From Candidatus Woesebacteria bacterium (lineage in GTDB: Bacteria > Patescibacteriota > Microgenomatia > UBA8517), in NCBI GenBank assembly GCA_013374855.1, contig CP055308.1, forward strand, positions 532,071 through 596,070: a stretch of 64,000 nt of DNA, given 5' to 3'. The notes beneath the pieces were generated by a model that saw nothing but the letters and a program-made list of their open reading frames with translations, did not search any database and was not told the origin of the DNA. The translations under genes were made by a program, and so were the position numbers. Within the stretch, counting starts at the first letter, position 1. Each line of letters starts with the position of its first letter. Below are positions 1 to 64,000 of this stretch, in pieces.

Positions 1-468
1 TTTGTCTTTTCTTTTGTTTTTTCGAGAATTATATCTTTCCGTTTGGGAAGATTTTTGTTTTTTGGGTTTATTTTTGTTTTTTTGGTTTACAATTTTTATC
101 TTTTTTCTATTTATTTTAGGGGAGAGTACCGGCGGTATAACCCTGTTTCTTTATCAGATGAGATTAAAGCTGTTGACTGGGTATATGAAGATGCTGGTGA
201 AGAAAAATTTAATGTGGATTTTTATGTTCCGCCTGTTGTTCCTTATTCTTATGAATATTTGTTTAAGTGGAGAGGTATGGAATTTTTTGGAAAGATTCCT
301 TCAGTGGAAATGGTTGATTTGCTTTATACTATAAGTGAACCTGACAATTTGCATCCTGAACGTCTTGAAATTTGGAGGATAAGGCAGGATAAAATAGGAA
401 GAGTAGAAGAGAAAATAGAAATTGGTTCACTTTTGGTAGAAAGAAGATCTAGAATAACTGGTGAATGA
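1..468 (+). CDS. Partial CDS (5' end outside window). C-terminal part of a membrane-anchored protein: one TM segment, then a soluble domain
   Basis: The frame of ORF 43..468 stays open back to nt 1 with no stop. A hydrophobic helix (FLFFGFIFVFLVYNFYLF) is followed by a charged soluble region. The stop lies 4 nt before the next start. ORF 2..334 in another frame is F/L-rich low-complexity. Confidence 0.4.
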   Translation, partial: FVFSFVFSRIISFRLGRFLFFGFIFVFLVYNFYLFSIYFRGEYRRYNPVSLSDEIKAVDWVYEDAGEEKFNVDFYVPPVVPYSYEYLFKWRGMEFFGKIPSVEMVDLLYTISEPDNLHPERLEIWRIRQDKIGRVEEKIEIGSLLVERRSRITGE

Positions 469-3400
469 GAACTAAAGTTTTTTTGTATTTTTTGAAAAGA
501 AGGGTTAATGTTTTTGTTTTTTTTGTGTTTCTTTTTTTAACTTTGTGGTTAAGTCGTTATTTTCTGGAGGCAGAATCCTTTTATTCTCATGATTTGGATT
601 TTAATTTAATAAGGAGCCTTGAGGCATATCTTTCATTGAAAGAAGGTCATTTTCCGTTGCGTTGGGCAGGTGACCTTAATTATGGTTGTGGTGTTCCTGT
701 CTTTAATTTTTTCTATCCTCTTGTTTATTATTTAATGAGTTTTATTTTTGTTTTTCTGGGTGATTTCCTTTTGTCTTGGAAAATATTGGTGTTTATTAGT
801 CTTTTTATTGGTAGTTGGTTTTTCTTTCTTTGGATTAAAAACGAAACTAAAGATACTCTTGCTTCTTTTGGGGGAGCTTTGATTTATCTTCTTGCGCCAT
901 ATAGATTTTCTTTGGTTTTTGTAAGAGGCTCTGTTGAATTTTTAGCCTACGCACTTTTGCCAGTTATTTTTTTTCTTGCTTCAAAGATTTTGTTTGATAA
1001 GAATAAATGTTTGTTTAAAAGAGGCTTTTTGTTTTCTTTGTTTTTAGCATTTTACTTTTTATCTCACAATATTGTGGTTTTGATTACCTTTCCAATTTTG
1101 TTGTTGTACACTCTTTTAAAACTTTTTAGAGAGAGAAGTGGTAATCCTGTCTTTATATTTTTTGTCTTTACTCTTGGTTTTTTAATGTCTTCTTTTTTTC
1201 TAGTTCCAGCATTTTTGGAAAAGGCATATGTGAGGCTGTCTATTGACAATGTTGTAGTTGATTATAGGAATCATTTTCCTACTTTAGGGCAGCTTCTGCG
1301 CTCAAGATGGGGTTATCTTTATTCTCTACCTGGTACTGATGATGGCATGTCGTTTATGCTTGGTTATCCTCAATGGCTTGTCTTGTCTTTGTCTTTTTTC
1401 TTTGCGATCTATTACATCTTTAAGACGAAGGAAAGAGCTATTGTCTTTTTGAAAAAAAATTTTTGGTTATTTTTTTATCTTTTCCTTTCTTTGCTTTCTA
1501 TTTTTCTTATGCTTCCATTGTCCTCTTTTATTTGGAGAAACATTAATACTCTACAGCAAGTTCAGTTCCCTTGGAGGTTTTTGGGATTGACAGTTTTTTT
1601 AGTAGCCTCCTTGTTTTCTTACCTGTTGGTTTTTTTAAGGAGAAGTTTTAATAAGAGAGTTTTGTATATTACTTTTGTAATAATATTCTTTATCGGTCTT
1701 TTTGGAAATAGAAATCACTTAAGAGTTTTTCCTTCGAGTGTTAAAGATTATAAAACTTTCAAAGATAACCTTTTGCGCTATTCTACAACTTCTATGGCGA
1801 ATGAGATTTTGCCTTATGGTAATTTGGCTATGTGTAGTCCTGAAGAGCCTTTCTCAAGCGAAGGGGAAATATTGGATCTTAAAAGGGGTTTAACTTATGG
1901 ATCTTTTAAGGTTAGATTTGATGAGGTACCAAAAGAAAAAGTTTTATTTCATTTAGGCTATTTTCCGGGTGTATATGAATTTACCATAAATGGCAGAGAT
2001 GGCGTGCCCTATTCAGATTGCGAAGGAAGGGTCTGTATTTCTTCAAACGAATTTGCTCCTTTTAGTTTTGTATCTTGGAAAGTAGTTCAGACTCCTGTAC
2101 AGAGGTTTTTTAATTTAATAAGTCTTTTCTCTTTTTTTGTTTGGATTATTTTGATTTTTGGTCTTTACCAAAAGAGGCAATTTTGGATCTTTCTTCTTTT
2201 GATGTTTTTATTTTTTAGACTTTATGGTCTGGAGAAAAAAATGGTTTTTGGTTGGGATCAGGAAAGAGACGCTTTTGTTGTTTCTGAGATCTTGAAGGGA
2301 AAATTAACTTTGATTGGACCGCGTGTTGTTGGCCCCAGTGGTTTTTTCCTGCCACCTTACTTTTTCTATATTCTTTCCCCTTTTTATTTTTTGGGCAGAG
2401 GTAACCCTCAGGTTTCGCTTTATCTTTTCCTATTTTCTTATTGGATTTTGTTTTTTGTTGTAGCTTATAAATCTTTTCTTAAATCTATAGGTAGAAACGA
2501 ATCCTTATTGTTTGTTTTGGTGTGGTCAACTTTGCCCCTTGCAGTTGTGGTGGATAGAATAGCTTGGAATCCTATTTTTATTCCTTTGGTTTTTATTGTC
2601 TTGTTGTTTTTTCATTATAGATACTATTCTACTGGGAGTGTTTTTTGGTTTTTTGTTCTTAGTATTTCTTATTTTTTGGGGGTATCATTTCATATACAAG
2701 GTTTGTTTTATTTTCCATTTATACTGAATGCGTTTTTGTTTGGTGGTAATAAGGTTTTTTTGAAAAAGTTTTTTTTGTTTATTTTTTCTGCTTTTTTGGT
2801 TTTTTTACCTATTATTTTGTTTGATTTGCGGCACAATTTTCTTAATTTTTCTTTGATATTTGGTTTTGGGCAAAACTCTTTGGTCAGGGGTGGTTTGTCT
2901 GATGTGTGGTCTAATTTTGTATCATCTTTTGTTAGTTTGAGGATTGGAAAATTATCAGCTTTTGTTTTTTATTTATTTTTTCTTTTTCTAAATTTCCTTT
3001 TGTTAATTAGAGTAAGATTAGCCTATAAAAAAGAACTGCTTTACTCTTTATTTTTGATTTTGCTCTCTTTTCCTATTGTTTTTTATTTTTATGGTTTTCG
3101 CCCATCAGAGTATTATTTTAATTTTTTAATCCCTGTTTTTGTTTTAATTTTTTCTCTTGCGCCCTTTGTAATTAGGCCAAGATTTGCTAGATTGTTTTTA
3201 TCTTTGGTTTTAGTTGTTTTTATTTTGTGGAGTACTTTGTCAAACCTAAAAAGTGTTGCTTACTATGATGGTGAAAGCCTCTATTTTAAGAAGAGGGTGG
3301 TTGGTTTTATTAAAGATATCACAGAGAATAGAAAATATGATTTGTCAATTGATTCAAAAAGTGGCAAAGATGCTGGGTTTTATTATCTTTTAAGTTTTTA

Positions 3401-3527
3401 TGGCCTTGAGCATAACAGAAATAATACTTTTTCCTTGATAAGAATAGTGGAGCCACCAGACAGCAGTTGCTTTACACGCTTTGGGATCTATTCTGTTTGT
3501 TTTTTGCCTCAAGATTTTGGTTGGTAG
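465..3527 (+). CDS. Very large (1020 aa) polytopic membrane protein with two GT-C-like modules. The N-module belongs to the RWxxD...FNFFYP / YRFSLVFVRG / FQFPWRF paralog family (YfhO / PTPS-related-like). The C-module has a WDQERDAF (DE-type) motif as in ArnT/PMT-like enzymes
   Basis: One continuous ORF. Residues about 1-560 align motif-for-motif with ORFs 13626, 16124 and 17757, including the terminal beta-rich soluble domain plus TM anchor. Residues about 600-1020 form a second multi-TM block that begins GWDQERDAFVVSEILKGKL. Confidence 0.55.
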   Translation: MRTKVFLYFLKRRVNVFVFFVFLFLTLWLSRYFLEAESFYSHDLDFNLIRSLEAYLSLKEGHFPLRWAGDLNYGCGVPVFNFFYPLVYYLMSFIFVFLGDFLLSWKILVFISLFIGSWFFFLWIKNETKDTLASFGGALIYLLAPYRFSLVFVRGSVEFLAYALLPVIFFLASKILFDKNKCLFKRGFLFSLFLAFYFLSHNIVVLITFPILLLYTLLKLFRERSGNPVFIFFVFTLGFLMSSFFLVPAFLEKAYVRLSIDNVVVDYRNHFPTLGQLLRSRWGYLYSLPGTDDGMSFMLGYPQWLVLSLSFFFAIYYIFKTKERAIVFLKKNFWLFFYLFLSLLSIFLMLPLSSFIWRNINTLQQVQFPWRFLGLTVFLVASLFSYLLVFLRRSFNKRVLYITFVIIFFIGLFGNRNHLRVFPSSVKDYKTFKDNLLRYSTTSMANEILPYGNLAMCSPEEPFSSEGEILDLKRGLTYGSFKVRFDEVPKEKVLFHLGYFPGVYEFTINGRDGVPYSDCEGRVCISSNEFAPFSFVSWKVVQTPVQRFFNLISLFSFFVWIILIFGLYQKRQFWIFLLLMFLFFRLYGLEKKMVFGWDQERDAFVVSEILKGKLTLIGPRVVGPSGFFLPPYFFYILSPFYFLGRGNPQVSLYLFLFSYWILFFVVAYKSFLKSIGRNESLLFVLVWSTLPLAVVVDRIAWNPIFIPLVFIVLLFFHYRYYSTGSVFWFFVLSISYFLGVSFHIQGLFYFPFILNAFLFGGNKVFLKKFFLFIFSAFLVFLPIILFDLRHNFLNFSLIFGFGQNSLVRGGLSDVWSNFVSSFVSLRIGKLSAFVFYLFFLFLNFLLLIRVRLAYKKELLYSLFLILLSFPIVFYFYGFRPSEYYFNFLIPVFVLIFSLAPFVIRPRFARLFLSLVLVVFILWSTLSNLKSVAYYDGESLYFKKRVVGFIKDITENRKYDLSIDSKSGKDAGFYYLLSFYGLEHNRNNTFSLIRIVEPPDSSCFTRFGIYSVCFLPQDFGW

Positions 3528-3563
3528 TTATTTTTTAGTTTCTAATTTGCTAATATAGGAAGC

Positions 3564-4340
3564 ATGAAGAAGGGTGAAATCTTTTTGTCTGTTGTTATTC
3601 CTTGCTATAACGAGGCAGAAAACATTAATCGCGGAGTTTTGGAGGGAGTTTATAACTATTTTAAAGACAAGGATTATTCTTGGGAAGTTTTGGTCTCAGA
3701 TGATGGTAGCAGTGATGAAAGCGTCTCTCTAATAGAAGATAGAATTAGATCTTTGCCTAATTTTTACTTAATAAAGAATTCTCATGGTGGCAAACCGAGT
3801 GCTCTCTTGGGTGGAGTTAAAGTGGCAAGAGGGAAATATGTGCTTTTTACTGATATGGATCAGTCTACTCCAATCTCAGAACTTGATAAACTTATTCCTC
3901 ATACGAAAGATAATGTGGAGGCTGTTATAGGTTCACGGGGTGTAATAAGGAAGGATTTCCCTCTTTACAGAAAAATTGGGGCTGTTGTTTTTATGATGGT
4001 AAGGAGAGTTTTGATTTTGCCGGAGTTGGTTGATACTCAATGTGGCTTTAAACTTTTTAGGTCAGACATCTTGAAGAAGGTCTTTCCCAAATTAGAGTTT
4101 TTTAAGAAAGAGGAAAATCGTGTTGGTTGGGTAGTTAGCTCATACGATGTTGAACTTTTGCACCTTGTAAAAAAAACAGGCGGAAGGATAGTTGAGATTC
4201 CTGTTTTGTGGAAAGATGAGGATAAAAGTAAAACTAAAGGCTCCTCTTTTAAAAGGTACTTCAAAGAATCAAAAGAGATGTTTTTCCAGATATTGAGGGT
4301 TAAGCTAAATGATTGGCGTGGTATGTATAAGGATTTATGA
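3564..4340 (+). CDS. GT2 polyprenol-phosphate glycosyltransferase (DPM1/GtrB/ArnC-like)
   Basis: LSVVIPCYNEAENI...VSDDGSSDES...TDMDQSTP is the classic GT2 DXD / DPM1 architecture. It is about 258 aa and has an AGGAAG 6 nt upstream. Confidence 0.75.
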   Translation: MKKGEIFLSVVIPCYNEAENINRGVLEGVYNYFKDKDYSWEVLVSDDGSSDESVSLIEDRIRSLPNFYLIKNSHGGKPSALLGGVKVARGKYVLFTDMDQSTPISELDKLIPHTKDNVEAVIGSRGVIRKDFPLYRKIGAVVFMMVRRVLILPELVDTQCGFKLFRSDILKKVFPKLEFFKKEENRVGWVVSSYDVELLHLVKKTGGRIVEIPVLWKDEDKSKTKGSSFKRYFKESKEMFFQILRVKLNDWRGMYKDL

Positions 4341-5857
4341 AACTTTTTTTGAGAAAGAATATTTTTTATTTTTTTGTCTTTTTGGTTTTAGTTTTTTCTT
4401 TTTTGATTCGTGTAGTCAAACTCTCTTATTGGCCTATTTTTGCCGATGAGGCAATTTACATTCGTTGGGCTCAGGTAATGAGGAGTGAAGTTAATCTTCG
4501 TTTTTTGCCCCTTTCCGATGGTAAACAACCTCTTTTTATGTGGCTTGTAATTCCTTTTCTTAAGATCTTTCAAGATCCCTTGTTTGCTGGTAGGCTTTTG
4601 TCGGTTATTTCTGGTACAGCTTCTGTATTGGTTGTTTTTTTAATTGCTCTTTTTCTATTTAAGGAAAAAAAGGTTGCTCTTTTTGCAAGCTTGATTGCTT
4701 CTATATTACCCTTTTTTGTTTTCTTTGATAGAAAAGCTTTGGTTGACAGCCTGCTTTTGTTTTTTGGTCTTTGTCTTTTCCTTTTTTCTTTTTTAGCTTT
4801 CTCTAGAAAAAGGTTTGATTTTGTTTTACTTGCTGGTTTTTCTTTAGGTGGGGCTCTTTTGACAAAATCGCCTGCTTTATTTTTTTCTTTGCTTTTACCT
4901 ACTTTTTTGCTTTTTTTTGATTTTAAGAAAAGTAAAAAACTTAGTTTTAGACAAGTTTTTTTGGCTTTATTTTATCTTTCTGTAATTTACGCAGTAGGTT
5001 ACCTTTTCTATAACATTCTTCGACTGGGACCAAATTTTCACCTTTTGGCTAGTCGCAATATGGATTATGTTTTTCCTTTTTTGCATGTTTTTCAAAATCC
5101 TCTTGACCCATTTCTATCCCATATTAAGGATATCTTTATTTGGTTTTTTTATTTTGGTATTTTATTTATACTACCTCTTTTTTTGCTAGGGTTTTGTTTT
5201 GGTCTTAAAAAGTATAGAAAGGAAGTACTAGTCTTGTTTTTTTGGTTTTTGTTTCCACTTTTAGTCCAGGCAGAATATGCTAGGGTTTTTACAGCTCGTT
5301 ATATTTTATTTACAATTCCTTTCTTTTTGATAATCTCATCTTTATCGTTGAGATTTGCAAATCGGTACAAATTTATCTTTTTTCCCTTCTTTGGATTATT
5401 TATTGTTTTTTCACTTTTCCAAAATTTCCGGTTTATTTTTAATCCAAATAAATCATTTCTGCCAAGAAATGAAAGATCTGGTTATCTTGAAGAGTGGTCT
5501 GCCGGAACTGGTATAAGAGAAGTGTCTGTATATTTGGTTGATTTTTATAGAAAAGAAAAAAGAGAGATTCTTGTTGGTACGGAAGGTTATTTTGGAACGC
5601 TTCCTGATGGATTACAGGTTTATCTAAATGATTATCCTCAGATTAAAGTGGCTGGAATGGGTATTAATTTTAATAATGTTCCTGAAGGATTGGTTACTTC
5701 AGCCGGTAGTGGCACACCGACATTTTTTGTAGTGAATAGTTCAAGGGCAAAGATAGAAGATTTGAAAAACCTAGAGCTTTTAGCAGAGTATCCGAAAGCA
5801 AAGAAAAAAGATGGTTCTTTTGAGAAACTTCTTTTTTATAGAGTTAAAAGTAACTAG
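4337..5857 (+). CDS. GT-C family membrane glycosyltransferase (ArnT/PMT, GT39/83-like) with a C-terminal soluble domain
   Basis: WPIFADEAIYIRWAQ carries the DE motif in the first extracytoplasmic loop. It has about 10 predicted TM segments and an ATGA overlap with the upstream GT2. Confidence 0.6.
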   Translation: MKLFLRKNIFYFFVFLVLVFSFLIRVVKLSYWPIFADEAIYIRWAQVMRSEVNLRFLPLSDGKQPLFMWLVIPFLKIFQDPLFAGRLLSVISGTASVLVVFLIALFLFKEKKVALFASLIASILPFFVFFDRKALVDSLLLFFGLCLFLFSFLAFSRKRFDFVLLAGFSLGGALLTKSPALFFSLLLPTFLLFFDFKKSKKLSFRQVFLALFYLSVIYAVGYLFYNILRLGPNFHLLASRNMDYVFPFLHVFQNPLDPFLSHIKDIFIWFFYFGILFILPLFLLGFCFGLKKYRKEVLVLFFWFLFPLLVQAEYARVFTARYILFTIPFFLIISSLSLRFANRYKFIFFPFFGLFIVFSLFQNFRFIFNPNKSFLPRNERSGYLEEWSAGTGIREVSVYLVDFYRKEKREILVGTEGYFGTLPDGLQVYLNDYPQIKVAGMGINFNNVPEGLVTSAGSGTPTFFVVNSSRAKIEDLKNLELLAEYPKAKKKDGSFEKLLFYRVKSN

Positions 5858-5882
5858 AGATTATTCATGGTAAAATTAACCT

Positions 5883-7379
5883 GTGTTAGGCTTTTCTAAA
5901 AAAAATATTTCAGAGGTTGAGGAAATTGATTTTCAGATTGTGAAGAAGAGAGCGGTTTCAGGTGTGGTTGTTCTGACAGGTAGAACTTTTTTCTTGAGCC
6001 TTCTTTCCTTTTTTGCTACAGCATTGCTTACTGTTTTTCTTGAGCCTTCGCAGTTTGGAGTTTTTTGGATAGTCTCTGCTGTAGTTAGTTTTCTTTCTTA
6101 TTTTAGCGATATAGGTTTGGCGGCAGCTTTGATTCAAAAAAAAGAAAAATTAAACCAAAATGATTTAAATACAACCTTTGTAGTTCAACAAGTCTTGGTT
6201 ATTTTTATTTTATTTTTGCTGTTTCTTTTTTCTCCAGCATTGGTGCGTTTTTATAGTCTTGATTTTGAGGGTAAGATTCTTCTTTATGCGCTTGGTGTAA
6301 GCCTTTTTATGTCGTCGCTTAAAACCATTCCTTCAGTTTTGCTTGAAAGAAACTTGGAGTTTGGAAAGTTGATAATACCACAAATATTGGAGAATTTAAC
6401 TTATAACGTTTTGGCAGTGTTTCTTGCTTGGCAGGGATTTGGTACAAGAAGCTTCACTTACAGTGTTTTGGCAAGAGGATTTGTGGGACTTATAGCCATC
6501 TATGTTATTTATCCTTGGAGACCAACTTTTTCTTTTTCTAAAGAGTCTTTGCGTTCTCTTCTTAAGTTTGGAGTCCCCTATCAACTTAACACGTTCCTTG
6601 CCACGATCAAAGATGATGGGCTAACTGCCTTTTTGGGTGGAATATTGGGTGGTTATGGTGTTGGACTTTTGGGTTGGGCGCAAAAATGGGGACAAGCACC
6701 TCTGAGATTTTTTATGGATCAGGTGATAAAAGTAACTTTTCCTGCTTTTTCTAGGATTCAAGATAACAAAGATGAATTAAGATCAGCCTTGGAGAGATCT
6801 TTGTTTTTTATTTCATTTTTGGTTTTTCCTTCTTTGTTTGGACTACTGGCTTTGGCGCCTCTCTTAGTTTACCTTATACCAAAGTATATTAAATGGGAAC
6901 CAGCGCTTATTCCGCTCTATTTGATTGGTTTTAATACAATTTTTGCCTCTATCTCTACGCAACTGACGAATTTTCTAAATGCAACAGGTAGAATAAAAAC
7001 GACTTTTAAACTTATGATTATGTGGACAACTCTTTCTTGGCTTTTTATACCTTTTCTTTCGTATAAGTTTGGAGTGATTGGGGCTGCCTTTGGGTATGCT
7101 TTGGTTGGCGTAAGTTCTTTAGTTGTATTCTTTGTTGTTTTTAGGTTTTTGCGGTTTTCTTTTTTAAGATCTTTTTTAAAGCCTTTGGTGGCTTCTTTGA
7201 TTATGTTTGTAACACTTTATTTTTTGAGAATAAAGTTAACAATTTCTTTTTTTTCTTTTTGGGTTCTTCTTGGTGTGGGTGGGATAGTCTATTTTTTGTT
7301 GATTTACCTTATGGTGGGCAATTTGCTTATAGAAGATGTTAAGAAAAGCACAAAGTTACTTTTTGGAAAAAAGAACTGA
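5883..7379 (+). CDS. Wzx-like oligosaccharide flippase / polysaccharide biosynthesis protein (MOP superfamily)
   Basis: About 12-14 TM helices spread over 498 aa. The N-terminal charged region, the helix layout and the G-rich loop (GGILGGYGVGLLGW) are typical of the Polysacc_synt family. It has a GTG start. Confidence 0.55.
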   Translation: MLGFSKKNISEVEEIDFQIVKKRAVSGVVVLTGRTFFLSLLSFFATALLTVFLEPSQFGVFWIVSAVVSFLSYFSDIGLAAALIQKKEKLNQNDLNTTFVVQQVLVIFILFLLFLFSPALVRFYSLDFEGKILLYALGVSLFMSSLKTIPSVLLERNLEFGKLIIPQILENLTYNVLAVFLAWQGFGTRSFTYSVLARGFVGLIAIYVIYPWRPTFSFSKESLRSLLKFGVPYQLNTFLATIKDDGLTAFLGGILGGYGVGLLGWAQKWGQAPLRFFMDQVIKVTFPAFSRIQDNKDELRSALERSLFFISFLVFPSLFGLLALAPLLVYLIPKYIKWEPALIPLYLIGFNTIFASISTQLTNFLNATGRIKTTFKLMIMWTTLSWLFIPFLSYKFGVIGAAFGYALVGVSSLVVFFVVFRFLRFSFLRSFLKPLVASLIMFVTLYFLRIKLTISFFSFWVLLGVGGIVYFLLIYLMVGNLLIEDVKKSTKLLFGKKN

Positions 7380-9039
7380 TTTGGCAATCTTTGCTGTTAT
7401 TTTTTTAGGCACTCTTGTGTGGTCTTTGACTATGGTAAGGAGCGGCCTTTGTTTTGATAGAAACTGTCAATCTGGTGTTGGATTTTGGGGAGCAAATGGA
7501 CATGATGGGGTATGGCATGTTGCTTTGATTAAAAGTTTGTCTTCTGGAAGTTTAGATAACCCTGTTTTTGCAGGAGAGCGTTTAAAAAATTACCATCTTG
7601 GTTATGATTTTTTTCTTTCTTTAATGTCCCGCTTTTTTAAAGTCAGTCCTTCGTTTTTGTATTTTCAAATTTTTCCACCCGTTTTGGCGTTTTTAATTGG
7701 TTTTCTTGTTTTTAAGTTGGTTTTTAAGATGGCAAGAAACAAACTTTTTGTCTTTTGGTCTTTATTTTTTGTTTATTTTGGGGGAGGGTTTGGTTTTCTG
7801 GTTAGCCTAGTAAGAGAGGGTAAACTTGCAGGGGACTCAATGTTTTGGGCCCAGTCGCAGGCTACAACGTTATTAAATCCTCCTTACGCTTTTTCTTTGA
7901 TTTTTTTACTTTTGGGTATTTTGTTTTTTGAAGGTTATTTGAAGAGGGGAAAATCTAGTTTTGCTTTATTAACAATAGTGTCATGGGGTTTTCTTTCTCA
8001 AATAAAAATCTATGCTTTTGTGTTGGTTATACTTTCGCTTGTTAGTTTGATTTTTTTGAGAATCTCTCATTTTAGGAAACTAACTACTATTTTTTTGGGA
8101 GTTTTGTTTTTGAATATTTTGATTTCTTTACCAATAAATCGGTTGCCCTCTTCGATTATTGAGTTTAGACCTTTTTGGTTTCTTGAGGCGTTGATGGCGT
8201 TTCCGGATCGATTGGGCTGGGCTAAATTTTATCAAGCGATGACCACTTTTGTATTGGCAGGTAATTATATGAAGGCTTCTATATTATATCTTATCGCTTT
8301 TATTTTATTCTTTTTTGGGAATCTGGGTTCTAGATTTTTATCTTTGAGAACATTTTTTAGGAAAAAGAATGGCCTAACTTTATTTTTGTATTTAATAATC
8401 TTTTGGGGATTGTTTCTGCCTCTTTTTTTTGTTCAAAGAGGAACACCCTGGAATACTATTCAGTTTTTTTATTATTCTTTGTTTTTTTTGAGCGTCTTTG
8501 CTGGTATCGAATTGGGTTTTCTTGCTTTGAAATTTAGGCGACGATTTTGGTTAACTTTGTTATTTTTTCTTATAACTTTACCGACAACTGCTACAACACT
8601 TGGGCATTATTTGCCACGTTTTCCGCAATCAAGATTGCCAAAAGGGGAAATTGAGGCTCTAAGTTTTTTATCGCAGCTTCCACATGGAAGAGTTTTATCT
8701 TTACAAGTCCCAGGAGTGGTTTATGATGATTATAATTCCCCCACCCCTTTGTATGCTTATGATTCAACTTCTTATGTTAGTGCTTTTTCTGGTAAAGAGG
8801 TTTATCTGGAGGATTTAGTTAATCTAAGCATAATGGGTTATGATTACAAGCCAAGACTTAATCAAGTTGAATCTTTTCTTAAGAATCCTGACTCGGGTAA
8901 TTCAAAAGAATTTCTTGATAAGGAAAAGATTGATTATATTTATATCGTTAGAAGATCCTCTCTTGATGAAAATAAGCTTAATTATTTAGAGAGGGTCTTT
9001 GAGAATGAAGATTCTTTGATTTTAAAAGTTGACATCTAA
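7336..9039 (+). CDS. Polytopic membrane protein with a C-terminal soluble domain (uncharacterized; possibly GT-C or polymerase-like)
   Basis: It has multiple TM helices, a GANGHDGVWHVALI motif and a C-terminal hydrophilic domain of about 150 aa. It overlaps the upstream gene by 44 nt, so the true start may be downstream. Confidence 0.4.
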   Translation: MLRKAQSYFLEKRTDLAIFAVIFLGTLVWSLTMVRSGLCFDRNCQSGVGFWGANGHDGVWHVALIKSLSSGSLDNPVFAGERLKNYHLGYDFFLSLMSRFFKVSPSFLYFQIFPPVLAFLIGFLVFKLVFKMARNKLFVFWSLFFVYFGGGFGFLVSLVREGKLAGDSMFWAQSQATTLLNPPYAFSLIFLLLGILFFEGYLKRGKSSFALLTIVSWGFLSQIKIYAFVLVILSLVSLIFLRISHFRKLTTIFLGVLFLNILISLPINRLPSSIIEFRPFWFLEALMAFPDRLGWAKFYQAMTTFVLAGNYMKASILYLIAFILFFFGNLGSRFLSLRTFFRKKNGLTLFLYLIIFWGLFLPLFFVQRGTPWNTIQFFYYSLFFLSVFAGIELGFLALKFRRRFWLTLLFFLITLPTTATTLGHYLPRFPQSRLPKGEIEALSFLSQLPHGRVLSLQVPGVVYDDYNSPTPLYAYDSTSYVSAFSGKEVYLEDLVNLSIMGYDYKPRLNQVESFLKNPDSGNSKEFLDKEKIDYIYIVRRSSLDENKLNYLERVFENEDSLILKVDI

Positions 9040-9049
9040 AGTGTAAAAT

Positions 9050-9973
9050 ATGCCTATGGCAAAAATAAAAGTCTCCCTTGTTATAAACACTCTAAACGAG
9101 GAAAAGAATATAGTTTCTGTTATTAGGTCTGTAGGTGATTTTGCTGATGAAGTTGTGGTTGTTGATATGGAATCCAGTGACAATACAGTTTCTTTGGCGA
9201 AGCAAATCGGTGCGCGAGTTTTTACACATCCAAGGATAGGTTATGTTGAACCTGCAAGAAATTTTGCTATAGAAAAAGCCAAAGGAGATTGGATTTTTAT
9301 TTTGGATGCAGATGAGAGAGCGAACCCAAGACTTCTTGCCAAACTCAAAAAGCTTATTAGGTATGAAAAACCTGATTATGTTTTGATTCCTCGGAAAAAT
9401 ATTATTTTTGGTAAATGGATTAGGAATTCGAGGTGGTGGCCAGATTATAACATTAGGTTTTTTAAAAAAGGGGCTGTTGTTTGGAAAAATGAAATACATA
9501 GTGAACCAGAGAGGAAAGGCAAAGGAGTAACTCTTTTACCCAAAGAAAAGTATGCTATTGTGCATAGAAATTACTCTTCAGTAAGCGACTATATCCAGAG
9601 AATGGATATTTATTCTTCTATTCAGGCGAAAGAGAAAGTATCTAGTGGTTATAAGTTTAATTTCTTGGATTTATTAGAAAAACCAGCAGCTGAATTTTTT
9701 GGTCGTTTTTTTTCGGGAAAGGGGTATAAGGATGGCGTTCATGGTTTGGCATTAGCCTTGTTGCAAACATTTTCTGAATTGATTATTTATCTTAAAGTGT
9801 GGCAAACTGAAGGTTTTGTTGATGGTGAGTTTGATTTTAAGAGTCTAGATAAGTCTTTAGTTAAGATGGAGAAAGATTTAAACTATTGGCGAGCTGATGT
9901 AAAACTTAAAAAAACTAATAGGTTTTTACAATCATTAATTTTGAAGATTAAGAGAAAATTTAGATTGATTTAA
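9050..9973 (+). CDS. GT2 glycosyltransferase, WaaE/KdtX-like
   Basis: VSLVINTLNEEKNIVSVIRSV..DEVVVVDMESSDNT...ILDADERANP...RWWPDYNIRFFKK is the WaaE-type NEE / DADE / RFFKK motif set. Confidence 0.7.
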   Translation: MPMAKIKVSLVINTLNEEKNIVSVIRSVGDFADEVVVVDMESSDNTVSLAKQIGARVFTHPRIGYVEPARNFAIEKAKGDWIFILDADERANPRLLAKLKKLIRYEKPDYVLIPRKNIIFGKWIRNSRWWPDYNIRFFKKGAVVWKNEIHSEPERKGKGVTLLPKEKYAIVHRNYSSVSDYIQRMDIYSSIQAKEKVSSGYKFNFLDLLEKPAAEFFGRFFSGKGYKDGVHGLALALLQTFSELIIYLKVWQTEGFVDGEFDFKSLDKSLVKMEKDLNYWRADVKLKKTNRFLQSLILKIKRKFRLI

Positions 9974-9980
9974 TAGAAAG

Positions 9981-10901
9981 ATGAATAAAAAAGTTTTTGT
10001 TGTTGTGCTAAATTGGAATAGAGCGGACGACACTTTAGATTGTCTTTATTCTCTTTCTACTCTTATCTTGGATAATATTGATTTAACGGTAGTTGTTGTT
10101 GACAATGCTTCTGTTGATAATTCGGTTGAAAGAATAAAAAAAGCCAGTTTTCCTTTTAAACTTGTTATTTTGGAAAATTCTGAGAACCTTGGTTTTGCAG
10201 GAGGTAATAATGTTGGTATTGAATACTCGCTTAAAGAGGGAGCTGATTATGTGATGGTATTGAATAACGATACGATTGTAGACAAAAAACTTCTTGTCGG
10301 TCTTCTTCCATCTTTTTTTGATAGAAATAAAAAAGTTGGAGTTGTGTCGCCTAAGATTTATTTTTTAAAGGGTTTTGAATTTCATAGGGATAGGTATTCT
10401 GAAGAGGAACTTGGGAAAGTTATTTGGTATGCTGGTGGAAAAATTGACTGGGGTAATGTTTTTGGGAGCAATAGGGGAGTGGATGAAGTTGATAATGGCC
10501 AGTTTGATAAAGAGTCTGAAACCGATTTTGCTACTGGTTGCTGTAGTCTTTTTTCCGCTTTGGCTTTGAGAGAGGTTGGTTTTTATAACGAACGTTATTT
10601 TATGTATTTTGAAGATACTGATCTTTCTGTTCGTTTGAATAAAGCGGGGTATAAGGTCCTATTTAATCCTAGTGGATTAGTTTTCCACAAAGTTGCTCAG
10701 AGCTCTGGAATTGGAAGCGACCTAAATGATTACTTTATTACTAGAAACCGTTTTTTGTTTGGTATGAAATATGCTCCTCTAAGAAGTAAGTTTGCTTTAA
10801 TTAGAGAATCTTTTAGATTATTGGTTAATGGTAGAAAATGGCAAAAGATAGGGGTTGTTGATTTTTATAGAGGGAATTTTGGGAAAGGGTCTTGGATATG
10901 A
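9981..10901 (+). CDS. GT2 glycosyltransferase (rhamnosyltransferase WbbL-like subfamily)
   Basis: VFVVVLNWNRADDTLDCLYSL...VVVVDNASVDNS...YFEDTDLSVR is the GT2_3-type motif set. Confidence 0.7.
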   Translation: MNKKVFVVVLNWNRADDTLDCLYSLSTLILDNIDLTVVVVDNASVDNSVERIKKASFPFKLVILENSENLGFAGGNNVGIEYSLKEGADYVMVLNNDTIVDKKLLVGLLPSFFDRNKKVGVVSPKIYFLKGFEFHRDRYSEEELGKVIWYAGGKIDWGNVFGSNRGVDEVDNGQFDKESETDFATGCCSLFSALALREVGFYNERYFMYFEDTDLSVRLNKAGYKVLFNPSGLVFHKVAQSSGIGSDLNDYFITRNRFLFGMKYAPLRSKFALIRESFRLLVNGRKWQKIGVVDFYRGNFGKGSWI

Positions 10902-11665
10902 AAAAGAAGAATAATGCTAAGGTGGGTGTTGTGATTATAGCCAAGAATGAGGAAAAGAATATTGTTGGTTGTCTTGAGAGTGTTAGCTGGGCTGATGAGA
11001 TAGTTGTTGTTGATGGAGGTTCGATTGATAAAACGAAACAAATATCTAAAAAATTTGGTGCTTCTGTTTTTGATTTTTTGAGTAATGATTTTTCTGAAAG
11101 GAGGAATTTGGGTACGGAAAAAATTAAATCTTATTGGGTGTTGCATATCGATGCTGATGAAAGGGTGACTCCTAGTTTAAAAAAAGAACTTTTTGACATT
11201 ATCGAGAATGATGGCTATGGCAATACCCAATTTGCAATACCCCGAAGAAATTATGTTTTCGATAAAGAGATGAAACATTGTGGTTTGTGGCCGGATTATG
11301 TTGTTAGGTTTTTTAAGAAGGAAAGCTTTATTCGTTGGAGTGGTAGGTTGCATGAACAGCCCAATGTGATAGGTGATCTAGGGTACGCGAATAATTTTTT
11401 TGTTCACTTAAAACATGATAATCTTTTTGATATTGTTAAAAAAACTAATTCTTGGTCAAAAATAGAAGCGGAACTTATGTTTGATGCAAACCATCCACCA
11501 ATGAATGTTCCTCGGTTTCTAACAGCTGTTTTTCGTGAGTTCTGGTTGAGATTGGTTAGACAGAAGGCCTTTCTTGATGGTGTAGAAGGGGTAATTTATG
11601 GAATATATCAGGTTTATAGCCGATTTTTAAGTTACGCCAAGCTTTGGGAAATGCAATTAAAATGA
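10892..11665 (+). CDS. GT2 glycosyltransferase, WaaE/KdtX-like
   Basis: VGVVIIAKNEEKNIVGCLESVSWADEIVVVDGGSIDKT...HIDADERVTP...LWPDYVVRFFKK closely matches the WaaE pattern. Confidence 0.7.
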   Translation: MDMKKKNNAKVGVVIIAKNEEKNIVGCLESVSWADEIVVVDGGSIDKTKQISKKFGASVFDFLSNDFSERRNLGTEKIKSYWVLHIDADERVTPSLKKELFDIIENDGYGNTQFAIPRRNYVFDKEMKHCGLWPDYVVRFFKKESFIRWSGRLHEQPNVIGDLGYANNFFVHLKHDNLFDIVKKTNSWSKIEAELMFDANHPPMNVPRFLTAVFREFWLRLVRQKAFLDGVEGVIYGIYQVYSRFLSYAKLWEMQLK

Positions 11666-12702
11666 AAGCAGCATTGTTTGACCCCTATCTTGATACTTTA
11701 GGTGGAGGAGAGAGATATTTGGTGGGGGTGGCAAGAGTTTTGGAATCTTTGGGTTTTGATGTTTTTTTGGAGTGGAGTGATGAGGGTATTTTGGAAAAGC
11801 TTGAACAAAGGTTCGGAGTAAAACTTGATAGAACTTTTGTTTTAGGGAACATTAAAAGAGGTTTGGGTTTTGATTTTTGTTTCTGGTTTTCTGATGGCAG
11901 TGTTCCATTTCTTCTTGCAAAAAAAAACTTTCTTCATTTTCAGGTGCCTTTTAGAGAAGTAAATGGTAAAAGTGTCAAAAACAGAATCAAGTTTTTGAGT
12001 ATAGATAAGATTATTGTTAACTCTCTTTTTACAAAGAGGGTGATAGACGAAGAATTTAGTGTTTCGAGTGATGTAGTTTATCCGCCGGTTGATGTTGATA
12101 GTTTTTTCAATAAAAGTACTAAAAAGGAAAATGTTATTGTTTCTGTAGGCAGGTTTTCTCAATTAAAACAAGCGAAAAGTCAAGATGTTTTGGTTAAGGT
12201 CTTTAAGGATATGATTAAAAGAGGATTAATTAAGGATTGGAAACTGGTGCTTGCTGGAGGTACAGAAGTGGGGTCTTCTGCTTATATTGGAGAATTAAAG
12301 AAAGAGTCTTTAGGTTATCCTATAGAATTTCTAGAAAGTCCTCCTTTTGATAAATTGGTTGAGACTTATTTGAGATCCAAAATTTTTTGGTCTGCCAGTG
12401 GTTTTGGTGTGGATGAGAATAAAAGTCCCGATAAAGTAGAACATTTTGGAATAACTTTGGTTGAAGCTATGGCGTCGCGCGTTTTCCCAATTGCTTTTGC
12501 TGCAGGAGGGCATAAGGAAATAATAGAAAATGGAAAGAGTGGTTTTTTGTGGAAAGATGAAAGGGAACTGGTTGATCTTACACTCTTGGTGATAAATAAA
12601 AAATTATATCTTAAAAGGGAAGATAATTTGGTTAAAAGAAGTAAAATGTTTTCTTATGAAGCTTTTTCTGATAAAATGAAAAACTTGTTGTCTGTTGCCT
12701 AG
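11662..12702 (+). CDS. GT4 glycosyltransferase (Glycos_transf_1)
   Basis: EHFGITLVEAMASRVFPIAFAAGGHKEIIENGKSGFLW is the E-X7-E region. I set the start at the ATG that overlaps the upstream stop (ATGA). Confidence 0.65.
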   Translation: MKAALFDPYLDTLGGGERYLVGVARVLESLGFDVFLEWSDEGILEKLEQRFGVKLDRTFVLGNIKRGLGFDFCFWFSDGSVPFLLAKKNFLHFQVPFREVNGKSVKNRIKFLSIDKIIVNSLFTKRVIDEEFSVSSDVVYPPVDVDSFFNKSTKKENVIVSVGRFSQLKQAKSQDVLVKVFKDMIKRGLIKDWKLVLAGGTEVGSSAYIGELKKESLGYPIEFLESPPFDKLVETYLRSKIFWSASGFGVDENKSPDKVEHFGITLVEAMASRVFPIAFAAGGHKEIIENGKSGFLWKDERELVDLTLLVINKKLYLKREDNLVKRSKMFSYEAFSDKMKNLLSVA

Positions 12703-12704
12703 AC

Positions 12705-13622
12705 TTGTTTTTTATGAATTTTATGAAGGATTTTTCTGTATCTGTTGTTATTACAAATTTTAATGGGCGGGAAATTTTGTCTCAAAATCTTCCTTCTGTT
12801 ATTGAGGCGAAGAAAGAACCTTTAAATAGGATAATTGAAATTATAGTGGTTGATGATGCCTCAAGGGATGACAGCGTTTCCTTTTTGAGAAAAAGTTTTC
12901 CGGAAGTTAAGGTTATAGCACATCGTAAAAATAGAGGTTTTTCAGCAACTGCGAATACTGGTATAAGAGCAGCAAAAGGCAATTTGGTTTGTATTCTTAA
13001 TAATGATGTTTTTGTAACAAAGGATTTTCTCAAAGAAGTGTTTGATATTTTTGCCGAAAATCCAAGTTGTTTTGGTGTTTCCTTAAGTGAGAGAGGCTAT
13101 GGACCAGCAGTTGGCTTTTTTGAAAATGGTTTTGTAAATCATTCTCCAAAGAAGAAAACGAAAAGTATTTCTAAAACCTTTTGGGTGAATGGTGGTAGTG
13201 GTATTTTTAGGAGAGATTTATTGATTAAGGTTGGTTCGTTTGATGAGGAGCTTTTTTCGCCATTTTACTGGGAGGATGTCGACCTGTCTTACAGAGCTTT
13301 AAAAAGAGGTTTTGAAATTTTTTGGCATCCCAATGCCAAAGTTATTCATGAACACGAGACAACAATAGGTAAAATAAATAAGAGGTACAGAAACAGAATC
13401 CAAGAGAGGAATCAGCTTCTTTTCATTTGGAAAAATATCACAAGCAATCGTTTGTTTATCAGGCATCTGATGGGTCTTTTAGATAGAATAATAAGGCACC
13501 CGGGTTATTTGATAGTATTTTTTATGGCTTTATCTAAAATTAAAAAGGTTTTTAAAGCTCGTCGCAGGGAGAAAAAAGAAGGTGTTGTGGCAGATGAGTT
13601 TATATTCTCTAGCTTTAATTAA
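12705..13622 (+). CDS. GT2 glycosyltransferase
   Basis: VSVVITNFNGREIL...VVDDASRDDS...YWEDVDLSYR. Confidence 0.7.
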   Translation: MFFMNFMKDFSVSVVITNFNGREILSQNLPSVIEAKKEPLNRIIEIIVVDDASRDDSVSFLRKSFPEVKVIAHRKNRGFSATANTGIRAAKGNLVCILNNDVFVTKDFLKEVFDIFAENPSCFGVSLSERGYGPAVGFFENGFVNHSPKKKTKSISKTFWVNGGSGIFRRDLLIKVGSFDEELFSPFYWEDVDLSYRALKRGFEIFWHPNAKVIHEHETTIGKINKRYRNRIQERNQLLFIWKNITSNRLFIRHLMGLLDRIIRHPGYLIVFFMALSKIKKVFKARRREKKEGVVADEFIFSSFN

Positions 13623-13625
13623 ATA

Positions 13626-16124
13626 GTGAAAAAGAAACCTTTAGTCTCTCTAGTAATATTAAATTATAATACACGCGAGCTTACTTTGAATCTTATTGAT
13701 TCTATTGAAAAAAGTAGTGATTTTGAGATTATCCTGGTTGACAATAATTCTACAGATGGTTCTTGGGAAAGTTTTAGAGAACTCAAAATTCCAAACTTGG
13801 TCCTTGTTCGTAATAAGGAAAATCTTGGTTTTTCAAAAGGTGTAAATGTTGGTATTAGGAAGGCAAGAGGTGAGTATATACTTCTTTTGAATTCGGATGT
13901 TAAAGTTAAAAAGGGATCAATTTTGGCGCTTGTTGATTTTGCTAAAAAAACTCCAGATGCGGGTGTCGTCGCTCCCAAGCTTATTTTAGGAAATGGCGAA
14001 GTTCAAAAGTCTGTTTTTCACTTTCCAACTATTTGGGGTGCGTTTAAGGAGTATATCTTAAAAATTAAAAATTCTTATGGGCCGTATTTGCCGAAATCTG
14101 AGAAACCACAAGCTGTTGATGTTGTTGTGGGTGCAGCTTTTCTTATCAAACGTGAAGTTTTGGAAAAAGTGGGACTTTTTGACGAGCGTTATTTTATGTA
14201 TTTTGAGGACATAGATTACTGTCGTCGTGTATGGAGAGCTGGTTATAAAGTTTATTACCTACCCGCAGTTTCTATGATCCATTATCATGGACAGAGTGTT
14301 AAAAAAATTGCAAGTCCAGAAAACCAATGGAAAATGCTTATTCCATCAAGCAAAATTTATTTTGGTGTTTTTAGACATTGGGCAATTTATTTCGTTACTA
14401 GGTTTGGAAGCTTAATCGACAAAGTTTTTCAGAATTCTCTTATTAGGATAGTTTTTATTTTAATCATTTTTATTTTTTTGACATTTCCTGTTGTAAGACC
14501 ACTTTTGCGAAAGGGATATTTTTATATGCAAGATGACCTTCAGGCTTTTAGATTGCATCAAATGGATAAATGTTTTAAAGATTTGCAATTTCCGTGTCGT
14601 TGGGTTCCAGATGCTGGCTATCAGTATGGTTATCCTCAATTTAATTTTTATCCTCCCTTCGTTTATTATCTGGGTGAATTAATTCATCTCTCAGGATTTC
14701 AATTTGTGGATGTGGTTAAGATATTATTTATTCTTGGTTATGTTTTTTCTGCTCTGGCTATCTTTATTCTTATTCGTACACTGGTTGGTTTTTGGCCAGC
14801 TCTTGTGGGATCTGTTGTTTATACATACGCTCCATATAAAGCAGTTGAGGTTTATGTAAGAGGTGCGTTAAGTGAATTTTGGTCTTTTGTTTTTTTTCCT
14901 CTTATATTTTGGTCTTCTTACCTCTTAATAAAGACTGATAAAAGGAAATATCTAATTTTTCTTTCTTTATTTTTAGCTTTTTTGTTAACCACTCATGTTT
15001 TAATGTCTATGGCATTTATTGTTCCTTTTGCTTTATGGGTTGTTTTTTGGTTAATTAAAGAGAGAAAGTTTAAGACATCTGTAGTTTTGAACCTTTTCTT
15101 TTCTTTTTTCTTGGCTTTTTGTCTTTCTGCTTTCTTTGTTTTGCCTCTTTTTTTTGAAAGAAAGTTTGTTCATGTGGAGACGATGATAATGGGTTATTTT
15201 GACTATCGAAAGCATTTTCTGGGGATCTATAAGTTGATTTTTGATAGGGATTGGGGTTATGGTTCTTCTGGTTTTCCTGATGAGAAATTAAATCTTTCTT
15301 TGGGGGTAGTTCAATTTTTGTCTTCTGTTTTGATTTTCCTTTATTCTTCTTTTATTTTGTTAAAGTTTAAAAGCGGAAGGGTTAAAAAGCTTTCGCTTCT
15401 TGTTGTTTTTTTGTTTTTTCTATCTTTGGCTAATCTTTTTATAATTCATCCCCGTTCTGTTTTTATTTGGGAAAGATTTCCACTTTTGCATTGGTTTCAG
15501 TTTCCGTGGAGATTTATGACAATAGTTCTTTTTTTAACTTCTGTCTTAATCGGAGTTGGCTTAGTTTTATTTCGTGGAAGAGCCGCGTTTTTAATTGGTT
15601 TTTCAATTTCTGTTTTGGCAATAGTTTTAAATTTAGCTTACTTTAGTCCTAGGGATTGGTATTACGATGTTGATGATAGTACTAAGTTTTCTGGGGAACT
15701 TTGGGAGAAGCAGCTTACGATTAGTATTTTTGATTATTTACCAATTTACTCGGTTTTGCCTCCTTGGGAGAAAGCACCAGAGCTACCTGAAGTTATTGAA
15801 GGTAATGCTAGTTTTAGCTATTACACAAAAGGTAGTCATTATCAGATGGGACGAGTTGATGTTTTGACGAATAATGCTTTGTTGAGAATTCCTTTGTTTG
15901 ACTTTCCTGGTATGAATGTTTTTGTTGATGGGAAAAAGGTACCCCATGTAAATGATAATTGTGTGGGTCAGCGCTATTGTTTGGGGCTTGTTACTTTTTC
16001 TGTATCAAAAGGGAGTCATTTAGTTGAGATAAGATTGCAAGATACGCCGGTGAGAAAGATAGGTAATTATTTAACCTTAATTTCCTTTTGTGCGATAGTG
16101 TTTTTGCTTGTAAAGAAAAGATAA
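13626..16124 (+). CDS. Fusion protein. An N-terminal GT2 glycosyltransferase domain (about 270 aa) is joined to a C-terminal paralog-family GT-C-like membrane domain (YfhO / PTPS-related-like)
   Basis: N-terminus: VSLVILNYNTRELT..VDNNSTDGS..YFEDIDYCRR. C-terminus: FPCRWVPDAGYQYGYPQFNFYPPFVYYLGE, YAPYKAVEVYVRGALSEF, FQFPWRF, then a beta-rich terminal domain plus a TM anchor. It has a GTG start. Confidence 0.65.
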   Translation: MKKKPLVSLVILNYNTRELTLNLIDSIEKSSDFEIILVDNNSTDGSWESFRELKIPNLVLVRNKENLGFSKGVNVGIRKARGEYILLLNSDVKVKKGSILALVDFAKKTPDAGVVAPKLILGNGEVQKSVFHFPTIWGAFKEYILKIKNSYGPYLPKSEKPQAVDVVVGAAFLIKREVLEKVGLFDERYFMYFEDIDYCRRVWRAGYKVYYLPAVSMIHYHGQSVKKIASPENQWKMLIPSSKIYFGVFRHWAIYFVTRFGSLIDKVFQNSLIRIVFILIIFIFLTFPVVRPLLRKGYFYMQDDLQAFRLHQMDKCFKDLQFPCRWVPDAGYQYGYPQFNFYPPFVYYLGELIHLSGFQFVDVVKILFILGYVFSALAIFILIRTLVGFWPALVGSVVYTYAPYKAVEVYVRGALSEFWSFVFFPLIFWSSYLLIKTDKRKYLIFLSLFLAFLLTTHVLMSMAFIVPFALWVVFWLIKERKFKTSVVLNLFFSFFLAFCLSAFFVLPLFFERKFVHVETMIMGYFDYRKHFLGIYKLIFDRDWGYGSSGFPDEKLNLSLGVVQFLSSVLIFLYSSFILLKFKSGRVKKLSLLVVFLFFLSLANLFIIHPRSVFIWERFPLLHWFQFPWRFMTIVLFLTSVLIGVGLVLFRGRAAFLIGFSISVLAIVLNLAYFSPRDWYYDVDDSTKFSGELWEKQLTISIFDYLPIYSVLPPWEKAPELPEVIEGNASFSYYTKGSHYQMGRVDVLTNNALLRIPLFDFPGMNVFVDGKKVPHVNDNCVGQRYCLGLVTFSVSKGSHLVEIRLQDTPVRKIGNYLTLISFCAIVFLLVKKR

Positions 16125-17785
16125 TGAAAAGGATTTTTTTTTGGTTGTCTTTTCTACTATCTTTGGTTTTTGTTTCTTGGCCACTTTTTCGCAGTGGTTA
16201 TTTTACTCACCACGATAACATTCAGATAATTAGAATTTTTGAGATGAGAAGATGTATTTTGGATTTGCAGATTCCTTGCCGTTGGGTACCTGATATGGGA
16301 TATGGGTATGGATTCCCGCTTTTTAACTATTATGCTCCTTCTGTTTATTATTTGGGGGCTATTTTGAGCTTTGCCTTGGGTTATATAGGAGCGGCTAAAA
16401 TGCTTTTTTTCTTAAGTTTTGTTGTTGGTTTTTTGGGTATGTTTGTTTTTTCAAAGTTGTTTTTTGGCTTTTGGGGAGCTTTGGTATCTTCAGTTCTCTT
16501 TACCTATGCTCCATATCGTGCTTTGGATGTTTATGTAAGAGGTGCTCTTTCTGAAATTTTTGCTATTTCTGTTTTTCCACTAGTTCTTTATTATTCTTAT
16601 CAGTTGCTTCAGTTTGGCAGGAAAAGGCATTTTGTTGGATTGGTTATCTCTCTTTCTTTTTTTCTGATAACTCACAATGTGATGGTGATGCTTTTTTTGC
16701 CAGTTGCTGTTTTGTTTTTCATTTTGATGACCTTTTTGGTTGAGAAAAAAAGCCGTCTTATTTCTTTATTTGTTGGATTAGTATTGAGTTTTGGTTTATC
16801 TTCATTTTTTGTTTTACCTGCTTTTTTGGAAAAAAATCTAGTTCAGATCGAATCTATGATTCAAGATGAACTTAATTTTAGAGCTCATTTTGTCAAAGTT
16901 GGCCAGCTTTTTTGGATTAGGGATTGGTATTATGGTGCTTCCCAACCTCAGCAGAATGAAACTATATCATTTCAAGTGGGTTGGCCTCATTGGTGGTTGG
17001 TAGCTGTTTCAATTCCGTTTTTGTTGCGGGAGCTTTTGAAAAGAGGGACTAAGGTTAGTAAGACATTTTGGATTGCTCTCTTGGCGGTTTTTGTTTTTAT
17101 AGTATCTGTTTTTATGACGCATAATAAATCTGCTTTTATTTGGGAGAAAATGGCTCTTTTGAGTTTTGCTCAGTTTCCTTGGAGATTTTTATCTTTGGCT
17201 ATTTTTTCTTCCTCTTTAGTTGGTGGGTATTTATTAAGCTTAACAAGGGGAAATTTGCTAAAATTTGCCTTTGCTTTGATTGTTTTGCTTGCAATTGTCT
17301 TGAATTGGAGATACTTTAGACCTGAAAGGTTTTTGGATATTGATGACGTTAGTGTTTTAGGTGGTGCTTTCTGGGAAGAACAGCAGAAGGGTTCTGTTAG
17401 AGACTATCTCCCAAAGGGTGCAAAAATACCATCTTCTATTGCTCCAACGCGGTTTTCCATAGATACTTCCGATGTTGTTTTGTATGATTTTGACAAATCT
17501 ACGAAAAGTTGGAAATTTAGTGCCAAAGTAGATAAAGAATTGGAGATAGAAATTCCAGTTTTCGACTTTCCTTATTGGAGTGTAAGAATTGGCGATTCTT
17601 TGGTTAACTATAAAGTGGGAGAGAACGGCCTTATGAGGTTAAAGTTACCAAGAGGAGAGTATATTGTTCAGGGTGTTTTACAAGATACGACAATAAGAAG
17701 ATTTTCTAATTTTATATTTCTTTTTAGTTTGACAGCCTTTTTGTATTTATTGAAAAATGGGAAGAGTTTTAAAATTTTTAGATAA
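16124..17785 (+). CDS. Paralog-family GT-C-like polytopic membrane protein (YfhO / PTPS-related-like)
   Basis: IPCRWVPDMGYGYGFPLFNYYAPSVYYLGA, YAPYRALDVYVRGALSEIF, FAQFPWRF. I set the start at MKRIFF, which overlaps the upstream stop (TAATG). Confidence 0.6.
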   Translation: MKRIFFWLSFLLSLVFVSWPLFRSGYFTHHDNIQIIRIFEMRRCILDLQIPCRWVPDMGYGYGFPLFNYYAPSVYYLGAILSFALGYIGAAKMLFFLSFVVGFLGMFVFSKLFFGFWGALVSSVLFTYAPYRALDVYVRGALSEIFAISVFPLVLYYSYQLLQFGRKRHFVGLVISLSFFLITHNVMVMLFLPVAVLFFILMTFLVEKKSRLISLFVGLVLSFGLSSFFVLPAFLEKNLVQIESMIQDELNFRAHFVKVGQLFWIRDWYYGASQPQQNETISFQVGWPHWWLVAVSIPFLLRELLKRGTKVSKTFWIALLAVFVFIVSVFMTHNKSAFIWEKMALLSFAQFPWRFLSLAIFSSSLVGGYLLSLTRGNLLKFAFALIVLLAIVLNWRYFRPERFLDIDDVSVLGGAFWEEQQKGSVRDYLPKGAKIPSSIAPTRFSIDTSDVVLYDFDKSTKSWKFSAKVDKELEIEIPVFDFPYWSVRIGDSLVNYKVGENGLMRLKLPRGEYIVQGVLQDTTIRRFSNFIFLFSLTAFLYLLKNGKSFKIFR

Positions 17786-19433
17786 AAATATCTGGTTATT
17801 GTTAATGTTACTTTCTTTGCCTTCTGTTTTTTCCCTTTTTGCAAGGAGAGGCTATTTTGGTGTTTCGGATGATATGCATGTAGCGTGGCTTTATGAAATG
17901 GTGAGAGTTTTGGAATCTGGTAAATTGCCTCCACGTTTTGTTCCCGATTTGAGTTTTGGTTTTGGTTATCCTCTTTTTAATTTTGTTTTTCCTTTGCCAT
18001 TTTATTTAGGTGCCTTGTTTTATTTTTTGGGTTTTAGTTTGGTGGATAGTACTAAGATAGTCTTGGCTATAAGTTTGCTTTTCTCGTCTTTGTTTATGTA
18101 CTTTCTCTTGAGGAAATTTGTAAACAAATATACTGCACTATTAGGTGGAGTGATTTATCTTTATGCACCATATAGGGCAACTGATGTATATGTAAGAGGT
18201 GCAATTGGGGAGTCGCTTGCTTTTGTTTTTCTTCCCCTTATAGTTCTATCTTTTGTAAATGTTTTGAATTTGGGAAGGAAAAAAAATGGTTTGAGGTGGA
18301 TTGGTTTGGGATCTTTGTTTATTGCAGGGTTGATTTTGTCTCACAATATAACAGCATATATGTTTTTGCCTTTTTTGATTGTTCTTCCTGTATTGTTTAA
18401 AAACAGAAAGAATATATTTTATTTGGTCTTATCTTTTTTGGGTGGTCTTTTTTTATCTTGTTATTTTTGGATTCCGGCTATTTTTGATAGTAAGTTAGTT
18501 AAATATGATACAGTTTTTTCCTATTTTGATCACTTTCCAACATTGAAACAGCTTGTTACTCCTCATTTTGGTTATGGAGCATCTGTTCCTGGTCCTTATG
18601 ATACTATGTCATTTTTTATTGGCGTTCCACAACTTGTGGTTTTATTTTTGGGTTTGTTTTTATTCTTGTTCAATTGTAGGGTATTCTTACAAAAGGAAAA
18701 AACTATTTTTCTCTGGGCACTGGTCTTGTTTTTTGTATCTCTTTTTATGATGAATTATCGATCTAGTTTTTTGTGGAGGATTATTCCTCTTTTAGGTTAT
18801 TTTCAATTTCCTTGGAGGTTCTTAACTTTGATTGTATTTTCTTCCTCTTTGTTTTTGATAGCGTTTGATAGGTTGAAAATTAATAAGTATGTTTTTTTGT
18901 ATTTGTCTTTTGTAATCTCCGCAGTCTCGTATTATGTTTATTTTAAACCAAGTGAATATTTGATGAGGGGTGATAGTTATTATATAAATCGCTATATCCC
19001 AGTACCCCAAGCAAGCTCTGAGTATAAAAAGATATCGGAGGAGTATTTAAGGTTACCTGTTTTAACTCAAAAAAGACCTGAAGATGTTTTGCCGGTTTTT
19101 TTTGGAAATGGTTTTCTTGTTGACAAGATTAATGATATTAATAATTTGGATATTAGAGCAAGAATATTTGTGACGGATAATAATGGGACGATAGTCAACT
19201 TTAGGAAGTATGATTTTCCTGGTTGGGTGGTTATGGTAGATGGAGAGAAGGTTAAACATTTTACTGGTACTCCTTATGGCCAAATTTCATTTTTTGTCTC
19301 TTCGGGTTATCATGATGTTAATATTGTTTTTAAGGAGACTACACGTAATATTTTGTTAAATTTTATATCTTTGTTTTCTTTATTGGTTATTTTTACTCTG
19401 GTTTTTAGAAAAGGGGATAAAGGTGGTTTTTAA
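17757..19433 (+). CDS. Paralog-family GT-C-like polytopic membrane protein (YfhO / PTPS-related-like)
   Basis: PPRFVPDLSFGFGYPLFNFVFPLPFYLGAL, YAPYRATDVYVRGAIGESLAF, FQFPWRF. Confidence 0.6.
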   Translation: MGRVLKFLDKNIWLLLMLLSLPSVFSLFARRGYFGVSDDMHVAWLYEMVRVLESGKLPPRFVPDLSFGFGYPLFNFVFPLPFYLGALFYFLGFSLVDSTKIVLAISLLFSSLFMYFLLRKFVNKYTALLGGVIYLYAPYRATDVYVRGAIGESLAFVFLPLIVLSFVNVLNLGRKKNGLRWIGLGSLFIAGLILSHNITAYMFLPFLIVLPVLFKNRKNIFYLVLSFLGGLFLSCYFWIPAIFDSKLVKYDTVFSYFDHFPTLKQLVTPHFGYGASVPGPYDTMSFFIGVPQLVVLFLGLFLFLFNCRVFLQKEKTIFLWALVLFFVSLFMMNYRSSFLWRIIPLLGYFQFPWRFLTLIVFSSSLFLIAFDRLKINKYVFLYLSFVISAVSYYVYFKPSEYLMRGDSYYINRYIPVPQASSEYKKISEEYLRLPVLTQKRPEDVLPVFFGNGFLVDKINDINNLDIRARIFVTDNNGTIVNFRKYDFPGWVVMVDGEKVKHFTGTPYGQISFFVSSGYHDVNIVFKETTRNILLNFISLFSLLVIFTLVFRKGDKGGF

Positions 19434-19469
19434 TTGTGTGGAGATTGTTTTATAATCCTTTATATTAGA

Positions 19470-20729
19470 ATGAAAGGCAAACTTTTTTGGATTGTTTTAT
19501 TTTTGGGGATAATTGTTAGGTTTTTCCTTGCTTTTTCATCAATACATCCTGATTTGGTAGCTTTTTACACAGGAGGTCAGATTGTTTTTGATGGTCATTT
19601 TTGGGATCTTTATGATTACATAGAGAAATTACCTTTTGATAGCCCTTTGAGAAAGATTTATCCTGCCGATCTTTTTATTTATCCACCACTTGTTTATCTT
19701 TTTTTTGGTTATGTGGCAACAACTTTTTCTACTATTGTCCCTGTTTATGTTCGTGAGGCTTTGATTTACGATCTGCCTTCGGTGCTTGGTGATTTAAGGC
19801 TTAATCTTTTTCTATTGTTGTTTAAGGTTAGTTATTTGCCTTTTGATTTGGGAATAGCTTTTTTGTTTTTGCAAATTTTTAAGGATAAGCCAAAAAAAGG
19901 ATTTTCAGCTTTCGTTCTTTGGATTTTTAATCCTGTTAACTTGTATGTTACTTACATGATGGGGCAGTTTGATGTTTTACCAACCTTTTTTGTAGTTTTT
20001 GCTTTTTATCTCATTGTTTCTTTTTATAAAACAAAACCTCATTATCTTTATCTGGCTGGATTTTCTTTAGGTGTGGGAGCCTCATTAAAAATTTATCCTT
20101 TACTATTTATACCTCTCTTAATGTTTTTAGAGAAAAATTGGTTTAGGAGGTTGCTTTTGTTTTTTGTCTCTTTTGGTGTTTATCTTTTGTCTATATTTCC
20201 ATTTTTAGACTCTCCTGGATTCCGATCTTCGGCGCTTTTGGCAGGACATACGCTTAAAAGTTTTTATGCAACAATACCAATCTCTGGAGGGCAGTCGATA
20301 ATTATTTATCTATCTCTTTTGTTTTTTGTTTATTGGGTTTTTTACTTTAGGGGAGTAACTTTAAATAATTTGTGGAGTGGTTTTTTTATTATTTTATTGT
20401 TGTTTTTTGTTTTTACACATTACCACCCTCAGTGGTTTTTATGGATAATCCCCTTTTTAATTTTTGATTTGATTGATTCAGATGGAAAAAACTGGCCTTT
20501 GGTTTTATTATCGGTCTTTGTGTTTTTTGGTTTGGTATTGTTTTTTGACAGGAGTCTAAGTTTGGGTCTGTTTTCCCCTCTGTTTCCCTCTCTTTTTAGT
20601 GGACAATCAATCTGGGAACTTCTTGGAGTAAATTTGGAATTAAATTTGTGGAGAAGTGTCTTGCACTCATTGTTTGTGTCGGTAGCTCTCTTTTACTTTT
20701 ACATTCTCATTCCCAAAAATTGGAAGTAA
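19470..20729 (+). CDS. Polytopic membrane protein, DUF2029 / GT87-like (putative mannosyltransferase-type GT-C)
   Basis: FNPVNLYVTYMMGQFDVLPTFF is an NP...GQ.D motif. It has about 10 TM segments. I set the start at the internal ATG (MKGKLFW), just after the upstream stop. Confidence 0.4.
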   Translation: MKGKLFWIVLFLGIIVRFFLAFSSIHPDLVAFYTGGQIVFDGHFWDLYDYIEKLPFDSPLRKIYPADLFIYPPLVYLFFGYVATTFSTIVPVYVREALIYDLPSVLGDLRLNLFLLLFKVSYLPFDLGIAFLFLQIFKDKPKKGFSAFVLWIFNPVNLYVTYMMGQFDVLPTFFVVFAFYLIVSFYKTKPHYLYLAGFSLGVGASLKIYPLLFIPLLMFLEKNWFRRLLLFFVSFGVYLLSIFPFLDSPGFRSSALLAGHTLKSFYATIPISGGQSIIIYLSLLFFVYWVFYFRGVTLNNLWSGFFIILLLFFVFTHYHPQWFLWIIPFLIFDLIDSDGKNWPLVLLSVFVFFGLVLFFDRSLSLGLFSPLFPSLFSGQSIWELLGVNLELNLWRSVLHSLFVSVALFYFYILIPKNWK

Positions 20730-20733
20730 GTTT

Positions 20734-22074
20734 ATGAACAGAAATTTAGTCCTTTTAATTTTTATTTTAGCTTTTTTGTTTAGATTATTTCTTTTGCCTT
20801 TTGGGAATCATCATGATCTGTTGGTTAATGCTGAATGGGGACAAACTTTGTTTGTGGAGGGAGCAGACTCATTTTATCAGAAAAAGGATTGGATTTATGG
20901 CTCACCAACGCAGTTTCCCTTGATTAATTTGATCTATTCTTATAATTTTCAATTCTTTGGAAAGTGCGTGGTTCTTTTTAATTTTATAAACGAGTTTTTA
21001 AGCGAGCACAACTTTTTTCCCACTTTGTTTTCTCATTGGTTCCGTTTTAACAGTTGGTTTTCTTGGACTTATTTTGACGAATCGCCTTTTATGAACGGTT
21101 ATTTGGTTGTGATGAAGCTGATACCTCTTGTTTTTGACTTGCTAACAATGCTTCTTGTCTTGTTTTTAGCAAAGAAGTTAAAGTTAAGGTCTAGACTTTT
21201 AATTCCTTTGTTATTGGGTGTTGCTTTTATGCCTTTTGTTTGGTATGAGAGTGTTTTGTGGGGGCAATATGATCAATTTTCTTCTTTTCTAGCTATTCTG
21301 TCATTGTTTGCTGTTTTTCTTTGTAAAAATAAGCAATTTGCTTTTGTTTTGTCATCTTTTTTGTTTTCCATTTCTTTTCAGATTAAACCAACTGTTTTGT
21401 TTGTTTTTCCACTGTTTCTTGTTTTTTATTTCCACTTGAGGCCAAAGGTTTTAACAATTATTTTTGCCTTGATTGTAAACTTAATGTTTTTGTTTTTTAC
21501 AACCTTACCGTTTTTGGGTGAAAAAGGTTTTCTTGAGTTTTTTATCCAGACAATAATTCCTACCGTTTTTAATAATAACAGATATGGTCTTGTTGGTAGG
21601 GCTTTTAATTTTTGGTCATTATTTGCTCATTTTGGTGTTTCCTCACTTGATTTCTACATTTTGGGTATTAAGGCTTTTTATATTGCATCTTTGTTTTTGG
21701 TTGCTTTTGTAGTTTTGTCAATTTACCTTTTTCTTAAAAATAGGAATTTAATTGGAGCGTTGATTAGCTTGTATTTGTTAAGTGGCGGTTTTTATATGTT
21801 CTTTATTGGAGTGTTAGATAGGTATTTTTATCTTCCCTTAATTGTTCTATTAATTGTTGCTTTATTTAATGGAAAGGTATTTTTGTCTTGGCTTGCTAGC
21901 AGTTTGATTTTCAGTTTTAACTTATTTTATTCTTGGGGTTATCCTTTTCTAACGATAGGGGAAGCTTGGGAAAATTTTTTTTTGGTTAGGGTTGGTAGTT
22001 TCTTGAGTATATTTGTTTTTATTTTTACATCTGTTTACTTTTTGTTTATTTTTTGCTACTCTGAGAAAGTATGA
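20734..22074 (+). CDS. Polytopic membrane protein, DUF2029 / GT87-like
   Basis: The VWYESVLWGQYDQF motif is analogous to the upstream gene, and the protein is multi-TM. Confidence 0.4.
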   Translation: MNRNLVLLIFILAFLFRLFLLPFGNHHDLLVNAEWGQTLFVEGADSFYQKKDWIYGSPTQFPLINLIYSYNFQFFGKCVVLFNFINEFLSEHNFFPTLFSHWFRFNSWFSWTYFDESPFMNGYLVVMKLIPLVFDLLTMLLVLFLAKKLKLRSRLLIPLLLGVAFMPFVWYESVLWGQYDQFSSFLAILSLFAVFLCKNKQFAFVLSSFLFSISFQIKPTVLFVFPLFLVFYFHLRPKVLTIIFALIVNLMFLFFTTLPFLGEKGFLEFFIQTIIPTVFNNNRYGLVGRAFNFWSLFAHFGVSSLDFYILGIKAFYIASLFLVAFVVLSIYLFLKNRNLIGALISLYLLSGGFYMFFIGVLDRYFYLPLIVLLIVALFNGKVFLSWLASSLIFSFNLFYSWGYPFLTIGEAWENFFLVRVGSFLSIFVFIFTSVYFLFIFCYSEKV

Positions 22075-22814
22075 AAAGACAACCTAAGATTGTAATAGTA
22101 ATGCCCGCATATAACGCAGAAAGAACTCTTAAGGACACTTATAAGGAAATTCCCAGAGAGTTTAGAAAGCACATTATTCTGGTTGATGATCAAAGCAAAG
22201 ATAAAACTGTAGAAGTGGCGAAAAAGCTTGGAATAAAAGTTTTTACTCATCCAAATAATCTTGGCTATGGTGGGAATCAAAAGACTTGTTATTGGGAAGC
22301 TTTAAAGTTAAAGCCTGATGTTGTTGTAATGCTTCATACGGATTATCAATATGATGCGACCATGATACCTTATCTTGTTCAGCCGATTCTGGATGGAAAA
22401 TTTGATTTTATGTTTGGGAGTAGAATTGCAAATAGAAGGGGTGCCTTGGAGGGCGGCATGCCTCCTCTGAAATACTATGTTAATAGAATTGTTTGCTTTA
22501 TCCAAAATATTCTTTTGGGAGTTAATTTTACAGAGCATTTTTCGGGATTCCGTGCCTACAGCAGTAAACTTTTGAAAAAGGTTCCTTTTCAGAGGTTTTC
22601 CAATGATTTTGTTTTTGATCAGGAGATGACAATTTCTGCTATAAGTTATGGTTTTAGAATAGGGGAGATTCCAATCCCCACAAGGTATCACGAAAGAGCG
22701 TCTTCTGTCGGGTTTTGGAAAGGGAGTAAGTTTATCTTAGAGGGCTTCTTGACAATCCTTGCTTATTTTTTACATAGGTGGGGCATTAAAAAGGATAGAA
22801 GGTTTAAGATGTAG
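22071..22814 (+). CDS. GT2 polyprenol-phosphate glycosyltransferase (DPM1/GtrB-like)
   Basis: IVIVMPAYNAERTL..VDDQSKDKT...HTDYQYDA...FSGFRAY. It has an ATGA overlap with the upstream gene. Confidence 0.7.
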   Translation: MKRQPKIVIVMPAYNAERTLKDTYKEIPREFRKHIILVDDQSKDKTVEVAKKLGIKVFTHPNNLGYGGNQKTCYWEALKLKPDVVVMLHTDYQYDATMIPYLVQPILDGKFDFMFGSRIANRRGALEGGMPPLKYYVNRIVCFIQNILLGVNFTEHFSGFRAYSSKLLKKVPFQRFSNDFVFDQEMTISAISYGFRIGEIPIPTRYHERASSVGFWKGSKFILEGFLTILAYFLHRWGIKKDRRFKM

Positions 22815-22817
22815 AAT

Positions 22818-23828
22818 TTACCAATTACCTGTACTTATAAATTTCTGGTATTTGGCGATAGTTAGGATTAGTTGAAAGATAAAAAGGATTGTAAGGTGGT
22901 TTTTCTTTAGTTTTGCGAAAGGAAGGGCAAAATAGATCCAACTGAAGTACCATAACTGCGCCTGATTGTATTTTGCCAATATTACAATTAAACTTACAAT
23001 TATCATTATTCTTGCTAAAGTTGTTTTTTTTGTTTTTTTAAGAAAGATTAAGGGAGAGAAAAGGATACTTATATATTTTGTTAATACAGAAAGAGAAAGC
23101 GCGATTATGCTTTTTGTTTTTTGAGAATTTTTCCAAAATAAAGCTGAAAGGAAGAACAAGAATAGCATTATTGTTTCGTTATGGGAGTTTATGACTAATT
23201 CTATTAAAAGAAGTGGGTTAGTAAACCAGAGATAAATTGCTTTCCTTTTGTTTTTTATAATTTTTGAGATTATTATTCCTGTTGCTATGAATAGGAGTAC
23301 ATTTAGAATTTTGCTGAAGTAAAAGATTGTTAAGAACTTCTCTACTCCAAAGATGAACATTGGTATTAAGGAAACAAAAAGAGCAAGTGGTCCATAAATA
23401 TATGGTCTGTGTGTCCAGTAGGTAAAAGATAGCCATATATCTTGATCACGGAGTGTTTCTGGAATAGTGGTGTATGGATTAAGTTTATAAAAGTAGAGAA
23501 TTTTTGCTGAGAAAAGGTAACTGAATATATCGCTGGATAAAAAAGGGTAGGCTAGTGAAAGACAAAAAATCCCCAGGAATATTAGTCTTGTTTTTAGCTT
23601 TTTTTTAGTAAAAACGAAATAGAGTTGAATTATGGTCAATGTTACGACTGTTGCGATAAACCAAAATTCAAAAATATGCCGGTTATAAATCATAAAACCC
23701 CTTAGTTGGAAAAGCTTATTGAATATAGGTTTTGTTTGCGAGATAAATGTTATGAAACCGTGATCAGAAAAAGCATAGCAAATTGCTGCTGTAAGAGACG
23801 ATATAAATATAAATATTATTTCTACCAC
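22818..23828 (-). CDS. Polytopic membrane protein, DUF2029 / GT87-like
   Basis: FTNPLLLIELVINSHNETIM is an NP..E...H(N/D)E motif of the GT87 type. It is multi-TM and convergent with the upstream + operon. Confidence 0.45.
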   Translation of the reverse strand: MVEIIFIFISSLTAAICYAFSDHGFITFISQTKPIFNKLFQLRGFMIYNRHIFEFWFIATVVTLTIIQLYFVFTKKKLKTRLIFLGIFCLSLAYPFLSSDIFSYLFSAKILYFYKLNPYTTIPETLRDQDIWLSFTYWTHRPYIYGPLALFVSLIPMFIFGVEKFLTIFYFSKILNVLLFIATGIIISKIIKNKRKAIYLWFTNPLLLIELVINSHNETIMLFLFFLSALFWKNSQKTKSIIALSLSVLTKYISILFSPLIFLKKTKKTTLARIMIIVSLIVILAKYNQAQLWYFSWIYFALPFAKLKKNHLTILFIFQLILTIAKYQKFISTGNW

Positions 23829-23951
23829 TTTCTAATTTTAACATTAATGTAAGTTTTATTTTATTTTCAGAATTTTGTTAAGATATTTTTCTTTTTTGAA
23901 ATAATCTTAGTGTAGGTTTAGCTTAATATTTAAGAATGATTTAAATTGTTT

Positions 23952-25463
23952 TTATTGTATTTTTGGAAAATTGGGAGGAATTATTTTTTCCCAGTTTGCA
24001 TTTATATAGAGAGTGGATTGGTAGTTCCACTTGATTGCAAATATAACCAGAAAGATTAAAATAATTTGACAGATTTTTGTTGCAAATTTAATCCTTTCTC
24101 TTGGCAGCAAGTTAAATAGTAAGAGTAGTGAAATTATTATTACAGATATTCTGTATTCTATTTTGTTTGGGTAATCTTTCAGTATTTGATGCCCCCAGTA
24201 GAAACTGCTTGAAAATGGGAGTAGGTAGAATACTACTGCAATATTTGTGTTAATATATTTTACCATTTTCCATAATATGTATCCGCTAGTTATGGAAAGG
24301 TATGGTATTAGGTGGAAGTAATACCAAGGATAACTTAAACCAGCAAAGAAAAGAACTATTAAAAATGAAGAAATTATAGGGATTAGAGACAACTCTAGTT
24401 TTAATTTGTTCTTTAATATAAAAGATGTAGTTAGTGCAGATATAAATCCCCATAACCACCAGCCATCCAAGTTTAGTTTATCAGACCACTGATGAGTAAA
24501 TATATTTATAAAATTTAAAGATCCTAGAAATTCTCTTTGAGAATTAGCTATTATCAATTTCCAGAAGAAATTGCCAGCAATCCAATTTCCCCACAGTAAG
24601 TATCCTAGTAGAGGAATTAATGCGAATAAAATAAACAGAATTAGATTTTTTTTATAATTCTTTTGCCTTGATAAAATAATGATACCTGCTATCAGAAATG
24701 ACACTCCCGCTTCTTTTGCAAGTATTGATAAACCAGCAAAAATTCCTGATATGATTGCCAATATTTTTGCGGTTTTACTGTAAGATTTCTTATTGAATAA
24801 TATGGAAAGGGTTAGGAAATTTATCATAATTAATGAAATAGTTGATAGAACATTTTCTAAAAGGGCATATCGGACATAGAAGAAAAATGAGGGTGCAGAG
24901 TTATAAGTTGCTGTGCTTAGTGTAGCGATCCAAGGGTTTTTAAATATCTGAATACTTAGCACAAATATTAGTAAGCTGTTTAACACTGCTAGGTATAGTG
25001 CCACTTTGCGGTATTGTTCTGGTTTGATTTGGTCTAGTCTGCTTACAGTTTTGGGAACACCTAAGCTGTAGATTAAACCACCTAATGGTGGGTGATCTAT
25101 AAAAGGTTGAACAATTTTGACATGCTCCATTCCGCGACCAAAATCGAATTGATTTACTGATATTACAGGTTTTGGAAATTTATAATAATTGGTTAATTTT
25201 GGTTTTTCTTCATCAACCTTTATATAGAAATCTTCTAGTTTGGTAGATATGTTTTTAAATGATTCAGTTTCATATTCATAAACATTTGACCAGCCTATTG
25301 GTATTCCATTTTTCCTTATGCTAATTCCTTGGATTACATAATTTCTTTCGTCAAATATTCCTGTGTCGGGTATCTTTTCATGACCAATTTGCCTATTTTG
25401 AGCGAATATGTGTGTTAAGTATAAAGTGATAATTATATTTATTATGATTATGCTCCGTTTCAT
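23952..25463 (-). CDS. Membrane protein: N-terminal signal anchor, a soluble domain of about 150 aa, then a multi-TM GT-C-like domain
   Basis: MKRSIIIINIIITLYL is the anchor. The TM region contains AGLSILAKEAGVSFLIAGIIIL, which is PMT/ArnT-like. Confidence 0.4.
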   Translation of the reverse strand: MKRSIIIINIIITLYLTHIFAQNRQIGHEKIPDTGIFDERNYVIQGISIRKNGIPIGWSNVYEYETESFKNISTKLEDFYIKVDEEKPKLTNYYKFPKPVISVNQFDFGRGMEHVKIVQPFIDHPPLGGLIYSLGVPKTVSRLDQIKPEQYRKVALYLAVLNSLLIFVLSIQIFKNPWIATLSTATYNSAPSFFFYVRYALLENVLSTISLIMINFLTLSILFNKKSYSKTAKILAIISGIFAGLSILAKEAGVSFLIAGIIILSRQKNYKKNLILFILFALIPLLGYLLWGNWIAGNFFWKLIIANSQREFLGSLNFINIFTHQWSDKLNLDGWWLWGFISALTTSFILKNKLKLELSLIPIISSFLIVLFFAGLSYPWYYFHLIPYLSITSGYILWKMVKYINTNIAVVFYLLPFSSSFYWGHQILKDYPNKIEYRISVIIISLLLLFNLLPRERIKFATKICQIILIFLVIFAIKWNYQSTLYINANWEKIIPPNFPKIQ

Positions 25464-25563
25464 TTTTTATTTTTATTTTAACATTTTATATTCTTTATTT
25501 TTAAAGGTTTGTTTTTTGTTTCTTCTGTTTTTCTTTATTCTTTTGGTAGGGTAAAATAGACCT

Positions 25564-27216
25564 ATGTTTAGCAAGAGGATTTGCTTTCTTGTTTTGTTTT
25601 TTGTTGTCATACTTTCCTTTTTTTTCCGTTTTTACAGACTAACGAGCGTCCCCCCTTCTCTGAATTGGGATGAGGTTTCGATTGGATATAATGCGTATTC
25701 TATTCTTAAGACGGGCAAGGATGAGTGGGGAGATTTTCTTCCCTTGCATTTTAAGTCTTATGGCGAATACAAGCTTCCTGGTCAAGTTTATTTTTCCATT
25801 CCGGCAATTGCTATCTTTGGCCTGAACGATTTTTCTGTTCGCATAACCCCTGTAGTTTATGGAACTTTAACTGTTCTTTTTGTTTATTTTCTGTCTCGCG
25901 AAATTTTTAAATCAGAAGCAATAGCTTTAATTTCTGCCTTTTTTATGGGGGTCTCGCCTTGGCATATTCAACTTACACGAGCATCTTTTGAGTCTTCTTT
26001 TGCCTTAATGTGGGTTGTTTTGGGGATGTTATTTTTTGTTAAAAGCTTTAGAAGATCGAAGCTTCTTTTTCTTTCTGCTTTGTTTTTTGCATTGGCAATG
26101 TATACATATAACTCTGCTCGTGGATTCTTGCCCTTTTTTGCTTTTTTTGTTTTACCTTTTTATCTCAAAGATTTTCTTAAGGAGAAAAAAACTGTTTTAC
26201 TTTCTTCTGTGTTTTTCTTGATTTTAATCTTGCCTATTTTACATTTTTTTCTCATTGGTGAAGGCAAAGCGCGTTACAAGCTTGTGAGTGTGACTGATGA
26301 AGCTGGTCTTATCCCAAGAATTGAGGAAAGAAGAAATCTTTCTGATATGCCTTATATTCTAAAGAAAATTATTTATAACAGGTACACATTTATAAGTTAT
26401 TACACAGTAAAAAATTACCTTTCCCATTTTACTCCCAGCTTTTTGTTTATAAACGGAGCACCCCATAAACAACATCATCCGCAGAAAATAGGAGAACTTT
26501 ACTGGATTCAGGCGCCGTTTTTGTTGTTGGGAATGTACCTTATTTTTAAGAAGAAAAATAAATATCGTTTTATTCTTTTGGTATGGCTTTTAACAGCCTT
26601 TATACCAGTATCTCTAACTCGAGATAGTATTCCGCATGCTTTAAGGACTCTAAATGCAGCACCTGTTTATCAGTTTCTAACAGCAGTTGGAGTTTATTAT
26701 TTTTTTAAATATATAAGATTAAAAAACATAATTGCTTTCTACTTTTTTCTTGCTACTACTTTTTTTATTTTCTTATTTCAGTTTGCAAAATATCAAATTT
26801 ATCTTTATAAAGAGTATCCTGTCTTGTATTCCCGTGATTGGCAATATGGATATAAAGAGGCGGTGAATTTTTTAGAAAAAAATTATGAAAAGTATGATTT
26901 AATAGTCTTTACTCGTGAGTATGGAGAGCCGCATATGTTTACTCTTTTTTATCTAAATTATCCACCGGATAGATTTCAAGGTGATAAAAATCTTGTTCGT
27001 TTTGAGACTTATGATTGGGTAAGGGTATTAAGGTTTGGTAAATTTTATTTTCCTGATCTTGGTGATGAGGGAACAACAGTTAATGATGTCAGAAAAGAAT
27101 TTCCTGGTAGGAAGATGCTGTTTATTGCAACTCCAGACGAGACTCCGGATGACACAAATATTCTGTATAAAGTTGATTTTCTTAATGGTAAACGTGCTTT
27201 TAACATTTTTGAATGA
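25564..27216 (+). CDS. GT-C family membrane glycosyltransferase (PMT_2/ArnT-like) with a C-terminal soluble domain
   Basis: SLNWDEVSIGYNAYSILKTGKDEWGDFLPLHF carries the DE motif. It is multi-TM and a tandem paralog of the next gene. Confidence 0.55.
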   Translation: MFSKRICFLVLFFVVILSFFFRFYRLTSVPPSLNWDEVSIGYNAYSILKTGKDEWGDFLPLHFKSYGEYKLPGQVYFSIPAIAIFGLNDFSVRITPVVYGTLTVLFVYFLSREIFKSEAIALISAFFMGVSPWHIQLTRASFESSFALMWVVLGMLFFVKSFRRSKLLFLSALFFALAMYTYNSARGFLPFFAFFVLPFYLKDFLKEKKTVLLSSVFFLILILPILHFFLIGEGKARYKLVSVTDEAGLIPRIEERRNLSDMPYILKKIIYNRYTFISYYTVKNYLSHFTPSFLFINGAPHKQHHPQKIGELYWIQAPFLLLGMYLIFKKKNKYRFILLVWLLTAFIPVSLTRDSIPHALRTLNAAPVYQFLTAVGVYYFFKYIRLKNIIAFYFFLATTFFIFLFQFAKYQIYLYKEYPVLYSRDWQYGYKEAVNFLEKNYEKYDLIVFTREYGEPHMFTLFYLNYPPDRFQGDKNLVRFETYDWVRVLRFGKFYFPDLGDEGTTVNDVRKEFPGRKMLFIATPDETPDDTNILYKVDFLNGKRAFNIFE

Positions 27217-28772
27217 AAAGCAAATTAATACTTTTATTTTTGGTTATACTCTTTTTGACAACCAGATTGTATTTTATTGGGAGTATTCCTGGTTCTGTTT
27301 ATTGGGATGAGGCTTCAATTGGATATAACGCGTACTCGATTCTTAAAACCGGAAGAGATGAATGGGGAGAATTTTTGCCGCTTCATTTTCGTGCTTTTGG
27401 AGAATTTAAACTTCCAGTTTATATCTATTCAACCATTCCCTTTATTTATGTTTTTGGTCTAAATGAAGTATCTGTAAGACTGCCGTCTGTTTTTTATTCT
27501 CTTTTTTCTCTGATAATTATTTACTTCTTGGTCAAAAAATTGACTGGAAATAATTCTGTTTCTTTCTTGTCTTGTTTTCTTTTTGTTGCCCTTCCTTGGA
27601 ATTTTATTTTTTCAAGAACAGGATATGAAGCAAGCGCTGGGCTTTTTTTCTTTCTTGTTTTTATTTCTGTTTGGTTTTATTTTAATCCGCTTGTTTTGGA
27701 TAAAAATAGGAAATTCAAAAGCCTTTTTTGGTGGCTTTTGTTTTTGTTTTCTTTTGTTTTATCTTTTTATTCTTACAATTCTTTTCGCTTTTGGAGTCCT
27801 GTTGTTTTTTTATTTCTTGTAGCTCAAATGTTTATAACTAAAAGAAAACTTTTTATAGGGAATTTACCTTTAATAATTCTATCTTTCTTTTTTATTATTG
27901 TCTCATTTTATCCTGTTTTTAGGCTTTACAAGTTTGATTATGGATTTTCAAGATATGAAGCAGTTGGGTTGACGGGTAGTTTTTTTGAAAAAACATCTAC
28001 ATTTTTTAAAAATTATTTCTCGCATTTCTCCTTTGATTTTCTTTTTGCAAAAGGAGATTTAAATATCAGAAGCCAAATACCCGGTTTTGGCCAAGTATTT
28101 ATTGTTAGCTTTCCATTTTTGATAATTGGTCTTTGGAGACTCTTAAAGAATAAAAATTTTAATCTTTGGTTTTTATTGTTTCTGTTTTTGATATCTCCTA
28201 TCCCATCAAGTATCACAAAAGAATCTCCCCATGCGCTTCGTTCTGTGCTTTTTGCTTTTGTCTTACCTGTTGTGTTATCTCTTGGAATAGTTGAATTTGT
28301 TGGTTTTTGGGGCAGGTTAAAAAAGTGGGTTTTGGGCTTAGTTTTGATTTCCTATTTTTCTTTTTTTGTTTTATACTTTTTAAAATTTGTCAATAATTAT
28401 AATTATCTTGCCTGTTCTCATTGGCAATGTGAATATAAAAAGATATTTAAAAATAAAAGTAGTTTAATCGAAAAAAGTGGTAAGGTTGTTGTTTCTGAAT
28501 CTCTTGCTCAGCCTTATATTTTTGCTCTTTTTTACAATAAATTTGATCCTTTGGAATTTAGGAAAAGTGTTTTATACAATCCACCAGATAGATGGGGTTT
28601 TTCTACTGTTTATTCTTTTGATAAGTTTGTTTTCAAAATTCCTGAAGAATCTGATATAAAATATGCAGATCTTATTTTTTCGGAAAGAGAATTGCCAGAA
28701 CTTAATATTTATTTGTTTGATAAAATAGAAATATCTGATAAATCATCAGTTTTTTGGGTCTATTCTAGATGA
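27213..28772 (+). CDS. GT-C family membrane glycosyltransferase (PMT_2/ArnT-like), tandem paralog
   Basis: SVYWDEASIGYNAYSILKTGRDEWGEFLPLHF. It has an ATGA overlap with the upstream gene. Confidence 0.55.
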   Translation: MKSKLILLFLVILFLTTRLYFIGSIPGSVYWDEASIGYNAYSILKTGRDEWGEFLPLHFRAFGEFKLPVYIYSTIPFIYVFGLNEVSVRLPSVFYSLFSLIIIYFLVKKLTGNNSVSFLSCFLFVALPWNFIFSRTGYEASAGLFFFLVFISVWFYFNPLVLDKNRKFKSLFWWLLFLFSFVLSFYSYNSFRFWSPVVFLFLVAQMFITKRKLFIGNLPLIILSFFFIIVSFYPVFRLYKFDYGFSRYEAVGLTGSFFEKTSTFFKNYFSHFSFDFLFAKGDLNIRSQIPGFGQVFIVSFPFLIIGLWRLLKNKNFNLWFLLFLFLISPIPSSITKESPHALRSVLFAFVLPVVLSLGIVEFVGFWGRLKKWVLGLVLISYFSFFVLYFLKFVNNYNYLACSHWQCEYKKIFKNKSSLIEKSGKVVVSESLAQPYIFALFYNKFDPLEFRKSVLYNPPDRWGFSTVYSFDKFVFKIPEESDIKYADLIFSERELPELNIYLFDKIEISDKSSVFWVYSR

Positions 28773-28791
28773 TTTGATAGACTAGATAATT

Positions 28792-29652
28792 ATGAGTAGA
28801 TTGTCTGTAGTTTTGGCAACGTACAACGAGGAAAAAAACTTGGGTAGATGTCTTAGTGCGGTAAAGGAAATTGCTGATGAGATAGTTATTGTTGATGGTT
28901 CATCAACCGATAAAACAGTGGATATTGCCAAAAGTTTTGGAGCAAAGGTTGTTGTTTGCGACAATCCTCCAATTTTTCATATAAATAAACAAAAAGCACT
29001 TGATCTGGCTTCTTCTGGTTGGATTTTGCAACTTGATGCTGATGAGGTGGTTACACCACAGCTTGCAAAAGAGATAAAAATGATTATTAGTCTCGATGAT
29101 AGGGAAATTGAGGTGTATCAACAAAATCTTAAGGAAAGAGACTTGTTTTTGCGACATCAAAGGTTAATTGAAGAAAGAGATGGAAAAATAGGGGAGGAGT
29201 CAAAAGAGTTTGCTGGTTTTTTTATTCCAAGGAAAAACTATTTCTTGGGCAAATTTTTAAGATATGGTGGAGTTTATCCTGATGGAGTTATTAGGCTGGT
29301 TAAGAAAGGCAAGGCTTACTTTCCTTGCAAAAGTGTTCATGAACAGATAGTCGTAAAAGGTAGGATTGGTTGGCTGGCAAATCCACTTTTACATTATGAT
29401 TCTCCTACTTTTTCTCGTTATCTAAAGAGGAATTCAAGGTATATAGACTTGATTGTTCAAGATTTAAAAAAACAAAAGGTTAAAAAGAATCTTTGGCAGT
29501 TTTTGAATTATTTTTTTTGGAAACCGTTGTGTTGGTTTTTACTAACAACATTAAGACACAAGGGTATATTAGATGGGTGGCAGGGAATTGTTTTTAGCTT
29601 TTTTTCTGCCCTTCGCTTTCCCAGAGCCTATTTTCGCTATCTCAACCTTTAA
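28792..29652 (+). CDS. GT2 glycosyltransferase, WaaE/KdtX-like
   Basis: LSVVLATYNEEKNLGRCLSAVKEIADEIVIVDGSSTDKT...LQLDADEVVTP. Confidence 0.7.
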   Translation: MSRLSVVLATYNEEKNLGRCLSAVKEIADEIVIVDGSSTDKTVDIAKSFGAKVVVCDNPPIFHINKQKALDLASSGWILQLDADEVVTPQLAKEIKMIISLDDREIEVYQQNLKERDLFLRHQRLIEERDGKIGEESKEFAGFFIPRKNYFLGKFLRYGGVYPDGVIRLVKKGKAYFPCKSVHEQIVVKGRIGWLANPLLHYDSPTFSRYLKRNSRYIDLIVQDLKKQKVKKNLWQFLNYFFWKPLCWFLLTTLRHKGILDGWQGIVFSFFSALRFPRAYFRYLNL

Positions 29653-29670
29653 GGGAGCCTCCTTTAAAGG
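29646..29670. repeat. REP-like 25-bp imperfect palindrome, copy 1 (cctttaagggagcctcctttaaagg), in inverted orientation relative to copies 2, 3 and 5
   Basis: Stem arms CCTTTAAGGGAG / CTCCTTTAAAGG. It sits in the 11-nt gap between the GT2 stop (29652) and the transposase 3' end, which lies on the other strand. Confidence 0.7.
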
Positions 29671-30362
29671 TCAATGGCAATTTTTTCTATTAGTTTTAAT
29701 GATATTGGCTCATTTTCTTCCCCTTCTACAAATTTTTGATAATTTTTGGTTTTTTTGAATTCTGGGGCTATAGATTTTTCAAAGAAGTTAAGTATAATTT
29801 CAGGTTTTAGCCAAATTGTCTTTCTTAATCTTAAATAATCGGCATAAGATGAGTACCAATTTATTAGATCTTTTGTTTTTTCTAATGGATTTTTGTGTAT
29901 GTATCTTGATAAGTGAAGGAGCTGCTCATCATTTTTTATTAGTACAGCTTTATAGTGTCCTTGGAATAATTTGCCCACCCTTTTGTATTTTTTGTTGAAG
30001 TACATAGAATATCTTGTTAATACCGAACGCATAAAGCTCTCCAGTAATCTTTTTTCGGACTGTCTTATTATAAGATGAAAATGATTTGGCATAAGACAGT
30101 AGGCAATTAGATCAACACGTTGATAATAATTTTTTGGCATTCTTGGAATACCTTTAAAGGAGGCTCCCTGCAAGATGAAGGTTTTTTCGATTTTTTCTGG
30201 GGGAGGTGGTTTGGTGAGTGATTCCTTTAGATATTTAAGAAACACTTTGTAATCTTGATCGTCTAAAAATATTTTTCTTTTTTCTACTCCTCTGTTATAT
30301 ACGTGGTAGTAGCTGTTTTCTACATATATCTTAATGGAATTTTTCTGTGGCATGGCCTTCAT
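29664..30362 (-). CDS. IS200/IS605-type Y1 (HuH) tyrosine transposase, REP-associated (RAYT-like)
   Basis: YHVYNRG ... CLMPNHFHLII (HuH) ... GKLFQGHYKAVLI ... SRYIHKNPLE (catalytic Tyr helix). It is about 230 aa and is flanked on both sides by REP-like palindromes. Confidence 0.75.
   Translation of the reverse strand: MKAMPQKNSIKIYVENSYYHVYNRGVEKRKIFLDDQDYKVFLKYLKESLTKPPPPEKIEKTFILQGASFKGIPRMPKNYYQRVDLIAYCLMPNHFHLIIRQSEKRLLESFMRSVLTRYSMYFNKKYKRVGKLFQGHYKAVLIKNDEQLLHLSRYIHKNPLEKTKDLINWYSSYADYLRLRKTIWLKPEIILNFFEKSIAPEFKKTKNYQKFVEGEENEPISLKLIEKIAIDL
30151..30174. repeat. REP-like palindrome, copy 2 (cctttaaaggaggctccctgcaag), located inside the transposase CDS, where it encodes LQGASFKGI
   Basis: Identical over about 30 nt, flanks included, to copy 3. 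Confidence 0.65.
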
Positions 30363-30371
30363 ATTATATTA

Positions 30372-30396
30372 CCTTTAAAGGAGGCTCCCTGCAAGG
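30372..30396. repeat. REP-like palindrome, copy 3 (cctttaaaggaggctccctgcaagg), immediately upstream of the transposase start
   Basis: It begins 10 nt beyond the transposase start codon, at 30362 on the minus strand. Confidence 0.7.
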
Positions 30397-30436
30397 TGGA
30401 ATTATGGTGGATTTATGATTATCATTAGTAAATACA

Positions 30437-31183
30437 ATGGATATTAAAGGAAAAAATGTTTTGATTCTTGGGGCAACAGGTGGTATTGGTAGGCATCTTG
30501 CTTTTGCCTTTGCCTCAAGGGGGGCAAACCTTTTGCTTTCAGGTAGGAGGAAGATGATACTTAGTGCTTTAGAAAGAGAATTAAAAAATTTATCTGTTTT
30601 GGTAAAGACATATTCGCTTGATGTTACAAGAGAAGCTGATTTTGTTTTTTTAACAAGGAAAATTAAAAAAGATTTTAAAAACATTGATGTCTTGATAAAT
30701 GCTTTTGGGGTGGGGGTTTATAAAAGTCTTGAGGAAACAAGTTTTGGTGATTTTAAGAAGTCATTAGATGTAAATTTGAGTGGGGTTTTTCTTTCGATAA
30801 AGTATTTCTTGCCATTTCTTAAAAAATCTCCAAAAGCTTATGTGATAAGTTTGGGTTCGGGCATGGGCAAAGTGGGGGTGGCTAAAAGGTTGGCATATTG
30901 TGCTAGCAAATTTGGTCTTCGAGGTTTGATGCTTTCTCTTGCTAAAGAGTATAAGGGCAAAAATATTAAGTTTTGTCTTTTTACTTTAGGTAGTGTGCTT
31001 ACTTCTTTCGGACCCCTTACTTTGGAAGAGAAAATTGAAAAACAAAAAGAAGGTAAAAATTATTTAGATCCTGTGCAATTGGCAAAGACAATTGTATCAA
31101 AAATAGAAAATGATACTTTGATTGAAGAAACTACTATTTATCCCAAGGATTATTATAAAGAAAGCAAGAAAGGAATAGTTTGA
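30437..31183 (+). CDS. Classical short-chain dehydrogenase/reductase (SDR) family oxidoreductase
   Basis: The N-terminus has LGATGGIGRHLA (TGxxxGxG). YCASKFGLRG is the YxxxK motif. It is about 248 aa. Confidence 0.7.
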   Translation: MDIKGKNVLILGATGGIGRHLAFAFASRGANLLLSGRRKMILSALERELKNLSVLVKTYSLDVTREADFVFLTRKIKKDFKNIDVLINAFGVGVYKSLEETSFGDFKKSLDVNLSGVFLSIKYFLPFLKKSPKAYVISLGSGMGKVGVAKRLAYCASKFGLRGLMLSLAKEYKGKNIKFCLFTLGSVLTSFGPLTLEEKIEKQKEGKNYLDPVQLAKTIVSKIENDTLIEETTIYPKDYYKESKKGIV

Positions 31184-32226
31184 TGAAAAAAATTGCCATA
31201 GATGCAGGCCCGCTGAAAACAGGCGATTCAGTTCGAGGAATTGGAGTTTATACAAGAGAGCTGATATATTATTTGCAAGAGATAATAAAAAAAGATAAAA
31301 ATTCTGTTGAAGTATCTCTTCTTGATTATTCTTTAGGTAATTTTGGAAAGATAGATTTTAAGAGGTATGATGTTGTTCATTTTACTCGTTTTAATCCATT
31401 TTTATTAAATGTACCTTTGGGATTGTTGGGAAATAAAAAAACTAAATTTGTTTTGACTATTTATGATGTTATCCCCTTAATTTATCCTGATCATTACCCG
31501 CCCGGCATAAGGGGTAGGATAAATTGGGAAATTAATAGATATTTGATTAAGAGAAAGATTGATTCCGTAATTACTATTTCTGAAACTTCAAAAAGTGATA
31601 TTTGTGATTTTATTGGGATACCTCCTGATAAGGTAAGTGCAATTTATTTAGCTCCCAGAAAGATTTTTAAAAAACTCGCGTTGGGTAGTTGGCAATCAGA
31701 AATTAGGGAAAAATTTAGTTTGCCCTCTCATTTTGTTCTTTATGTTGGTGATATTAATTACAATAAGAATATTCCTAATTTGGTTAAGGCTTGTAAAAAA
31801 GCTGGTTTGCATTTGGTTATAGCAGGAAAGCAAGCAAAGGAAATAGAAAATATGGATTTGAATCATCCAGAACTTGTTCATTTAAAAGAAGTTGATTGGT
31901 CGAGAGTTCTGCGACTTGGTTTTGTTCAAGATGAGGATCTGGTTAAAATTTACAATCTAGCAGATGTTTATGTACAACCATCTTTTTACGAGGGTTTTGG
32001 TCTGCCAGTTTTGGAAGCTCTAGCTTGTGGTACTCCAATAGCTTGCTCAAATACAAAGGCTTTAGTTGAGATTTTGGGAAATGGTGTATCTTATTTTGAC
32101 CCTTATGATGTAGATGATATGGTAAAGAAGATTTTATCTCCTTCAAAAAAGGTTGATTTACCAAGAAAATATTCTTGGCAGAAAACAGCGGAAGAAACAC
32201 TAAGAGTTTATCAAAGCCTGCTTTAG
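31180..32226 (+). CDS. GT4 glycosyltransferase
   Basis: VYVQPSFYEGFGLPVLEALACGTPIACSN. It has an ATGA overlap with the SDR gene. Confidence 0.7.
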   Translation: MMKKIAIDAGPLKTGDSVRGIGVYTRELIYYLQEIIKKDKNSVEVSLLDYSLGNFGKIDFKRYDVVHFTRFNPFLLNVPLGLLGNKKTKFVLTIYDVIPLIYPDHYPPGIRGRINWEINRYLIKRKIDSVITISETSKSDICDFIGIPPDKVSAIYLAPRKIFKKLALGSWQSEIREKFSLPSHFVLYVGDINYNKNIPNLVKACKKAGLHLVIAGKQAKEIENMDLNHPELVHLKEVDWSRVLRLGFVQDEDLVKIYNLADVYVQPSFYEGFGLPVLEALACGTPIACSNTKALVEILGNGVSYFDPYDVDDMVKKILSPSKKVDLPRKYSWQKTAEETLRVYQSLL

Positions 32227-32232
32227 TTTATT

Positions 32233-33522
32233 ATGAGGCTAAAGGATTTGACTTTCTTTAAAATCTTTTCTTGGTTTTTGTTATGGCGTATTTTTTTTAT
32301 TGCGTTTTTATCTGTTTTTTTCATACCCAAGTATGGCGCTACTTTTCCTTATGTAGAAAGAGTTTTGGAGATTACAAAATTGCCTAATTGGGTTTGGGGT
32401 TTTGGTGGTTTTGACGGAGTTCATTATTTGAGGATCGCTCAAGACGGTTATAAAGCAGCAGTTTATATACCTGCTTTTTTTCCTGTTTTCCCTCTAGTTA
32501 TTAGGTATTTTGCCTATCTTTTACCAAAAGATTATTCTCTAATTGATATTTATGTTGATCCTGCTTTTTTTTACGCAGGGATTTTTCTTTCTAATATTTT
32601 TTTCCTTATGGCTTTATTTCTTTTGTATAAACTTTTTATAATTGATTTTGATAAAAAAAACTCAAAACTTGCTCTTTTATTTTTGCTCTTATTTCCAACA
32701 TCTTTTTATTTTGGGTCTATTTATACAGAATCTTTGTTTTTGCTTTTAACTGTTATAACTTTCTATTTTGCAAGGAGAAGAAATTTTATTCTTGCGGGTG
32801 TTTTTGCTTCAATTGCCTCGGCTACTCGCTTTGCTGGCATATTTTTGTTTCCTGCCATTTTATTTGAATTATATTTGGCTATTAGGAATAAGGAAATTAA
32901 TCCTAGAAGTGTAAATTTTCTTTTTTCTCTTATTGGGGTACTAGTTTCTCCACTCGGATTGATTTTGTATATGTTTTACCTTTGGAGAGAGTTTTCTGAT
33001 CCTTTATATTTTATTTCAGCTCAACCTTATTTTGGAGCCCAAAGGTCTTCTAATATTATACTTTTACCTCAGGTTATCTATCGTTATATAAAGATATTTT
33101 TTGACATACCATTATTTTCATTACAGTTTTTTAATTCTTTTCTGGAGTTTGTTTTTTCTCTTGGTGCGATAACTTTAATTTTTCTGTATTTTAAAAAGAT
33201 TCGTTTTAGTTATTTTATATTTACTTTGTTTTCAATTATTACTCCCACTTTAACCGGTTCTTTTTCGTCTATGCCCAGATATGTTTTGCAAAGTTTTTTA
33301 ATTTTCCCTGTTTTAGTTCGCGCAATGGGGCGGTATAGAAGATTTTTTTTTTATAATTTCTGCTATTCTGGGAACAGTGCTTTTGACTCTTTTTATAAGG
33401 GGTTATTGGGTGGCGTAGAATTAAGAGAGCAGGAGAGTTGTAAGTTGGTTGTTGTTTGTTGTCTGTTCGCGCCAGCGGTAGTTGCTTTTACTTTTGTTTT
33501 GGTTATAAAATTACTCTTGTGA
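32233..33522 (+). CDS. Polytopic membrane protein, GPI-mannosyltransferase-2 (PIG-V, GT76)-like GT-C
   Basis: GFDGVHYLRIAQDGYK resembles the W/F-D..HYL.IA..GY signature of the Mannosyl_trans2 family. It is multi-TM. The C-terminal roughly 60 codons may be over-extension into the gmd start region. Confidence 0.4.
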   Translation: MRLKDLTFFKIFSWFLLWRIFFIAFLSVFFIPKYGATFPYVERVLEITKLPNWVWGFGGFDGVHYLRIAQDGYKAAVYIPAFFPVFPLVIRYFAYLLPKDYSLIDIYVDPAFFYAGIFLSNIFFLMALFLLYKLFIIDFDKKNSKLALLFLLLFPTSFYFGSIYTESLFLLLTVITFYFARRRNFILAGVFASIASATRFAGIFLFPAILFELYLAIRNKEINPRSVNFLFSLIGVLVSPLGLILYMFYLWREFSDPLYFISAQPYFGAQRSSNIILLPQVIYRYIKIFFDIPLFSLQFFNSFLEFVFSLGAITLIFLYFKKIRFSYFIFTLFSIITPTLTGSFSSMPRYVLQSFLIFPVLVRAMGRYRRFFFYNFCYSGNSAFDSFYKGLLGGVELREQESCKLVVVCCLFAPAVVAFTFVLVIKLLL

Positions 33523-34529
33523 AGAAAAAAAAGAAAGCGCTGATCACAGGAATTACAGGACAGGACGGTTCTTACTTGGCCGAATTTCTTCTTAAGAAGG
33601 GTTATGAGGTTTCCGGAATTGTCAGGAAAACTAGCCACTTTTATTATGCCAATATTGCCCATATTCAGCACGAACTTCATTTGATTCAGGCGGATTTGTT
33701 AGACCCAGTCTCCATAAGGGAGGTGATGCAAAAAGTTCAGCCTGATGAAATCTATAATCTTGCTTCCCAATCACATCCTGCAGAGTCTTTTCGCCAACCA
33801 ATTCACACAGCAGAAATAACAGGGATAGGTGCCCATCGTGTAATGGATGCCGCACTTGATGTTGTTCCTAATGCTAGGTTTTATCAGGCTTCCTCAAGTG
33901 AAATGTTTGGTTGGGTTAAAGAAATTCCTCAAAACGAAGAAACCGCTTTCAATCCTGCCAATCCGTATGCAGCAGCAAAGCTCTACGCACACAACATTGC
34001 AAAAATTTACAGAAGAAGCTATAAAATGTTTATTTCCTGCGGGATTCTTTTTAATCATGAGTCTCCTCGCAGAGGTTTGGGTTTTGTAACTCAAAAAGTA
34101 ACTTATGCCGCAGCTTGCGCTAAGCTTGGTATTAAAACAAGCCAACACTTGAATGAAGAAGGAGAGCCAATGGTAAGAAATGGTAAAGTAGCGCTTGGTA
34201 ATTTGGAGGCAAAAAGGGATTGGGGATTTGCTGGCGATTATGTTGAGAGTATGTGGCTTATGTTGCAACACAAAGAACCTGACGATTTTGTAGTCGGAAC
34301 AGGAGAAACTCATACAATAGCAGAGCTTTGCGAAGAAGCTTTTTCTTATGTTGGTCTTGATTGGAAGAAATATGTAGTAGTTGATCAGCGTTTTGTTAGA
34401 CCAACAGAAACAGGTCCTTTGGTTGCTGATTATTCAAAAGCAAAGAAAGTTCTGGGTTGGAAGCCAAAAACATCATTTAGTCGGCTTGTTAGGATGCTGG
34501 TTGATGCTCACATTGCAAGACTAAAGTAG
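33519..34529 (+). CDS. gmd: GDP-mannose 4,6-dehydratase
   Basis: KKALITGITGQDGSYLAEFLLKKGYEVSGIVRK...QPDEIYNLASQSHPAESFRQPIHTAEITGIGAHRVMDA is a strong match to the Gmd N-terminal Rossmann and active-site regions. There is a GTG start that overlaps the upstream stop (GTGA). Confidence 0.88.
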   Translation: MKKKKKALITGITGQDGSYLAEFLLKKGYEVSGIVRKTSHFYYANIAHIQHELHLIQADLLDPVSIREVMQKVQPDEIYNLASQSHPAESFRQPIHTAEITGIGAHRVMDAALDVVPNARFYQASSSEMFGWVKEIPQNEETAFNPANPYAAAKLYAHNIAKIYRRSYKMFISCGILFNHESPRRGLGFVTQKVTYAAACAKLGIKTSQHLNEEGEPMVRNGKVALGNLEAKRDWGFAGDYVESMWLMLQHKEPDDFVVGTGETHTIAELCEEAFSYVGLDWKKYVVVDQRFVRPTETGPLVADYSKAKKVLGWKPKTSFSRLVRMLVDAHIARLK

Positions 34530-34533
34530 CTTA

Positions 34534-35670
34534 ATGCTCGGAAAGAAAGATTTTTTATTTTTGTTTTTCTTTACTTTTGTTTTTATTGCTTTTTCTTGGT
34601 TTTTAAACCCTTCATTTTTTCAGAGTCGCTTTGATGAAAGATTGATTTCTGATTATCTGCGCAGTCAGGATATTGAGGACAGGGAAGATAAGATAAAAGA
34701 CAGACTTTTTATTTCAGACGATAAAATTTATTTTGCAAGTGGTGTTCTTTATGCAAGAGGGGAGCCGCCAACAAAATTTAATTTTCAGCATCCGCCACTT
34801 TTGAAATATCTTTTTGGCTGGTCAACTATCCTTTTTGGTTCACCTTTTCCTATTCAGATTTTTTTCTCTTTAGCTTTTATTTTTCTTGTTTATTTTTTGG
34901 CATTTCTTGTTTTTAAAAACAGGTTGGTTGCATTTTTGGCTGTTTGTTTTTTGTTTTTAGACCCCGTTTTTTGGGAAACATCGCATTTAACACTTCTTGA
35001 TGTGGGGCAGGTGGTTTTTGCTTTGGCATTTTTAATTTTGTTTTTCTTTTATCCCAAAAGGATATTTTTGCAAGGAGTTTTTCTTGGTTTTCTTTTTGCA
35101 TCTAAATTTTGGAGCGTCAGTTTTCTATATTTTGCGTTTCTTGTGTTTTACATAATTTGGTTTTTTAAGGATAAAAGTTTTGTCAAAAGTTTGCCGATTT
35201 TGATTTTTGTTTCATTTCTAGTTTTTTCTTCTTTTTATATTAATTATTTTTTAAGCGGAAATAGTCTTTTTGATTTCTTGTTTTTGCAAGCAAGAACGGT
35301 TAAGTTTATGTTGACGCATAACAATACTAATAATTTTGGTAATTTATTTTTGCTTTTTATAAGCGGTCATTATCTTTCTTGGTGGGATGGGGGAATTTGG
35401 GTTAAATCTCAATTTTGGAACCCAATTTGGCCTATTTCTTTTTTGGCAAGTATTTTTCTTGCCTTTAAACTTTCAAAAAATAAGAAAGCTTGGTTTATTT
35501 TTATTTTTCCTGCTTTTTATTTTTTGGTGAATTTAACAAACACTGCCTTTACCCGTTATATTCTTTTTGTCCTTCCATTCCTTTATATTTCCCTTGCGTA
35601 TGGAATTAGCTTGTTAGTTAATTCAAAAGTCGGTAAAAGAGCGGGAGAGTTGAAGAGTAGAAGTTGTTAG
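34534..35670 (+). CDS. Polytopic membrane protein, GT-C (PMT/ArnT)-like
   Basis: FNFQHPPLLKYLFGWSTILFG is the hPPL.KYL motif of GT39/83. It has about 9 TM segments. The 3' end carries the left copy of the 26-bp direct repeat. Confidence 0.45.
   Translation: MLGKKDFLFLFFFTFVFIAFSWFLNPSFFQSRFDERLISDYLRSQDIEDREDKIKDRLFISDDKIYFASGVLYARGEPPTKFNFQHPPLLKYLFGWSTILFGSPFPIQIFFSLAFIFLVYFLAFLVFKNRLVAFLAVCFLFLDPVFWETSHLTLLDVGQVVFALAFLILFFFYPKRIFLQGVFLGFLFASKFWSVSFLYFAFLVFYIIWFFKDKSFVKSLPILIFVSFLVFSSFYINYFLSGNSLFDFLFLQARTVKFMLTHNNTNNFGNLFLLFISGHYLSWWDGGIWVKSQFWNPIWPISFLASIFLAFKLSKNKKAWFIFIFPAFYFLVNLTNTAFTRYILFVLPFLYISLAYGISLLVNSKVGKRAGELKSRSC
35638..35663. repeat. 26-bp direct repeat, left copy (agagcgggagagttgaagagtagaag)
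   Basis: 24 of 26 nt match the copy at 36133..36158. The two copies bracket the coiled-coil gene. Confidence 0.6.
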
Positions 35671-35729
35671 TTATTTTTATAGAGATAGATCTAGTTGACC
35701 GGTTGTTATTGTCGTGTTTTAATAAATCT

Positions 35730-36098
35730 ATGCCCCAAAGTGCCAAGCAAGATTATATAACTAAAGAATTTTTCAAAAAAACTATAGAGGAGATGACCGA
35801 TACAATAATTCGTGGGATGGATGGTATTCACTCGGATTTGGTTGCCAGGATTGATAACTTAGAAAAAAGAGTTTCCAGACTAGAGGATAAACTTTATCAG
35901 GTAGAGATTAGATTATCTAATTTAGAAAATGAGTTATCCGAACTTAAAATTAAAGTGGCTAGTTTAGATGTCAGGCTGGCTGATATAGAGAAGAGGATTA
36001 AAGCTTTGGATAGAAAGTTGGATTTGCAGAGGAAACGGTTAAAAGAACAGGTAACTCGCATTGATAGATTAGAGGCACTTCAATCTCATCCGGCTTAA
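35730..36098 (+). CDS. Hypothetical coiled-coil protein
   Basis: Heptad-rich LEKRVSRLEDKLYQVEIRLSNLENELSELKIKVASLDVRLADIEKRIKALDRKLDLQRKRLKEQ. I set the start at the internal ATG (MPQSAKQ). The ORF as given starts at 35664. Confidence 0.4.
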   Translation: MPQSAKQDYITKEFFKKTIEEMTDTIIRGMDGIHSDLVARIDNLEKRVSRLEDKLYQVEIRLSNLENELSELKIKVASLDVRLADIEKRIKALDRKLDLQRKRLKEQVTRIDRLEALQSHPA

Positions 36099-36132
36099 AA
36101 CCCAACGCTTTAGAGAAGAATCACTGGAGGTT

Positions 36133-36158
36133 AGAGCAAGAGAGTTGAAGAGTAGAAG
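36133..36158. repeat. 26-bp direct repeat, right copy (agagcaagagagttgaagagtagaag)
   Basis: Matches the copy at 35638..35663. Confidence 0.6.
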
Positions 36159-36359
36159 GGGGAAGAAAGTATTGTGTATTTTGTGTTATGTATATAGATT
36201 CAGTAATAAAATTCCAAATTCCAAATCACAAATCACAATTCATTATCCACTATTCACAAATTCCGTCTTGTTAATTGTTAATAGTTAATTGTTATCTAAA
36301 TTTATTTTTAGCATCTATGTCCTGAAACGAGTTAGACTGACAAGGATGGACATTGTCAG

Positions 36360-36647
36360 TTATTTGAAGCTAACGACTAATTTTGATCCGAGAGCTTTTG
36401 CAATTTTGTTGATCTGATTAATAGAGGGATTTGCGTTCATTGTTTCAATATTTGAGATGATGGCTTGAGAAGTTTTTGCTTTTTTTGCTAGTTCTCTTTG
36501 TGACATTTTTTTCGCTAATCTTTTTTGGATGATAGCTTTAGCCAATAGGTATTTTGGTTCTTCTTTTTCCCAAGCCTTTCTAAAACCTTCGTCTTTGATG
36601 GCTTCGTTGAAATATTGATCAAATGTGTAAATTTTATTTCTTGCCAT
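36360..36647 (-). CDS. XRE-family helix-turn-helix transcriptional regulator (HigA/antitoxin-like), apparently orphan
   Basis: MSQRELAKKAKTSQAIISNIETMNANPSINQINKIAKALG is a canonical HTH_XRE. It is 95 aa. Confidence 0.7.
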   Translation of the reverse strand: MARNKIYTFDQYFNEAIKDEGFRKAWEKEEPKYLLAKAIIQKRLAKKMSQRELAKKAKTSQAIISNIETMNANPSINQINKIAKALGSKLVVSFK

Positions 36648-36684
36648 ACTGGTTTTTCAAATCTCTAAATTGATACTTTATATA

Positions 36685-36722
36685 GTATAATAATAAACGG
36701 TTTGACTTTTTTGTCAAGCCGT
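36685..36722 (-). promoter_or_regulatory. Putative sigma70-type promoter (-35 TTGACA, then N17-19, then ATTATT/TATTAT) overlapped by the palindrome ACGGTTTGAC-T6-GTCAAGCCGT, a candidate operator for the XRE regulator
   Basis: On the minus strand the sequence reads acggcTTGACAaaaaagtcaaaccgtttATTATTATactata. This lies about 40-75 nt upstream of the ATG at 36647. The palindrome has 10-bp arms with 1 mismatch. Confidence 0.35.
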
Positions 36723-36787
36723 ATCTTTTTCCCACATCTTGAGGCGACTTAAGGCAATTTTTATTTCTTTGTGGGGTTTTGTTTTTA

Positions 36788-36812
36788 CCTTTAAGGGAGC
36801 CTCCTTTAAAGG
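36788..36812. repeat. REP-like palindrome, copy 4 (cctttaagggagcctcctttaaagg). It has the same orientation as copy 1 and is intergenic, upstream of the GT2 gene at 36849
   Basis: Identical 25-mer to copy 1. Confidence 0.7.
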
Positions 36813-36848
36813 TAGTGGTTTTGCGACTGATTAGTTTATAATAGCTTT

Positions 36849-37619
36849 ATGAAATCTTTTCCTAAGATCTCGATAGTTATTCCGTCTTTTAACAAGGTTG
36901 AGTTTGTGGAGGAAACTCTAAGGTCTATTGTTGTTCAAAGATACCCCAACCTTGAGGTTATAATCCAAGATGGTGGTTCTACTGACGGAACTTTGGAGAT
37001 ATTAAAAAGGTATGCTAAAAAATACCCTAAAATTTTTAAGCTGGAAAGTAAAAAAGATAAAGGCCAATTGGATGCGATAAACAAAGGTCTTTCAAAGGCA
37101 AGTGGGGAAATAGTTTCTTTTATAAATGCAGATGATGTTTATGAAAAAGGTGCATTGAAAAAAGTAGCAGAAGCGTATCTTAAAAATCCTGATAGGCTTT
37201 GGTTTGCTGGAAAAGGAAGGGTAATAGATAAAAAAGGAAAAGAAATTGCCAAAATTGCCACTTGGTATAAGAGCTTTCTTTTATCTTTAAATAAAAAATA
37301 TTTAATTCTTGTTCTTAATTATTTGATGCAACCTTCTGTTTTTTTGACAAAGAAGGCTTACCAAAAGTATGGGCCATTTACCGGCACAAAGACTGCGGTT
37401 ATGGAGTATGACCTTTGGTTAAAACTTTTCCAAGTGCAAAAGCCTGTTGTTATACCTTTTTTTCTTTCTTCCTTTCGCCTTTATCCGGGCTCTATCTCGA
37501 CTTCTAAAATAAAGGAAATGATGAAAGAAGATGAAAAAATTGTTAAAAAATACACAAGAAATCCTTTAATAATTTTATTTCACAGAATTCACAATTTAGC
37601 AAGGTCTATTTGGGCTTGA
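36849..37619 (+). CDS. GT2 glycosyltransferase
   Basis: ISIVIPSFNKVEFVEETLRSIVVQRYPNLEVIIQDGGSTDGT...INADDV. Confidence 0.7.
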   Translation: MKSFPKISIVIPSFNKVEFVEETLRSIVVQRYPNLEVIIQDGGSTDGTLEILKRYAKKYPKIFKLESKKDKGQLDAINKGLSKASGEIVSFINADDVYEKGALKKVAEAYLKNPDRLWFAGKGRVIDKKGKEIAKIATWYKSFLLSLNKKYLILVLNYLMQPSVFLTKKAYQKYGPFTGTKTAVMEYDLWLKLFQVQKPVVIPFFLSSFRLYPGSISTSKIKEMMKEDEKIVKKYTRNPLIILFHRIHNLARSIWA

Positions 37620-38725
37620 TATTCAGATTATTTTTATTAAAATTGTGTTCAAACTTTTCTATGAGAAAAAACAAGTTGTTTAAAAATATTTTGGAGGTTA
37701 ATAATTTTATTTTCCCCTTTTTGATTCCACTTACTTATTTTTTTCTTTTTCTTGAAACATATTCTTATATTGGAGCTTTGAGGAAGTATATACTAGTTGA
37801 CTCAAGGTTTTTTTTAGCGCTATCTGTAGTTAGTGCTTTTGGTGTTTTGATCAAAAAAATATTGTTTGATGAGGGGAAAATGGAAGAAAATAATATGACC
37901 TCATTTGCTTTGAGATTCAATTTTATTCTTACTCCAATTTTTTTTGCTTTTTATTTTATTTTAATAGGTCTTGAAAATAGAAATTACCCAAATTATGTTT
38001 TCTCCTCTTATCATTTACAACCTGACAACTTTTTTAATTTAGTTTTGCTTGGATTGGTTTTGTCATTTGTTGGAATTTTTTATTTTTATAATGAAAACGG
38101 CAAAGGAAAGGTAGATAGATTAATTCGATTTTTATTGATAGAGTTTGGTGATTTTTCTTTTGAGAAGACACAAAAGAGTTCTGTCTTTAGGGATTTTTTG
38201 TCTAGATCTTTGTTTTTGGTTTCTTTGTTTTTGCTTGTTGTCTATTTTTTTAACAATCTGTCGAAGAGTCTTTCTTTATCTTTCAAGAACACACTCTACA
38301 TTTTTACACATCTGGACGCGACTTATGATGATAAAATGAGAAAAGTATGGGGGTTTTATTATGATTATATGAAGTTTGTAAAAGAAAACACACCAGAAAA
38401 TGCAACAATAGTTATTCCTCCACAGCAGGCCCCTTGGCTTTCCGAGGGTAATGTAGCATTAAGTAGATATTTTCTTTATCCTAGGAAGTTGCTAAATGGT
38501 TATTATGATTCTTTACCAAAAGAGCATTTTGATTATGTTTTATTGGCTTACGGAACTTGGCGAGCCAATAAAGACGAGGATTATGGTTGGCCTAAAGTTG
38601 AGTTGGAAGCTTCTGAAATAATTTATTTGGATCCAAAGAATAATGAGGTAGGAAAAATTAAAGATGTTGTTTACAGGCCTAATTTTAATGATAAAGTTTT
38701 GTGGGGAGTTATAAAAGTTAAATAA
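37610..38725 (+). CDS. Hypothetical membrane protein with a C-terminal soluble domain
   Basis: Several TM helices lie in the N-terminal two-thirds, followed by a hydrophilic C-terminus (YDDKMRKVWGFYYDYMKF...). The start is TTG, with an alternative ATG at 37661. Confidence 0.35.
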   Translation: MGLIFRLFLLKLCSNFSMRKNKLFKNILEVNNFIFPFLIPLTYFFLFLETYSYIGALRKYILVDSRFFLALSVVSAFGVLIKKILFDEGKMEENNMTSFALRFNFILTPIFFAFYFILIGLENRNYPNYVFSSYHLQPDNFFNLVLLGLVLSFVGIFYFYNENGKGKVDRLIRFLLIEFGDFSFEKTQKSSVFRDFLSRSLFLVSLFLLVVYFFNNLSKSLSLSFKNTLYIFTHLDATYDDKMRKVWGFYYDYMKFVKENTPENATIVIPPQQAPWLSEGNVALSRYFLYPRKLLNGYYDSLPKEHFDYVLLAYGTWRANKDEDYGWPKVELEASEIIYLDPKNNEVGKIKDVVYRPNFNDKVLWGVIKVK

Positions 38726-38735
38726 ATTAGAAAAT

Positions 38736-40085
38736 ATGTTTCTTTTAAAATTATTGCTATTTTTGTTTCTTTTATTTTTTTTAGGTTTTTTGATAACTTT
38801 TCTTTTTAAAATAAAATTTCATCTAATAGAAAGGATTTCTCTTTCCTATCTTCTAGGTATTGGCATTTTGACCTTTTTGATATTTATTATGAATTATTTT
38901 TTGGGTTTGGGTTTTAGTTCAAAAAATACATTTGTTGTTTTGTTATTATTGATTTTTGTTTTACTGGTTTTGGAGCGAAATAATTTTATTCTTTTCTTCA
39001 GAAATATAAGAAGATCGAATATAAGCATTTATTTTTTTAAAGATAAATATTCTTTAGTTTTTGCTTTCTCTATTTTTATTCTTTTGTTTTTTAGTCTGGT
39101 AAGAAATATTTATTGGCCTGTTTCTGATTGGGATGCTCTTGCTTTGTATGATTTTAGAGCTAAAGTCTTTCTATCTGAACCTAGTCTTTTAAAAGCTGGT
39201 TTGAATAACAGTTATTTTGTTCATTATCCACTTCTTACTTCTTTGGCACATCTTTTTGTGTATCAGACTGGCTTGAGTAATCCTAAATTTATTTATAGTC
39301 TTTTTTATTTGTCTTTTATTTTTATTTTTTATTTTTCTCTTCAAAGAAATGTTGGAAGTAATAAAGCAGTTTTTTTCTCATTAATTTTGGCACTAGTGCC
39401 TGAAATTTTTGGACATTCAACGATGGCGTATACAAATTTGCCTTATACTGTTTATTTGTGTTCTGGTGTTTTTTATCTTTATGAGTGGATAAAAAACAAA
39501 CAAAGATCTCTATTGGTTCTTTCTGGTTTGTTGGTTGGTCTTTCAAGCTGGGTTAGAATTTCAGAACCATTTTGGATGGTTCCTGTTTTGATAGTTATCT
39601 TTTTTTCAATCAAAAGAAAAGATTTTTTTAGTACATTTATTTATTTTTTTTCTGTTTATGTTTTCTACAAGGCGTGGTTATCTTTTATGGCAAAAGTAAA
39701 TTTTTTGAATTATGTTGAAGGCGGAGCAAGTTTGTCACTTATTGAAAGGTATTTGCCAATTTTGAAGACGATTAGTTTGGAGAGGATTATTTTGGTTGCT
39801 CAATACCTGTACAAAAATGTTTTTTCTAGTTGGGGATTGTTGTTTCCTATTTTTGTTTTGACTTCTTTATTTTTGTTCTTGAATTTGAGAAGAAGAAAAA
39901 AAGAAATAGAAGTTTTTTATTTTTGGTCTATAATATTTCTGTTTTTTATCTTTCTGTTTTTTGGCACTCTTCTTTTTTCTTACACTTTTCCCAATTGGCA
40001 ACATATTCCTGATTCGGCAAGAAGAATGAGTATGTTTTTTATCCCATTGATAATTTATTATTTTTCATTTGCAAATAATTTATAG
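38736..40085 (+). CDS. Polytopic membrane protein (uncharacterized; GT-C or polymerase-like topology)
   Basis: It has about 12 TM helices and no recognizable soluble domain. Confidence 0.35.
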   Translation: MFLLKLLLFLFLLFFLGFLITFLFKIKFHLIERISLSYLLGIGILTFLIFIMNYFLGLGFSSKNTFVVLLLLIFVLLVLERNNFILFFRNIRRSNISIYFFKDKYSLVFAFSIFILLFFSLVRNIYWPVSDWDALALYDFRAKVFLSEPSLLKAGLNNSYFVHYPLLTSLAHLFVYQTGLSNPKFIYSLFYLSFIFIFYFSLQRNVGSNKAVFFSLILALVPEIFGHSTMAYTNLPYTVYLCSGVFYLYEWIKNKQRSLLVLSGLLVGLSSWVRISEPFWMVPVLIVIFFSIKRKDFFSTFIYFFSVYVFYKAWLSFMAKVNFLNYVEGGASLSLIERYLPILKTISLERIILVAQYLYKNVFSSWGLLFPIFVLTSLFLFLNLRRRKKEIEVFYFWSIIFLFFIFLFFGTLLFSYTFPNWQHIPDSARRMSMFFIPLIIYYFSFANNL

Positions 40086-40257
40086 TGTAGCTTATTAATC
40101 AACTTAGAGCTAGCTGGTTTTATTTTCAATTACCAACTTGATAAAATATGGCTCGATACTTTTTTATTTTTTCACAGTGTATGCACAATATTTTTTGGTC
40201 TTATGTTATTTTAATGTTGTTAGATTTTGCAGTTTGAACAATCTATTCTTATATAAG

Positions 40258-41355
40258 ATGAAAATACTTTATGATTATCAGATTTTTAGTTTTCAAGAGT
40301 ATGGGGGTATCTCTAGGTATTTTTATGAATTGATCAAAGGAATGGAGAAATTAGGCAACGAAGTTTTTATTGATGGAAGGTTTTCTAATAATATTTTTTT
40401 GCCCAAATTAAAAGGTGGGGTTAAAAAATTTTTGCCTGATTATAAATTGCCATATAAAAATATTTTGTTATTTTATCTTAATAGATTTTTGGACGGTGAG
40501 AGATTGAAGAAAGGGAATTTTGATATTTTTCATCCTACTTATTATCATCCTTATTTTCTTCCGTTGCTAAAAGGCAGACCTTATGTGGTTACTGTTTTTG
40601 ATATGACTCATGAATTGTTTCCTGATAAATGTGGTGGTTTTATAAAGAAAACCTTAGAGTATAAGAGAAAGGTTGTTTTGGGAGCTAATAAGATTATTGC
40701 AATATCTGAAAGTACAAAAAATGATTTAATTAGATTATATGGTTTATCTAAAAGTAAGATAGAAGTCATATATTTGGGTAATCCATTGGAAGGAGTAAGA
40801 CCTTTAAAGGTTCCATCTCTGCCAGCGAATTACATTCTTTATGTTGGTAATCGCTCCGGTTATAAAAACTTTTTGTTTTTTGTGGAATCTATATCGACCA
40901 TTCTTATTAGAGAGAAAGATCTTTTTCTTGTGTGTGCCGGGGGTGGTGATTTTTCTAGCCAAGAGAGTAAATTGTTTTCTAAGTTGGGAATTCTTGGGAA
41001 AGTAAAACAAGTAAGTTTTAAAAGTGACAGAGAATTGGCTTATATTTACAAAAAAGCCAAAGTTTATGTACTTCCTTCACTATACGAAGGTTTTGGTCTA
41101 ACTGTTTTAGAGGCTTTTTCTATGGGCTGTCCTGTTATTGCAAGTAACAGAAGTTCTATACCTGAAGTTTGTGGAAAGGCTGCTGTCTATGTAAATCCAG
41201 AGGATAGAGAATCTATAAAAATAGCTGTTGAAAAAGTTTTGTCGGATGAAGATGTTAGAAATCATATAGTTTACTTAGGTTTTTTAACATTAAAGAGATT
41301 TTCTTGGGCCAAAACTGTTACAGAAACGTTGAATGTTTATAAATCTCTATGTTAG
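40258..41355 (+). CDS. GT4 glycosyltransferase
   Basis: VYVLPSLYEGFGLTVLEAFSMGCPVIASNRSSIPEV. I set the start at the internal ATG (MKILYDYQIF). The ORF as given begins at 40138. Confidence 0.7.
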   Translation: MKILYDYQIFSFQEYGGISRYFYELIKGMEKLGNEVFIDGRFSNNIFLPKLKGGVKKFLPDYKLPYKNILLFYLNRFLDGERLKKGNFDIFHPTYYHPYFLPLLKGRPYVVTVFDMTHELFPDKCGGFIKKTLEYKRKVVLGANKIIAISESTKNDLIRLYGLSKSKIEVIYLGNPLEGVRPLKVPSLPANYILYVGNRSGYKNFLFFVESISTILIREKDLFLVCAGGGDFSSQESKLFSKLGILGKVKQVSFKSDRELAYIYKKAKVYVLPSLYEGFGLTVLEAFSMGCPVIASNRSSIPEVCGKAAVYVNPEDRESIKIAVEKVLSDEDVRNHIVYLGFLTLKRFSWAKTVTETLNVYKSLC

Positions 41356-41370
41356 TCTTGATTTGAAATA

Positions 41371-42501
41371 ATGAGAAATGTTCTTTTTTTAACAAATGAT
41401 ATAAATTTGCAAAAAGGAGGTCAGGAGTTGGCAAATAAGTATTTAGTTGGTGTTTTGAGTAAAAAGTTTAATTTGAGTATTATAAATCTTAAGTTTTATC
41501 CAATCGCCACACACTATGGTAAGGTTAGATTGGATTTTGAAGTTGATTTTGTAAATTTGGGTTTTTTAAGTGGTTTTAAGCAATTGATATCTTTATTAAG
41601 AGAAGTTCTAAAAAAAAATAGTTTTGATTTGGTTGTGATATCTGCTAATCCATTTTCTACACTTCTTTTATTTTTTATTTTAAAGTCTCATTTCTTGTTT
41701 AAAAAACTTAAGGTGGTCCATTGGTGTCATATAGATCCTTTGTCTTCTATATTTCGGGCGTCTAGAATTCCGTTTATACTTTATCCTTTGGGTCTATTTT
41801 TGTATAGGAAATTTGATTTAATAGTTATTACGAACCCTTTTATGGGGAAAGTTTTTAATAATTATTATTTTGTTCCGAAAAGAAAGATGAAACTAATAAC
41901 TTATCCACTAAGACCTGATTTTGATAAAAAGATTAAGGAAAAGATAAAATTTAATTTTTCAAGGCCTGTGGTTGTTACTGCAACTAGGCTTACACAGACA
42001 CAAAAAGATCCAGCTACTTTAATTAAGGCTTTTAAGATTGTTAATAAAAAATTTCCGAGCGCTTCTTTATTGCTTTTGGGTGATGGTCCAGATAAGGAAA
42101 AATTAAGAATGTTAGCTAAGGAGTTAGGTATCTATAATAGTGTCCATTTTCTGGGTTTTGTTGATAACCCGCTTGGGTATTTTAGACGATCTGATGTTTT
42201 TGTTTTGTCTAGTAGAAGTGAAGGTACCCCAATTGTACTTGTTGAAGCTCAAGCTTGCGGTGTGCCAATAGTGGCTACTGATTGTCCAGTGGGTCCAAGG
42301 TGGGTTTTGGATTCGGGGAAAGCTGGTATTCTAACTAAAGTTGGTTCTTCTGATGAATTGGCAAATGCTATAATAAATCTGTTAAGCAAAAAAGAACCAG
42401 CTAGTAAAATGGTGAATAGGGGATTGTTATTATCAAAAAGGTTTGCTTTTAGGAAATTTGAGCTAGATTGGGTTAGGACTTTAAATAAATTAATAAGTTA
42501 A
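41371..42501 (+). CDS. GT4 glycosyltransferase
   Basis: VFVLSSRSEGTPIVLVEAQACGVPIVATDCPVGPR. Confidence 0.7.
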   Translation: MRNVLFLTNDINLQKGGQELANKYLVGVLSKKFNLSIINLKFYPIATHYGKVRLDFEVDFVNLGFLSGFKQLISLLREVLKKNSFDLVVISANPFSTLLLFFILKSHFLFKKLKVVHWCHIDPLSSIFRASRIPFILYPLGLFLYRKFDLIVITNPFMGKVFNNYYFVPKRKMKLITYPLRPDFDKKIKEKIKFNFSRPVVVTATRLTQTQKDPATLIKAFKIVNKKFPSASLLLLGDGPDKEKLRMLAKELGIYNSVHFLGFVDNPLGYFRRSDVFVLSSRSEGTPIVLVEAQACGVPIVATDCPVGPRWVLDSGKAGILTKVGSSDELANAIINLLSKKEPASKMVNRGLLLSKRFAFRKFELDWVRTLNKLIS

Positions 42502-42502
42502 T

Positions 42503-43642
42503 ATGAAATATTTTAATTCTAAAGAGGTTTTACTAGATGTAATTTCTGATTGCCAAAAAAACTTTTTAAATAATTTCAATACCAGTTTTGTTTATTTTTC
42601 TAAGTCGATTAGGGCAGACAATTTTTTATATGTACTTTTTCGTACCTTTACGAACCAAAGAATTAGAGATCGAGTTTTTAGGTTGATTGGTTTTTTCAAA
42701 AATTTGAAAAGCAAGGAGTATGATTTTAAGTATGTGGATAATAATGAGTATGAATATTTAAAGTGTTATTCTTTAGATTATCTAAATTATGTTTTTAAGT
42801 ACAATCCGCTTCTTAATTTATCTTATTTTTCTTTAAGGGATAAGAAAGAAATTCTTAGTTTTATTAAGAAATATTTTTATTTTGTTTTTCTGGGAAAAAT
42901 TCCAAAATCTCTTTTTACTGATGAGGAGTTGTTTTTTGAGAAAAAAAGAATAGAAGAGCAAGACAAGATTAGAATTGTTTCTGGTCATTTTGAATATCGT
43001 GGTTTTAAGACTTGTTTTCCAGCGATTATTAACCTTGTAGATTTTAGTTGCTATAAAGTTTCTAATAGAAGAATTAAGATCGCTTTAGATTTGGGTGGTT
43101 TTATCGGAGATACTGCTTATGCTATTTATAGAACCCTAAGTCCCGATAAGATTTTTGTTTTTGAACCAAACCCTGAGAATATGTCTATTTTGAGACAAAA
43201 TATTAAACTAAATTCGCTAGATAAATTTGTTGTACCGGTAGAGATGGCTGTAGGTCTAAAAGAGGGTAGATTTTCTTTTAAAATGGCGGGTGGTGCTTCT
43301 GGGTTGTTGGGTAGTAATGTTCTAAGCAGTAATGATTCTGTTATTAATGTAAAAGTTACATCTATAGATAACTTTGTTAAGAAGAATAAAATAAACAAAG
43401 TTGATTTTATAAAGATGGATATTGAGGGAGCAGAATTTGACGCGCTAAAGGGTGCTGTTAATACCTTAAGAAGAGATAAACCTGATTTGTTGATTGCTAT
43501 TTATCACAAAGGAGAGCATTTTTTTGAAATCCCCGGTTGGCTTAAGAAGCAAGTTCCTGAGTACAATCTTAGATTTGTGGCGATGAATGGTGCCTCTCCT
43601 ATAATGGAAAGGTATATTGCCGCTTCTGTCAGAAAAATATAA
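42503..43642 (+). CDS. FkbM-family SAM-dependent methyltransferase with an N-terminal extension of about 190 aa of unknown function
   Basis: ALDLGGFIGDTAYAIYRTLSPDKIFVFEPNPENMSILRQNIKLNSL...VPVEMAVG is the Methyltransf_21/FkbM signature. Confidence 0.6.
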   Translation: MKYFNSKEVLLDVISDCQKNFLNNFNTSFVYFSKSIRADNFLYVLFRTFTNQRIRDRVFRLIGFFKNLKSKEYDFKYVDNNEYEYLKCYSLDYLNYVFKYNPLLNLSYFSLRDKKEILSFIKKYFYFVFLGKIPKSLFTDEELFFEKKRIEEQDKIRIVSGHFEYRGFKTCFPAIINLVDFSCYKVSNRRIKIALDLGGFIGDTAYAIYRTLSPDKIFVFEPNPENMSILRQNIKLNSLDKFVVPVEMAVGLKEGRFSFKMAGGASGLLGSNVLSSNDSVINVKVTSIDNFVKKNKINKVDFIKMDIEGAEFDALKGAVNTLRRDKPDLLIAIYHKGEHFFEIPGWLKKQVPEYNLRFVAMNGASPIMERYIAASVRKI

Positions 43643-43873
43643 TCTAGTTTGTTTGGCTCGATCTCTTAAACTGCCATTTTTTGACAGTATGTTGAAATGT
43701 ACCTGGATTGCTTATTCTATAAATGGGGGAGGTGTTTAAAATTTTTTTTATATCTTATCTTCTGTAGTATAATTTTCTCTAATGTATCTTTCATTTTCTG
43801 ATGCTAATAAGTTTGCTCTTGACGGCGTATAAAGTTTTGGTGGGGTAATGGTTCATTTGACAAAATATGATTT

Positions 43874-44530
43874 TTGTTTCACAATTACTACCAAATGTGG
43901 GGTATTTCTGAAATAAAAAATAAGGATTTAATAGAAAACAAGCCTTATATTACTCGCAGTGAGCTTGCTATTTTGCTTGATAAAAGCAGCAAAAACCTTG
44001 ATAAAAAAATTTTAAGTCTTATCAAAAGCCGGTATTTACTCCCTCTCAAGAAAGGTCTTTATACAACCACAATCTATAAAATTAAATCCCCGCCGGGTTT
44101 TGAGGAATACCTTGCTAATATTATTTACTATCCTTCATATCTTTCATTGGAGTATGTTTTGTCAAAAGAAGGTGTGATACCCGAGTCTGTTTATGTATAT
44201 ACTTCTATAACTTCAAAGACAACTCGTTTTTTTGAAAATGAGGTGGGCAAGTTTAGTTACAGGAAAATTAGCGGCAAATTGTTTGATGGGTTTACTCTTA
44301 AAGATTTTGAGAGCGGACTGAAGATAAAAATAGCTTCAAAATCAAAAGCGCTTTTTGATTTTTTCTATTTGAAGCCTTTCAAAAATATAGAGTTAGAGAT
44401 TGACGATCTGAGGATAAACTGGAATGTGTTTGATTTATCTGATCTTAATGAGTTTTATTTTTGGGTTGATGTTTCCCAATCTCCAAAGATGGAAAAAATA
44501 AAGAAAATAGTTAGAGATAAAATTTTATGA
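43874..44530 (+). CDS. AbiEi-like protein: putative type IV antitoxin / transcriptional regulator partner of the downstream AbiEii
   Basis: The N-terminus has ITRSELAILLDKSSKNL...LKKGLYT, which is winged-HTH-like. It is about 218 aa and has a 4-nt overlap with the downstream nucleotidyltransferase gene. Confidence 0.45.
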   Translation: MFHNYYQMWGISEIKNKDLIENKPYITRSELAILLDKSSKNLDKKILSLIKSRYLLPLKKGLYTTTIYKIKSPPGFEEYLANIIYYPSYLSLEYVLSKEGVIPESVYVYTSITSKTTRFFENEVGKFSYRKISGKLFDGFTLKDFESGLKIKIASKSKALFDFFYLKPFKNIELEIDDLRINWNVFDLSDLNEFYFWVDVSQSPKMEKIKKIVRDKIL

Positions 44531-45369
44531 TACTTGATAACCTAAAATTAACAGTAGATAGAAATAAAGATAAGAATAAACTTTATTTGAGAAACCTTCT
44601 GAAAGAGGAGCTGCAGTATTATGTTTTGAACTATGTCTATAATTCTGTTTATGGACCAAAGTTTTTATTTAAGGGTGGAACTGCTCTTCGTTTTTGTCTT
44701 GATTTGCCTAGAGTTTCTGAAGATTTGGATTTTGATGTTTTTGATTATGAGAATTTTAACCATTCTGACTTTGCTGGTGATTTAAAGGATTATTTTTCTA
44801 AAAGACTGGGGTTTGACGACTTGAATATTAGTATTTCGGGGAAAAATAAGATAATTTATCTTAAGTTTTTTGTGCTAGATAAGATTGGTTTTCCTTTAGA
44901 GAAAGGCAAACCTTCGGATAAAAATCTTTTCTTGAGGATAGACTTGGCTCCTGTTATGGGAGAGTTTTATAAACAGGAAGTTTCACTTAAGTCTGCTTAT
45001 GATTTTTCCTTCATTATTAAAAGATACTCTTTTGAGGACATTTTGTCCGGAAAAATTTTTGCCGTGTTAAGTAGGTGGAGATTTCAGGGTAAAAATATAG
45101 AACCGCGATTCAAGGGCAGAGATTATTTTGATATATTCTGGCTTTCAGGGAAGGGTATAAAACCGAATCTTAAGTATCTTTACAGTCTTGTGGGTTTCAA
45201 GAATAAGAAGCTCCTCAAAAGTAAAATTCAAGAAAAGATTAATCAGGCATTAAAAAAGAAAGAAATGATAAGAGATGATTTAATACCCTTTTTCCAAGAG
45301 AGGAAATTTGTTGACGATTTTATTGAAAATTTTGAATCTTTTGGAAGATATTTTCTTGAAAATCTTTGA
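44527..45369 (+). CDS. AbiEii/AbiGii-family nucleotidyltransferase toxin (DUF1814)
   Basis: LFKGGTALRFCLDLPRVSEDLDFDV is the hallmark GGTAL...R.S.DLDF motif. Confidence 0.65.
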   Translation: MILDNLKLTVDRNKDKNKLYLRNLLKEELQYYVLNYVYNSVYGPKFLFKGGTALRFCLDLPRVSEDLDFDVFDYENFNHSDFAGDLKDYFSKRLGFDDLNISISGKNKIIYLKFFVLDKIGFPLEKGKPSDKNLFLRIDLAPVMGEFYKQEVSLKSAYDFSFIIKRYSFEDILSGKIFAVLSRWRFQGKNIEPRFKGRDYFDIFWLSGKGIKPNLKYLYSLVGFKNKKLLKSKIQEKINQALKKKEMIRDDLIPFFQERKFVDDFIENFESFGRYFLENL

Positions 45370-45380
45370 TTTTATAGATT

Positions 45381-46940
45381 ATGTTTTCGCTTTTTCTTTC
45401 TTTTTCTGATGCTGCTAAATTTGCTGATGTTGCAAGGAATTTTGTGGAAGGAAAAGGTTGGGGTTCTTCTTTTTCTTTTTTTTCTCCTTCTATTTTTGAC
45501 CAGCTCTCAAGGCCAGTTTTTGATATGGGAATTTTTCCGCTTCAGCCGTTTTTTATTTCCTTGTTTTTTCGTGTTTTCGGAATAAGTGACTTTGCTGTTG
45601 TTGCCACTTCATTTTTCTTTTATTTGCTTTCTTTAATTTTTGTATTTTTATTGGCAAATAAAGTTTTTGAAAATAAAATTATTGCTTTTCTTTCTTTTTT
45701 GGCAGTTGCTTTTAACATAAATCTTATTGATTATGCAACAAGTGGGGCATCAGAACCCTTGTTTATTGCGGAGGTTGTCTTGGCTTTTTATTTGGTTTCT
45801 TTTAAGAAAAGAATTGCGGATATTTTTGCAATTTTTGTGCTTATTTTGGCTTATTTTACAAGAGCTCATGCTTTTATTTATATAGCAGGGGCAATTCTTT
45901 TTTGGCTTTCCTTGAGATTTAACCTGAAAAAAACTGTTTTTTATTTTGGTGCGGTTTTATTTTTGGGGGTTTTATTTGATCGACTGGTTTTATACCCATT
46001 GTCAGGCAAGTTTTTTATTTATTCAGTGTTGGGAAGCGGACAGTTTGCTGTTTTGCAACACAGCCCGGATTGGGCGGTGTCGGATACTTTGAGGGGGCTT
46101 CCACGGCAGTCTTTTGATTTTTTGGCTTTGTTTAAAAAAGTTTTCTATAACCTTTACAATTTCTATAAGTTAATGCCAAATATTCTAAACCCATATCTTT
46201 TTGCTCTTTTTGTTATTTCTTTTTTTGTTCCTTCAAAATCAAAAACAATTGGTGCTTTTAAGACTGCATCTTTTTTTGTCTTTATTTTTGTTTTTTTAGT
46301 GGCGGCGCTGACTATTCCTTTTTACCGCTATCTTCACCCTGTGGTTCCTTTTGTTTATGTATTGGGGGTAGCAACTTTAGTTGGGTTCTTGAATGCAGAT
46401 TATAAAATGGGAAAGAAGATAGGTTCTTTTTCAATTCGCGGTTTTCTTGCTGTATTTTTGATTTTTATATTTGCAGTTGGGCAGAGTGTTGGTGTTTTAG
46501 TGTTGGACAGGCGGTTTGAAAGAAAAATTTATAATTTTGGAAAACCTCCGGTTTACGTGGAGCTTGCTCATGTTTTGAAAGAAAACACAGATGAAAACCA
46601 AGTAGTAGTTACCAATCTTGATACTTGGGGAAGCTGGTATGGAAAGCGTAAGACTGTTTGGTTTCCTCTTGAACCAAAACAATTGATTAACCCTAAAAAT
46701 GGGGAAATTCCTTTTGATGCGATTTATCTGACAAACTACAAAATGGACGACCCGAATTATTATATGGGAAAAGAATGGCGGATGATTTTTGAAAATCCTC
46801 AAAATCCAGAAAAATGGGAGTGTGATGGGTGTTTTGAGATTGCAAAGAATTATACTCTCAAGGTAATTTACAAAATTAGCCCCGGTGATGTTTATGAAAA
46901 AGAGGAGGGGGTAGGAGTACTTTTTGTTAAAAAGAATTGA
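45381..46940 (+). CDS. ArnT-like GT-C membrane glycosyltransferase (GT83-like) with a C-terminal soluble domain
   Basis: DAAKFADVARNFVEGKGWG resembles the ArnT D(E)..YAEIAREM..G.W motif. It has about 11 TM segments. Confidence 0.55.
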   Translation: MFSLFLSFSDAAKFADVARNFVEGKGWGSSFSFFSPSIFDQLSRPVFDMGIFPLQPFFISLFFRVFGISDFAVVATSFFFYLLSLIFVFLLANKVFENKIIAFLSFLAVAFNINLIDYATSGASEPLFIAEVVLAFYLVSFKKRIADIFAIFVLILAYFTRAHAFIYIAGAILFWLSLRFNLKKTVFYFGAVLFLGVLFDRLVLYPLSGKFFIYSVLGSGQFAVLQHSPDWAVSDTLRGLPRQSFDFLALFKKVFYNLYNFYKLMPNILNPYLFALFVISFFVPSKSKTIGAFKTASFFVFIFVFLVAALTIPFYRYLHPVVPFVYVLGVATLVGFLNADYKMGKKIGSFSIRGFLAVFLIFIFAVGQSVGVLVLDRRFERKIYNFGKPPVYVELAHVLKENTDENQVVVTNLDTWGSWYGKRKTVWFPLEPKQLINPKNGEIPFDAIYLTNYKMDDPNYYMGKEWRMIFENPQNPEKWECDGCFEIAKNYTLKVIYKISPGDVYEKEEGVGVLFVKKN

Positions 46941-47507
46941 ATAGTTTTTTAGAAGCTGGCTGTTAAATGAATAATCATTTTTTGCTTTTTGTTAAAACCT
47001 TCTTTGCTGCTGAAATAAATGATTGTTTGGCGTGACCGACCTCATACAATAAGGTAAAAGTTGCGGGTATATAAAACATCTAATCTCGCATATGCCTTTT
47101 TCTTTTTTGTAGGAACAATATGTTTCTTCATTTTCATCTAGTTTTATTATTTTTATCTTGCTTATAATATTTTTGTTTTTGGGGTCTATTTTCTTCTAGA
47201 AAAAGTTTGTTATTTCTTATGCTTCTTCAATAAAGTTTTTGGTGATATTTTTGGGTATGCCGGTTTTTTGGCTTATTTGTTCTATGAAGTTTTTGTATCC
47301 TTTTTGTTTTGACTCTTGGTTTAGAAGCTTTGTAAGCTTGGTGAAGTGTCTTTCAGCTTCTTTCAATAATTTTATGTGTTTGCCAAAGCTTGTGACCTTT
47401 TCTTTGTAAGAAACCTTGGAGATTGGTATTTTTCTTATTTTAGGTGGGGTAATAATTTTTTAATCTTTTTGTATTCTTTTTTTCCACTTAATTATTTTTT
47501 AAAGAAG

Positions 47508-47933
47508 TCATTTTATTTTAGTTTGTAATTTAAAAACTTTTTTTCTAGTTTCCATTTTTGTTTGGGTCTTTGAGTAATCTAGCACTTCTTCTAGGAATTG
47601 CTTAAAAAATGGTGAATCTGGATGTCTTACATAAAAACCAAGTTCTGCTGCTGATTCGATGGCAGAGAAAAGTGTCTTTTCCTCTTCAATTAGTTTTCTC
47701 ACTTTTACCATAAAGTTAAAAAGCTTTTCTGAAATTGAAGAAAGTTCGTCAATTGAAATTTTTCCTTTTTCAAAATCTTTTATTGTCATAAGAAAAATTT
47801 TTTTTATCTGGTCTGTATTAATTTCTTTTTTTTCACTTTCAATTCCAGCTTTCTTTTTGTATTCCTCGAATTTTTTATAAGGGAAGGGGATTGTAATAAT
47901 TTTATTTATTTTCTTGGTTTTTAGACTTTTCAT
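47508..47933 (-). CDS. Hypothetical protein, paralog of 57259..57618
   Basis: Shared blocks are ISIDELSSISEKLFNF...GFYVRHPDSPFFKQFLEEVLDY in this copy and YSIDDLSAVCMKLFDI...SFYIRKPDLLPQFTKLLEEFFDI in the other. Confidence 0.45.
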   Translation of the reverse strand: MKSLKTKKINKIITIPFPYKKFEEYKKKAGIESEKKEINTDQIKKIFLMTIKDFEKGKISIDELSSISEKLFNFMVKVRKLIEEEKTLFSAIESAAELGFYVRHPDSPFFKQFLEEVLDYSKTQTKMETRKKVFKLQTKIK

Positions 47934-48115
47934 ATTGTATTTTTCTGATTACTGTCTAATTATAAAATAAACAAAGGGGTTGTTGAAGTTGCTTAAAAAA
48001 GTTTGGAAGGATAATCAGATATAGTTAGAAGATTAAATTAATTCTATCCTTGTGGTTCTGAGGATTTTTGTAATTTTGTTTGCTATTTAGTTTTTTAAAT
48101 TTATAAAATGATATT

Positions 48116-49417
48116 GTGAAGATTTTTAAGGTGCTTTTCTATTTGCCCACCTTTTCTATTGTTTTGGTTGGTTTTTATCTTATTGTTTCAACGTCGCTTT
48201 ATGTTCGTTATTGGGTTGATGATTTTTGTTCTGCTGCTTTTTTAAAAGATAATGGTTTTTGGGGCGCTCAACTTGGTTGGTGGAAAAGTTGGACAGGTAG
48301 GTATTCAGCTGTATTTTTTACTAGTCTATTTGAGCTTGTTGGTCCATGGGTAGTAAGGTTTTTGCCTATTTTTTTGTTTTTATTGTTGGTTTTTACATCT
48401 TATCTTATTCTTAAAAATTTTTTGATATCTGCTTTGTTTGTTATTTTAGTCTTTATTAATTCACCAAACATTATTCAATCTTTTTATTGGCAAACAGGAT
48501 TATTGAATTACACAGCAGAGTTTGTATTTCTTAATATTTTTCTAGTTTTTTTGCTTTTTAAGAAAAGAGCCAGCCTTATTTTTCCTTTTTTATTTACTTT
48601 TATTGCCGGCGGTTTTTCTGAGGCTTTTGCTCTTGGGTCAATTCCATTTTTTTTGTGTCTGGGAGTTGCCTTGCATTTTTTTTATAGAGAAAAAAGAGAT
48701 AAAAAATTAAAAGTTTGGATTGCAGGTCTATTGGGTATTTTGTTCTCGCTTTTTCTTATGAGCCTTTCTCCCGGTAATGCAACAAGATCTGAATTTGTTA
48801 CAAGACCTGAGAGTTTTTCCTTTGTCGCAAGGTCTACTTTTTTGGCGACTAGGTGGTACTTATTAAGAATGTTTTCTATTAACACTTTTGTTTATTCTTT
48901 GTTTGTTGCTTTTCTGACTATATTTTTATTTTTTAGAGAGGTTAAGTTGAATTTAAGAGATGGGTTTCTTTTTTCTTTTATTTTTTTTATAGGGGGGATT
49001 TTTTCTGTGATGCTTGTAATATTTTCTGGTTTTTATTCTATGTCGATATTACCACCTGAGAGAACTTTATTTTTAGCGGTGTGTTTGTTTTTTTATTGTT
49101 TTTTTATTGCTTCATTTTTTGTTGTAGGAGTTGTTAATAAATATCTGGTCAGTAAACTTAATAATATTGTTAATATAGCATTTATTTTAAATATGTTTTT
49201 TTCTGTAATTTTATTTTTTAATTTCTACCCTCATTGGATAAATGTTAGAAAAGAAGTTAAAGATTATGCAATTGCTTGGGATGTTGAGGTAAGAAATTTA
49301 CCTGAAGTAAAAAATGTAAAACCAGTTGGGGGTCTTGATAGCTTTACTGATAATAAAGGTTGGGTTTCTTCATGTATTGCAAGATATTATGGTTTTGAGG
49401 AAATTATTGTGAAGTAA
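48116..49417 (+). CDS. Polytopic membrane protein (uncharacterized)
   Basis: It has about 12 TM helices, a GTG start and a short soluble C-terminus. Confidence 0.4.
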   Translation: MKIFKVLFYLPTFSIVLVGFYLIVSTSLYVRYWVDDFCSAAFLKDNGFWGAQLGWWKSWTGRYSAVFFTSLFELVGPWVVRFLPIFLFLLLVFTSYLILKNFLISALFVILVFINSPNIIQSFYWQTGLLNYTAEFVFLNIFLVFLLFKKRASLIFPFLFTFIAGGFSEAFALGSIPFFLCLGVALHFFYREKRDKKLKVWIAGLLGILFSLFLMSLSPGNATRSEFVTRPESFSFVARSTFLATRWYLLRMFSINTFVYSLFVAFLTIFLFFREVKLNLRDGFLFSFIFFIGGIFSVMLVIFSGFYSMSILPPERTLFLAVCLFFYCFFIASFFVVGVVNKYLVSKLNNIVNIAFILNMFFSVILFFNFYPHWINVRKEVKDYAIAWDVEVRNLPEVKNVKPVGGLDSFTDNKGWVSSCIARYYGFEEIIVK

Positions 49418-49548
49418 TTTTTTTATCCTTTTTTAGATAGATTTTTTCTTATTTTTGCAAGATCTTATTTTGTCTTATGGATTTCTCCAATGGTTGCATT
49501 TTTTTTATAATTACTTGCCTTTTGTAATTTTTATTTGATTTAAGGTTT

Positions 49549-49800
49549 CTAGTAATCTTTTCTGTTGCTTTTGCGGTTGGATTCTCTCCAGAGTTGGACA
49601 GAGTAGCACTCGTTAACATTTGAGCATTTGCCTCCTTGGACTGGACACTCTTTTGATTTTCTGCCATTTACTCGTTGTCCGCAATCTCTTCTATAAATTT
49701 GATTCCAAGCCTCTGTTTCGGTGTCTGGTTCTACATTAATTCCTATTTCTTCCATTAATCTGCGCGCCGCTTCGTCAAGTGATGTTTTTCTTTCTCCCAT
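49549..49800 (-). CDS. Small hypothetical Cys-containing protein (83 aa)
   Basis: The ORF sits in a locally GC-richer segment. Cys residues fall at about 40/52/59/65. It is an alternative to the overlapping ORF 49449..49667. Confidence 0.25.
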   Translation of the reverse strand: MGERKTSLDEAARRLMEEIGINVEPDTETEAWNQIYRRDCGQRVNGRKSKECPVQGGKCSNVNECYSVQLWRESNRKSNRKDY

Positions 49801-49898
49801 ATTGGGTCATATTTTATAATTTTTGAGTTTAATAATCAAATTTTTGAATGAGAATTAAGAGTAGATAAATAATCTGTAATCTTTGCTAAAATAAGACA

Positions 49899-51176
49899 GT
49901 GAAAAAATATATAGATAAAGCAAAGACGCTTGCTTTTTCGTCTACTGCCAAAGACACCTACTTTCTTTTTGTGGGTAATATTGTCTCTGCCATTTTTCAT
50001 TTTTTGTTTATTTGGTTTATTGCCCGCGCGCTTTCTGTTCCTGAATTTGGAATTTTTTCTGCTGTTTCCAATTTGGTTTATATTATCTCTCCTTTGGTGG
50101 ATCTTGGAATATCGGGGGGATTAATTGAGTTTGCTTCTTATTTTAGATCAAGAGGAGAAGAAGAAAAAGCAAAAGAGTTTGTGAAAGCTGCCTTTATTGC
50201 TCGTTTTTTGTTTCTTCTTTTGGCTTGTGTAATCTTGGTAATGATTTCTCCTTTTTGGGGAGAAAAGCTTTTTGCTTCTTCTGATTTTTATCTTTCTTTA
50301 TGGACTGTGATTATTCTTCTTGGAATTTTCTGGAGTTATTTTTTTTCTTCAACGCTTCAGGCGTATCGAAGATTTATAGCTTCATCTGTTGTTGATAACG
50401 CTTATGCGGCAGGAAGGGTGATCTTTGTAATTTTTCTTTCTATTGGCGGGCTTACGCTTTATAAGGCTTTGGGTGCTTTTGCTTTAGCAGGTATCGTTGC
50501 TTTTTTTGCTGCCCTTTTTACTTTTGGCTTTTCTTTTCTGAAGACAAAACCTTCTTTTTCGGTCTATAAGAAACTTATTTCTTTTTCCGGCTGGCTTGGG
50601 GTAAACAGAGTTCTTTCTTCAGTTTCAGGAAGAGCTGATATTCAGATGCTTGCTGCTCTTGCTGGGGCAACTGTCACTGGGTATTATTCTGTTGCCTCGC
50701 GGCTTTCCTTTTTTATAGTGGTTTTGACTTCAAGCTTTGCTTCTGTAATTTCCCCACGGCTTGCTTCTATGGGAGACAGGGAAAAAGAAAAAGTTTTTAT
50801 TAGAAAATCTCTTTTGGCGGTATTGGGGGTTAGCCTTGGAATTATAGTTTGGGTTTTATTGGCGCGGCCTTTTATACTTTTTCTTTTTGGAGAAAAATAT
50901 AAAGACTCTATTGTTGTTTTCCAGTGGCTTGCTTTGTCTATGATTCCTTTTGTTTTTACTGCTCCTTCTGTTTCTGCTGTTGTTTATGCTTTAAAAAAAC
51001 CTAAGGTTATTGGAGTTTTTTCTTTTGTTCAGACCGCGCTTATTTTTATTCTAAATTACCTGCTTATTCCGAAAATTGGTCCATTTGGGCCTGTTGTAAC
51101 TTATGCTATAACAAATACTGCTCTTGCTTTGTGGACTTGGTGGATTGTCTTAAAATTTTATTGGGGAAAACACTAA
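49899..51176 (+). CDS. Wzx-like flippase / polysaccharide biosynthesis protein (MOP superfamily)
   Basis: It has about 12 TM helices. The N-terminus TAKDTYFLFVGNIVSAIFHFLFIWFIARALSVPEFGIFSAV is typical of Polysacc_synt. Confidence 0.6.
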   Translation: MKKYIDKAKTLAFSSTAKDTYFLFVGNIVSAIFHFLFIWFIARALSVPEFGIFSAVSNLVYIISPLVDLGISGGLIEFASYFRSRGEEEKAKEFVKAAFIARFLFLLLACVILVMISPFWGEKLFASSDFYLSLWTVIILLGIFWSYFFSSTLQAYRRFIASSVVDNAYAAGRVIFVIFLSIGGLTLYKALGAFALAGIVAFFAALFTFGFSFLKTKPSFSVYKKLISFSGWLGVNRVLSSVSGRADIQMLAALAGATVTGYYSVASRLSFFIVVLTSSFASVISPRLASMGDREKEKVFIRKSLLAVLGVSLGIIVWVLLARPFILFLFGEKYKDSIVVFQWLALSMIPFVFTAPSVSAVVYALKKPKVIGVFSFVQTALIFILNYLLIPKIGPFGPVVTYAITNTALALWTWWIVLKFYWGKH

Positions 51177-51186
51177 GGCAATAGAT

Positions 51187-52026
51187 ATGAAAGTTTTTGC
51201 TCACAGTTTGGTTTGCAATGAAGAGCGATGGCTTTGGTTTTCTGTCTCCTCAGTTGTTGATTATGTTGACAAAGTTTTGCTTTGGGATACTGGAAGCACA
51301 GACAATAGCTTAAAAATTGAAAGAGAACTTAAAAAAAGATGGCCTGATAAGATTGATTTAAGGCAATATGGCAAAGTTGATGCTTTTTCTTTTACTAAAG
51401 CAAGGCAGGAAATGCTTGAAATTTCAGATTGCGATTGGGTAATGATTTTAGATGGAGATGAGGTTTGGTGGGAGGATAGGCTTAAGCGCGCGCGGCAGAT
51501 TATAGAAAAAGAAGGCAAAAAACTTGACTCAATGGTTCATCGGTATTACAACTTGGTTGGCGACATCTACCATTATCAGGAAGAGGAGGCTGGCAGGTAT
51601 AGAATCGATGATCAAGTTGGACATTTAACTATTAGATTTTTTAATCGAAAAATTGATGGCTTGCATTTTGAGAAAGAGCATGGAGTGCAGGGTATTTTTG
51701 ATGGGAATGGTGTTTTAATTCAGGAAAGAGATAGAAAGAAAAGGTTTCACACGGGCGATTATTATTTGCACTTTACTCATTTAGTGCGCTCAAGCACTAG
51801 GCAGGATGATTTAAAAGTAGTAAAGCGAGCTTTAAAGTATAAGTATGAGCTAGGCATAAGATTTCCTTCTGATTTTGTCTACCCGGAAGTTTTTTATAAA
51901 AGCTATCCTTCGTTTATCGAAAATCCTTGGCAAAAAAGAAGTTTGGGTTATGTGGCGCGGGCATTGATTGAGACGCCATTGAGGAAAATTAAGCGCAGGC
52001 TTTGGTGGGGAAAGGTTGGGTATTAA
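51187..52026 (+). CDS. Putative glycosyltransferase (GT2-like, with a WaaE-type NEE motif)
   Basis: VFAHSLVCNEERWLWFSVSSVVDYVDKVLLWDTGSTDNS...ILDGDEV. It is a divergent GT2. Confidence 0.45.
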   Translation: MKVFAHSLVCNEERWLWFSVSSVVDYVDKVLLWDTGSTDNSLKIERELKKRWPDKIDLRQYGKVDAFSFTKARQEMLEISDCDWVMILDGDEVWWEDRLKRARQIIEKEGKKLDSMVHRYYNLVGDIYHYQEEEAGRYRIDDQVGHLTIRFFNRKIDGLHFEKEHGVQGIFDGNGVLIQERDRKKRFHTGDYYLHFTHLVRSSTRQDDLKVVKRALKYKYELGIRFPSDFVYPEVFYKSYPSFIENPWQKRSLGYVARALIETPLRKIKRRLWWGKVGY

Positions 52027-52035
52027 TAGGGTCGT

Positions 52036-53388
52036 ATGGAGGAAAAACATATTTTCAGAAATGTTTATTTTTTGTTTGCTTTTTATTTGGTTTTTTGTTT
52101 GTTTTTTCTTGGTCTTATTAGATTCACTGCTTGGCCGGAAATGCTTGCTTGGCCTTATCTTATTTTGAAAGGTTGGTTGCCTTACCGTGATATAGCAATA
52201 GCCCATAATCCATTACTTTTGCTTGATGTTTCTTTGTTTTACAAAATCTTTGGTGTTGGAGTTGTCCAGCTTAAATTTTTTACTTGGCTTCTTTTTTCTC
52301 TTGCTGCTCTTATTCTTTTTTGGGTGGTAAAAGATTTGTGGGGGAAAAGAGTTGCCTTTTTCTCTGTTGTTTTTTATTTTCCTCTTTTTGTTTTTTATGA
52401 AGGGAATGGTCTTTGGTTTGATTTTTATATGGGTATTTTTGCTTTTGCCTCTTTTTACTTTGCACAGAAGAAGGAATTTTTTTGGGCAGGTGTTTTTTGG
52501 GGTCTTTCTTTTTTGGCAAAACAGACCGCTTTTTGGTTTCTTTTACCTCTTGTATTGATGCTTTTACCTTTAAAGGAGGCTCCCCTAAAGGTAGGGAAGG
52601 TTATGCTAGGAATGGCTTTGGTCTTAGGGTTATTTTTCATTGGGCTTTTTTATTTTGGAATTTTTTCTGATTGGTGGAATTGGGCTTTTAAGTTTGGGGT
52701 TTTGACCTTGCCTCGACTTTCAGGACAAATTCAGCTTCCAACATTAAGACAATTTTTAATTTCTCTTTTACCATTTTCTATTTTTGTTTATCTTATTTTA
52801 AATTACAAATATAGATTCACAAATCTTTTTTTGTGGGCTGTCGCTGGTTTGATGGGAGTTTTTCCAAGGTTTGAGTTTTTCCATTTTCAACCGGCGCTTT
52901 TTTATCTTTCGATAGCTTTGGCTTTGGTTTTTTCGAAGAAACTACCAGTAAAAAATTATAAATTTATGCTTTTTTATTTGTCTTTTTTGGCGCTTGTTTT
53001 TGGGAGATTTTTATTTTCCAGTTTTAAACAAGAAACTCGTTTTTATGAAAAAAGTGTACAAGAGGTACAAAATGAAGTTTCAAAGATTGTTGCACCAGGA
53101 GAGAAAATTTATATTGTTTCCTATTGGGATAGTCTTTATGCTTTAACTGATACTCTTCCTGCAACAAAGCCACTTGTGCCTTTTATTCCTTGGTATTTAA
53201 AACTTAATGGAGTTGAAGAGAAAATATTGAAAAGTCTAGAAGAAGAAAAACCAAAAGTTATGGTTGCTTACTATCCATCTATTAAAACAGGTCTGATACA
53301 CAGGTCTGATTTGATTGAAGAATTTATAGATAAAAATTATTATGAAGAAGAGTGGTTTGGGGAAGTTTTTGTTTTTGTAAGAAAATGA
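52036..53388 (+). CDS. Polytopic membrane protein, GT-C-like, carrying an in-frame REP-like insertion
   Basis: It has about 11 TM segments. REP copy 5 encodes LKEAPLKVG in a loop at residues 178-186. Confidence 0.45.
   Translation: MEEKHIFRNVYFLFAFYLVFCLFFLGLIRFTAWPEMLAWPYLILKGWLPYRDIAIAHNPLLLLDVSLFYKIFGVGVVQLKFFTWLLFSLAALILFWVVKDLWGKRVAFFSVVFYFPLFVFYEGNGLWFDFYMGIFAFASFYFAQKKEFFWAGVFWGLSFLAKQTAFWFLLPLVLMLLPLKEAPLKVGKVMLGMALVLGLFFIGLFYFGIFSDWWNWAFKFGVLTLPRLSGQIQLPTLRQFLISLLPFSIFVYLILNYKYRFTNLFLWAVAGLMGVFPRFEFFHFQPALFYLSIALALVFSKKLPVKNYKFMLFYLSFLALVFGRFLFSSFKQETRFYEKSVQEVQNEVSKIVAPGEKIYIVSYWDSLYALTDTLPATKPLVPFIPWYLKLNGVEEKILKSLEEEKPKVMVAYYPSIKTGLIHRSDLIEEFIDKNYYEEEWFGEVFVFVRK
52567..52591. repeat. 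REP-like palindrome, copy 5 (cctttaaaggaggctcccctaaagg), in frame inside CDS 52036..53388
   Basis: It is the same 25-mer family as copies 1-4. Confidence 0.65.
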
Positions 53389-54452
53389 AAAAAATTGCTT
53401 TTTTAAATATTTACAATGGGGTTGTAAACAGGGGTGCTGAGACCTTTGTAAAAGAGTTGACTTCTCGTCTTTCCTCAAAATATAAAGTTGAAGTTTTCCA
53501 AGCAGGGGAAGCTAAGGGTAATGAAAATTATAGAGTTATCCAAATTCCAGCAAAAATTTCAAGTAAAGTTGACAATGCTGGTTTTTTTTCTAGGCTTTTT
53601 ATTACAAGAAACGACTTTTCAATTTTGTTTTTTACTCTTAAGGCAGTTCATAGAATTTTAAAGGAAAAGCCTGACGTTGTAATTCCTGTTAATGGTGGAT
53701 GGATGCCTGCTATTTTGAGGATAGTTACTTGGATTTATGGAGGCAAACTTGTTATCTCAGGTCAATCAGGAGTAGGTTGGGATGATAGAAATAATCTTTG
53801 GTGTTTCCCTAATGTTTTTGTTGCTCTTTCTTCTTATGCTGCTTCTTGGGCAAAAAGAGCTAATCCTTTTGTAAGGGTTGTCTATATTCCAAATGGTGTG
53901 GATCTAATCAAATTTAGAAAGTTGGCAAATAGAAAAGACAAAGATAAGAGTAAAGTGGTTCTTGCTGCTTGCGCTTTTGTAAAGTCAAAAAGACTTGATT
54001 TGGCGATAGAGGCAGTTTCTAGACTTAATGATGTAAAGCTAATTATTGCGGGGGGAGGGGGAGATCTAAGGGATAAGATTTATGATTTAGGATCTAGAAA
54101 ATTGGGTGATAGATTTGAGATTGTTTCGGTTCCTTTTGAGGATATGCCTGAAGTTTACAGAAAAGCTGATGTTTTTACTTTGCCATCGGAGAGTTCGGAG
54201 GCTTTTGGAAATGTTTTGGTTGAAGCAATGGCTTCAGGACTTCCAGTGGTTGCAACAGATGATCCAATTAGGAGAGAAATTGTAGGCAAAGCTGGAATTT
54301 TAGTTGATCCAAAAGATATTGATTCTTATACCACGGCTTTAGAGACTGCTTTGAAAAAAGATTGGGGTAATTTACCTCGAAAGCAGGCAGAAAAATTTTC
54401 TTGGGATAGAATAGCTAAAATGTATGACAAACTTTTTGAAGAGATTGCCTGA
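53385..54452 (+). CDS. GT4 glycosyltransferase
   Basis: SESSEAFGNVLVEAMASGLPVVATDDPIRREIVG. I set the start at MKKIAFLN, which overlaps the upstream stop (ATGA). Confidence 0.7.
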   Translation: MKKIAFLNIYNGVVNRGAETFVKELTSRLSSKYKVEVFQAGEAKGNENYRVIQIPAKISSKVDNAGFFSRLFITRNDFSILFFTLKAVHRILKEKPDVVIPVNGGWMPAILRIVTWIYGGKLVISGQSGVGWDDRNNLWCFPNVFVALSSYAASWAKRANPFVRVVYIPNGVDLIKFRKLANRKDKDKSKVVLAACAFVKSKRLDLAIEAVSRLNDVKLIIAGGGGDLRDKIYDLGSRKLGDRFEIVSVPFEDMPEVYRKADVFTLPSESSEAFGNVLVEAMASGLPVVATDDPIRREIVGKAGILVDPKDIDSYTTALETALKKDWGNLPRKQAEKFSWDRIAKMYDKLFEEIA

Positions 54453-54453
54453 T

Positions 54454-55293
54454 ATGAAAATAAGTGTGATTATTCCAACTTATAATGAAGAGGCTGTTAT
54501 TTCTGATTGTATTTTATCTCTTTCGAAACAAACTTATCCTGATTTCGAGATTATTGTCGTTGATGATGGAAGTAGTGATAAGACACTTCAGATTTTGTCT
54601 GGTTTGAGGGCTAAATTCAAAAATCTGAAAGTTTTAAGGCAAAACCACAAAGGACCGGGAGCGGCAAGAAATTTTGGAGCAAAAAGGGCAAAAGGTGAAA
54701 TCTTGGTTTTTGTTGATGCTGATATGACTTTTGATAAAGATTTTTTGAATAATTTAACTTTTCCTATTAGAAACGGCAAGACTAAGGGTACTTTTAGCAA
54801 GGAAGAGTTTGTTTCCAATTGGGAGAATGTTTGGGCTCGTTGTTGGAATATTAATGAGGGCTGGGAGGAGAAAAGAAGACACCCTAAAGACTATCCTGAT
54901 TTTCAGCCTGTTTTTCGCGCGATTCTAAAAGAAGAGTTTGATAGAGTTGGAGGATTTACACCTGGTGGTTATGACGATGATTGGAGCTTAAGTAATAAGT
55001 TAGGTTATAAAGCTTCTGTTGCAAAGGGGGCTATTTTTTATCATAAAAACCCTTCTAGTCTGAAGGAGGTTTTTAATCACTCGAAATGGGTTGGAAAAAG
55101 AAAATATAAGCTAGGTCTTTTGGGATATTTGGTTGCTTTGAGCCGGTCTTCTTTTCCGATTTCTTTATTGGTTGGTTTTTACAAGAGTATTATGAAAAAA
55201 GAGCCTAGATTTTTAATTTTTAAACTGGTTTATGATTTTGGTCTTTTCCTCGGGATAATCGAATACTTATTAACTGGTTATGGTTCGAAGTAG
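54454..55293 (+). CDS. GT2 glycosyltransferase
   Basis: ISVIIPTYNEEAVISDCILSLSKQTYPDFEIIVVDDGSSDKT...VFVDADM. I set the start at MKISVII. Confidence 0.7.
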   Translation: MKISVIIPTYNEEAVISDCILSLSKQTYPDFEIIVVDDGSSDKTLQILSGLRAKFKNLKVLRQNHKGPGAARNFGAKRAKGEILVFVDADMTFDKDFLNNLTFPIRNGKTKGTFSKEEFVSNWENVWARCWNINEGWEEKRRHPKDYPDFQPVFRAILKEEFDRVGGFTPGGYDDDWSLSNKLGYKASVAKGAIFYHKNPSSLKEVFNHSKWVGKRKYKLGLLGYLVALSRSSFPISLLVGFYKSIMKKEPRFLIFKLVYDFGLFLGIIEYLLTGYGSK

Positions 55294-56653
55294 GTTTTTT
55301 GTGAATAGACTTTTTGCTGATAGTTTTTTTGTTAGGATTTGGGAACAAAAAATATTTGTGTTTTCTTTGAGTTTGGGATTAGTTTTAAGGTTGGTATCTC
55401 TTAATCAATCATTATGGCTTGATGAGGCAACTACTGCGCTTGTTGCCAAGATGAGTTTTACAGATATTTTTACTAAATTTTTACCTGGAGACTTTCATCC
55501 ACCTTTATATTACTTGCTAATTAAGGTTTGGGTTTTTTTGTTTGGTAATTCGGAGGTTGTGTTAAGGATTCCGTCTGTTATTTTTGGTCTGGGCACAATA
55601 GTTTTTACCTATCTTATAGCTAAGGAATTATTTGGCATTAGGGTGGCAAATATTGTCTCTTTTCTTACTGCTACCTCTGGTCTTTTAATTTATTATTCTC
55701 AGGAGGCAAGGATGTACTCAATGGCTGTTTTTTTGGTTTCTTCTGTTTTTTATTTTTGGATTAAAAAGTGCTGGTTTTGGTTCTCCCTTTTTCTTTTTCT
55801 CTTGGGATTGGTTGATTATGTTGCTTTATTTGTTGTACCAGTTTTTTTAATTTGCGAGAAAAATAGGAAGAAATTGATTTTGAGTTTTCTTCCCCTTTTT
55901 TTGGGATTTGCTGTATGGTTACCTGTTTTTCTAAAGCAGTTTTATGGTGGCCTTTCGAATACAGGTAATGCTTGGTGGAATATTTTGGGTGCTTTAAACC
56001 TAAAAAATATTGCTCTTATTCCTGTTAAGTTTGTTTTGGGGAGAATAAGTTTTGATGACAGGTTTTTGTATTTTTTGATTGCTTGTGTTTCTATCAGTTT
56101 GTTTTTTTATCTTTTATTTAGGTCTTTTGGGAAAAATAAAGTTATACTTTTGTGGTTTGTTTTACCCATTTTTATTGGTGTTATCATGAGCATTAAAATT
56201 CCAATTCTTTATTATTTTCGTTTTATTTTTTGCCTGCCTGCTTTTTATATTTTGGTTTCTTCTGGTTTGTCGACATTGCGGGGGATTTATTTTAAAGCCA
56301 TTCTTTTTGTTGTTGTTTTTATTAATATTTTTTCTTCTATTTTTTATCTTACTTCTTATAGATTCCAGCGTGAAGATTGGAGATTAGCGTTGAGAACAAT
56401 TGGCAATGATTTTTTGATAATGCCTAATAATACTCACAAAGAAGCGGTGATTTATTATGGTAAAGAAGATAATTTGTTAGATATTGGAAGCCTTAAAGGA
56501 GATGAAAATTATATTTGGTTATCGCGTTATGTTTGGGAAATAACAGACCCTCAAGATTATACTCGTCTTGAAATTGAAAAATTAGGTTTTGAGAAAGTTG
56601 GTGAGTATAATTTTAATGGAGTGGTTTTCTGGAAATATCAGAATAAAAGATAA
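55280..56653 (+). CDS. GT-C family membrane glycosyltransferase (PMT_2/ArnT, GT39-like)
   Basis: SLWLDEATTALVAKMSF...DFHPPLYYLL carries the DE and hPPLYY motifs. Confidence 0.6.
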   Translation: MVRSRFFVNRLFADSFFVRIWEQKIFVFSLSLGLVLRLVSLNQSLWLDEATTALVAKMSFTDIFTKFLPGDFHPPLYYLLIKVWVFLFGNSEVVLRIPSVIFGLGTIVFTYLIAKELFGIRVANIVSFLTATSGLLIYYSQEARMYSMAVFLVSSVFYFWIKKCWFWFSLFLFLLGLVDYVALFVVPVFLICEKNRKKLILSFLPLFLGFAVWLPVFLKQFYGGLSNTGNAWWNILGALNLKNIALIPVKFVLGRISFDDRFLYFLIACVSISLFFYLLFRSFGKNKVILLWFVLPIFIGVIMSIKIPILYYFRFIFCLPAFYILVSSGLSTLRGIYFKAILFVVVFINIFSSIFYLTSYRFQREDWRLALRTIGNDFLIMPNNTHKEAVIYYGKEDNLLDIGSLKGDENYIWLSRYVWEITDPQDYTRLEIEKLGFEKVGEYNFNGVVFWKYQNKR

Positions 56654-56765
56654 TATTTTTCAACCGAATAGGTAATTTTATAATATCTTCTGCTGGTAGT
56701 ATTTGATATTTGTCTATCTTAAATTGCTTGTTTAAGATTATTGTAAATACTTGAAAAGGATTTGC

Positions 56766-57197
56766 TTATTTTTTGTCTTTATCTCTAAGAGCGATCTCTC
56801 TGGTGAGAGTTGTTATTTGTCTTTCTAATACTTCAATAATGGAAAGAATTCTGAAGAGGATCATAAAAACCACAACAAAACCAAAGAATATAAGAGTGTT
56901 CAAATTACTACCCATACCTAGTTTTCTTGAGACAAAATAAGCAAAATCTGGAAAAAGAGAGATTGTAAGAATTACACCCCAGATTATAATGGTTGATGCG
57001 GTTTTGAAAAAACTTTGAGATGTTTCTTTTTTAACAAAGCGAGAAACACCCCTTCCTATCATATAAGAAGAAAGTAATATTAACGCCCAGCGTATAACAG
57101 AAATTCCAAAAATCATAAGCTTATTATAGCAAAATAGAATAAACAGCTTTGGTTTATTGTAATTGAGAAGATATTTTGTTAATCTAAAAGTTGTCAA
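56766..57197 (-). CDS. Small membrane protein, DUF2304-like (usually partnered with DPM1-like GT2)
   Basis: It has 3-4 TM helices and a charged C-terminus (LERQITTLTREIALRDKDKK). The true start may be the internal MIFGIS. Confidence 0.4.
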   Translation of the reverse strand: MTTFRLTKYLLNYNKPKLFILFCYNKLMIFGISVIRWALILLSSYMIGRGVSRFVKKETSQSFFKTASTIIIWGVILTISLFPDFAYFVSRKLGMGSNLNTLIFFGFVVVFMILFRILSIIEVLERQITTLTREIALRDKDKK

Positions 57198-57258
57198 AGA
57201 TCAAACTAGATATTTATCTGTTAAATTTGCTTGTAGACATAAAAGCTGGCTCTTTTTT

Positions 57259-57618
57259 ATGAAATACTATTCTGATAAAAGTTCGATAATAATTTCTTAT
57301 ACAGATTCTGATTGGGATAAATTGCTAGAGAGCTCTAATGTTTCAATTTTAGAAAACGAGGAGTCAGTAAAAAAGGTATTTTCCTTGGCTTTTGAGTGGT
57401 TTATTAGTGGCAAGTATTCTATTGATGATCTTTCTGCTGTTTGCATGAAGTTGTTTGACATATTACAGGTTATTGGAAGCAACAAATATCCAGAACTTTT
57501 TGATGCTCTAGATGATGGGTCTGAACTTTCATTTTACATAAGAAAACCTGATCTTTTGCCCCAATTTACTAAGCTTTTGGAAGAATTTTTTGATATCTAT
57601 GAAGGATTAAATAAATAA
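57259..57618 (+). CDS. Hypothetical protein, paralog of 47508..47933
   Basis: See the paralog entry. I set the start at the internal ATG (MKYYSDK). Confidence 0.45.
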   Translation: MKYYSDKSSIIISYTDSDWDKLLESSNVSILENEESVKKVFSLAFEWFISGKYSIDDLSAVCMKLFDILQVIGSNKYPELFDALDDGSELSFYIRKPDLLPQFTKLLEEFFDIYEGLNK

Positions 57619-57713
57619 TCTATAGTTTCCTTCAATTCTTGCCGGTAAATTTGTTTCTAATTTAATTTAGCTAATATTTAAAGACATTAAAGTTGATTTT
57701 TACAGATACTAAG

Positions 57714-58391
57714 TTACTGGCTTAATATTATTCGTACCATTGTTTTAATCCCATTAACCAAGTTTTGTTTTTGTTTTTTTGATTTTGAATATTCTGTATA
57801 GAAGACATCTATTGGTATTTCTGTATATTTTAGTTTGTTTCTTGCGATTTCTCTTATTACTTCACTATCAAATTCATAACGATCCATTTTTAAGTCAAGA
57901 AGTTTTAAAGCCTTTTTACTGTATGCGCGAAAACCAGATTGGGAATCTGAGACCATTATCCCATAAACCAAAAAAATAAGAACGTTGGCAAACTTATTAG
58001 CAAGTTTGTTGAAAGTTGGTATTTTGTTTTTCTTCTTCTTGAATCTTGTTCCCATCACTACATCAAAACCTTCTTCTATTTTTTTGACCATTTTTTTGAT
58101 TTCTTTTGGGTTATTTTGTCCGTCGCCGTCTATTGTTACTACAATATCGGCGTCTTTTGTTTTTGCAAACTCAAGACCTGTTTTGACAGCTGCTCCTTTA
58201 CCTCGATTTATAACGTGCCTTAGTACAAAAACTTTTTCTTCTTTTGCTTTCTGTAGCGTATTATCTGTTGACCCGTCATCAACTAAAATAATATTTTTCC
58301 AGCCCTCATTTTTAATGTCTTTTATTACCTTTTTGATTACCTTTTCTTCGTTATAGCAGGGGATAACAATAAACACCTTTTTGCTTGCCAT
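57714..58391 (-). CDS. GT2 polyprenol-phosphate glycosyltransferase (DPM1/GtrB-like)
   Basis: VFIVIPCYNEEKVIKKVIKDI..ILVDDGSTDNT...VTIDGDGQN...SGFRAY. Confidence 0.75.
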   Translation of the reverse strand: MASKKVFIVIPCYNEEKVIKKVIKDIKNEGWKNIILVDDGSTDNTLQKAKEEKVFVLRHVINRGKGAAVKTGLEFAKTKDADIVVTIDGDGQNNPKEIKKMVKKIEEGFDVVMGTRFKKKKNKIPTFNKLANKFANVLIFLVYGIMVSDSQSGFRAYSKKALKLLDLKMDRYEFDSEVIREIARNKLKYTEIPIDVFYTEYSKSKKQKQNLVNGIKTMVRIILSQ

Positions 58392-58445
58392 AGCAGTATT
58401 TTATCAGATTTATGGCCTTTTTGTGGTATAATTGAGGATACTAAG

Positions 58446-58739
58446 ATGTCTGTTTCTCTTTTAGCTTTCAAAAAACTCTTTTGGGATGTTGATTTTTCTA
58501 AAATTGATCCTGTTAAAAATAAGCGGTTTGTTATTGAAAGAGTGCTTGAATATGGCGACCTTTCCCATTTTAAAAAGCTAAAAGAGGTTTATTCTCTTGA
58601 TGACATAAAGGAAGTTCTTAAAAACTCAAGAACAATATCGTTTAAAACTGCCAACTTTTATGCTTTAATATTGCATGTTCCCAGAAAGGATATTTTATGT
58701 TTGAGAAAGCCATTGATACAAAAACAAGACAGGTTTTAA
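58446..58739 (+). CDS. Small hypothetical protein, putative partner (antitoxin) of the downstream nucleotidyltransferase
   Basis: It is 97 aa and overlaps the downstream gene by 43 nt. It has no recognizable motif. Confidence 0.3.
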   Translation: MSVSLLAFKKLFWDVDFSKIDPVKNKRFVIERVLEYGDLSHFKKLKEVYSLDDIKEVLKNSRTISFKTANFYALILHVPRKDILCLRKPLIQKQDRF

Positions 58740-59311
58740 GAAAAATAAAAGAAACTGGGGTGTTGGATAATTTTTATCTTGCCGGAGGTACTGCTCTTTC
58801 TTTAATTTTGGGACACAGAAAGTCTATTGACCTTGATTTCTTTTCTTCCAAATTTCCAAAGATTGAGATATTGCTTGCCAAGTTAAAGCCTCTTGTGCCT
58901 GAGATTATTAATCAAGATAAAGGGACGCTTGATTTGTATATAGATGGTGTGAAGGTGAGTTTTTTGAGATATGATTATCCTTTAATTGGAGATTTATTAG
59001 AGTTTGATGGGGTGAGGATTGCTTCGATTTTTGATATTGCTTGTATGAAGCTTTCTGCAATATCCTCTCGTGGATCAAAAAAGGATTTTGTTGACCTTTA
59101 TTTTATTCTTAAAGATAAAGGGTTTGGTAGACTTCTTTCTCTTTTTCAGAAAAAATTTAAAGGCGTTGACTATCAGATGACCCACATCTTAAAGTCTCTT
59201 GTTTATTTTAAGGATGCGGAACAAGACCCAGATCCTGTTTTTTTGGTTCCTTTTGACTGGAAGAAAGCAAAGGAAAGATTAAAAAAGGAAGTTCTTTCTT
59301 ATGTTTTATAG
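58697..59311 (+). CDS. Nucleotidyltransferase, AbiEii/AbiGii-like (DUF1814-type), short form
   Basis: FYLAGGTALSLILGHRKSIDLDFFS is a GGTAL...R.S.DLDF motif. Confidence 0.55.
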   Translation: MFEKAIDTKTRQVLRKIKETGVLDNFYLAGGTALSLILGHRKSIDLDFFSSKFPKIEILLAKLKPLVPEIINQDKGTLDLYIDGVKVSFLRYDYPLIGDLLEFDGVRIASIFDIACMKLSAISSRGSKKDFVDLYFILKDKGFGRLLSLFQKKFKGVDYQMTHILKSLVYFKDAEQDPDPVFLVPFDWKKAKERLKKEVLSYVL

Positions 59312-59315
59312 AAAG

Positions 59316-61025
59316 CTAAAGAGGCAAGTTTATCCAATTTAAACAAAAGTCTTCATGTTTTAATTTTTCTATTTCGTAAAGTCTGACTGTGTGGAATCTT
59401 CTGTAGGTTTCTTTACTGTATTCTTTGCAGATTTGACTGTTGTATATTTTGAAGATGGTTCCAGAATCCTTTTGGTCTGTTATATTGAAAGATTGTTTTT
59501 CTTTAATTTCGCACCCTGTATCCTGATTAATAGCCAATATTTGATCAGTGTTAATTTTTGTGGGGCAGATGTTGGTTATTTCTATATTGCCAAGATTGTA
59601 TTTAACAAGCCCTTCGGTGTATGGCAGTTCTTGTTTTTCTAAGATTTGTTTCTGAGTATTATTTTCAGACATTGTTACAAACCTAAGATAAGTTGATCTT
59701 GGGCGGTTGGTTACAACAGTAACTTTTTGAGTATCTTCTGCGTAGGAAAGATATTTGAAAAGAACACGCTCTCCCAGCCAATAGTTTTCTTGGTTTGTAA
59801 TTGGAAATCTTGCAAAGTAAAAATTGAGGAAATTGGCAAAGATTATAGCGTAGATGATAATTATCAGATAGTTTATTACCTTTTTATTAAGACTTATTAT
59901 TTCGTTTATTCCAACTGAGATGATTATTAAAAATAAGGGCAAAATTAAAAATGATCTGTTGATAACAGATGTTTCGACACGGCTTATTGCAGTTGGAAAG
60001 GGGGCAACAAGAATAAGTGAGGCAAGAAGGAAAAACTTTGCTTTATCCTTTTTATAGATAGCAACAAGACCAAGAATCAGAAAGATAATATCTATTATGT
60101 AAAACAATCCGTGGTCACCGAAACGGTATGTTGTCCTTTTGTCACCGCTTATTGTCAGGGTTTCAGGAGAAAATGCATCTAAATAATTTTTAATAAAAAT
60201 TTTGACTGTTTCTGTTGCTTTGTTGACAAAAAGATTATTTAATGGAAATTGAATTTCCTGCCTTCTTTTATTGTCTACTATTTGACTTATATATTGATTA
60301 TCAAAAATAAGATCAGTTTTTCTTGAATTCAAAATTGACCCTTCTGTGTTTGTACTTATTAACCAAAATATTGCCACTATTGCAAGCGATGAAAATATAA
60401 TAGCCAACTGGTATTTTTTGGTTTGTTTGTTTTGGTATAGATTATATATGACAAGAATTAAAACAATGGGTAGAAATATAAATTTTGCGGCGTGATACGA
60501 AAAAAAACCAAGTACTAGAAACAAAGATGAGAGGGTTGTATTTTTCTTATTTGACTTGCTTAGTAGTAAGTAAATTCCAAGCATATAAAAGAGAAAAGCA
60601 AAAGGTGCTTCAACAGCTGTTCTTGAATAGTAAAAGTTCCAAGGGTTAATTAAGAAAAGAAATGAACTGATTAGTGCTATTCTTTTTGAAAATAATTTTT
60701 TGGTAATCAGGTAAAGAGGAATCAACGTTACCAGGTTTATTATAACAAAAACTATTCTTATATTTGCTTGATTTAGTGGAATTACACTAAAGATTGGAGA
60801 AAGCAAAAGAGGTGGTATTGCGCTTATTATTCCGTCAGTTTGAGTCTTAAATAAAGATAGGGGAAATGAATATCCGGAAACATCTTTGCCAACCAGTGCA
60901 TAAGTTTTTGCGCTTATTGCATATTCAATCTCATCGTTTGAGAGACCTACAGGAAACTTATCAACAAAGACAAACCTTGTTGTCAAAAGAAAAATTAAAG
61001 CTAGAATTATGATTGGTTTGCGCAC
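59316..61025 (-). CDS. GT-C family membrane glycosyltransferase (PMT_2/ArnT-like) with a C-terminal soluble domain
   Basis: GLSNDEIEYAISAKTYALVGKDVSGYSFPL carries the DE motif. It has about 12 TM segments. Confidence 0.5.
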   Translation of the reverse strand: MRKPIIILALIFLLTTRFVFVDKFPVGLSNDEIEYAISAKTYALVGKDVSGYSFPLSLFKTQTDGIISAIPPLLLSPIFSVIPLNQANIRIVFVIINLVTLIPLYLITKKLFSKRIALISSFLFLINPWNFYYSRTAVEAPFAFLFYMLGIYLLLSKSNKKNTTLSSLFLVLGFFSYHAAKFIFLPIVLILVIYNLYQNKQTKKYQLAIIFSSLAIVAIFWLISTNTEGSILNSRKTDLIFDNQYISQIVDNKRRQEIQFPLNNLFVNKATETVKIFIKNYLDAFSPETLTISGDKRTTYRFGDHGLFYIIDIIFLILGLVAIYKKDKAKFFLLASLILVAPFPTAISRVETSVINRSFLILPLFLIIISVGINEIISLNKKVINYLIIIIYAIIFANFLNFYFARFPITNQENYWLGERVLFKYLSYAEDTQKVTVVTNRPRSTYLRFVTMSENNTQKQILEKQELPYTEGLVKYNLGNIEITNICPTKINTDQILAINQDTGCEIKEKQSFNITDQKDSGTIFKIYNSQICKEYSKETYRRFHTVRLYEIEKLKHEDFCLNWINLPL

Positions 61026-61075
61026 ACTAGTTTATTTTATCATTTGTTATGAGATAATATTGATAAGTTTTAAAT

Positions 61076-62164
61076 ATGCGTATAGGAATAGATATTTCAC
61101 AGATTGTTTATAGAACTGGTGTTTCTACATACACTGAAAATTTAGTTAAGTCTTTGTTTGAGATAGACAAAGAAAATCAATATGTTTTGTTTGGAGGCTC
61201 TTTAAGGAGAAGGGAAGGTCTTTTGACTTTTGCCAGAGAACTTGATTATAAATATAAGGCTCGTGTTCAAAGCCGTCTTTTTCGTTTCCCACCGACTCTG
61301 CTTGATCTTTTATGGAATAGGCTTCATATAATTCCTGTTGAGAGATTTATTGGTAGAGTTAATGTATTTCATTCTTCTGATTGGGTACAGCCTCCAAGTT
61401 ATTCTTTTCGTGTTACGACAATTCATGATCTTTCCCCTTTAAGGTTTCCCAAACTTACTCACCCCAAAATAGTTGAGGTTACTCAAAGAAGATTAAAGTG
61501 GGTAAAAAAGGAAGTTGATAGGGTTATAGTTCCAAGCCATGCGACTTATGAGGATTTGCTTATTCTTGGTTTTAAGAAGTCAAAAATAAGAATTATTCCG
61601 GAAGCAGCTGATGATTATTTTAAGCCAGCTTCTCTGAAAGATCAGGCAATTGTGAAGAAGAAATACAAGCTGGATGATTTTATTTTAGCAGTAGGTACAA
61701 ATAAAAGGAAGAATTTAGATAGAATTATTTCGGCTTTTGACTTGGCAAGGGCTGGTAAAGGTTTTAAGTTGGTTGTTGTGGGCGAGAAAACAGAAGGCTT
61801 GGAAGAAAGGAGAGGAATTGTTTACACAGGACATATCTCAAAGGAAGATTTGAGGAGGCTTTACAGTGCTGCGCTTTGTTTGGTTTACCCCTCTTTGTAT
61901 GAAGGATTTGGCTTGCCAATCTTGGAGGCTTTTGCTTGTAATTGTCCTGTGGTTACTTCAAACTTATCAAGTTTGCCTGAAGTGGCAGGGAAAGCTGCTA
62001 TTATGGTTGATCCTTTTAGTGTTAATTCAATAGCGGAGGGGATTAGTAAAGCTATAAAAAGAAGAAAAGGTTTAATCAGAGCGGGCAAGAAGAGGCTTTC
62101 TTATTTTTCTTGGGAAAGGACGGCTTTATTAACGCTTAGTGTCTATCGGGAGAGTTTATTATGA
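61076..62164 (+). CDS. GT4 glycosyltransferase
   Basis: VYPSLYEGFGLPILEAFACNCPVVTSNLSSLPEV. Confidence 0.7.
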   Translation: MRIGIDISQIVYRTGVSTYTENLVKSLFEIDKENQYVLFGGSLRRREGLLTFARELDYKYKARVQSRLFRFPPTLLDLLWNRLHIIPVERFIGRVNVFHSSDWVQPPSYSFRVTTIHDLSPLRFPKLTHPKIVEVTQRRLKWVKKEVDRVIVPSHATYEDLLILGFKKSKIRIIPEAADDYFKPASLKDQAIVKKKYKLDDFILAVGTNKRKNLDRIISAFDLARAGKGFKLVVVGEKTEGLEERRGIVYTGHISKEDLRRLYSAALCLVYPSLYEGFGLPILEAFACNCPVVTSNLSSLPEVAGKAAIMVDPFSVNSIAEGISKAIKRRKGLIRAGKKRLSYFSWERTALLTLSVYRESLL

Positions 62165-63318
62165 AAAGAGTGAGAGTAATAGGGATTGATGGAAATGAAG
62201 CAAATGTTAAAAGTAGGGTGGGAGTTAATGTTTATGCCTTTAATTTGCTTTGGAATATATATAAACTACAGGATAAAGTTTCTACAAACTATAGGTTTAT
62301 AGTTTATCTTTCGTCTCTACCCCTTGATGATATGCCCACAGAGAAACCTGGCTTTTGGGAATACAAAATCCTTGAGGGTGGTGGTCTTTGGATACTAAAG
62401 AAACTCACTCCTTATTTGTTGTTTAACAAGGACGAACTTGATCTTTTCTTTACTCCTAGTCATTATACACCCCCGTTGTCAAGAGTGCCGGTGGTTTGTT
62501 CAATTATGGATTTAGGATATTTGGAATTTTCGGAACAATTTGAAAAAAAAGTGTTTTGGCAGTTGAAGTATTGGAGTGCTACCTCCATTTTTGTATCAAA
62601 AGGTATCATTGCTATATCAGAAGAGACAGCTCGTGATATTTTACGACATTACCCTTTTGCTTCTGGAAAAATTGAAGTTACTTATCCTGGTTATGATAAA
62701 GAGAAGTTTTATTTTCCATACCCGCAAAATCTTGTGCGACAAGTGAAAAGAAAGTATAAAATTGGTAAAAACTATATCCTCTATCTTGGGACATTAAAAC
62801 CAAGTAAGAATATTGAGGGAATAATTGATGCCTTTAACATAGTAAAAAATGAATCTACTGATTTTCAACTTGTGATAGCTGGCAAGAAAGGTTGGCTTTT
62901 TGATGGGATTTTCCAAAAAGTGAAAAGTTTGGGGCTTGAAAAACAGGTTGTTTTTACTGATTTTGTGAGTGAGGAAGACAAACCTGCTTTAATGGCTGGG
63001 GCTTCTGTTTTTGTTTCTCCGTCTTTTTGGGAGGGATTTGGTTTAATTGCGATTGAGTCAATGGCTGTAGGAACACCGGTTGTAGTCTCAGATAGAGGAA
63101 GCTTCCCTGAAGTTGTGAACGGGGCTGGAATTTTGGTTGATCCTGAAGATTATTGTGATATTGCAAATGGAATTAAAAAAGTAATCACAATGGAAATTAA
63201 AGAGTATAATAGGTTGGTGAAGGAGGGATTAAAAAGGGCTAGTCTTTTTTCTTGGGAAAAAACAGCTTGGAAAACACTTTTGTTTTTTGAGAAGATTATA
63301 GAATATAAAAAAAGATGA
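62161..63318 (+). CDS. GT4 glycosyltransferase
   Basis: VFVSPSFWEGFGLIAIESMAVGTPVVVSDRGSFPEV. It has an ATGA overlap with the upstream gene. Confidence 0.7.
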   Translation: MKRVRVIGIDGNEANVKSRVGVNVYAFNLLWNIYKLQDKVSTNYRFIVYLSSLPLDDMPTEKPGFWEYKILEGGGLWILKKLTPYLLFNKDELDLFFTPSHYTPPLSRVPVVCSIMDLGYLEFSEQFEKKVFWQLKYWSATSIFVSKGIIAISEETARDILRHYPFASGKIEVTYPGYDKEKFYFPYPQNLVRQVKRKYKIGKNYILYLGTLKPSKNIEGIIDAFNIVKNESTDFQLVIAGKKGWLFDGIFQKVKSLGLEKQVVFTDFVSEEDKPALMAGASVFVSPSFWEGFGLIAIESMAVGTPVVVSDRGSFPEVVNGAGILVDPEDYCDIANGIKKVITMEIKEYNRLVKEGLKRASLFSWEKTAWKTLLFFEKIIEYKKR

Positions 63319-63920
63319 GAAGTTTTTTTAAAGACAAGCACGGAAAGCAATTAAGCTGGGAGGAAGCTTTAAAGAAAATAAAAAATCGTTTCTTTAATTA
63401 TCTCCTTGATTTTGAACTTATGCTTCTTCGCTGGGTGGGGCATATTCCAAGTCATATAGTGCGTAAGTTTTTTTACAGACTAAGTGGTGTGAAAATTGGT
63501 AAGGGATCGACTATTCACATGTGGGCAAGTTTTTTTGATCCGAGAAATATTGTAATTGGGGAAGATACAATAATTGGGGATCATGCATTTTTAGATGGTA
63601 GGGAAAAGATAGAAATAGGAAATCACACCGATATTGCATCTTCTGTTATGATTTACAACAGTGAACACGATTTGTCAGATGAAGAATTTAAAGCAATAAA
63701 TGCGCCAGTTAGGATAGGTGATTATTGTTTTATTGGCCCGCGAGCGATAATTTTGCCTGGGGTAAACATAGGAAAGGGAGCAGTTGTGGCTGCGGGCGCA
63801 GTTGTGACAAAGGATGTGGCTGATTTTCAGATAGTTGGAGGAGTGCCTGCAAAACCCATAGGGGAGAGGAAAAATAGAAATCCCAATTATAAGCTTGGTC
63901 GAGCTAGACTTTTTCAATAA
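63315..63920 (+). CDS. Left-handed beta-helix (hexapeptide-repeat) sugar O-acetyltransferase (WbbJ/MAT-like)
   Basis: IGNHTDIASSVMIY...IGDYCFIGPRAIILPGVNIGKGAVVAAGAVVTKDVADFQIVGGVPAKPIGER. Confidence 0.75.
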   Translation: MRSFFKDKHGKQLSWEEALKKIKNRFFNYLLDFELMLLRWVGHIPSHIVRKFFYRLSGVKIGKGSTIHMWASFFDPRNIVIGEDTIIGDHAFLDGREKIEIGNHTDIASSVMIYNSEHDLSDEEFKAINAPVRIGDYCFIGPRAIILPGVNIGKGAVVAAGAVVTKDVADFQIVGGVPAKPIGERKNRNPNYKLGRARLFQ

Positions 63921-64000
63921 TGGTTTTTAAAATGACAAGGCTTGTGTTTTTTTCTTTTTCTTTTCTATTCTTTTTTTATTTAGTTTGGCCTTTTGAGCCA

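Follow-up and report, generated by a model that had tools for sequence, protein, structure and literature searches.

In the 64,000-nt stretch of DNA that we analysed (64 kb, referred to here as the window), a short palindrome recurs around and within the gene of a RAYT-like transposase. We consider it probable that the enzyme has this palindrome as its cognate hairpin, of REP type, and that the in-frame copies are old and subject to concerted evolution. As part of the same explanation, and with the same confidence, the gene and its two flanking copies probably form a REPtron-like unit that is stable inside a surface-glycan gene cluster. The protein has the look of a domesticated single-strand DNA transposase of a candidate-phyla-radiation bacterium. 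In-frame REPs, including REPs inside tnpA_REP genes, are already known; what is new here is a variant of this arrangement in Patescibacteria. The relevant features of the window are as follows.

28792..29652, plus strand: GT2 gene, last codons and stop within copy 1; syntenic neighbour of the transposase gene in relatives
29644..29672, no strand assigned: copy 1, hairpin that flanks the transposase gene on its 3' side, with the loop in the opposite orientation to those of copies 2 and 3
29664..30362, minus strand: RAYT-like Y1/HUH tyrosine transposase of 232 aa, assigned by Pfam Y1_Tnp, fold match and motifs
30149..30176, minus strand: copy 2, hairpin within the transposase ORF, residues 63-72 (ILQGASFKGI)
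30370..30397, minus strand: copy 3, flanking hairpin upstream of the transposase gene
36786..36814, no strand assigned: copy 4, solo and intergenic, between an Xre-type HTH gene (36360..36647, minus strand) and a GT2 gene (36849..37619, plus strand)
52036..53388, plus strand: PMT_2 (GT-C type) membrane glycosyltransferase, assigned by Pfam PMT_2, host of copy 5
52565..52593, plus strand: copy 5, solo, in frame in the PMT_2/GT-C gene (LPLKEAPLKVG)

The repeat is a 29-nt imperfect palindrome, TACCTTTAAAGGAGGCTCCCTTAAAGGTA. A search with the pattern CCTTTAAAGGAGGCTCCC, allowing up to three mismatches, returned the five copies listed above against a chance expectation of 0.04, a count reached in none of 100 shuffles. 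The family of five REP-like palindromes named in a preliminary description of this DNA is thus real. It is dispersed but rare, with two solo copies in the window and 17 in 496 kb of related loci, and its copy number is far under that of classical REP families. Copies 1 and 4 fold well as DNA (z about -3), copy 1 with -6.7 kcal/mol (z -3.1) and copy 4, the best palindrome among the five, with -8.5 kcal/mol (z -3.3). The DNA hairpins of copies 2 and 3 are weak (-1.6 and -3.1 kcal/mol, z about 0). These two copies share their orientation, both are of the TGCAAG variant, and they agree at every position of a 25-nt stretch and at 82% across 45 nt. The foot of the hairpin in the window is TACC...GGTA and differs at other loci; a GTAG foot tetranucleotide (GT[AG]G / CGTC) was found at none of the hairpins of the window or of the related loci.

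In either orientation, the element can be read through in two frames, FKG/LQG and PLK, and the third reads Leu-stop, so that copies in permissive loops may survive as peptides. Copies 2 and 5 are in fact translated in frame, and the ORFs that hold them (29664..30362 on the minus strand and 52036..53388 on the plus strand) are unbroken, as had been described. The small ORFs at 29573, 52455 and 52482 had rightly been taken for artefacts, as they overlap real genes in other frames. Copy 1 holds the stop codons of two convergent genes. The GT2 gene ends with the TAA at 29650-29652, and the transposase gene, on the minus strand, with the TAA that appears as TTA at 29664-29666.

The transposase matches Pfam Y1_Tnp with 38.6 bits (cutoff 23) and NCBIfam REP_Tyr_transpos with 48.7 bits, which is under the curated cutoff of 80. 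Its AlphaFold model (pLDDT 79.5) has as best PDB match in Foldseek the E. coli RAYT-REP complex 4ER8, of the yafM RAYT (E 1.3e-6, target-normalised TM-score 0.62), at a sequence identity of 14%. The motifs read from the alignment are YHVYNRG (19-25), NHFH (93-96), LFQG, RYIHKNP (153-159; YIHLNP in the family consensus) and YSSY (YSSYA). The true start is probably Met4 at 30353, to judge from homologs that begin with MPxKNS; copy 3 lies 17 nt 5' of this codon, 8 nt 5' of the annotated ATG and 40 nt upstream of a divergent SDR gene. The peptide encoded by copy 2 falls between YHVYNRG and NHFH, where the model has a lower-confidence coil between the helix 35-49 and the strand 83-91. There is one copy of the gene in the window, and it is flanked by copy 3 upstream and copy 1 at the stop codon, with mutually inverted loops. 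A repeat of the same family does lie within the transposase gene that its other copies flank, as first described. The gene order GT2-transposase-SDR is kept in L162 (80%, 69% and 62% identity) and in L081.

Homologs of the transposase show how widespread the arrangement is. The segment xLQGxxFKG stands at an equal position in the best 120 homologs (57-87% identity, 207-263 aa). In an alignment of 23 homologs with the window protein, G66, F69 and G71 never vary and L64 hardly does; at residue 68, 100 of 102 close homologs have S, T, P or A, all NCN-coded. Other genomes encode the segment with another hairpin, one matching the copies that surround the gene in that same genome, and the hairpin sequence is genome-specific (for example CCTGCAGGGCCAGGCCCTGCAGG in L120, CCGTGCAAGGTCGGACCTTGCACGG in L088 and TGACAGGGTCTCGCCCTGTCA in L106). 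To quantify this match, 20-mers from the 80-nt flanks were compared with the gene body at a threshold of at least 18/20, using genes from two public collections. The gene body matched its own flanks in 71 of 141 homologous genes, versus 2 of 423 cross-locus pairings. At 113 of 142 homologous loci the hairpins on the two sides of the gene, upstream and downstream, matched each other. The loop orientation of the flanking copies relative to the intragenic one differs among loci. The architecture recurs in many independent assemblies.

The intragenic copies occupy two sites, 32 of them between the NRG and HUH motifs and 40 after the Y motif; none of the 72 lies between HUH and Y. The second site, used in other clades, is directly after the catalytic Tyr motif. 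Other clades also have quite different peptides in the segment position, each matching its own flanking hairpins, and within clades the frame and position of the intragenic hairpin are conserved while its sequence changes. An indel that maps exactly to the repeat had been proposed as a check on the insertion, but all close homologs of the transposase that we examined carry the segment at the same place and with equal length. Judging from these comparisons, the in-frame copy in the transposase is an old, family-wide feature that changes together with the enzyme, and not a recent insertion.

We examined base pairing at the intragenic site in 34 sites anchored on protein sequence. Paired cells amounted to 80%, compared with 62.5% in shuffles, and both sides had changed in 72 cells versus 30 +/- 4 after shuffling, a value that none of 500 shuffles reached. 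The third base of a Gly codon pairs with the first base of the codon two further on (AU 13, UA 12, CG 3, GC 2). Compensatory changes thus keep base pairing at the intragenic site, including changes at the synonymous Gly position. The pairing extends to the centre of the element, between its two half sites, where complementarity is kept as GGAG/CTCC, GGCC/GGCC, GGTG/CACC or GGTT/AACC.

It is conceivable that xLQGxxFKG is primarily a functional peptide, with the DNA palindrome as a by-product and the flanking copies as remnants of partial gene duplications. The invariant residues 66, 69 and 71, the nearly invariant residue 64 and the constant frame and position of the segment would fit this idea. 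It does not account well for variable positions that co-vary so as to keep pairs, a synonymous third base of Gly changing with an amino-acid-changing base, nor for the confinement of residue 68 to NCN-coded amino acids or for the clades in which a differing peptide matches its own flanking hairpins. The same DNA is moreover found solo, both between genes and, read in another frame, within other genes, and the segment is modelled as coil. We therefore give this explanation little credence.

In the glycosyltransferase that hosts copy 5 (Pfam PMT_2, 27.4 bits, cutoff 26.1), the peptide LPLKEAPLKVG lies in a short loop between two hydrophobic stretches, and many orthologs have such hairpins in this loop. 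The nearest orthologs, at 88% and about 50% identity, also have a hairpin at this loop, so that no indel is visible there, and the window protein has zero net length gain compared with REP-less orthologs. Orthologs in L161 and L163-L166 carry a hairpin in the same loop with differing stem centres. In L161, this REP is that of the RAYT-like gene on the same contig (L162), and L163 has a second in-frame copy with an equal centre in a GT4 gene. The loop peptides of the glycosyltransferases map onto the RAYT motif variants. The indel sought in this protein is therefore missing among its closest orthologs and present elsewhere: relative to P0137, P0140 and P0219, the orthologs P0129, P0178 and P0237 have a clean insertion of about 13 aa, which coincides exactly with the peptide of the repeat.

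E. coli TnpA_REP and IS608 TnpA suggest, by analogy, a mechanism that would produce this pattern. The enzyme would bind single-stranded DNA at the hairpin and, next to it, cut and rejoin the strand; for binding and cleavage we infer this by homology, at only 14% identity to 4ER8. Such reactions might spread hairpin copies at a low rate. Copies landing in permissive surface loops would persist as short peptide segments, and those at gene ends could supply stop codons. Three loops appear permissive: the linker of the enzyme from its first helix to the HUH strand (occupied in the window), its linker directly after the YxxxNP motif (occupied in other clades) and the loop of the PMT_2 glycosyltransferase. 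The in-frame copies are old, and they remain identical to the other copies of their genome while the hairpin sequence drifts among genomes. This concerted evolution would come about either because all copies must stay substrates of one enzyme or because the enzyme overwrites them.

Two further explanations keep the repeat and change its role. The element might be a double-stranded operator, in which a dimeric regulator that would control, for example, the glycan cluster occupies two palindromic half sites of 10 bp (CCTTNNAAGG) with a spacing of about 15 bp; the element would then be no substrate of the HUH enzyme. Both halves of the element, CCTTTAAAGG and CCTTGCAAGG, are self-complementary, and since each is itself palindromic, a double-stranded binding site is compatible with the sequence. 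The divergent promoter regions that hold copies 3 and 4, the Xre-type HTH gene next to copy 4 and the weak folding of copies 2 and 3 point in the same direction. However, the centre between the half sites is also kept complementary by compensatory changes, other clades have a single continuous stem without half sites, many copies lie within genes or at gene 3' ends, and the constant partner at the 113 of 142 loci is the Y1 gene and not an HTH gene. Both parts of this proposal, the regulator and the exclusion of the HUH enzyme, are taken together quite improbable.

Alternatively, the element could act as RNA, with a secondary link to the transposase: it might terminate transcription, stabilise mRNA or attenuate translation, roles that have been put forward for many classical REPs. 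REPs do act as RNA elements in other systems (PMC3733652); here, two convergent genes meet at copy 1, and the region where ribosomes are likely to bind the transposase mRNA falls within copy 3. On the other hand, the hairpin is not followed by a T run and a terminator scan made no call at any of the five copies. Orientation relative to transcription is variable, copies sit amid coding sequences, and G-U pairs show no preference relative to A-C mismatches, their equivalents on the opposite strand. No Rfam match of the element was found. A primary role as RNA thus seems hardly likely, about on a par with the operator and the functional peptide.

Least probable of all is the proposal in the preliminary description that the repeat recently inserted itself into the transposase and glycosyltransferase genes, or that the transposase ORF is a recent chimera of two pieces joined at the REP: it could draw on the near identity of copies 2 and 3 and on the true insertion in one glycosyltransferase ortholog subgroup, but the copy in the window glycosyltransferase is shared with diverged orthologs, frame and position outlast changes in the hairpin, and for the transposase it is refuted by the homolog-wide segment and by synteny in diverged genomes, in one of which the flanking proteins are only 62-80% identical.

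The preferred reading, a cognate hairpin of a RAYT-like enzyme, can be set against known systems. The REPtron, a RAYT/TnpA_REP gene flanked by its own REPs, is a concept reportedly found in work by Nunvar (2010), Ton-Hoang (2012) and Bertels and Rainey (2011). The window resembles it in the Y1 HUH enzyme, whose tyrosine motif is YxxxNP, in the cognate flanking hairpins with inverted loops, in the separate hairpin family of each genome and gene copy and in the fold, for which 4ER8 is the best match. Further copies are dispersed, though few, and the transposase gene occurs once in the window and keeps its neighbours in relatives. The distance to the E. coli system is considerable in sequence identity, NCBIfam score and the missing GTAG/CGTC foot; here, short AT-rich stems enclose a loop of 3 nt, copies are very few, the host belongs to the Patescibacteria (CPR), and in-frame copies in the enzyme's own gene are the rule rather than the exception. 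IS200/IS605 elements (IS608, ISDra2) share the Y1 HUH fold, the hairpins just beyond the gene ends and a unit of about 0.75 kb. They differ by a YxxxQ motif in a core-only protein of about 150 aa and by multiple near-identical copies, whereas the window has YxxxNP (YIHKNP), 232 aa with a C-terminal tail, one syntenic copy and solo hairpins.

Work on Rickettsia palindromic elements (RPEs) is said to include that of Ogata et al. in 2000. Like these and other intragenic REPs, the element is a short palindrome in frame in probably functional genes, typically in loops, with ends that supply stops; RPEs, however, measure 100-150 bp, and no cognate enzyme is known for them. Di Nocera 2013 (PMC3733652), which cites the Rickettsia work as its refs 13-14, described REPs lying in frame in unrelated genes and REP ends that provide stop codons to adjacent genes. 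Those cases are scattered, whereas here one glycosyltransferase loop bears a hairpin in many diverged genomes, in each genome's own variant. REPs inserted in frame inside tnpA_REP were reported for TnpA_Y1 subclass 2.4 by Quentin, Siguier, Chandler and Fichant 2018 (PMC6006769), so that the earlier statement that in-frame REPs are rarely documented was too strong. Subclass 2.4 likewise has cognate REPs in the transposase gene, with the frame unbroken, in a variable peripheral region of the protein (PMC6006769). Unlike that subclass, with WQ, YIxNNP and insertions between HuH and Y, the window protein has FQ and YIHxNP, and in its family the intragenic hairpins fall either in the linker from the first helix to the HuH strand or directly after the Y motif.

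By its motifs, compared with Table 1 of PMC6006769, the protein rather resembles subclass 2.1 (Bertels group 1 or TIRYT), which is characterised by NH[YF]H, FQ, Y[IV]HLNP, an SS motif in a C-terminal tail and a length of about 238 aa; the window protein has NHFH, LFQG, RYIHKNP, YSSYA and 232 aa. Subclass 2.1 is reported to be without REPs and to have long TIRs with GGGGWSAS (PMC6006769). No GGGGWSAS repeats were seen at the ends of the transposase gene, and short cognate hairpins flank it and lie within it instead.

It is possible, though we think it unlikely, that the intragenic hairpins are not tolerated passengers but working cis sites, for example serving autoregulation or acting as master copies from which the hairpins of a genome are rewritten. 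If this were true, the DNA target of the enzyme and a part of its own protein would be the same nucleotides and obliged to co-evolve. On this reading, a Y1 HUH enzyme would overwrite hairpins site-specifically, which would explain why copies throughout a genome are identical at in-frame positions that are fixed and orthologous, and enzyme-driven concerted evolution of hairpins would be a form without earlier description.

An imperfect palindrome of 29 nt (consensus TACCTTTAAAGGAGGCTCCCTTAAAGGTA) occurs five times in the window; its 18-nt core, allowing three mismatches at most, would be expected by chance 0.04 times in these 64 kb. Two of the copies lie in frame inside genes, one in a RAYT-like (REP-associated tyrosine transposase, TnpA_REP) gene and one in a gene for a PMT_2 (GT-C) membrane glycosyltransferase, as the preliminary description had stated. 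It was equally accurate in treating the small ORFs at 29573, 52455 and 52482 as out-of-frame artefacts.

29644-29672: copy 1, overlapping the stop codon of the transposase gene
29650-29652, plus strand: stop codon TAA of the GT2 gene (28792..29652)
29664-29666: stop codon of the transposase gene, TTA as written and TAA in the direction of that gene (minus strand); 11 nt separate this ORF from that of GT2
30149-30176: copy 2, in frame in the transposase ORF (29664..30362, minus strand), encoding ILQGASFKGI, residues 63-72
30370-30397: copy 3, 8 nt upstream of the annotated transposase ATG
36786-36814: copy 4, solo; an Xre-type HTH gene (36360-36647, minus strand) adjoins it
52565-52593: copy 5, in frame in the PMT_2 ORF (52036..53388, plus strand), encoding LPLKEAPLKVG

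Copy 2 falls after the YHVYNRG motif (residues 19-25) and ahead of NHFH, the HuH motif (residues 93-96), while the peptide from copy 5 is flanked by two hydrophobic segments. Folding of the single DNA strand gives good hairpins for copies 1 and 4 (z about -3) and weak ones for copies 2 and 3, which have a TGCAAG variant in common. The window holds no sixth full copy. An isolated 12-nt half site (ACCTTTAAAGGT, 40799-40812), which reads PLKV in ORF 40138..41355, could be a hairpin relic but is probably due to chance (10-mer expectation 0.28).

The 232 aa transposase matches Pfam Y1_Tnp, and it scores 48.7 bits against the NCBIfam model REP_Tyr_transpos, under the curated cutoff of 80. A profile of its homolog alignment (A1) had no match among PDB sequences at E up to 0.01, so a fold search was needed to tie the enzyme to a known structure. 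The AlphaFold model (24 homologs, pLDDT 79.5) most closely resembles 4ER8, a complex of the E. coli RAYT with a REP hairpin; the TnpA structures of IS608 and ISDra2 rank next. The motifs (NHFH, LFQG, YIH(K/L)NP and a YSSY tail) equal the signature of TnpA_Y1 subclass 2.1, which was reported without REPs (Quentin et al. 2018, PMC6006769). The N-termini of homologs correspond to the fourth codon (MPxKNS); with this start, copy 3 would lie 17 nt before the coding sequence. Copy 1 provides the stop codon of each of the two convergent genes, GT2 and transposase. The transposase gene and its inverted flanking hairpins form a unit like the REPtron, a RAYT gene with its flanking REPs.

The preliminary description had proposed that the copy inside the transposase reflects self-targeting or a recent chimera. 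A protein search scored 7,886 relatives at E up to 0.001, the best 120 of which share 57-87% identity and are mostly 224-231 aa long (full range 207-263 aa). The segment xTLQGxxFKG(I/V)PR is present in all 24 sequences of alignment A1, with G66, F69 and G71 invariant. At the homologous locus L162, the transposase gene is flanked by the same GT2 and SDR neighbours, whose products share 62-80% identity with their window counterparts. Together, the alignment and this synteny rule out a recent insertion or chimera. Self-targeting survives only in the form of an ancient, family-wide cognate hairpin that co-evolves in frame, not as a recent event. The retention of the GT2 and SDR neighbours in a diverged genome points to vertical inheritance of the transposase gene, a mode that has been described for domesticated RAYTs (PMC5581495). 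An assembly artefact is an unlikely source of the in-frame copies, because dozens of assemblies made independently show the same arrangement of three hairpins.

We next compared 160 loci with homologous genes taken from genome and metagenome collections, of which 141 genes were usable. At four of these loci (L001-L004), the DNA encoding the motif is again a hairpin with a genome-specific stem centre (GGCC-A-GGCC, GGTG-T-CACC or GGTT-C-AACC, compared with GGAG-C-CTCC in the window), and the intragenic hairpin matches the copies that flank its own gene, directly before the ATG and at the stop codon. When 20-mers from the 80-nt flanks were searched against the gene body, 71 of 141 genes showed a match of at least 18/20 to their own flank (48 of them 20/20); in the cross-locus permutation used as control, 2 of 423 pairings did. 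The upstream hairpin matches the downstream one in 113 of 142 genes. Between clades the hairpins are unrelated (for example CCTGCAGGGCCAGGCCCTGCAGG, CCGTGCAAGGTCGGACCTTGCACGG and TGACAGGGTCTCGCCCTGTCA). Thirty-two intragenic copies, including copy 2 of the window, occupy the hypervariable linker from the first helix to the HuH strand, and 40 lie in a second linker directly after YxxxNP (NP..hairpin..YPYSSY), with both linkers occupied in some genes; among the genes examined, none carried a hairpin between HuH and Y. The second site was seen at L009, L014, L086, L093, L117, L119, L137, L144, L145 and about 30 more loci, some of which have four hairpins per gene (one upstream, two intragenic and one downstream). 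The hairpin family belongs to the RAYT-like enzyme family, and its copies within one genome are kept alike.

Solo copies in related loci occur about once per 29 kb, a density far under that of classical REP families, and 9 of 17 lie in long ORFs. Two pairs resemble REP doublets (REPINs): inverted hairpins 33 nt apart at L014:10910-10966, and hairpins 158 nt apart at L064:14297-14480. The latter locus also carries two different Y1 genes, each with a separate hairpin family.

Conservation of the copy 2 segment could in principle reflect a pure protein motif. Covariation was examined in 34 non-identical sites, few close relatives being among the metagenome matches listed; the sites were anchored by the protein motif rather than by fold. 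Within the 11-bp stem, 80% of cells were paired compared with 62.5% after shuffling, and pairing fell to 28-54% when partners were slid by 1-3 columns. Changes on both sides affected 72 cells, a value that none of 500 shuffles reached (30 +/- 4). The clearest pair joins base 3 of the Gly66 codon to base 1 of codon 68 (AU 13, UA 12, CG 3, GC 2), so that a synonymous base sets residue 68 as Ser, Thr, Ala or Pro; one of these four is found in 100 of 102 close homologs. Compensatory change thus preserves pairing even where the protein is altered, which makes a pure protein motif the weaker explanation. As judged from these sequences, the conserved transposase peptide is dictated by the nucleic-acid hairpin. 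In the structural model, helix 35-49 and strand 83-91 bracket the segment, which is predicted at lower confidence to be coil.

Two other readings of the palindrome are also weaker: a double-stranded operator composed of two palindromic half sites, and an RNA element. G-U pairs were not preferred to A-C mismatches in the 34 sites and loop orientation differs among loci, so nothing points specifically to a sense-strand RNA structure. When 29300-30700 was compared with Rfam, allowing E values up to 1, just two chance miRNA matches appeared, far under threshold. A terminator scan called none at any palindrome copy, and promoter-like sites were no more frequent than in shuffles.

The preliminary description had suggested looking for an 8-10 aa indel at the repeat in the glycosyltransferase. 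None exists in the window's lineage, because the orthologs bear the element too, whereas an indel of about 13 aa is present in another subgroup: P0129, P0178 and P0237 carry an extra NILRRPLKxxxCK, at 53-63% identity, relative to orthologs without the segment (P0137, P0140, P0143, P0151, P0174 and P0219). The ortholog P0121 (88% identical) has the same peptide as the window protein, and orthologs of about 50% identity have LPLKVRPLKG, PPLKGNPLKV, AALKVQPLKG or STFKGETLQG in the loop. A strict pattern detects the loop peptide in 20 of 113 examinable orthologs; by eye, roughly a quarter to a third carry it in either orientation. These peptides map to RAYT motif variants (PLKEAP to GAS, PLKGNP to GLP, PLKGDP to GSP). 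At the DNA level, L161 and L163-L166 have a hairpin at the same spot, with a different stem centre in each. The L161 element is identical to the REP of the RAYT-like gene that its contig also carries (L162). L163 has a further in-frame copy with the same centre in a neighbouring GT4 gene, net length being unchanged; this copy (L163:6242-6266) reads FTFKGEPFKGG, in a variable linker no longer than that of the orthologs. The same-genome match between glycosyltransferase and RAYT hairpins covers the window and L161/L162, and for L163 the comparison is with the second solo copy. Since loop peptides and hairpins recur in this way, the glycosyltransferase loop is a permissive host site that has been used repeatedly. 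Either copy 5 was present before the window's lineage and the orthologs of 50% identity diverged, or it was renewed at the same spot.

The window is a surface-glycan cluster throughout, in which PMT_2/GT-C, GT2 and GT4 genes are numerous and a flippase gene and a DUF6056 gene also occur. Three large paralogous ORFs for membrane proteins lie in tandem (13626-19433; 832, 565 and 558 aa) and have repeat families in common, at a spacing of about 1650 nt. An AbiEii toxin-like gene (58697-59311, plus strand) lies at the far end; L161 and L166 have the same AbiEii/DUF6922 pair in a syntenic position. In related loci, the glycan cluster also contains small 23S_rRNA_IVP / bAvd-like four-helix-bundle genes:

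L161:7537-7902
L162:4135-4470
L163:3155-3541
L166:8689-9078

In both orientations, the core CCTTTAAAGG can be read as F-K-G, P-L-K or L-stop. This choice of frames accounts for the tolerance of in-frame copies. All three frames are used in the window: FKG/LQG in the transposase, PLK in the glycosyltransferase and the stop for the two genes ending in copy 1. By analogy with TnpA_REP, the enzyme may bind the hairpin in single-stranded DNA and cut beside it, an activity that would seed new copies and keep old ones alike.

Both REPs lying in frame within unrelated genes and REP ends serving as stop codons have been described (Di Nocera et al. 2013, PMC3733652, who also cite the work on Rickettsia RPEs). 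In-frame REPs within tnpA_REP, between HuH and Y, were reported as unique to subclass 2.4 (Quentin et al. 2018, PMC6006769). Unlike subclass 2.4, the enzymes studied here have a 2.1-like signature, and their intragenic sites lie before HuH or after Y. The window hairpin also differs from known REPs in having no GTAG foot, and the host phylum, in the candidate phyla radiation (CPR), is different from those of known in-frame cases; our literature search for REPs or RAYTs linked to CPR bacteria found no paper. In-frame REPs are therefore known in kind, and what is new is where they occur, in lineage as well as in position, and how cleanly the dual-coding segment covaries, together with direct evidence that intragenic copies co-evolve with flanking and solo copies.

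Hairpin-encoded peptides inflate apparent motif conservation in CPR annotations and give rise to spurious small ORFs. In the transposase, hairpin and protein loop place a double constraint on a single stretch of DNA, an unusually clean example in which base 3 of a glycine codon determines the amino acid two residues on. Because in-frame copies at fixed orthologous positions track the genome-specific hairpin, REP homogenisation becomes directly testable. The REP/RAYT partnership is thereby extended to the CPR and to a TnpA_Y1 branch reported as REP-less.

Follow-up and report, generated by a model that had tools for sequence, protein, structure and literature searches.

AbiE is a described toxin-antitoxin (TA) system of S. 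agalactiae and L. lactis in which the antitoxin AbiEi binds two 23-bp inverted repeats overlapping its own promoter (PMC7319586), and the toxicity of the S. agalactiae AbiEii requires residues G49, R63, D67, D69, K173, R180, and D192 (PMC3985639). The phospho-acceptor of AbiEii is T65 (bioRxiv 10.64898/2026.01.19.700257). In AbiEi, the loop D85-E86-I87 is needed for complex formation and for phosphorylation.

Genome-reduced bacteria, such as the Patescibacteria, have been hypothesized to be without most classical defense and TA systems (PMC12455944). Here we describe a gene pair in a 64,000-nucleotide stretch of contig CP055308.1 of Candidatus Woesebacteria, an ultra-small bacterium (the stretch is the window, to which all coordinates refer), and show that it is a real but fairly ordinary AbiE-type TA gene pair. 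It is probably an autonomous cassette of about 1.5 kb, formed by a COG5340-type AbiEi and a DUF1814/COG2253-type AbiEii, that was brought into a surface-glycan island by recombination.

An AbiE-type gene pair between glycan genes

Both open reading frames of the pair are on the forward strand, and both flanking genes have the identities given in a preliminary description of this DNA, with an FkbM methyltransferase gene (PF05050, 79.9 bits) upstream and an ArnT-like PMT_2/GT-C glycosyltransferase gene (45381-46940, forward strand; PF13231, 29.5 bits) downstream. The toxin gene, abiEii (44527-45369), codes for a DUF1814 nucleotidyltransferase of 280 aa and is overlapped by the upstream reading frame, which ends at 44530, by 4 nt (ATGA, 44527-44530). 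This upstream frame can be opened at TTG 43874, but the gene caller set the start at ATG 43895, and because TTG 43874 falls inside the spacer of a conserved promoter (see below), we take the ATG to be the real start; the antitoxin gene, abiEi, then spans 43895-44530 on the forward strand and codes for 211 aa. The pairing of antitoxin and toxin is kept in every homologous locus examined.

The toxin scores 76.7 bits with the Pfam model PF08843 (AbiEii), for which the cutoff is 22.5, and 92.4 bits with the PADLOC AbiEii model. Its predicted structure (pLDDT 94.6) has TglT/MenT3 and JHP933 as best Foldseek matches, with a probability of 1.00. Residues 48-70 read FKGGTALRFCLDLPRVSEDLDFD. The motifs are GG 50-51, R62-x-S64-x-D66-x-D68, K176/R183, and R198-D199-x-x-D202, the residues of which are invariant or nearly so across 38 homologs. 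With the catalytic Asp residues present and invariant, the proposed identity of this gene as a DUF1814 AbiEii is well founded; the literal GSX10DXD nucleotidyltransferase spacing that had been anticipated is not found, and the motif is GG-x14-DLD, the DUF1814 form. The residues essential in S. agalactiae correspond to G50, R62, D66, D68, K176, R183, and D199 here, as mapped by motif position and not by direct alignment. Within S64-E-D66-L-D68 the serine is invariant, lies two residues ahead of the first catalytic Asp, and aligns with the MenT4 serine in RFSTDLDF; the structure entries of MenT3 S78A and D82A show an S-to-D spacing of 4, as in the toxin here. Both genes are intact, and the catalytic and toxicity-essential residues are all conserved.

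Eight PADLOC AbiEi models match the antitoxin (147.7 bits), and it shows the AbiEi/Rv2827c fold, with a winged helix-turn-helix (wHTH) at its N terminus followed by a C-terminal antitoxicity domain. Searches of PDB sequences with the antitoxin gave nothing useful, and comparison of folds was needed. Because every Pfam AbiEi model misses the protein, with no Pfam match at E≤0.1, and because its score with the NCBIfam equivalog TAA_AbiEi (32.8 bits) is far below the cutoff of 150, the antitoxin is, to judge from its sequence, a divergent AbiEi branch. The earlier assignment of the upstream gene to the AbiEi type is therefore upheld by the PADLOC models and the fold, but not by Pfam. Residues 92-101 (G-x-I-P-E), of which I95 and P96 are nearly invariant and E97 is invariant, lie at a similar position to the D85-E86-I87 loop and are a candidate for its counterpart. 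Where public records name these antitoxins, the name is 'hypothetical protein', and the system is thus under-annotated.

A promoter and candidate operator at the start codon

The best promoter-like site in the region is of the sigma-70 type and lies immediately ahead of abiEi on the forward strand (43857-43885). It has 10/12 matches, with a -35 box TTGACA (43857-43862), a 17-nt spacer, and a -10 box CACAAT (43880-43885), and the cassette thus seems to carry its own promoter. Because the -10 box ends 9 nt ahead of ATG 43895, we infer that the abiE mRNA is leaderless or nearly so. The sequence TTGAC is found in 70/76 homologous upstream regions, compared with 52/265 random segments, and the promoter arrangement of the window, with TTGAC at exactly -38, recurs in 37 of the 76 unique homologous loci.

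An imperfect palindrome (43871-43919), with arms at 43871-43892 and 43898-43919, is centered on the A of ATG 43895, such that the -10 box falls within the left arm, and antitoxin residues 2-9 are encoded by the right one. In the window the arms are complementary at 16/22 positions, and the inner right half-site is degraded, reading GTGGGG where relatives have GTAGTA. Among the 37 loci, picked by promoter geometry alone, complementarity of the arms is 70% when centered on the start codon, compared with 28-46% at shifted centers, and when arms were swapped among loci the observed complementarity was reached in 4/2000 permutations. Other clades keep a palindrome with a different sequence. That of the window was recognized only through comparison across loci and was missed by inverted-repeat scans, in which short seeds returned only chance repeats, and a limit of at most one mismatch and a gap of at most 20 nt was too strict. 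The palindrome at the start codon is a candidate AbiEi operator.

At the other end of the pair, the PMT_2 gene begins 11 nt past the abiEii stop codon, no terminator is present in this gap, and neither convincing terminators nor Rfam families are found in 43500-45500. The PMT_2 gene is probably co-transcribed with abiE.

A probable insertion or recombination scar upstream of the pair

The preliminary description had pointed to a gene-free stretch of about 230 bp ahead of the pair; it measures 231 bp (43643-43873) and contains, in addition to promoter and palindrome sequence, a relic derived from a PMT_2 5' end. The surrounding operon had been called otherwise compact, which is correct for 36849-43642, but not for the wider glycan cluster, which has further gaps at 36098-36849, 46940-47508, and 49417-49899.

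The relic (43782-43817, forward strand) is 36 nt long and consists of an ATG plus 11 codons, MYLSFSDANKFA, with the translation MYLSFSDANKFALDGV ending at a stop. Together with the intact PMT_2 start 1608 bp downstream it makes up a direct repeat, of which it is the left copy and that start the right one (43784-43817 and 45392-45425; 87% identical). In a closer relative (L012), in which PMT_2 is 92% identical, the start of the gene matches the relic at 34/36 nt, the first 24 nt being exact. Weaker similarity to PMT_2 may extend from the relic to about 43855. The 139 nt that separate the stop codon of FkbM from the ATG of the relic (43643-43781) contain no open reading frame, Rfam match, or terminator, and are presumably the original FkbM-PMT_2 intergenic region.

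The relic is, on this evidence, an insertion or recombination scar, and the expected empty site would read FkbM-139 nt-ATGTATCTTTC... A simple target-site duplication was considered as the source of the flanking repeat and is less likely, because the left copy matches L012 at 34 positions while the start of the right copy is 9 nt longer, such that the two resemble different PMT_2 alleles. Neither a recombinase nor a target-site duplication of normal length accounts for movement of the cassette, and GC content and skew give no foreign signature. The most likely route of arrival would be recombination, in which an abiE-PMT_2 segment replaced the start of the resident PMT_2 gene.

Comparison with relatives agrees with such an entry. 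The pair is absent, even at E≤10, from the syntenic clusters of four relatives (L008-L011), which have PMT_2 orthologs at 45-47% identity, and in L012 the same slot is occupied by a different AbiEii. The horizontal insertion suggested previously is thus corroborated by the relic, by the four clusters lacking the pair, and by the alternative occupant in L012. The insertion slot, for which the PMT_2 gene serves as conserved anchor, would be a variable position of the glycan island that also gathers other TA modules. A second AbiEii module, a DUF6922-AbiEii pair, is present in the window at 58446-59311, and such a pair lies directly beside the abiE homolog in another locus, L002.

Distribution, neighbors, and a possible role in defense

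The same proteins are found in other assemblies at 100% or at least 90% identity, and the large subfamily to which the pair belongs, with hundreds of Patescibacterial members, is specific to the Patescibacteria (CPR) and is found mainly in Microgenomates. The IMG/VR viral contigs hold only distant relatives, at 26-32% identity, and thus give no evidence that the subfamily is carried by phages.

We consider it unlikely, if worth weighing, that the pair is a dedicated abortive-infection defense whose place in the glycan locus has a functional cause, for example guarding or sensing a phage-receptor glycan, and does not merely follow from the variability of the island. As precedents, L. lactis AbiE causes abortion of 936-type phages, and T7 is affected by both RlegTA and SanaTA. 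Close spacing also recurs, with 0-48 nt between abiEii and a same-strand downstream gene in the window, L002, and L006; this gene is a glycan gene in the first two, and in L006 it is unannotated and is followed by GT2 genes. In the closest clade a glycan gene lies within three genes of the pair at 8/11 independent loci, as compared with 8/34 loci of more distant homologs (Fisher p=0.0085), a comparison made within the family. The remark that such a location makes a defense gene notable is borne out only in part, with enrichment limited to the closest clade. Across the family, a census of 60 independent loci finds that only about 12% of immediate neighbors (about 12 of 98) are glycan genes; this census corrected a smaller sample of long contigs, in which 7/8 loci lay in glycan clusters. 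Other TA or accessory genes (PIN, HicA, Fic, AAA_14/DUF4143, and further AbiEii genes) are frequent neighbors, and across the family many of the neighbors are TA or mobile genes. This low share of glycan genes, with the many TA or mobile neighbors, is more in keeping with a hot spot in a variable island than with a functional link. The syntenic glycan clusters, moreover, work without the pair, and since S. agalactiae AbiE failed to protect against 32 coliphages, a defense role should not be assumed. The candidate roles of the cassette are stabilization of the island or of a segment, abortive infection, or both.

Discussion

The proposed workings of the cassette follow those of its homologs, and toxicity, antitoxicity, phosphorylation, DNA binding, and the transcription start are all assigned by homology. 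AbiEii would add pyrimidine nucleotides to tRNA 3' ends, blocking translation, and AbiEi would bind AbiEii and induce its self-phosphorylation on Ser64 (equivalent to AbiEii T65 and MenT3 S78). By this AbiEi-induced self-phosphorylation, as known from MenAT1/3 and S. agalactiae AbiE, the system would count as Type VII and not as Type IV. The palindrome would be bound by two AbiEi molecules that repress a leaderless abiEi-abiEii transcript, which probably continues into PMT_2.

A more speculative extension, which we put forward as a long shot, is that Microgenomates AbiE cassettes are coupled both physically and transcriptionally to glycosyltransferase alleles, such that abiE-PMT_2 acts as an addiction module that both drives and fixes the exchange of glycan segments between strains. 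This proposal builds on the 11-nt gap, its lack of a terminator, and the allele-replacement scar. If true, it would put the downstream glycosyltransferase under an AbiEi-repressed leaderless promoter, and would tie glycan variation to the state of a TA system.

Two further readings are both highly improbable. In the first, the pair is no TA system at all, but a regulator and a nucleotidyltransferase of glycan biosynthesis, the latter activating a sugar or modifying the glycan, with the operon under the control of the wHTH protein. The pair is indeed codirectional with the glycan genes and close to a glycosyltransferase gene, and a glycan context is recurrent in the closest clade; however, the AbiEii toxicity residues and the phospho-acceptor Ser are all invariant, the folds are those of tRNA-modifying toxins and antitoxins and not of sugar nucleotidyltransferases, the palindrome overlies the promoter of the pair itself, the majority of the family is not beside glycan genes, and orthologous clusters lack the pair. 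In the second, the pair is an inactive, decaying TA remnant, and although decay is frequent among chromosomal TA modules and the inner right half-site of the operator is degraded, both reading frames are full length with every motif residue intact, the promoter hexamers are near consensus, and the same proteins are present in other assemblies.

The preferred reading, an AbiE cassette that entered by recombination, makes this locus a clean sequence-level example of cassette entry into a surface-glycan island, documented by the scar, by the empty site in relatives, and by the presence of another cassette in that slot. The locus also offers a well-defined candidate operator with the start codon at the center of the palindrome. 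What is known of the AbiE mechanism is unchanged, and the finding is solid but incremental.

Comparison with known systems

The AbiE systems of S. agalactiae and L. lactis share with this pair a two-gene operon with the antitoxin first, a DUF1814 nucleotidyltransferase toxin with motifs I-IV at near-identical residue numbers, an antitoxin with a wHTH and a C-terminal domain, and two inverted repeats of roughly 20 bp over the promoter; S. agalactiae abiE also has the same 4-nt gene overlap (PMC3985639). They differ in that the host here is a Patescibacterium and the pair is chromosomal, within a glycan cluster. In S. agalactiae the phospho-acceptor is Thr rather than Ser, and transcription starts 26 nt upstream of the ATG; in the cassette described here, the start codon is at the center of the palindrome and follows the -10 box by 9 nt, which implies a leaderless transcript. 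The antitoxin has no phmmer match to the S. agalactiae protein (6Y8Q), and their structure-based identity is 9-14%.

The M. tuberculosis systems MenAT3/TglT-TakA (Rv1045-Rv1044) and Rv2827c-Rv2826c are only 10-14% identical to the pair, and Rv2827c is larger (295 aa) and uses four repeats with negative cooperativity. Among PDB sequences, the toxin family profile reached, at E around 1e-5, only those of JHP933 of H. pylori (4O8S/4OK0), which shares the KGxTAL...RFSEDLDFD and +DxxD motifs, with a structural probability of 1.00; unlike the toxin here, JHP933 belongs to a plasticity zone, and it is the shorter protein, with 232-260 aa in its PDB chains. The DUF6922 pairs differ from the AbiE pair in their shorter toxins (204-213 aa), which do not match the 280-aa toxin significantly in pairwise comparison, and in having a DUF6922 protein of 96-97 aa as the partner instead of an AbiEi, but they too are DUF1814 nucleotidyltransferase modules residing in the same glycan islands.

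An AbiE pair of a divergent branch

The two forward-strand open reading frames named in the preliminary description as an AbiEi/AbiEii pair are real, and overlap by 4 nt (ATGA, 44527-44530). The downstream frame, abiEii (44527-45369), encodes a 280-residue toxin containing FKGGTALRFCLDLPRVSEDLDFD whose Pfam PF08843 (AbiEii/DUF1814) match of 76.7 bits lies well above the cutoff of 22.5, confirming the family proposed for it, and PADLOC AbiEii models also match with up to 92.4 bits. The AbiEi assignment of the upstream product (abiEi, 43895-44530) is supported by eight PADLOC AbiEi models, the best scoring 147.7 bits over nearly the full length, but not by Pfam, a search of which returned zero matches, or by NCBIfam, where TAA_AbiEi is sub-threshold at 32.8 bits (cutoff 150).

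Across 38 aligned toxin homologs with 46-85% identity, G50, G51, R62, S64, E65, D66, D70, R137, D139, K176, R183, K196-G-R-D199 and D202 are invariant; the expected nucleotidyltransferase aspartates are thus present, D66 without exception and D68 with at least 90% conservation. In Streptococcus agalactiae AbiEii, mutation of G49, R63, D67, D69, K173, R180 or D192 abolishes toxicity (PMC3985639), and the corresponding toxin residues here occur in the same motif order and with nearly equal numbering: G50, R62, D66 and D68, K176, R183, and D199 for D192 of the +DxxD motif. S64, two residues ahead of the first catalytic aspartate, occupies the position of the phospho-acceptors T65 in AbiEii and S78 in MenT3 (bioRxiv 10.64898/2026.01.19.700257), with the same serine-to-aspartate spacing as in the MenT3 S78A and D82A structure entries. 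A search with the toxin family profile extends to the DUF1814 structures 4OK0/4O8S (JHP933) and MenT4 6Y56; for the AlphaFold model (pLDDT 94.6), TglT/MenT3 and JHP933 are structural matches at probability 1.00. Because the toxin models, residues, folds and AbiEi model matches agree, we assign the pair to the AbiE family; it represents a divergent branch, with an antitoxin that current Pfam and NCBIfam models fail to recognise.

The toxin has 506 homologs in the sequences searched and the antitoxin 805. All of those named are from Patescibacteria (Microgenomates, Gottesmanbacteria, Pacebacteria or Roizmanbacteria), the named antitoxin homologs carry the public label 'hypothetical protein', and a scan of IMG/VR viral contigs yielded only distant relatives with 26-32% identity. 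The pair is a new, under-annotated member of a known family.

An insertion scar in a variable slot

The horizontal insertion suggested earlier has left a physical scar, a truncated PMT_2 start, in the 231-bp non-coding stretch at 43643-43873. A direct repeat lies on either side of the cassette (43784-43817 and 45392-45425; 87% identical, 1608 bp apart), its right copy being the start of the PMT_2 gene (45381-46940, +). The left copy has an ATG at 43782, reads MYLSFSDANKFA, and then meets a stop codon. Over its first 24 nt it agrees exactly with the beginning of PMT_2 in L012, a contig of a close relative whose PMT_2 protein is 92% identical to that of the window, and 34/36 nt match overall, with similarity collapsing past nt 36; the intact PMT_2 of the window starts otherwise, with MFSLFLSFSDAAKFA and 9 extra nt. 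Since the left copy matches the L012 start and the intact PMT_2 of the window does not, we read the gap as three parts: 139 nt that presumably were once the intergenic spacer, the truncated 5' end of an earlier PMT_2 allele of L012 type, and the cassette promoter. Duplication of the target followed by divergence of the copies would also leave two related starts, and is less likely. In the simplest history, a segment carrying both abiE and a PMT_2 allele would have recombined in, with its left junction some 36-70 nt inside the resident PMT_2 and its right one further downstream, where the two sequences are homologous.

The gene order of the surrounding cluster (g37610, PMT_2, ..., PMT_2, (DUF6056), Wzx, GT2, PMT_2, GT4, GT2) is retained in four genomes whose PMT_2 ortholog is 45-47% identical, and in these four no match to AbiEi, AbiEii or FkbM was found, even at E<=10. 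The gene directly upstream of PMT_2 differs among them, being an ABC-2 permease, methyltransferases or a membrane protein. In L012 a different AbiEii (3-776, +; Pfam 104 bits), only 25% identical to the one described here, abuts PMT_2 at 778 and so occupies the same slot, as if cassettes had been exchanged here; that AbiEii gene is cut by the contig end, beyond which its antitoxin and any scar would lie. The syntenic Microgenomates cluster L009 carries, just downstream of PMT_2 and before the DUF6056 gene, a SocA/Panacea-domain antitoxin (PF13274, 70.8 bits) with a 129-aa partner (11483-12405, +). Because the upstream gene varies, L012 holds another AbiEii and L009 a SocA/Panacea module, the slot is a variable one that repeatedly receives toxin-antitoxin modules.

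Between PMT_2 and the DUF6056 gene of the window lies a 141-aa gene on the opposite strand (47508-47933, -) with no family match; it is 98% conserved in L012, and L009 and the syntenic L011 have other small accessory genes in that position.

Association with glycan clusters

The flanking genes encode an FkbM-type methyltransferase (PF05050) and a PMT_2/GT-C membrane glycosyltransferase (PF13231), and belong to an extended series of GT2, GT4, PMT_2, Wzx-like and DUF6056 genes. A near-universal glycan link in the first eight loci was overturned by a census of 98 immediate neighbours at 60 independent loci, which includes about 12 glycan genes (7 GT2, 3 GT1/GT4, 1 DegT and 1 epimerase), together with AAA_14 (5, of which 4 also match DUF4143), further AbiEii (4), Fic (2), PIN (2) and RhuM (1). 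Within the closest clade (AbiEi at least 50% identical), a glycan gene, called with family HMMs from annotated seeds, lies within three genes in 8/11 loci, versus 8/34 for more distant homologs (Fisher p=0.0085), a contrast between clades of the family. The significance attached earlier to a defence gene in a glycan locus is thus only partly borne out, the enrichment being confined to this clade. AAA_14/DUF4143 ATPase genes recur beside or near AbiE homologs, for example in the AbiE-bearing loci L002 (2235-3383) and L014 (14426-14843).

The same glycan cluster carries a second, unrelated pair of overlapping genes resembling a toxin-antitoxin module (58446-59311, +), flanked by a GT2 gene on one side and a GtrII/PMT_2-like gene on the other and encoding a 97-aa DUF6922 protein (PF21956, 73.7 bits) and a short AbiEii-family nucleotidyltransferase of 204 aa (PF08843, 64.9 bits). 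The latter is 43% identical to the AbiEii of a DUF6922-AbiEii pair that adjoins the AbiE homolog in L002. An IS200-like Y1 transposase gene (29664-30362, -; PF01797, 38.6 bits) lies about 13.5 kb upstream of abiE, and a 95-aa Xre-type HTH_3 gene (36360-36647, -), alone on the opposite strand in a 750-bp gap (36098-36849), lies where the compact glycosyltransferase gene run appears to end on its upstream side. In L004 (8981-11473) and L005 (8208-10895), a sugar-nucleotide/GT cluster contains, densely packed and directly following the AbiE homolog on its downstream side, small toxin-antitoxin genes (PhdYeFM-PIN, NTP_transf_2 (MNT-like), DUF7387-HicA and PIN). Together, the census, the accessory cargo of the window and the L004 and L002 neighbours favour glycan clusters in these bacteria being variable islands that accumulate toxin-antitoxin modules over a dedicated functional link.

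Predicted mechanism and role

By analogy with characterised homologs, AbiEii would block translation as a pyrimidine-specific nucleotidyltransferase of tRNA 3' ends; AbiEi would bind it, induce auto-phosphorylation of the active-site Ser/Thr and so switch it off, and would repress its own promoter. Because the antitoxin triggers toxin auto-phosphorylation, AbiE is now proposed as Type VII rather than Type IV. As for a possible role in phage defence, Lactococcus lactis AbiE protects against phages, but S. agalactiae AbiE gave no protection against 32 coliphages. Directly established for the pair described here are the two genes with their motifs and folds, a promoter with its palindrome, the scar, and relatives in which the site is empty.

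Start codon, promoter and predicted operator

Comparison of upstream regions, initially from 7 loci and then from 88, reveals a common block of TTGACA, a 17-nt spacer, CA(C/T)AAT, 9 nt and ATG, represented here by a -35 box at 43857-43862, a -10 box (CACAAT) at 43880-43885 and an ATG at 43895 (all +). TTGACA/CACAAT is the top promoter-like site in a scan. The TTG at 43874 previously taken as the abiEi start falls within the promoter spacer, and the gene therefore starts at 43895, also the choice of the gene caller. As only 9 nt separate the -10 box from the ATG, the abiE transcript should be leaderless or nearly so. No terminator was found in the 11-nt gap between abiEii and PMT_2, and PMT_2 transcripts thus probably arise from the abiE promoter and/or through upstream read-through. 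A 22-codon frame (43848-43916, +; ATG at 43848, preceded by GGTGGGG) overlaps the promoter and abiEi start in another frame, and is probably due to chance.

The promoter overlaps a palindrome with arms of 14-22 nt, the left containing the -10 box. Among 37 unique loci, picked solely by TTGAC at -38, complementarity over +/-3 to +/-24 reaches 70% about the A of the ATG, against 28-46% with the centre moved 0.5-2 nt. Swapping right arms among loci gives 0.673 +/- 0.008 versus the observed 0.698, which 4/2000 permutations reach, and at 44/76 loci the palindrome score lies above the 95th percentile for random segments of genome. The palindrome of the window is 16/22 complementary, with a degraded inner right half-site. 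An RNA hairpin is an unlikely reading, because transcription is predicted to begin at the palindrome centre.

In more distant clades the palindrome keeps its spacing to the -35 box, differs in sequence (e.g. GTTCTGCTCCATTATTA / TAATACTGGAGCAGAAC) and lies entirely upstream of the ATG. In the clade of the window the right arm is translated, spanning about the first 9 codons (43895-43921) and specifying AbiEi residues 2-9 (...SEIKN). Because these residues have low model confidence and are absent from distant homologs, in which matches begin at residue 10-17 and translation starts after the palindrome, conservation of SEIKN may reflect constraint on the DNA rather than on the protein. This predicted operator has an unusual geometry, in that its palindrome is centred on the start codon. 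Its position over the promoter parallels that in S. agalactiae, where AbiEi represses abiE by cooperative binding to a pair of 23-bp inverted repeats that overlap the promoter and are separated by 3 bp; Rv2827c has comparable repeats (PMC7319586).
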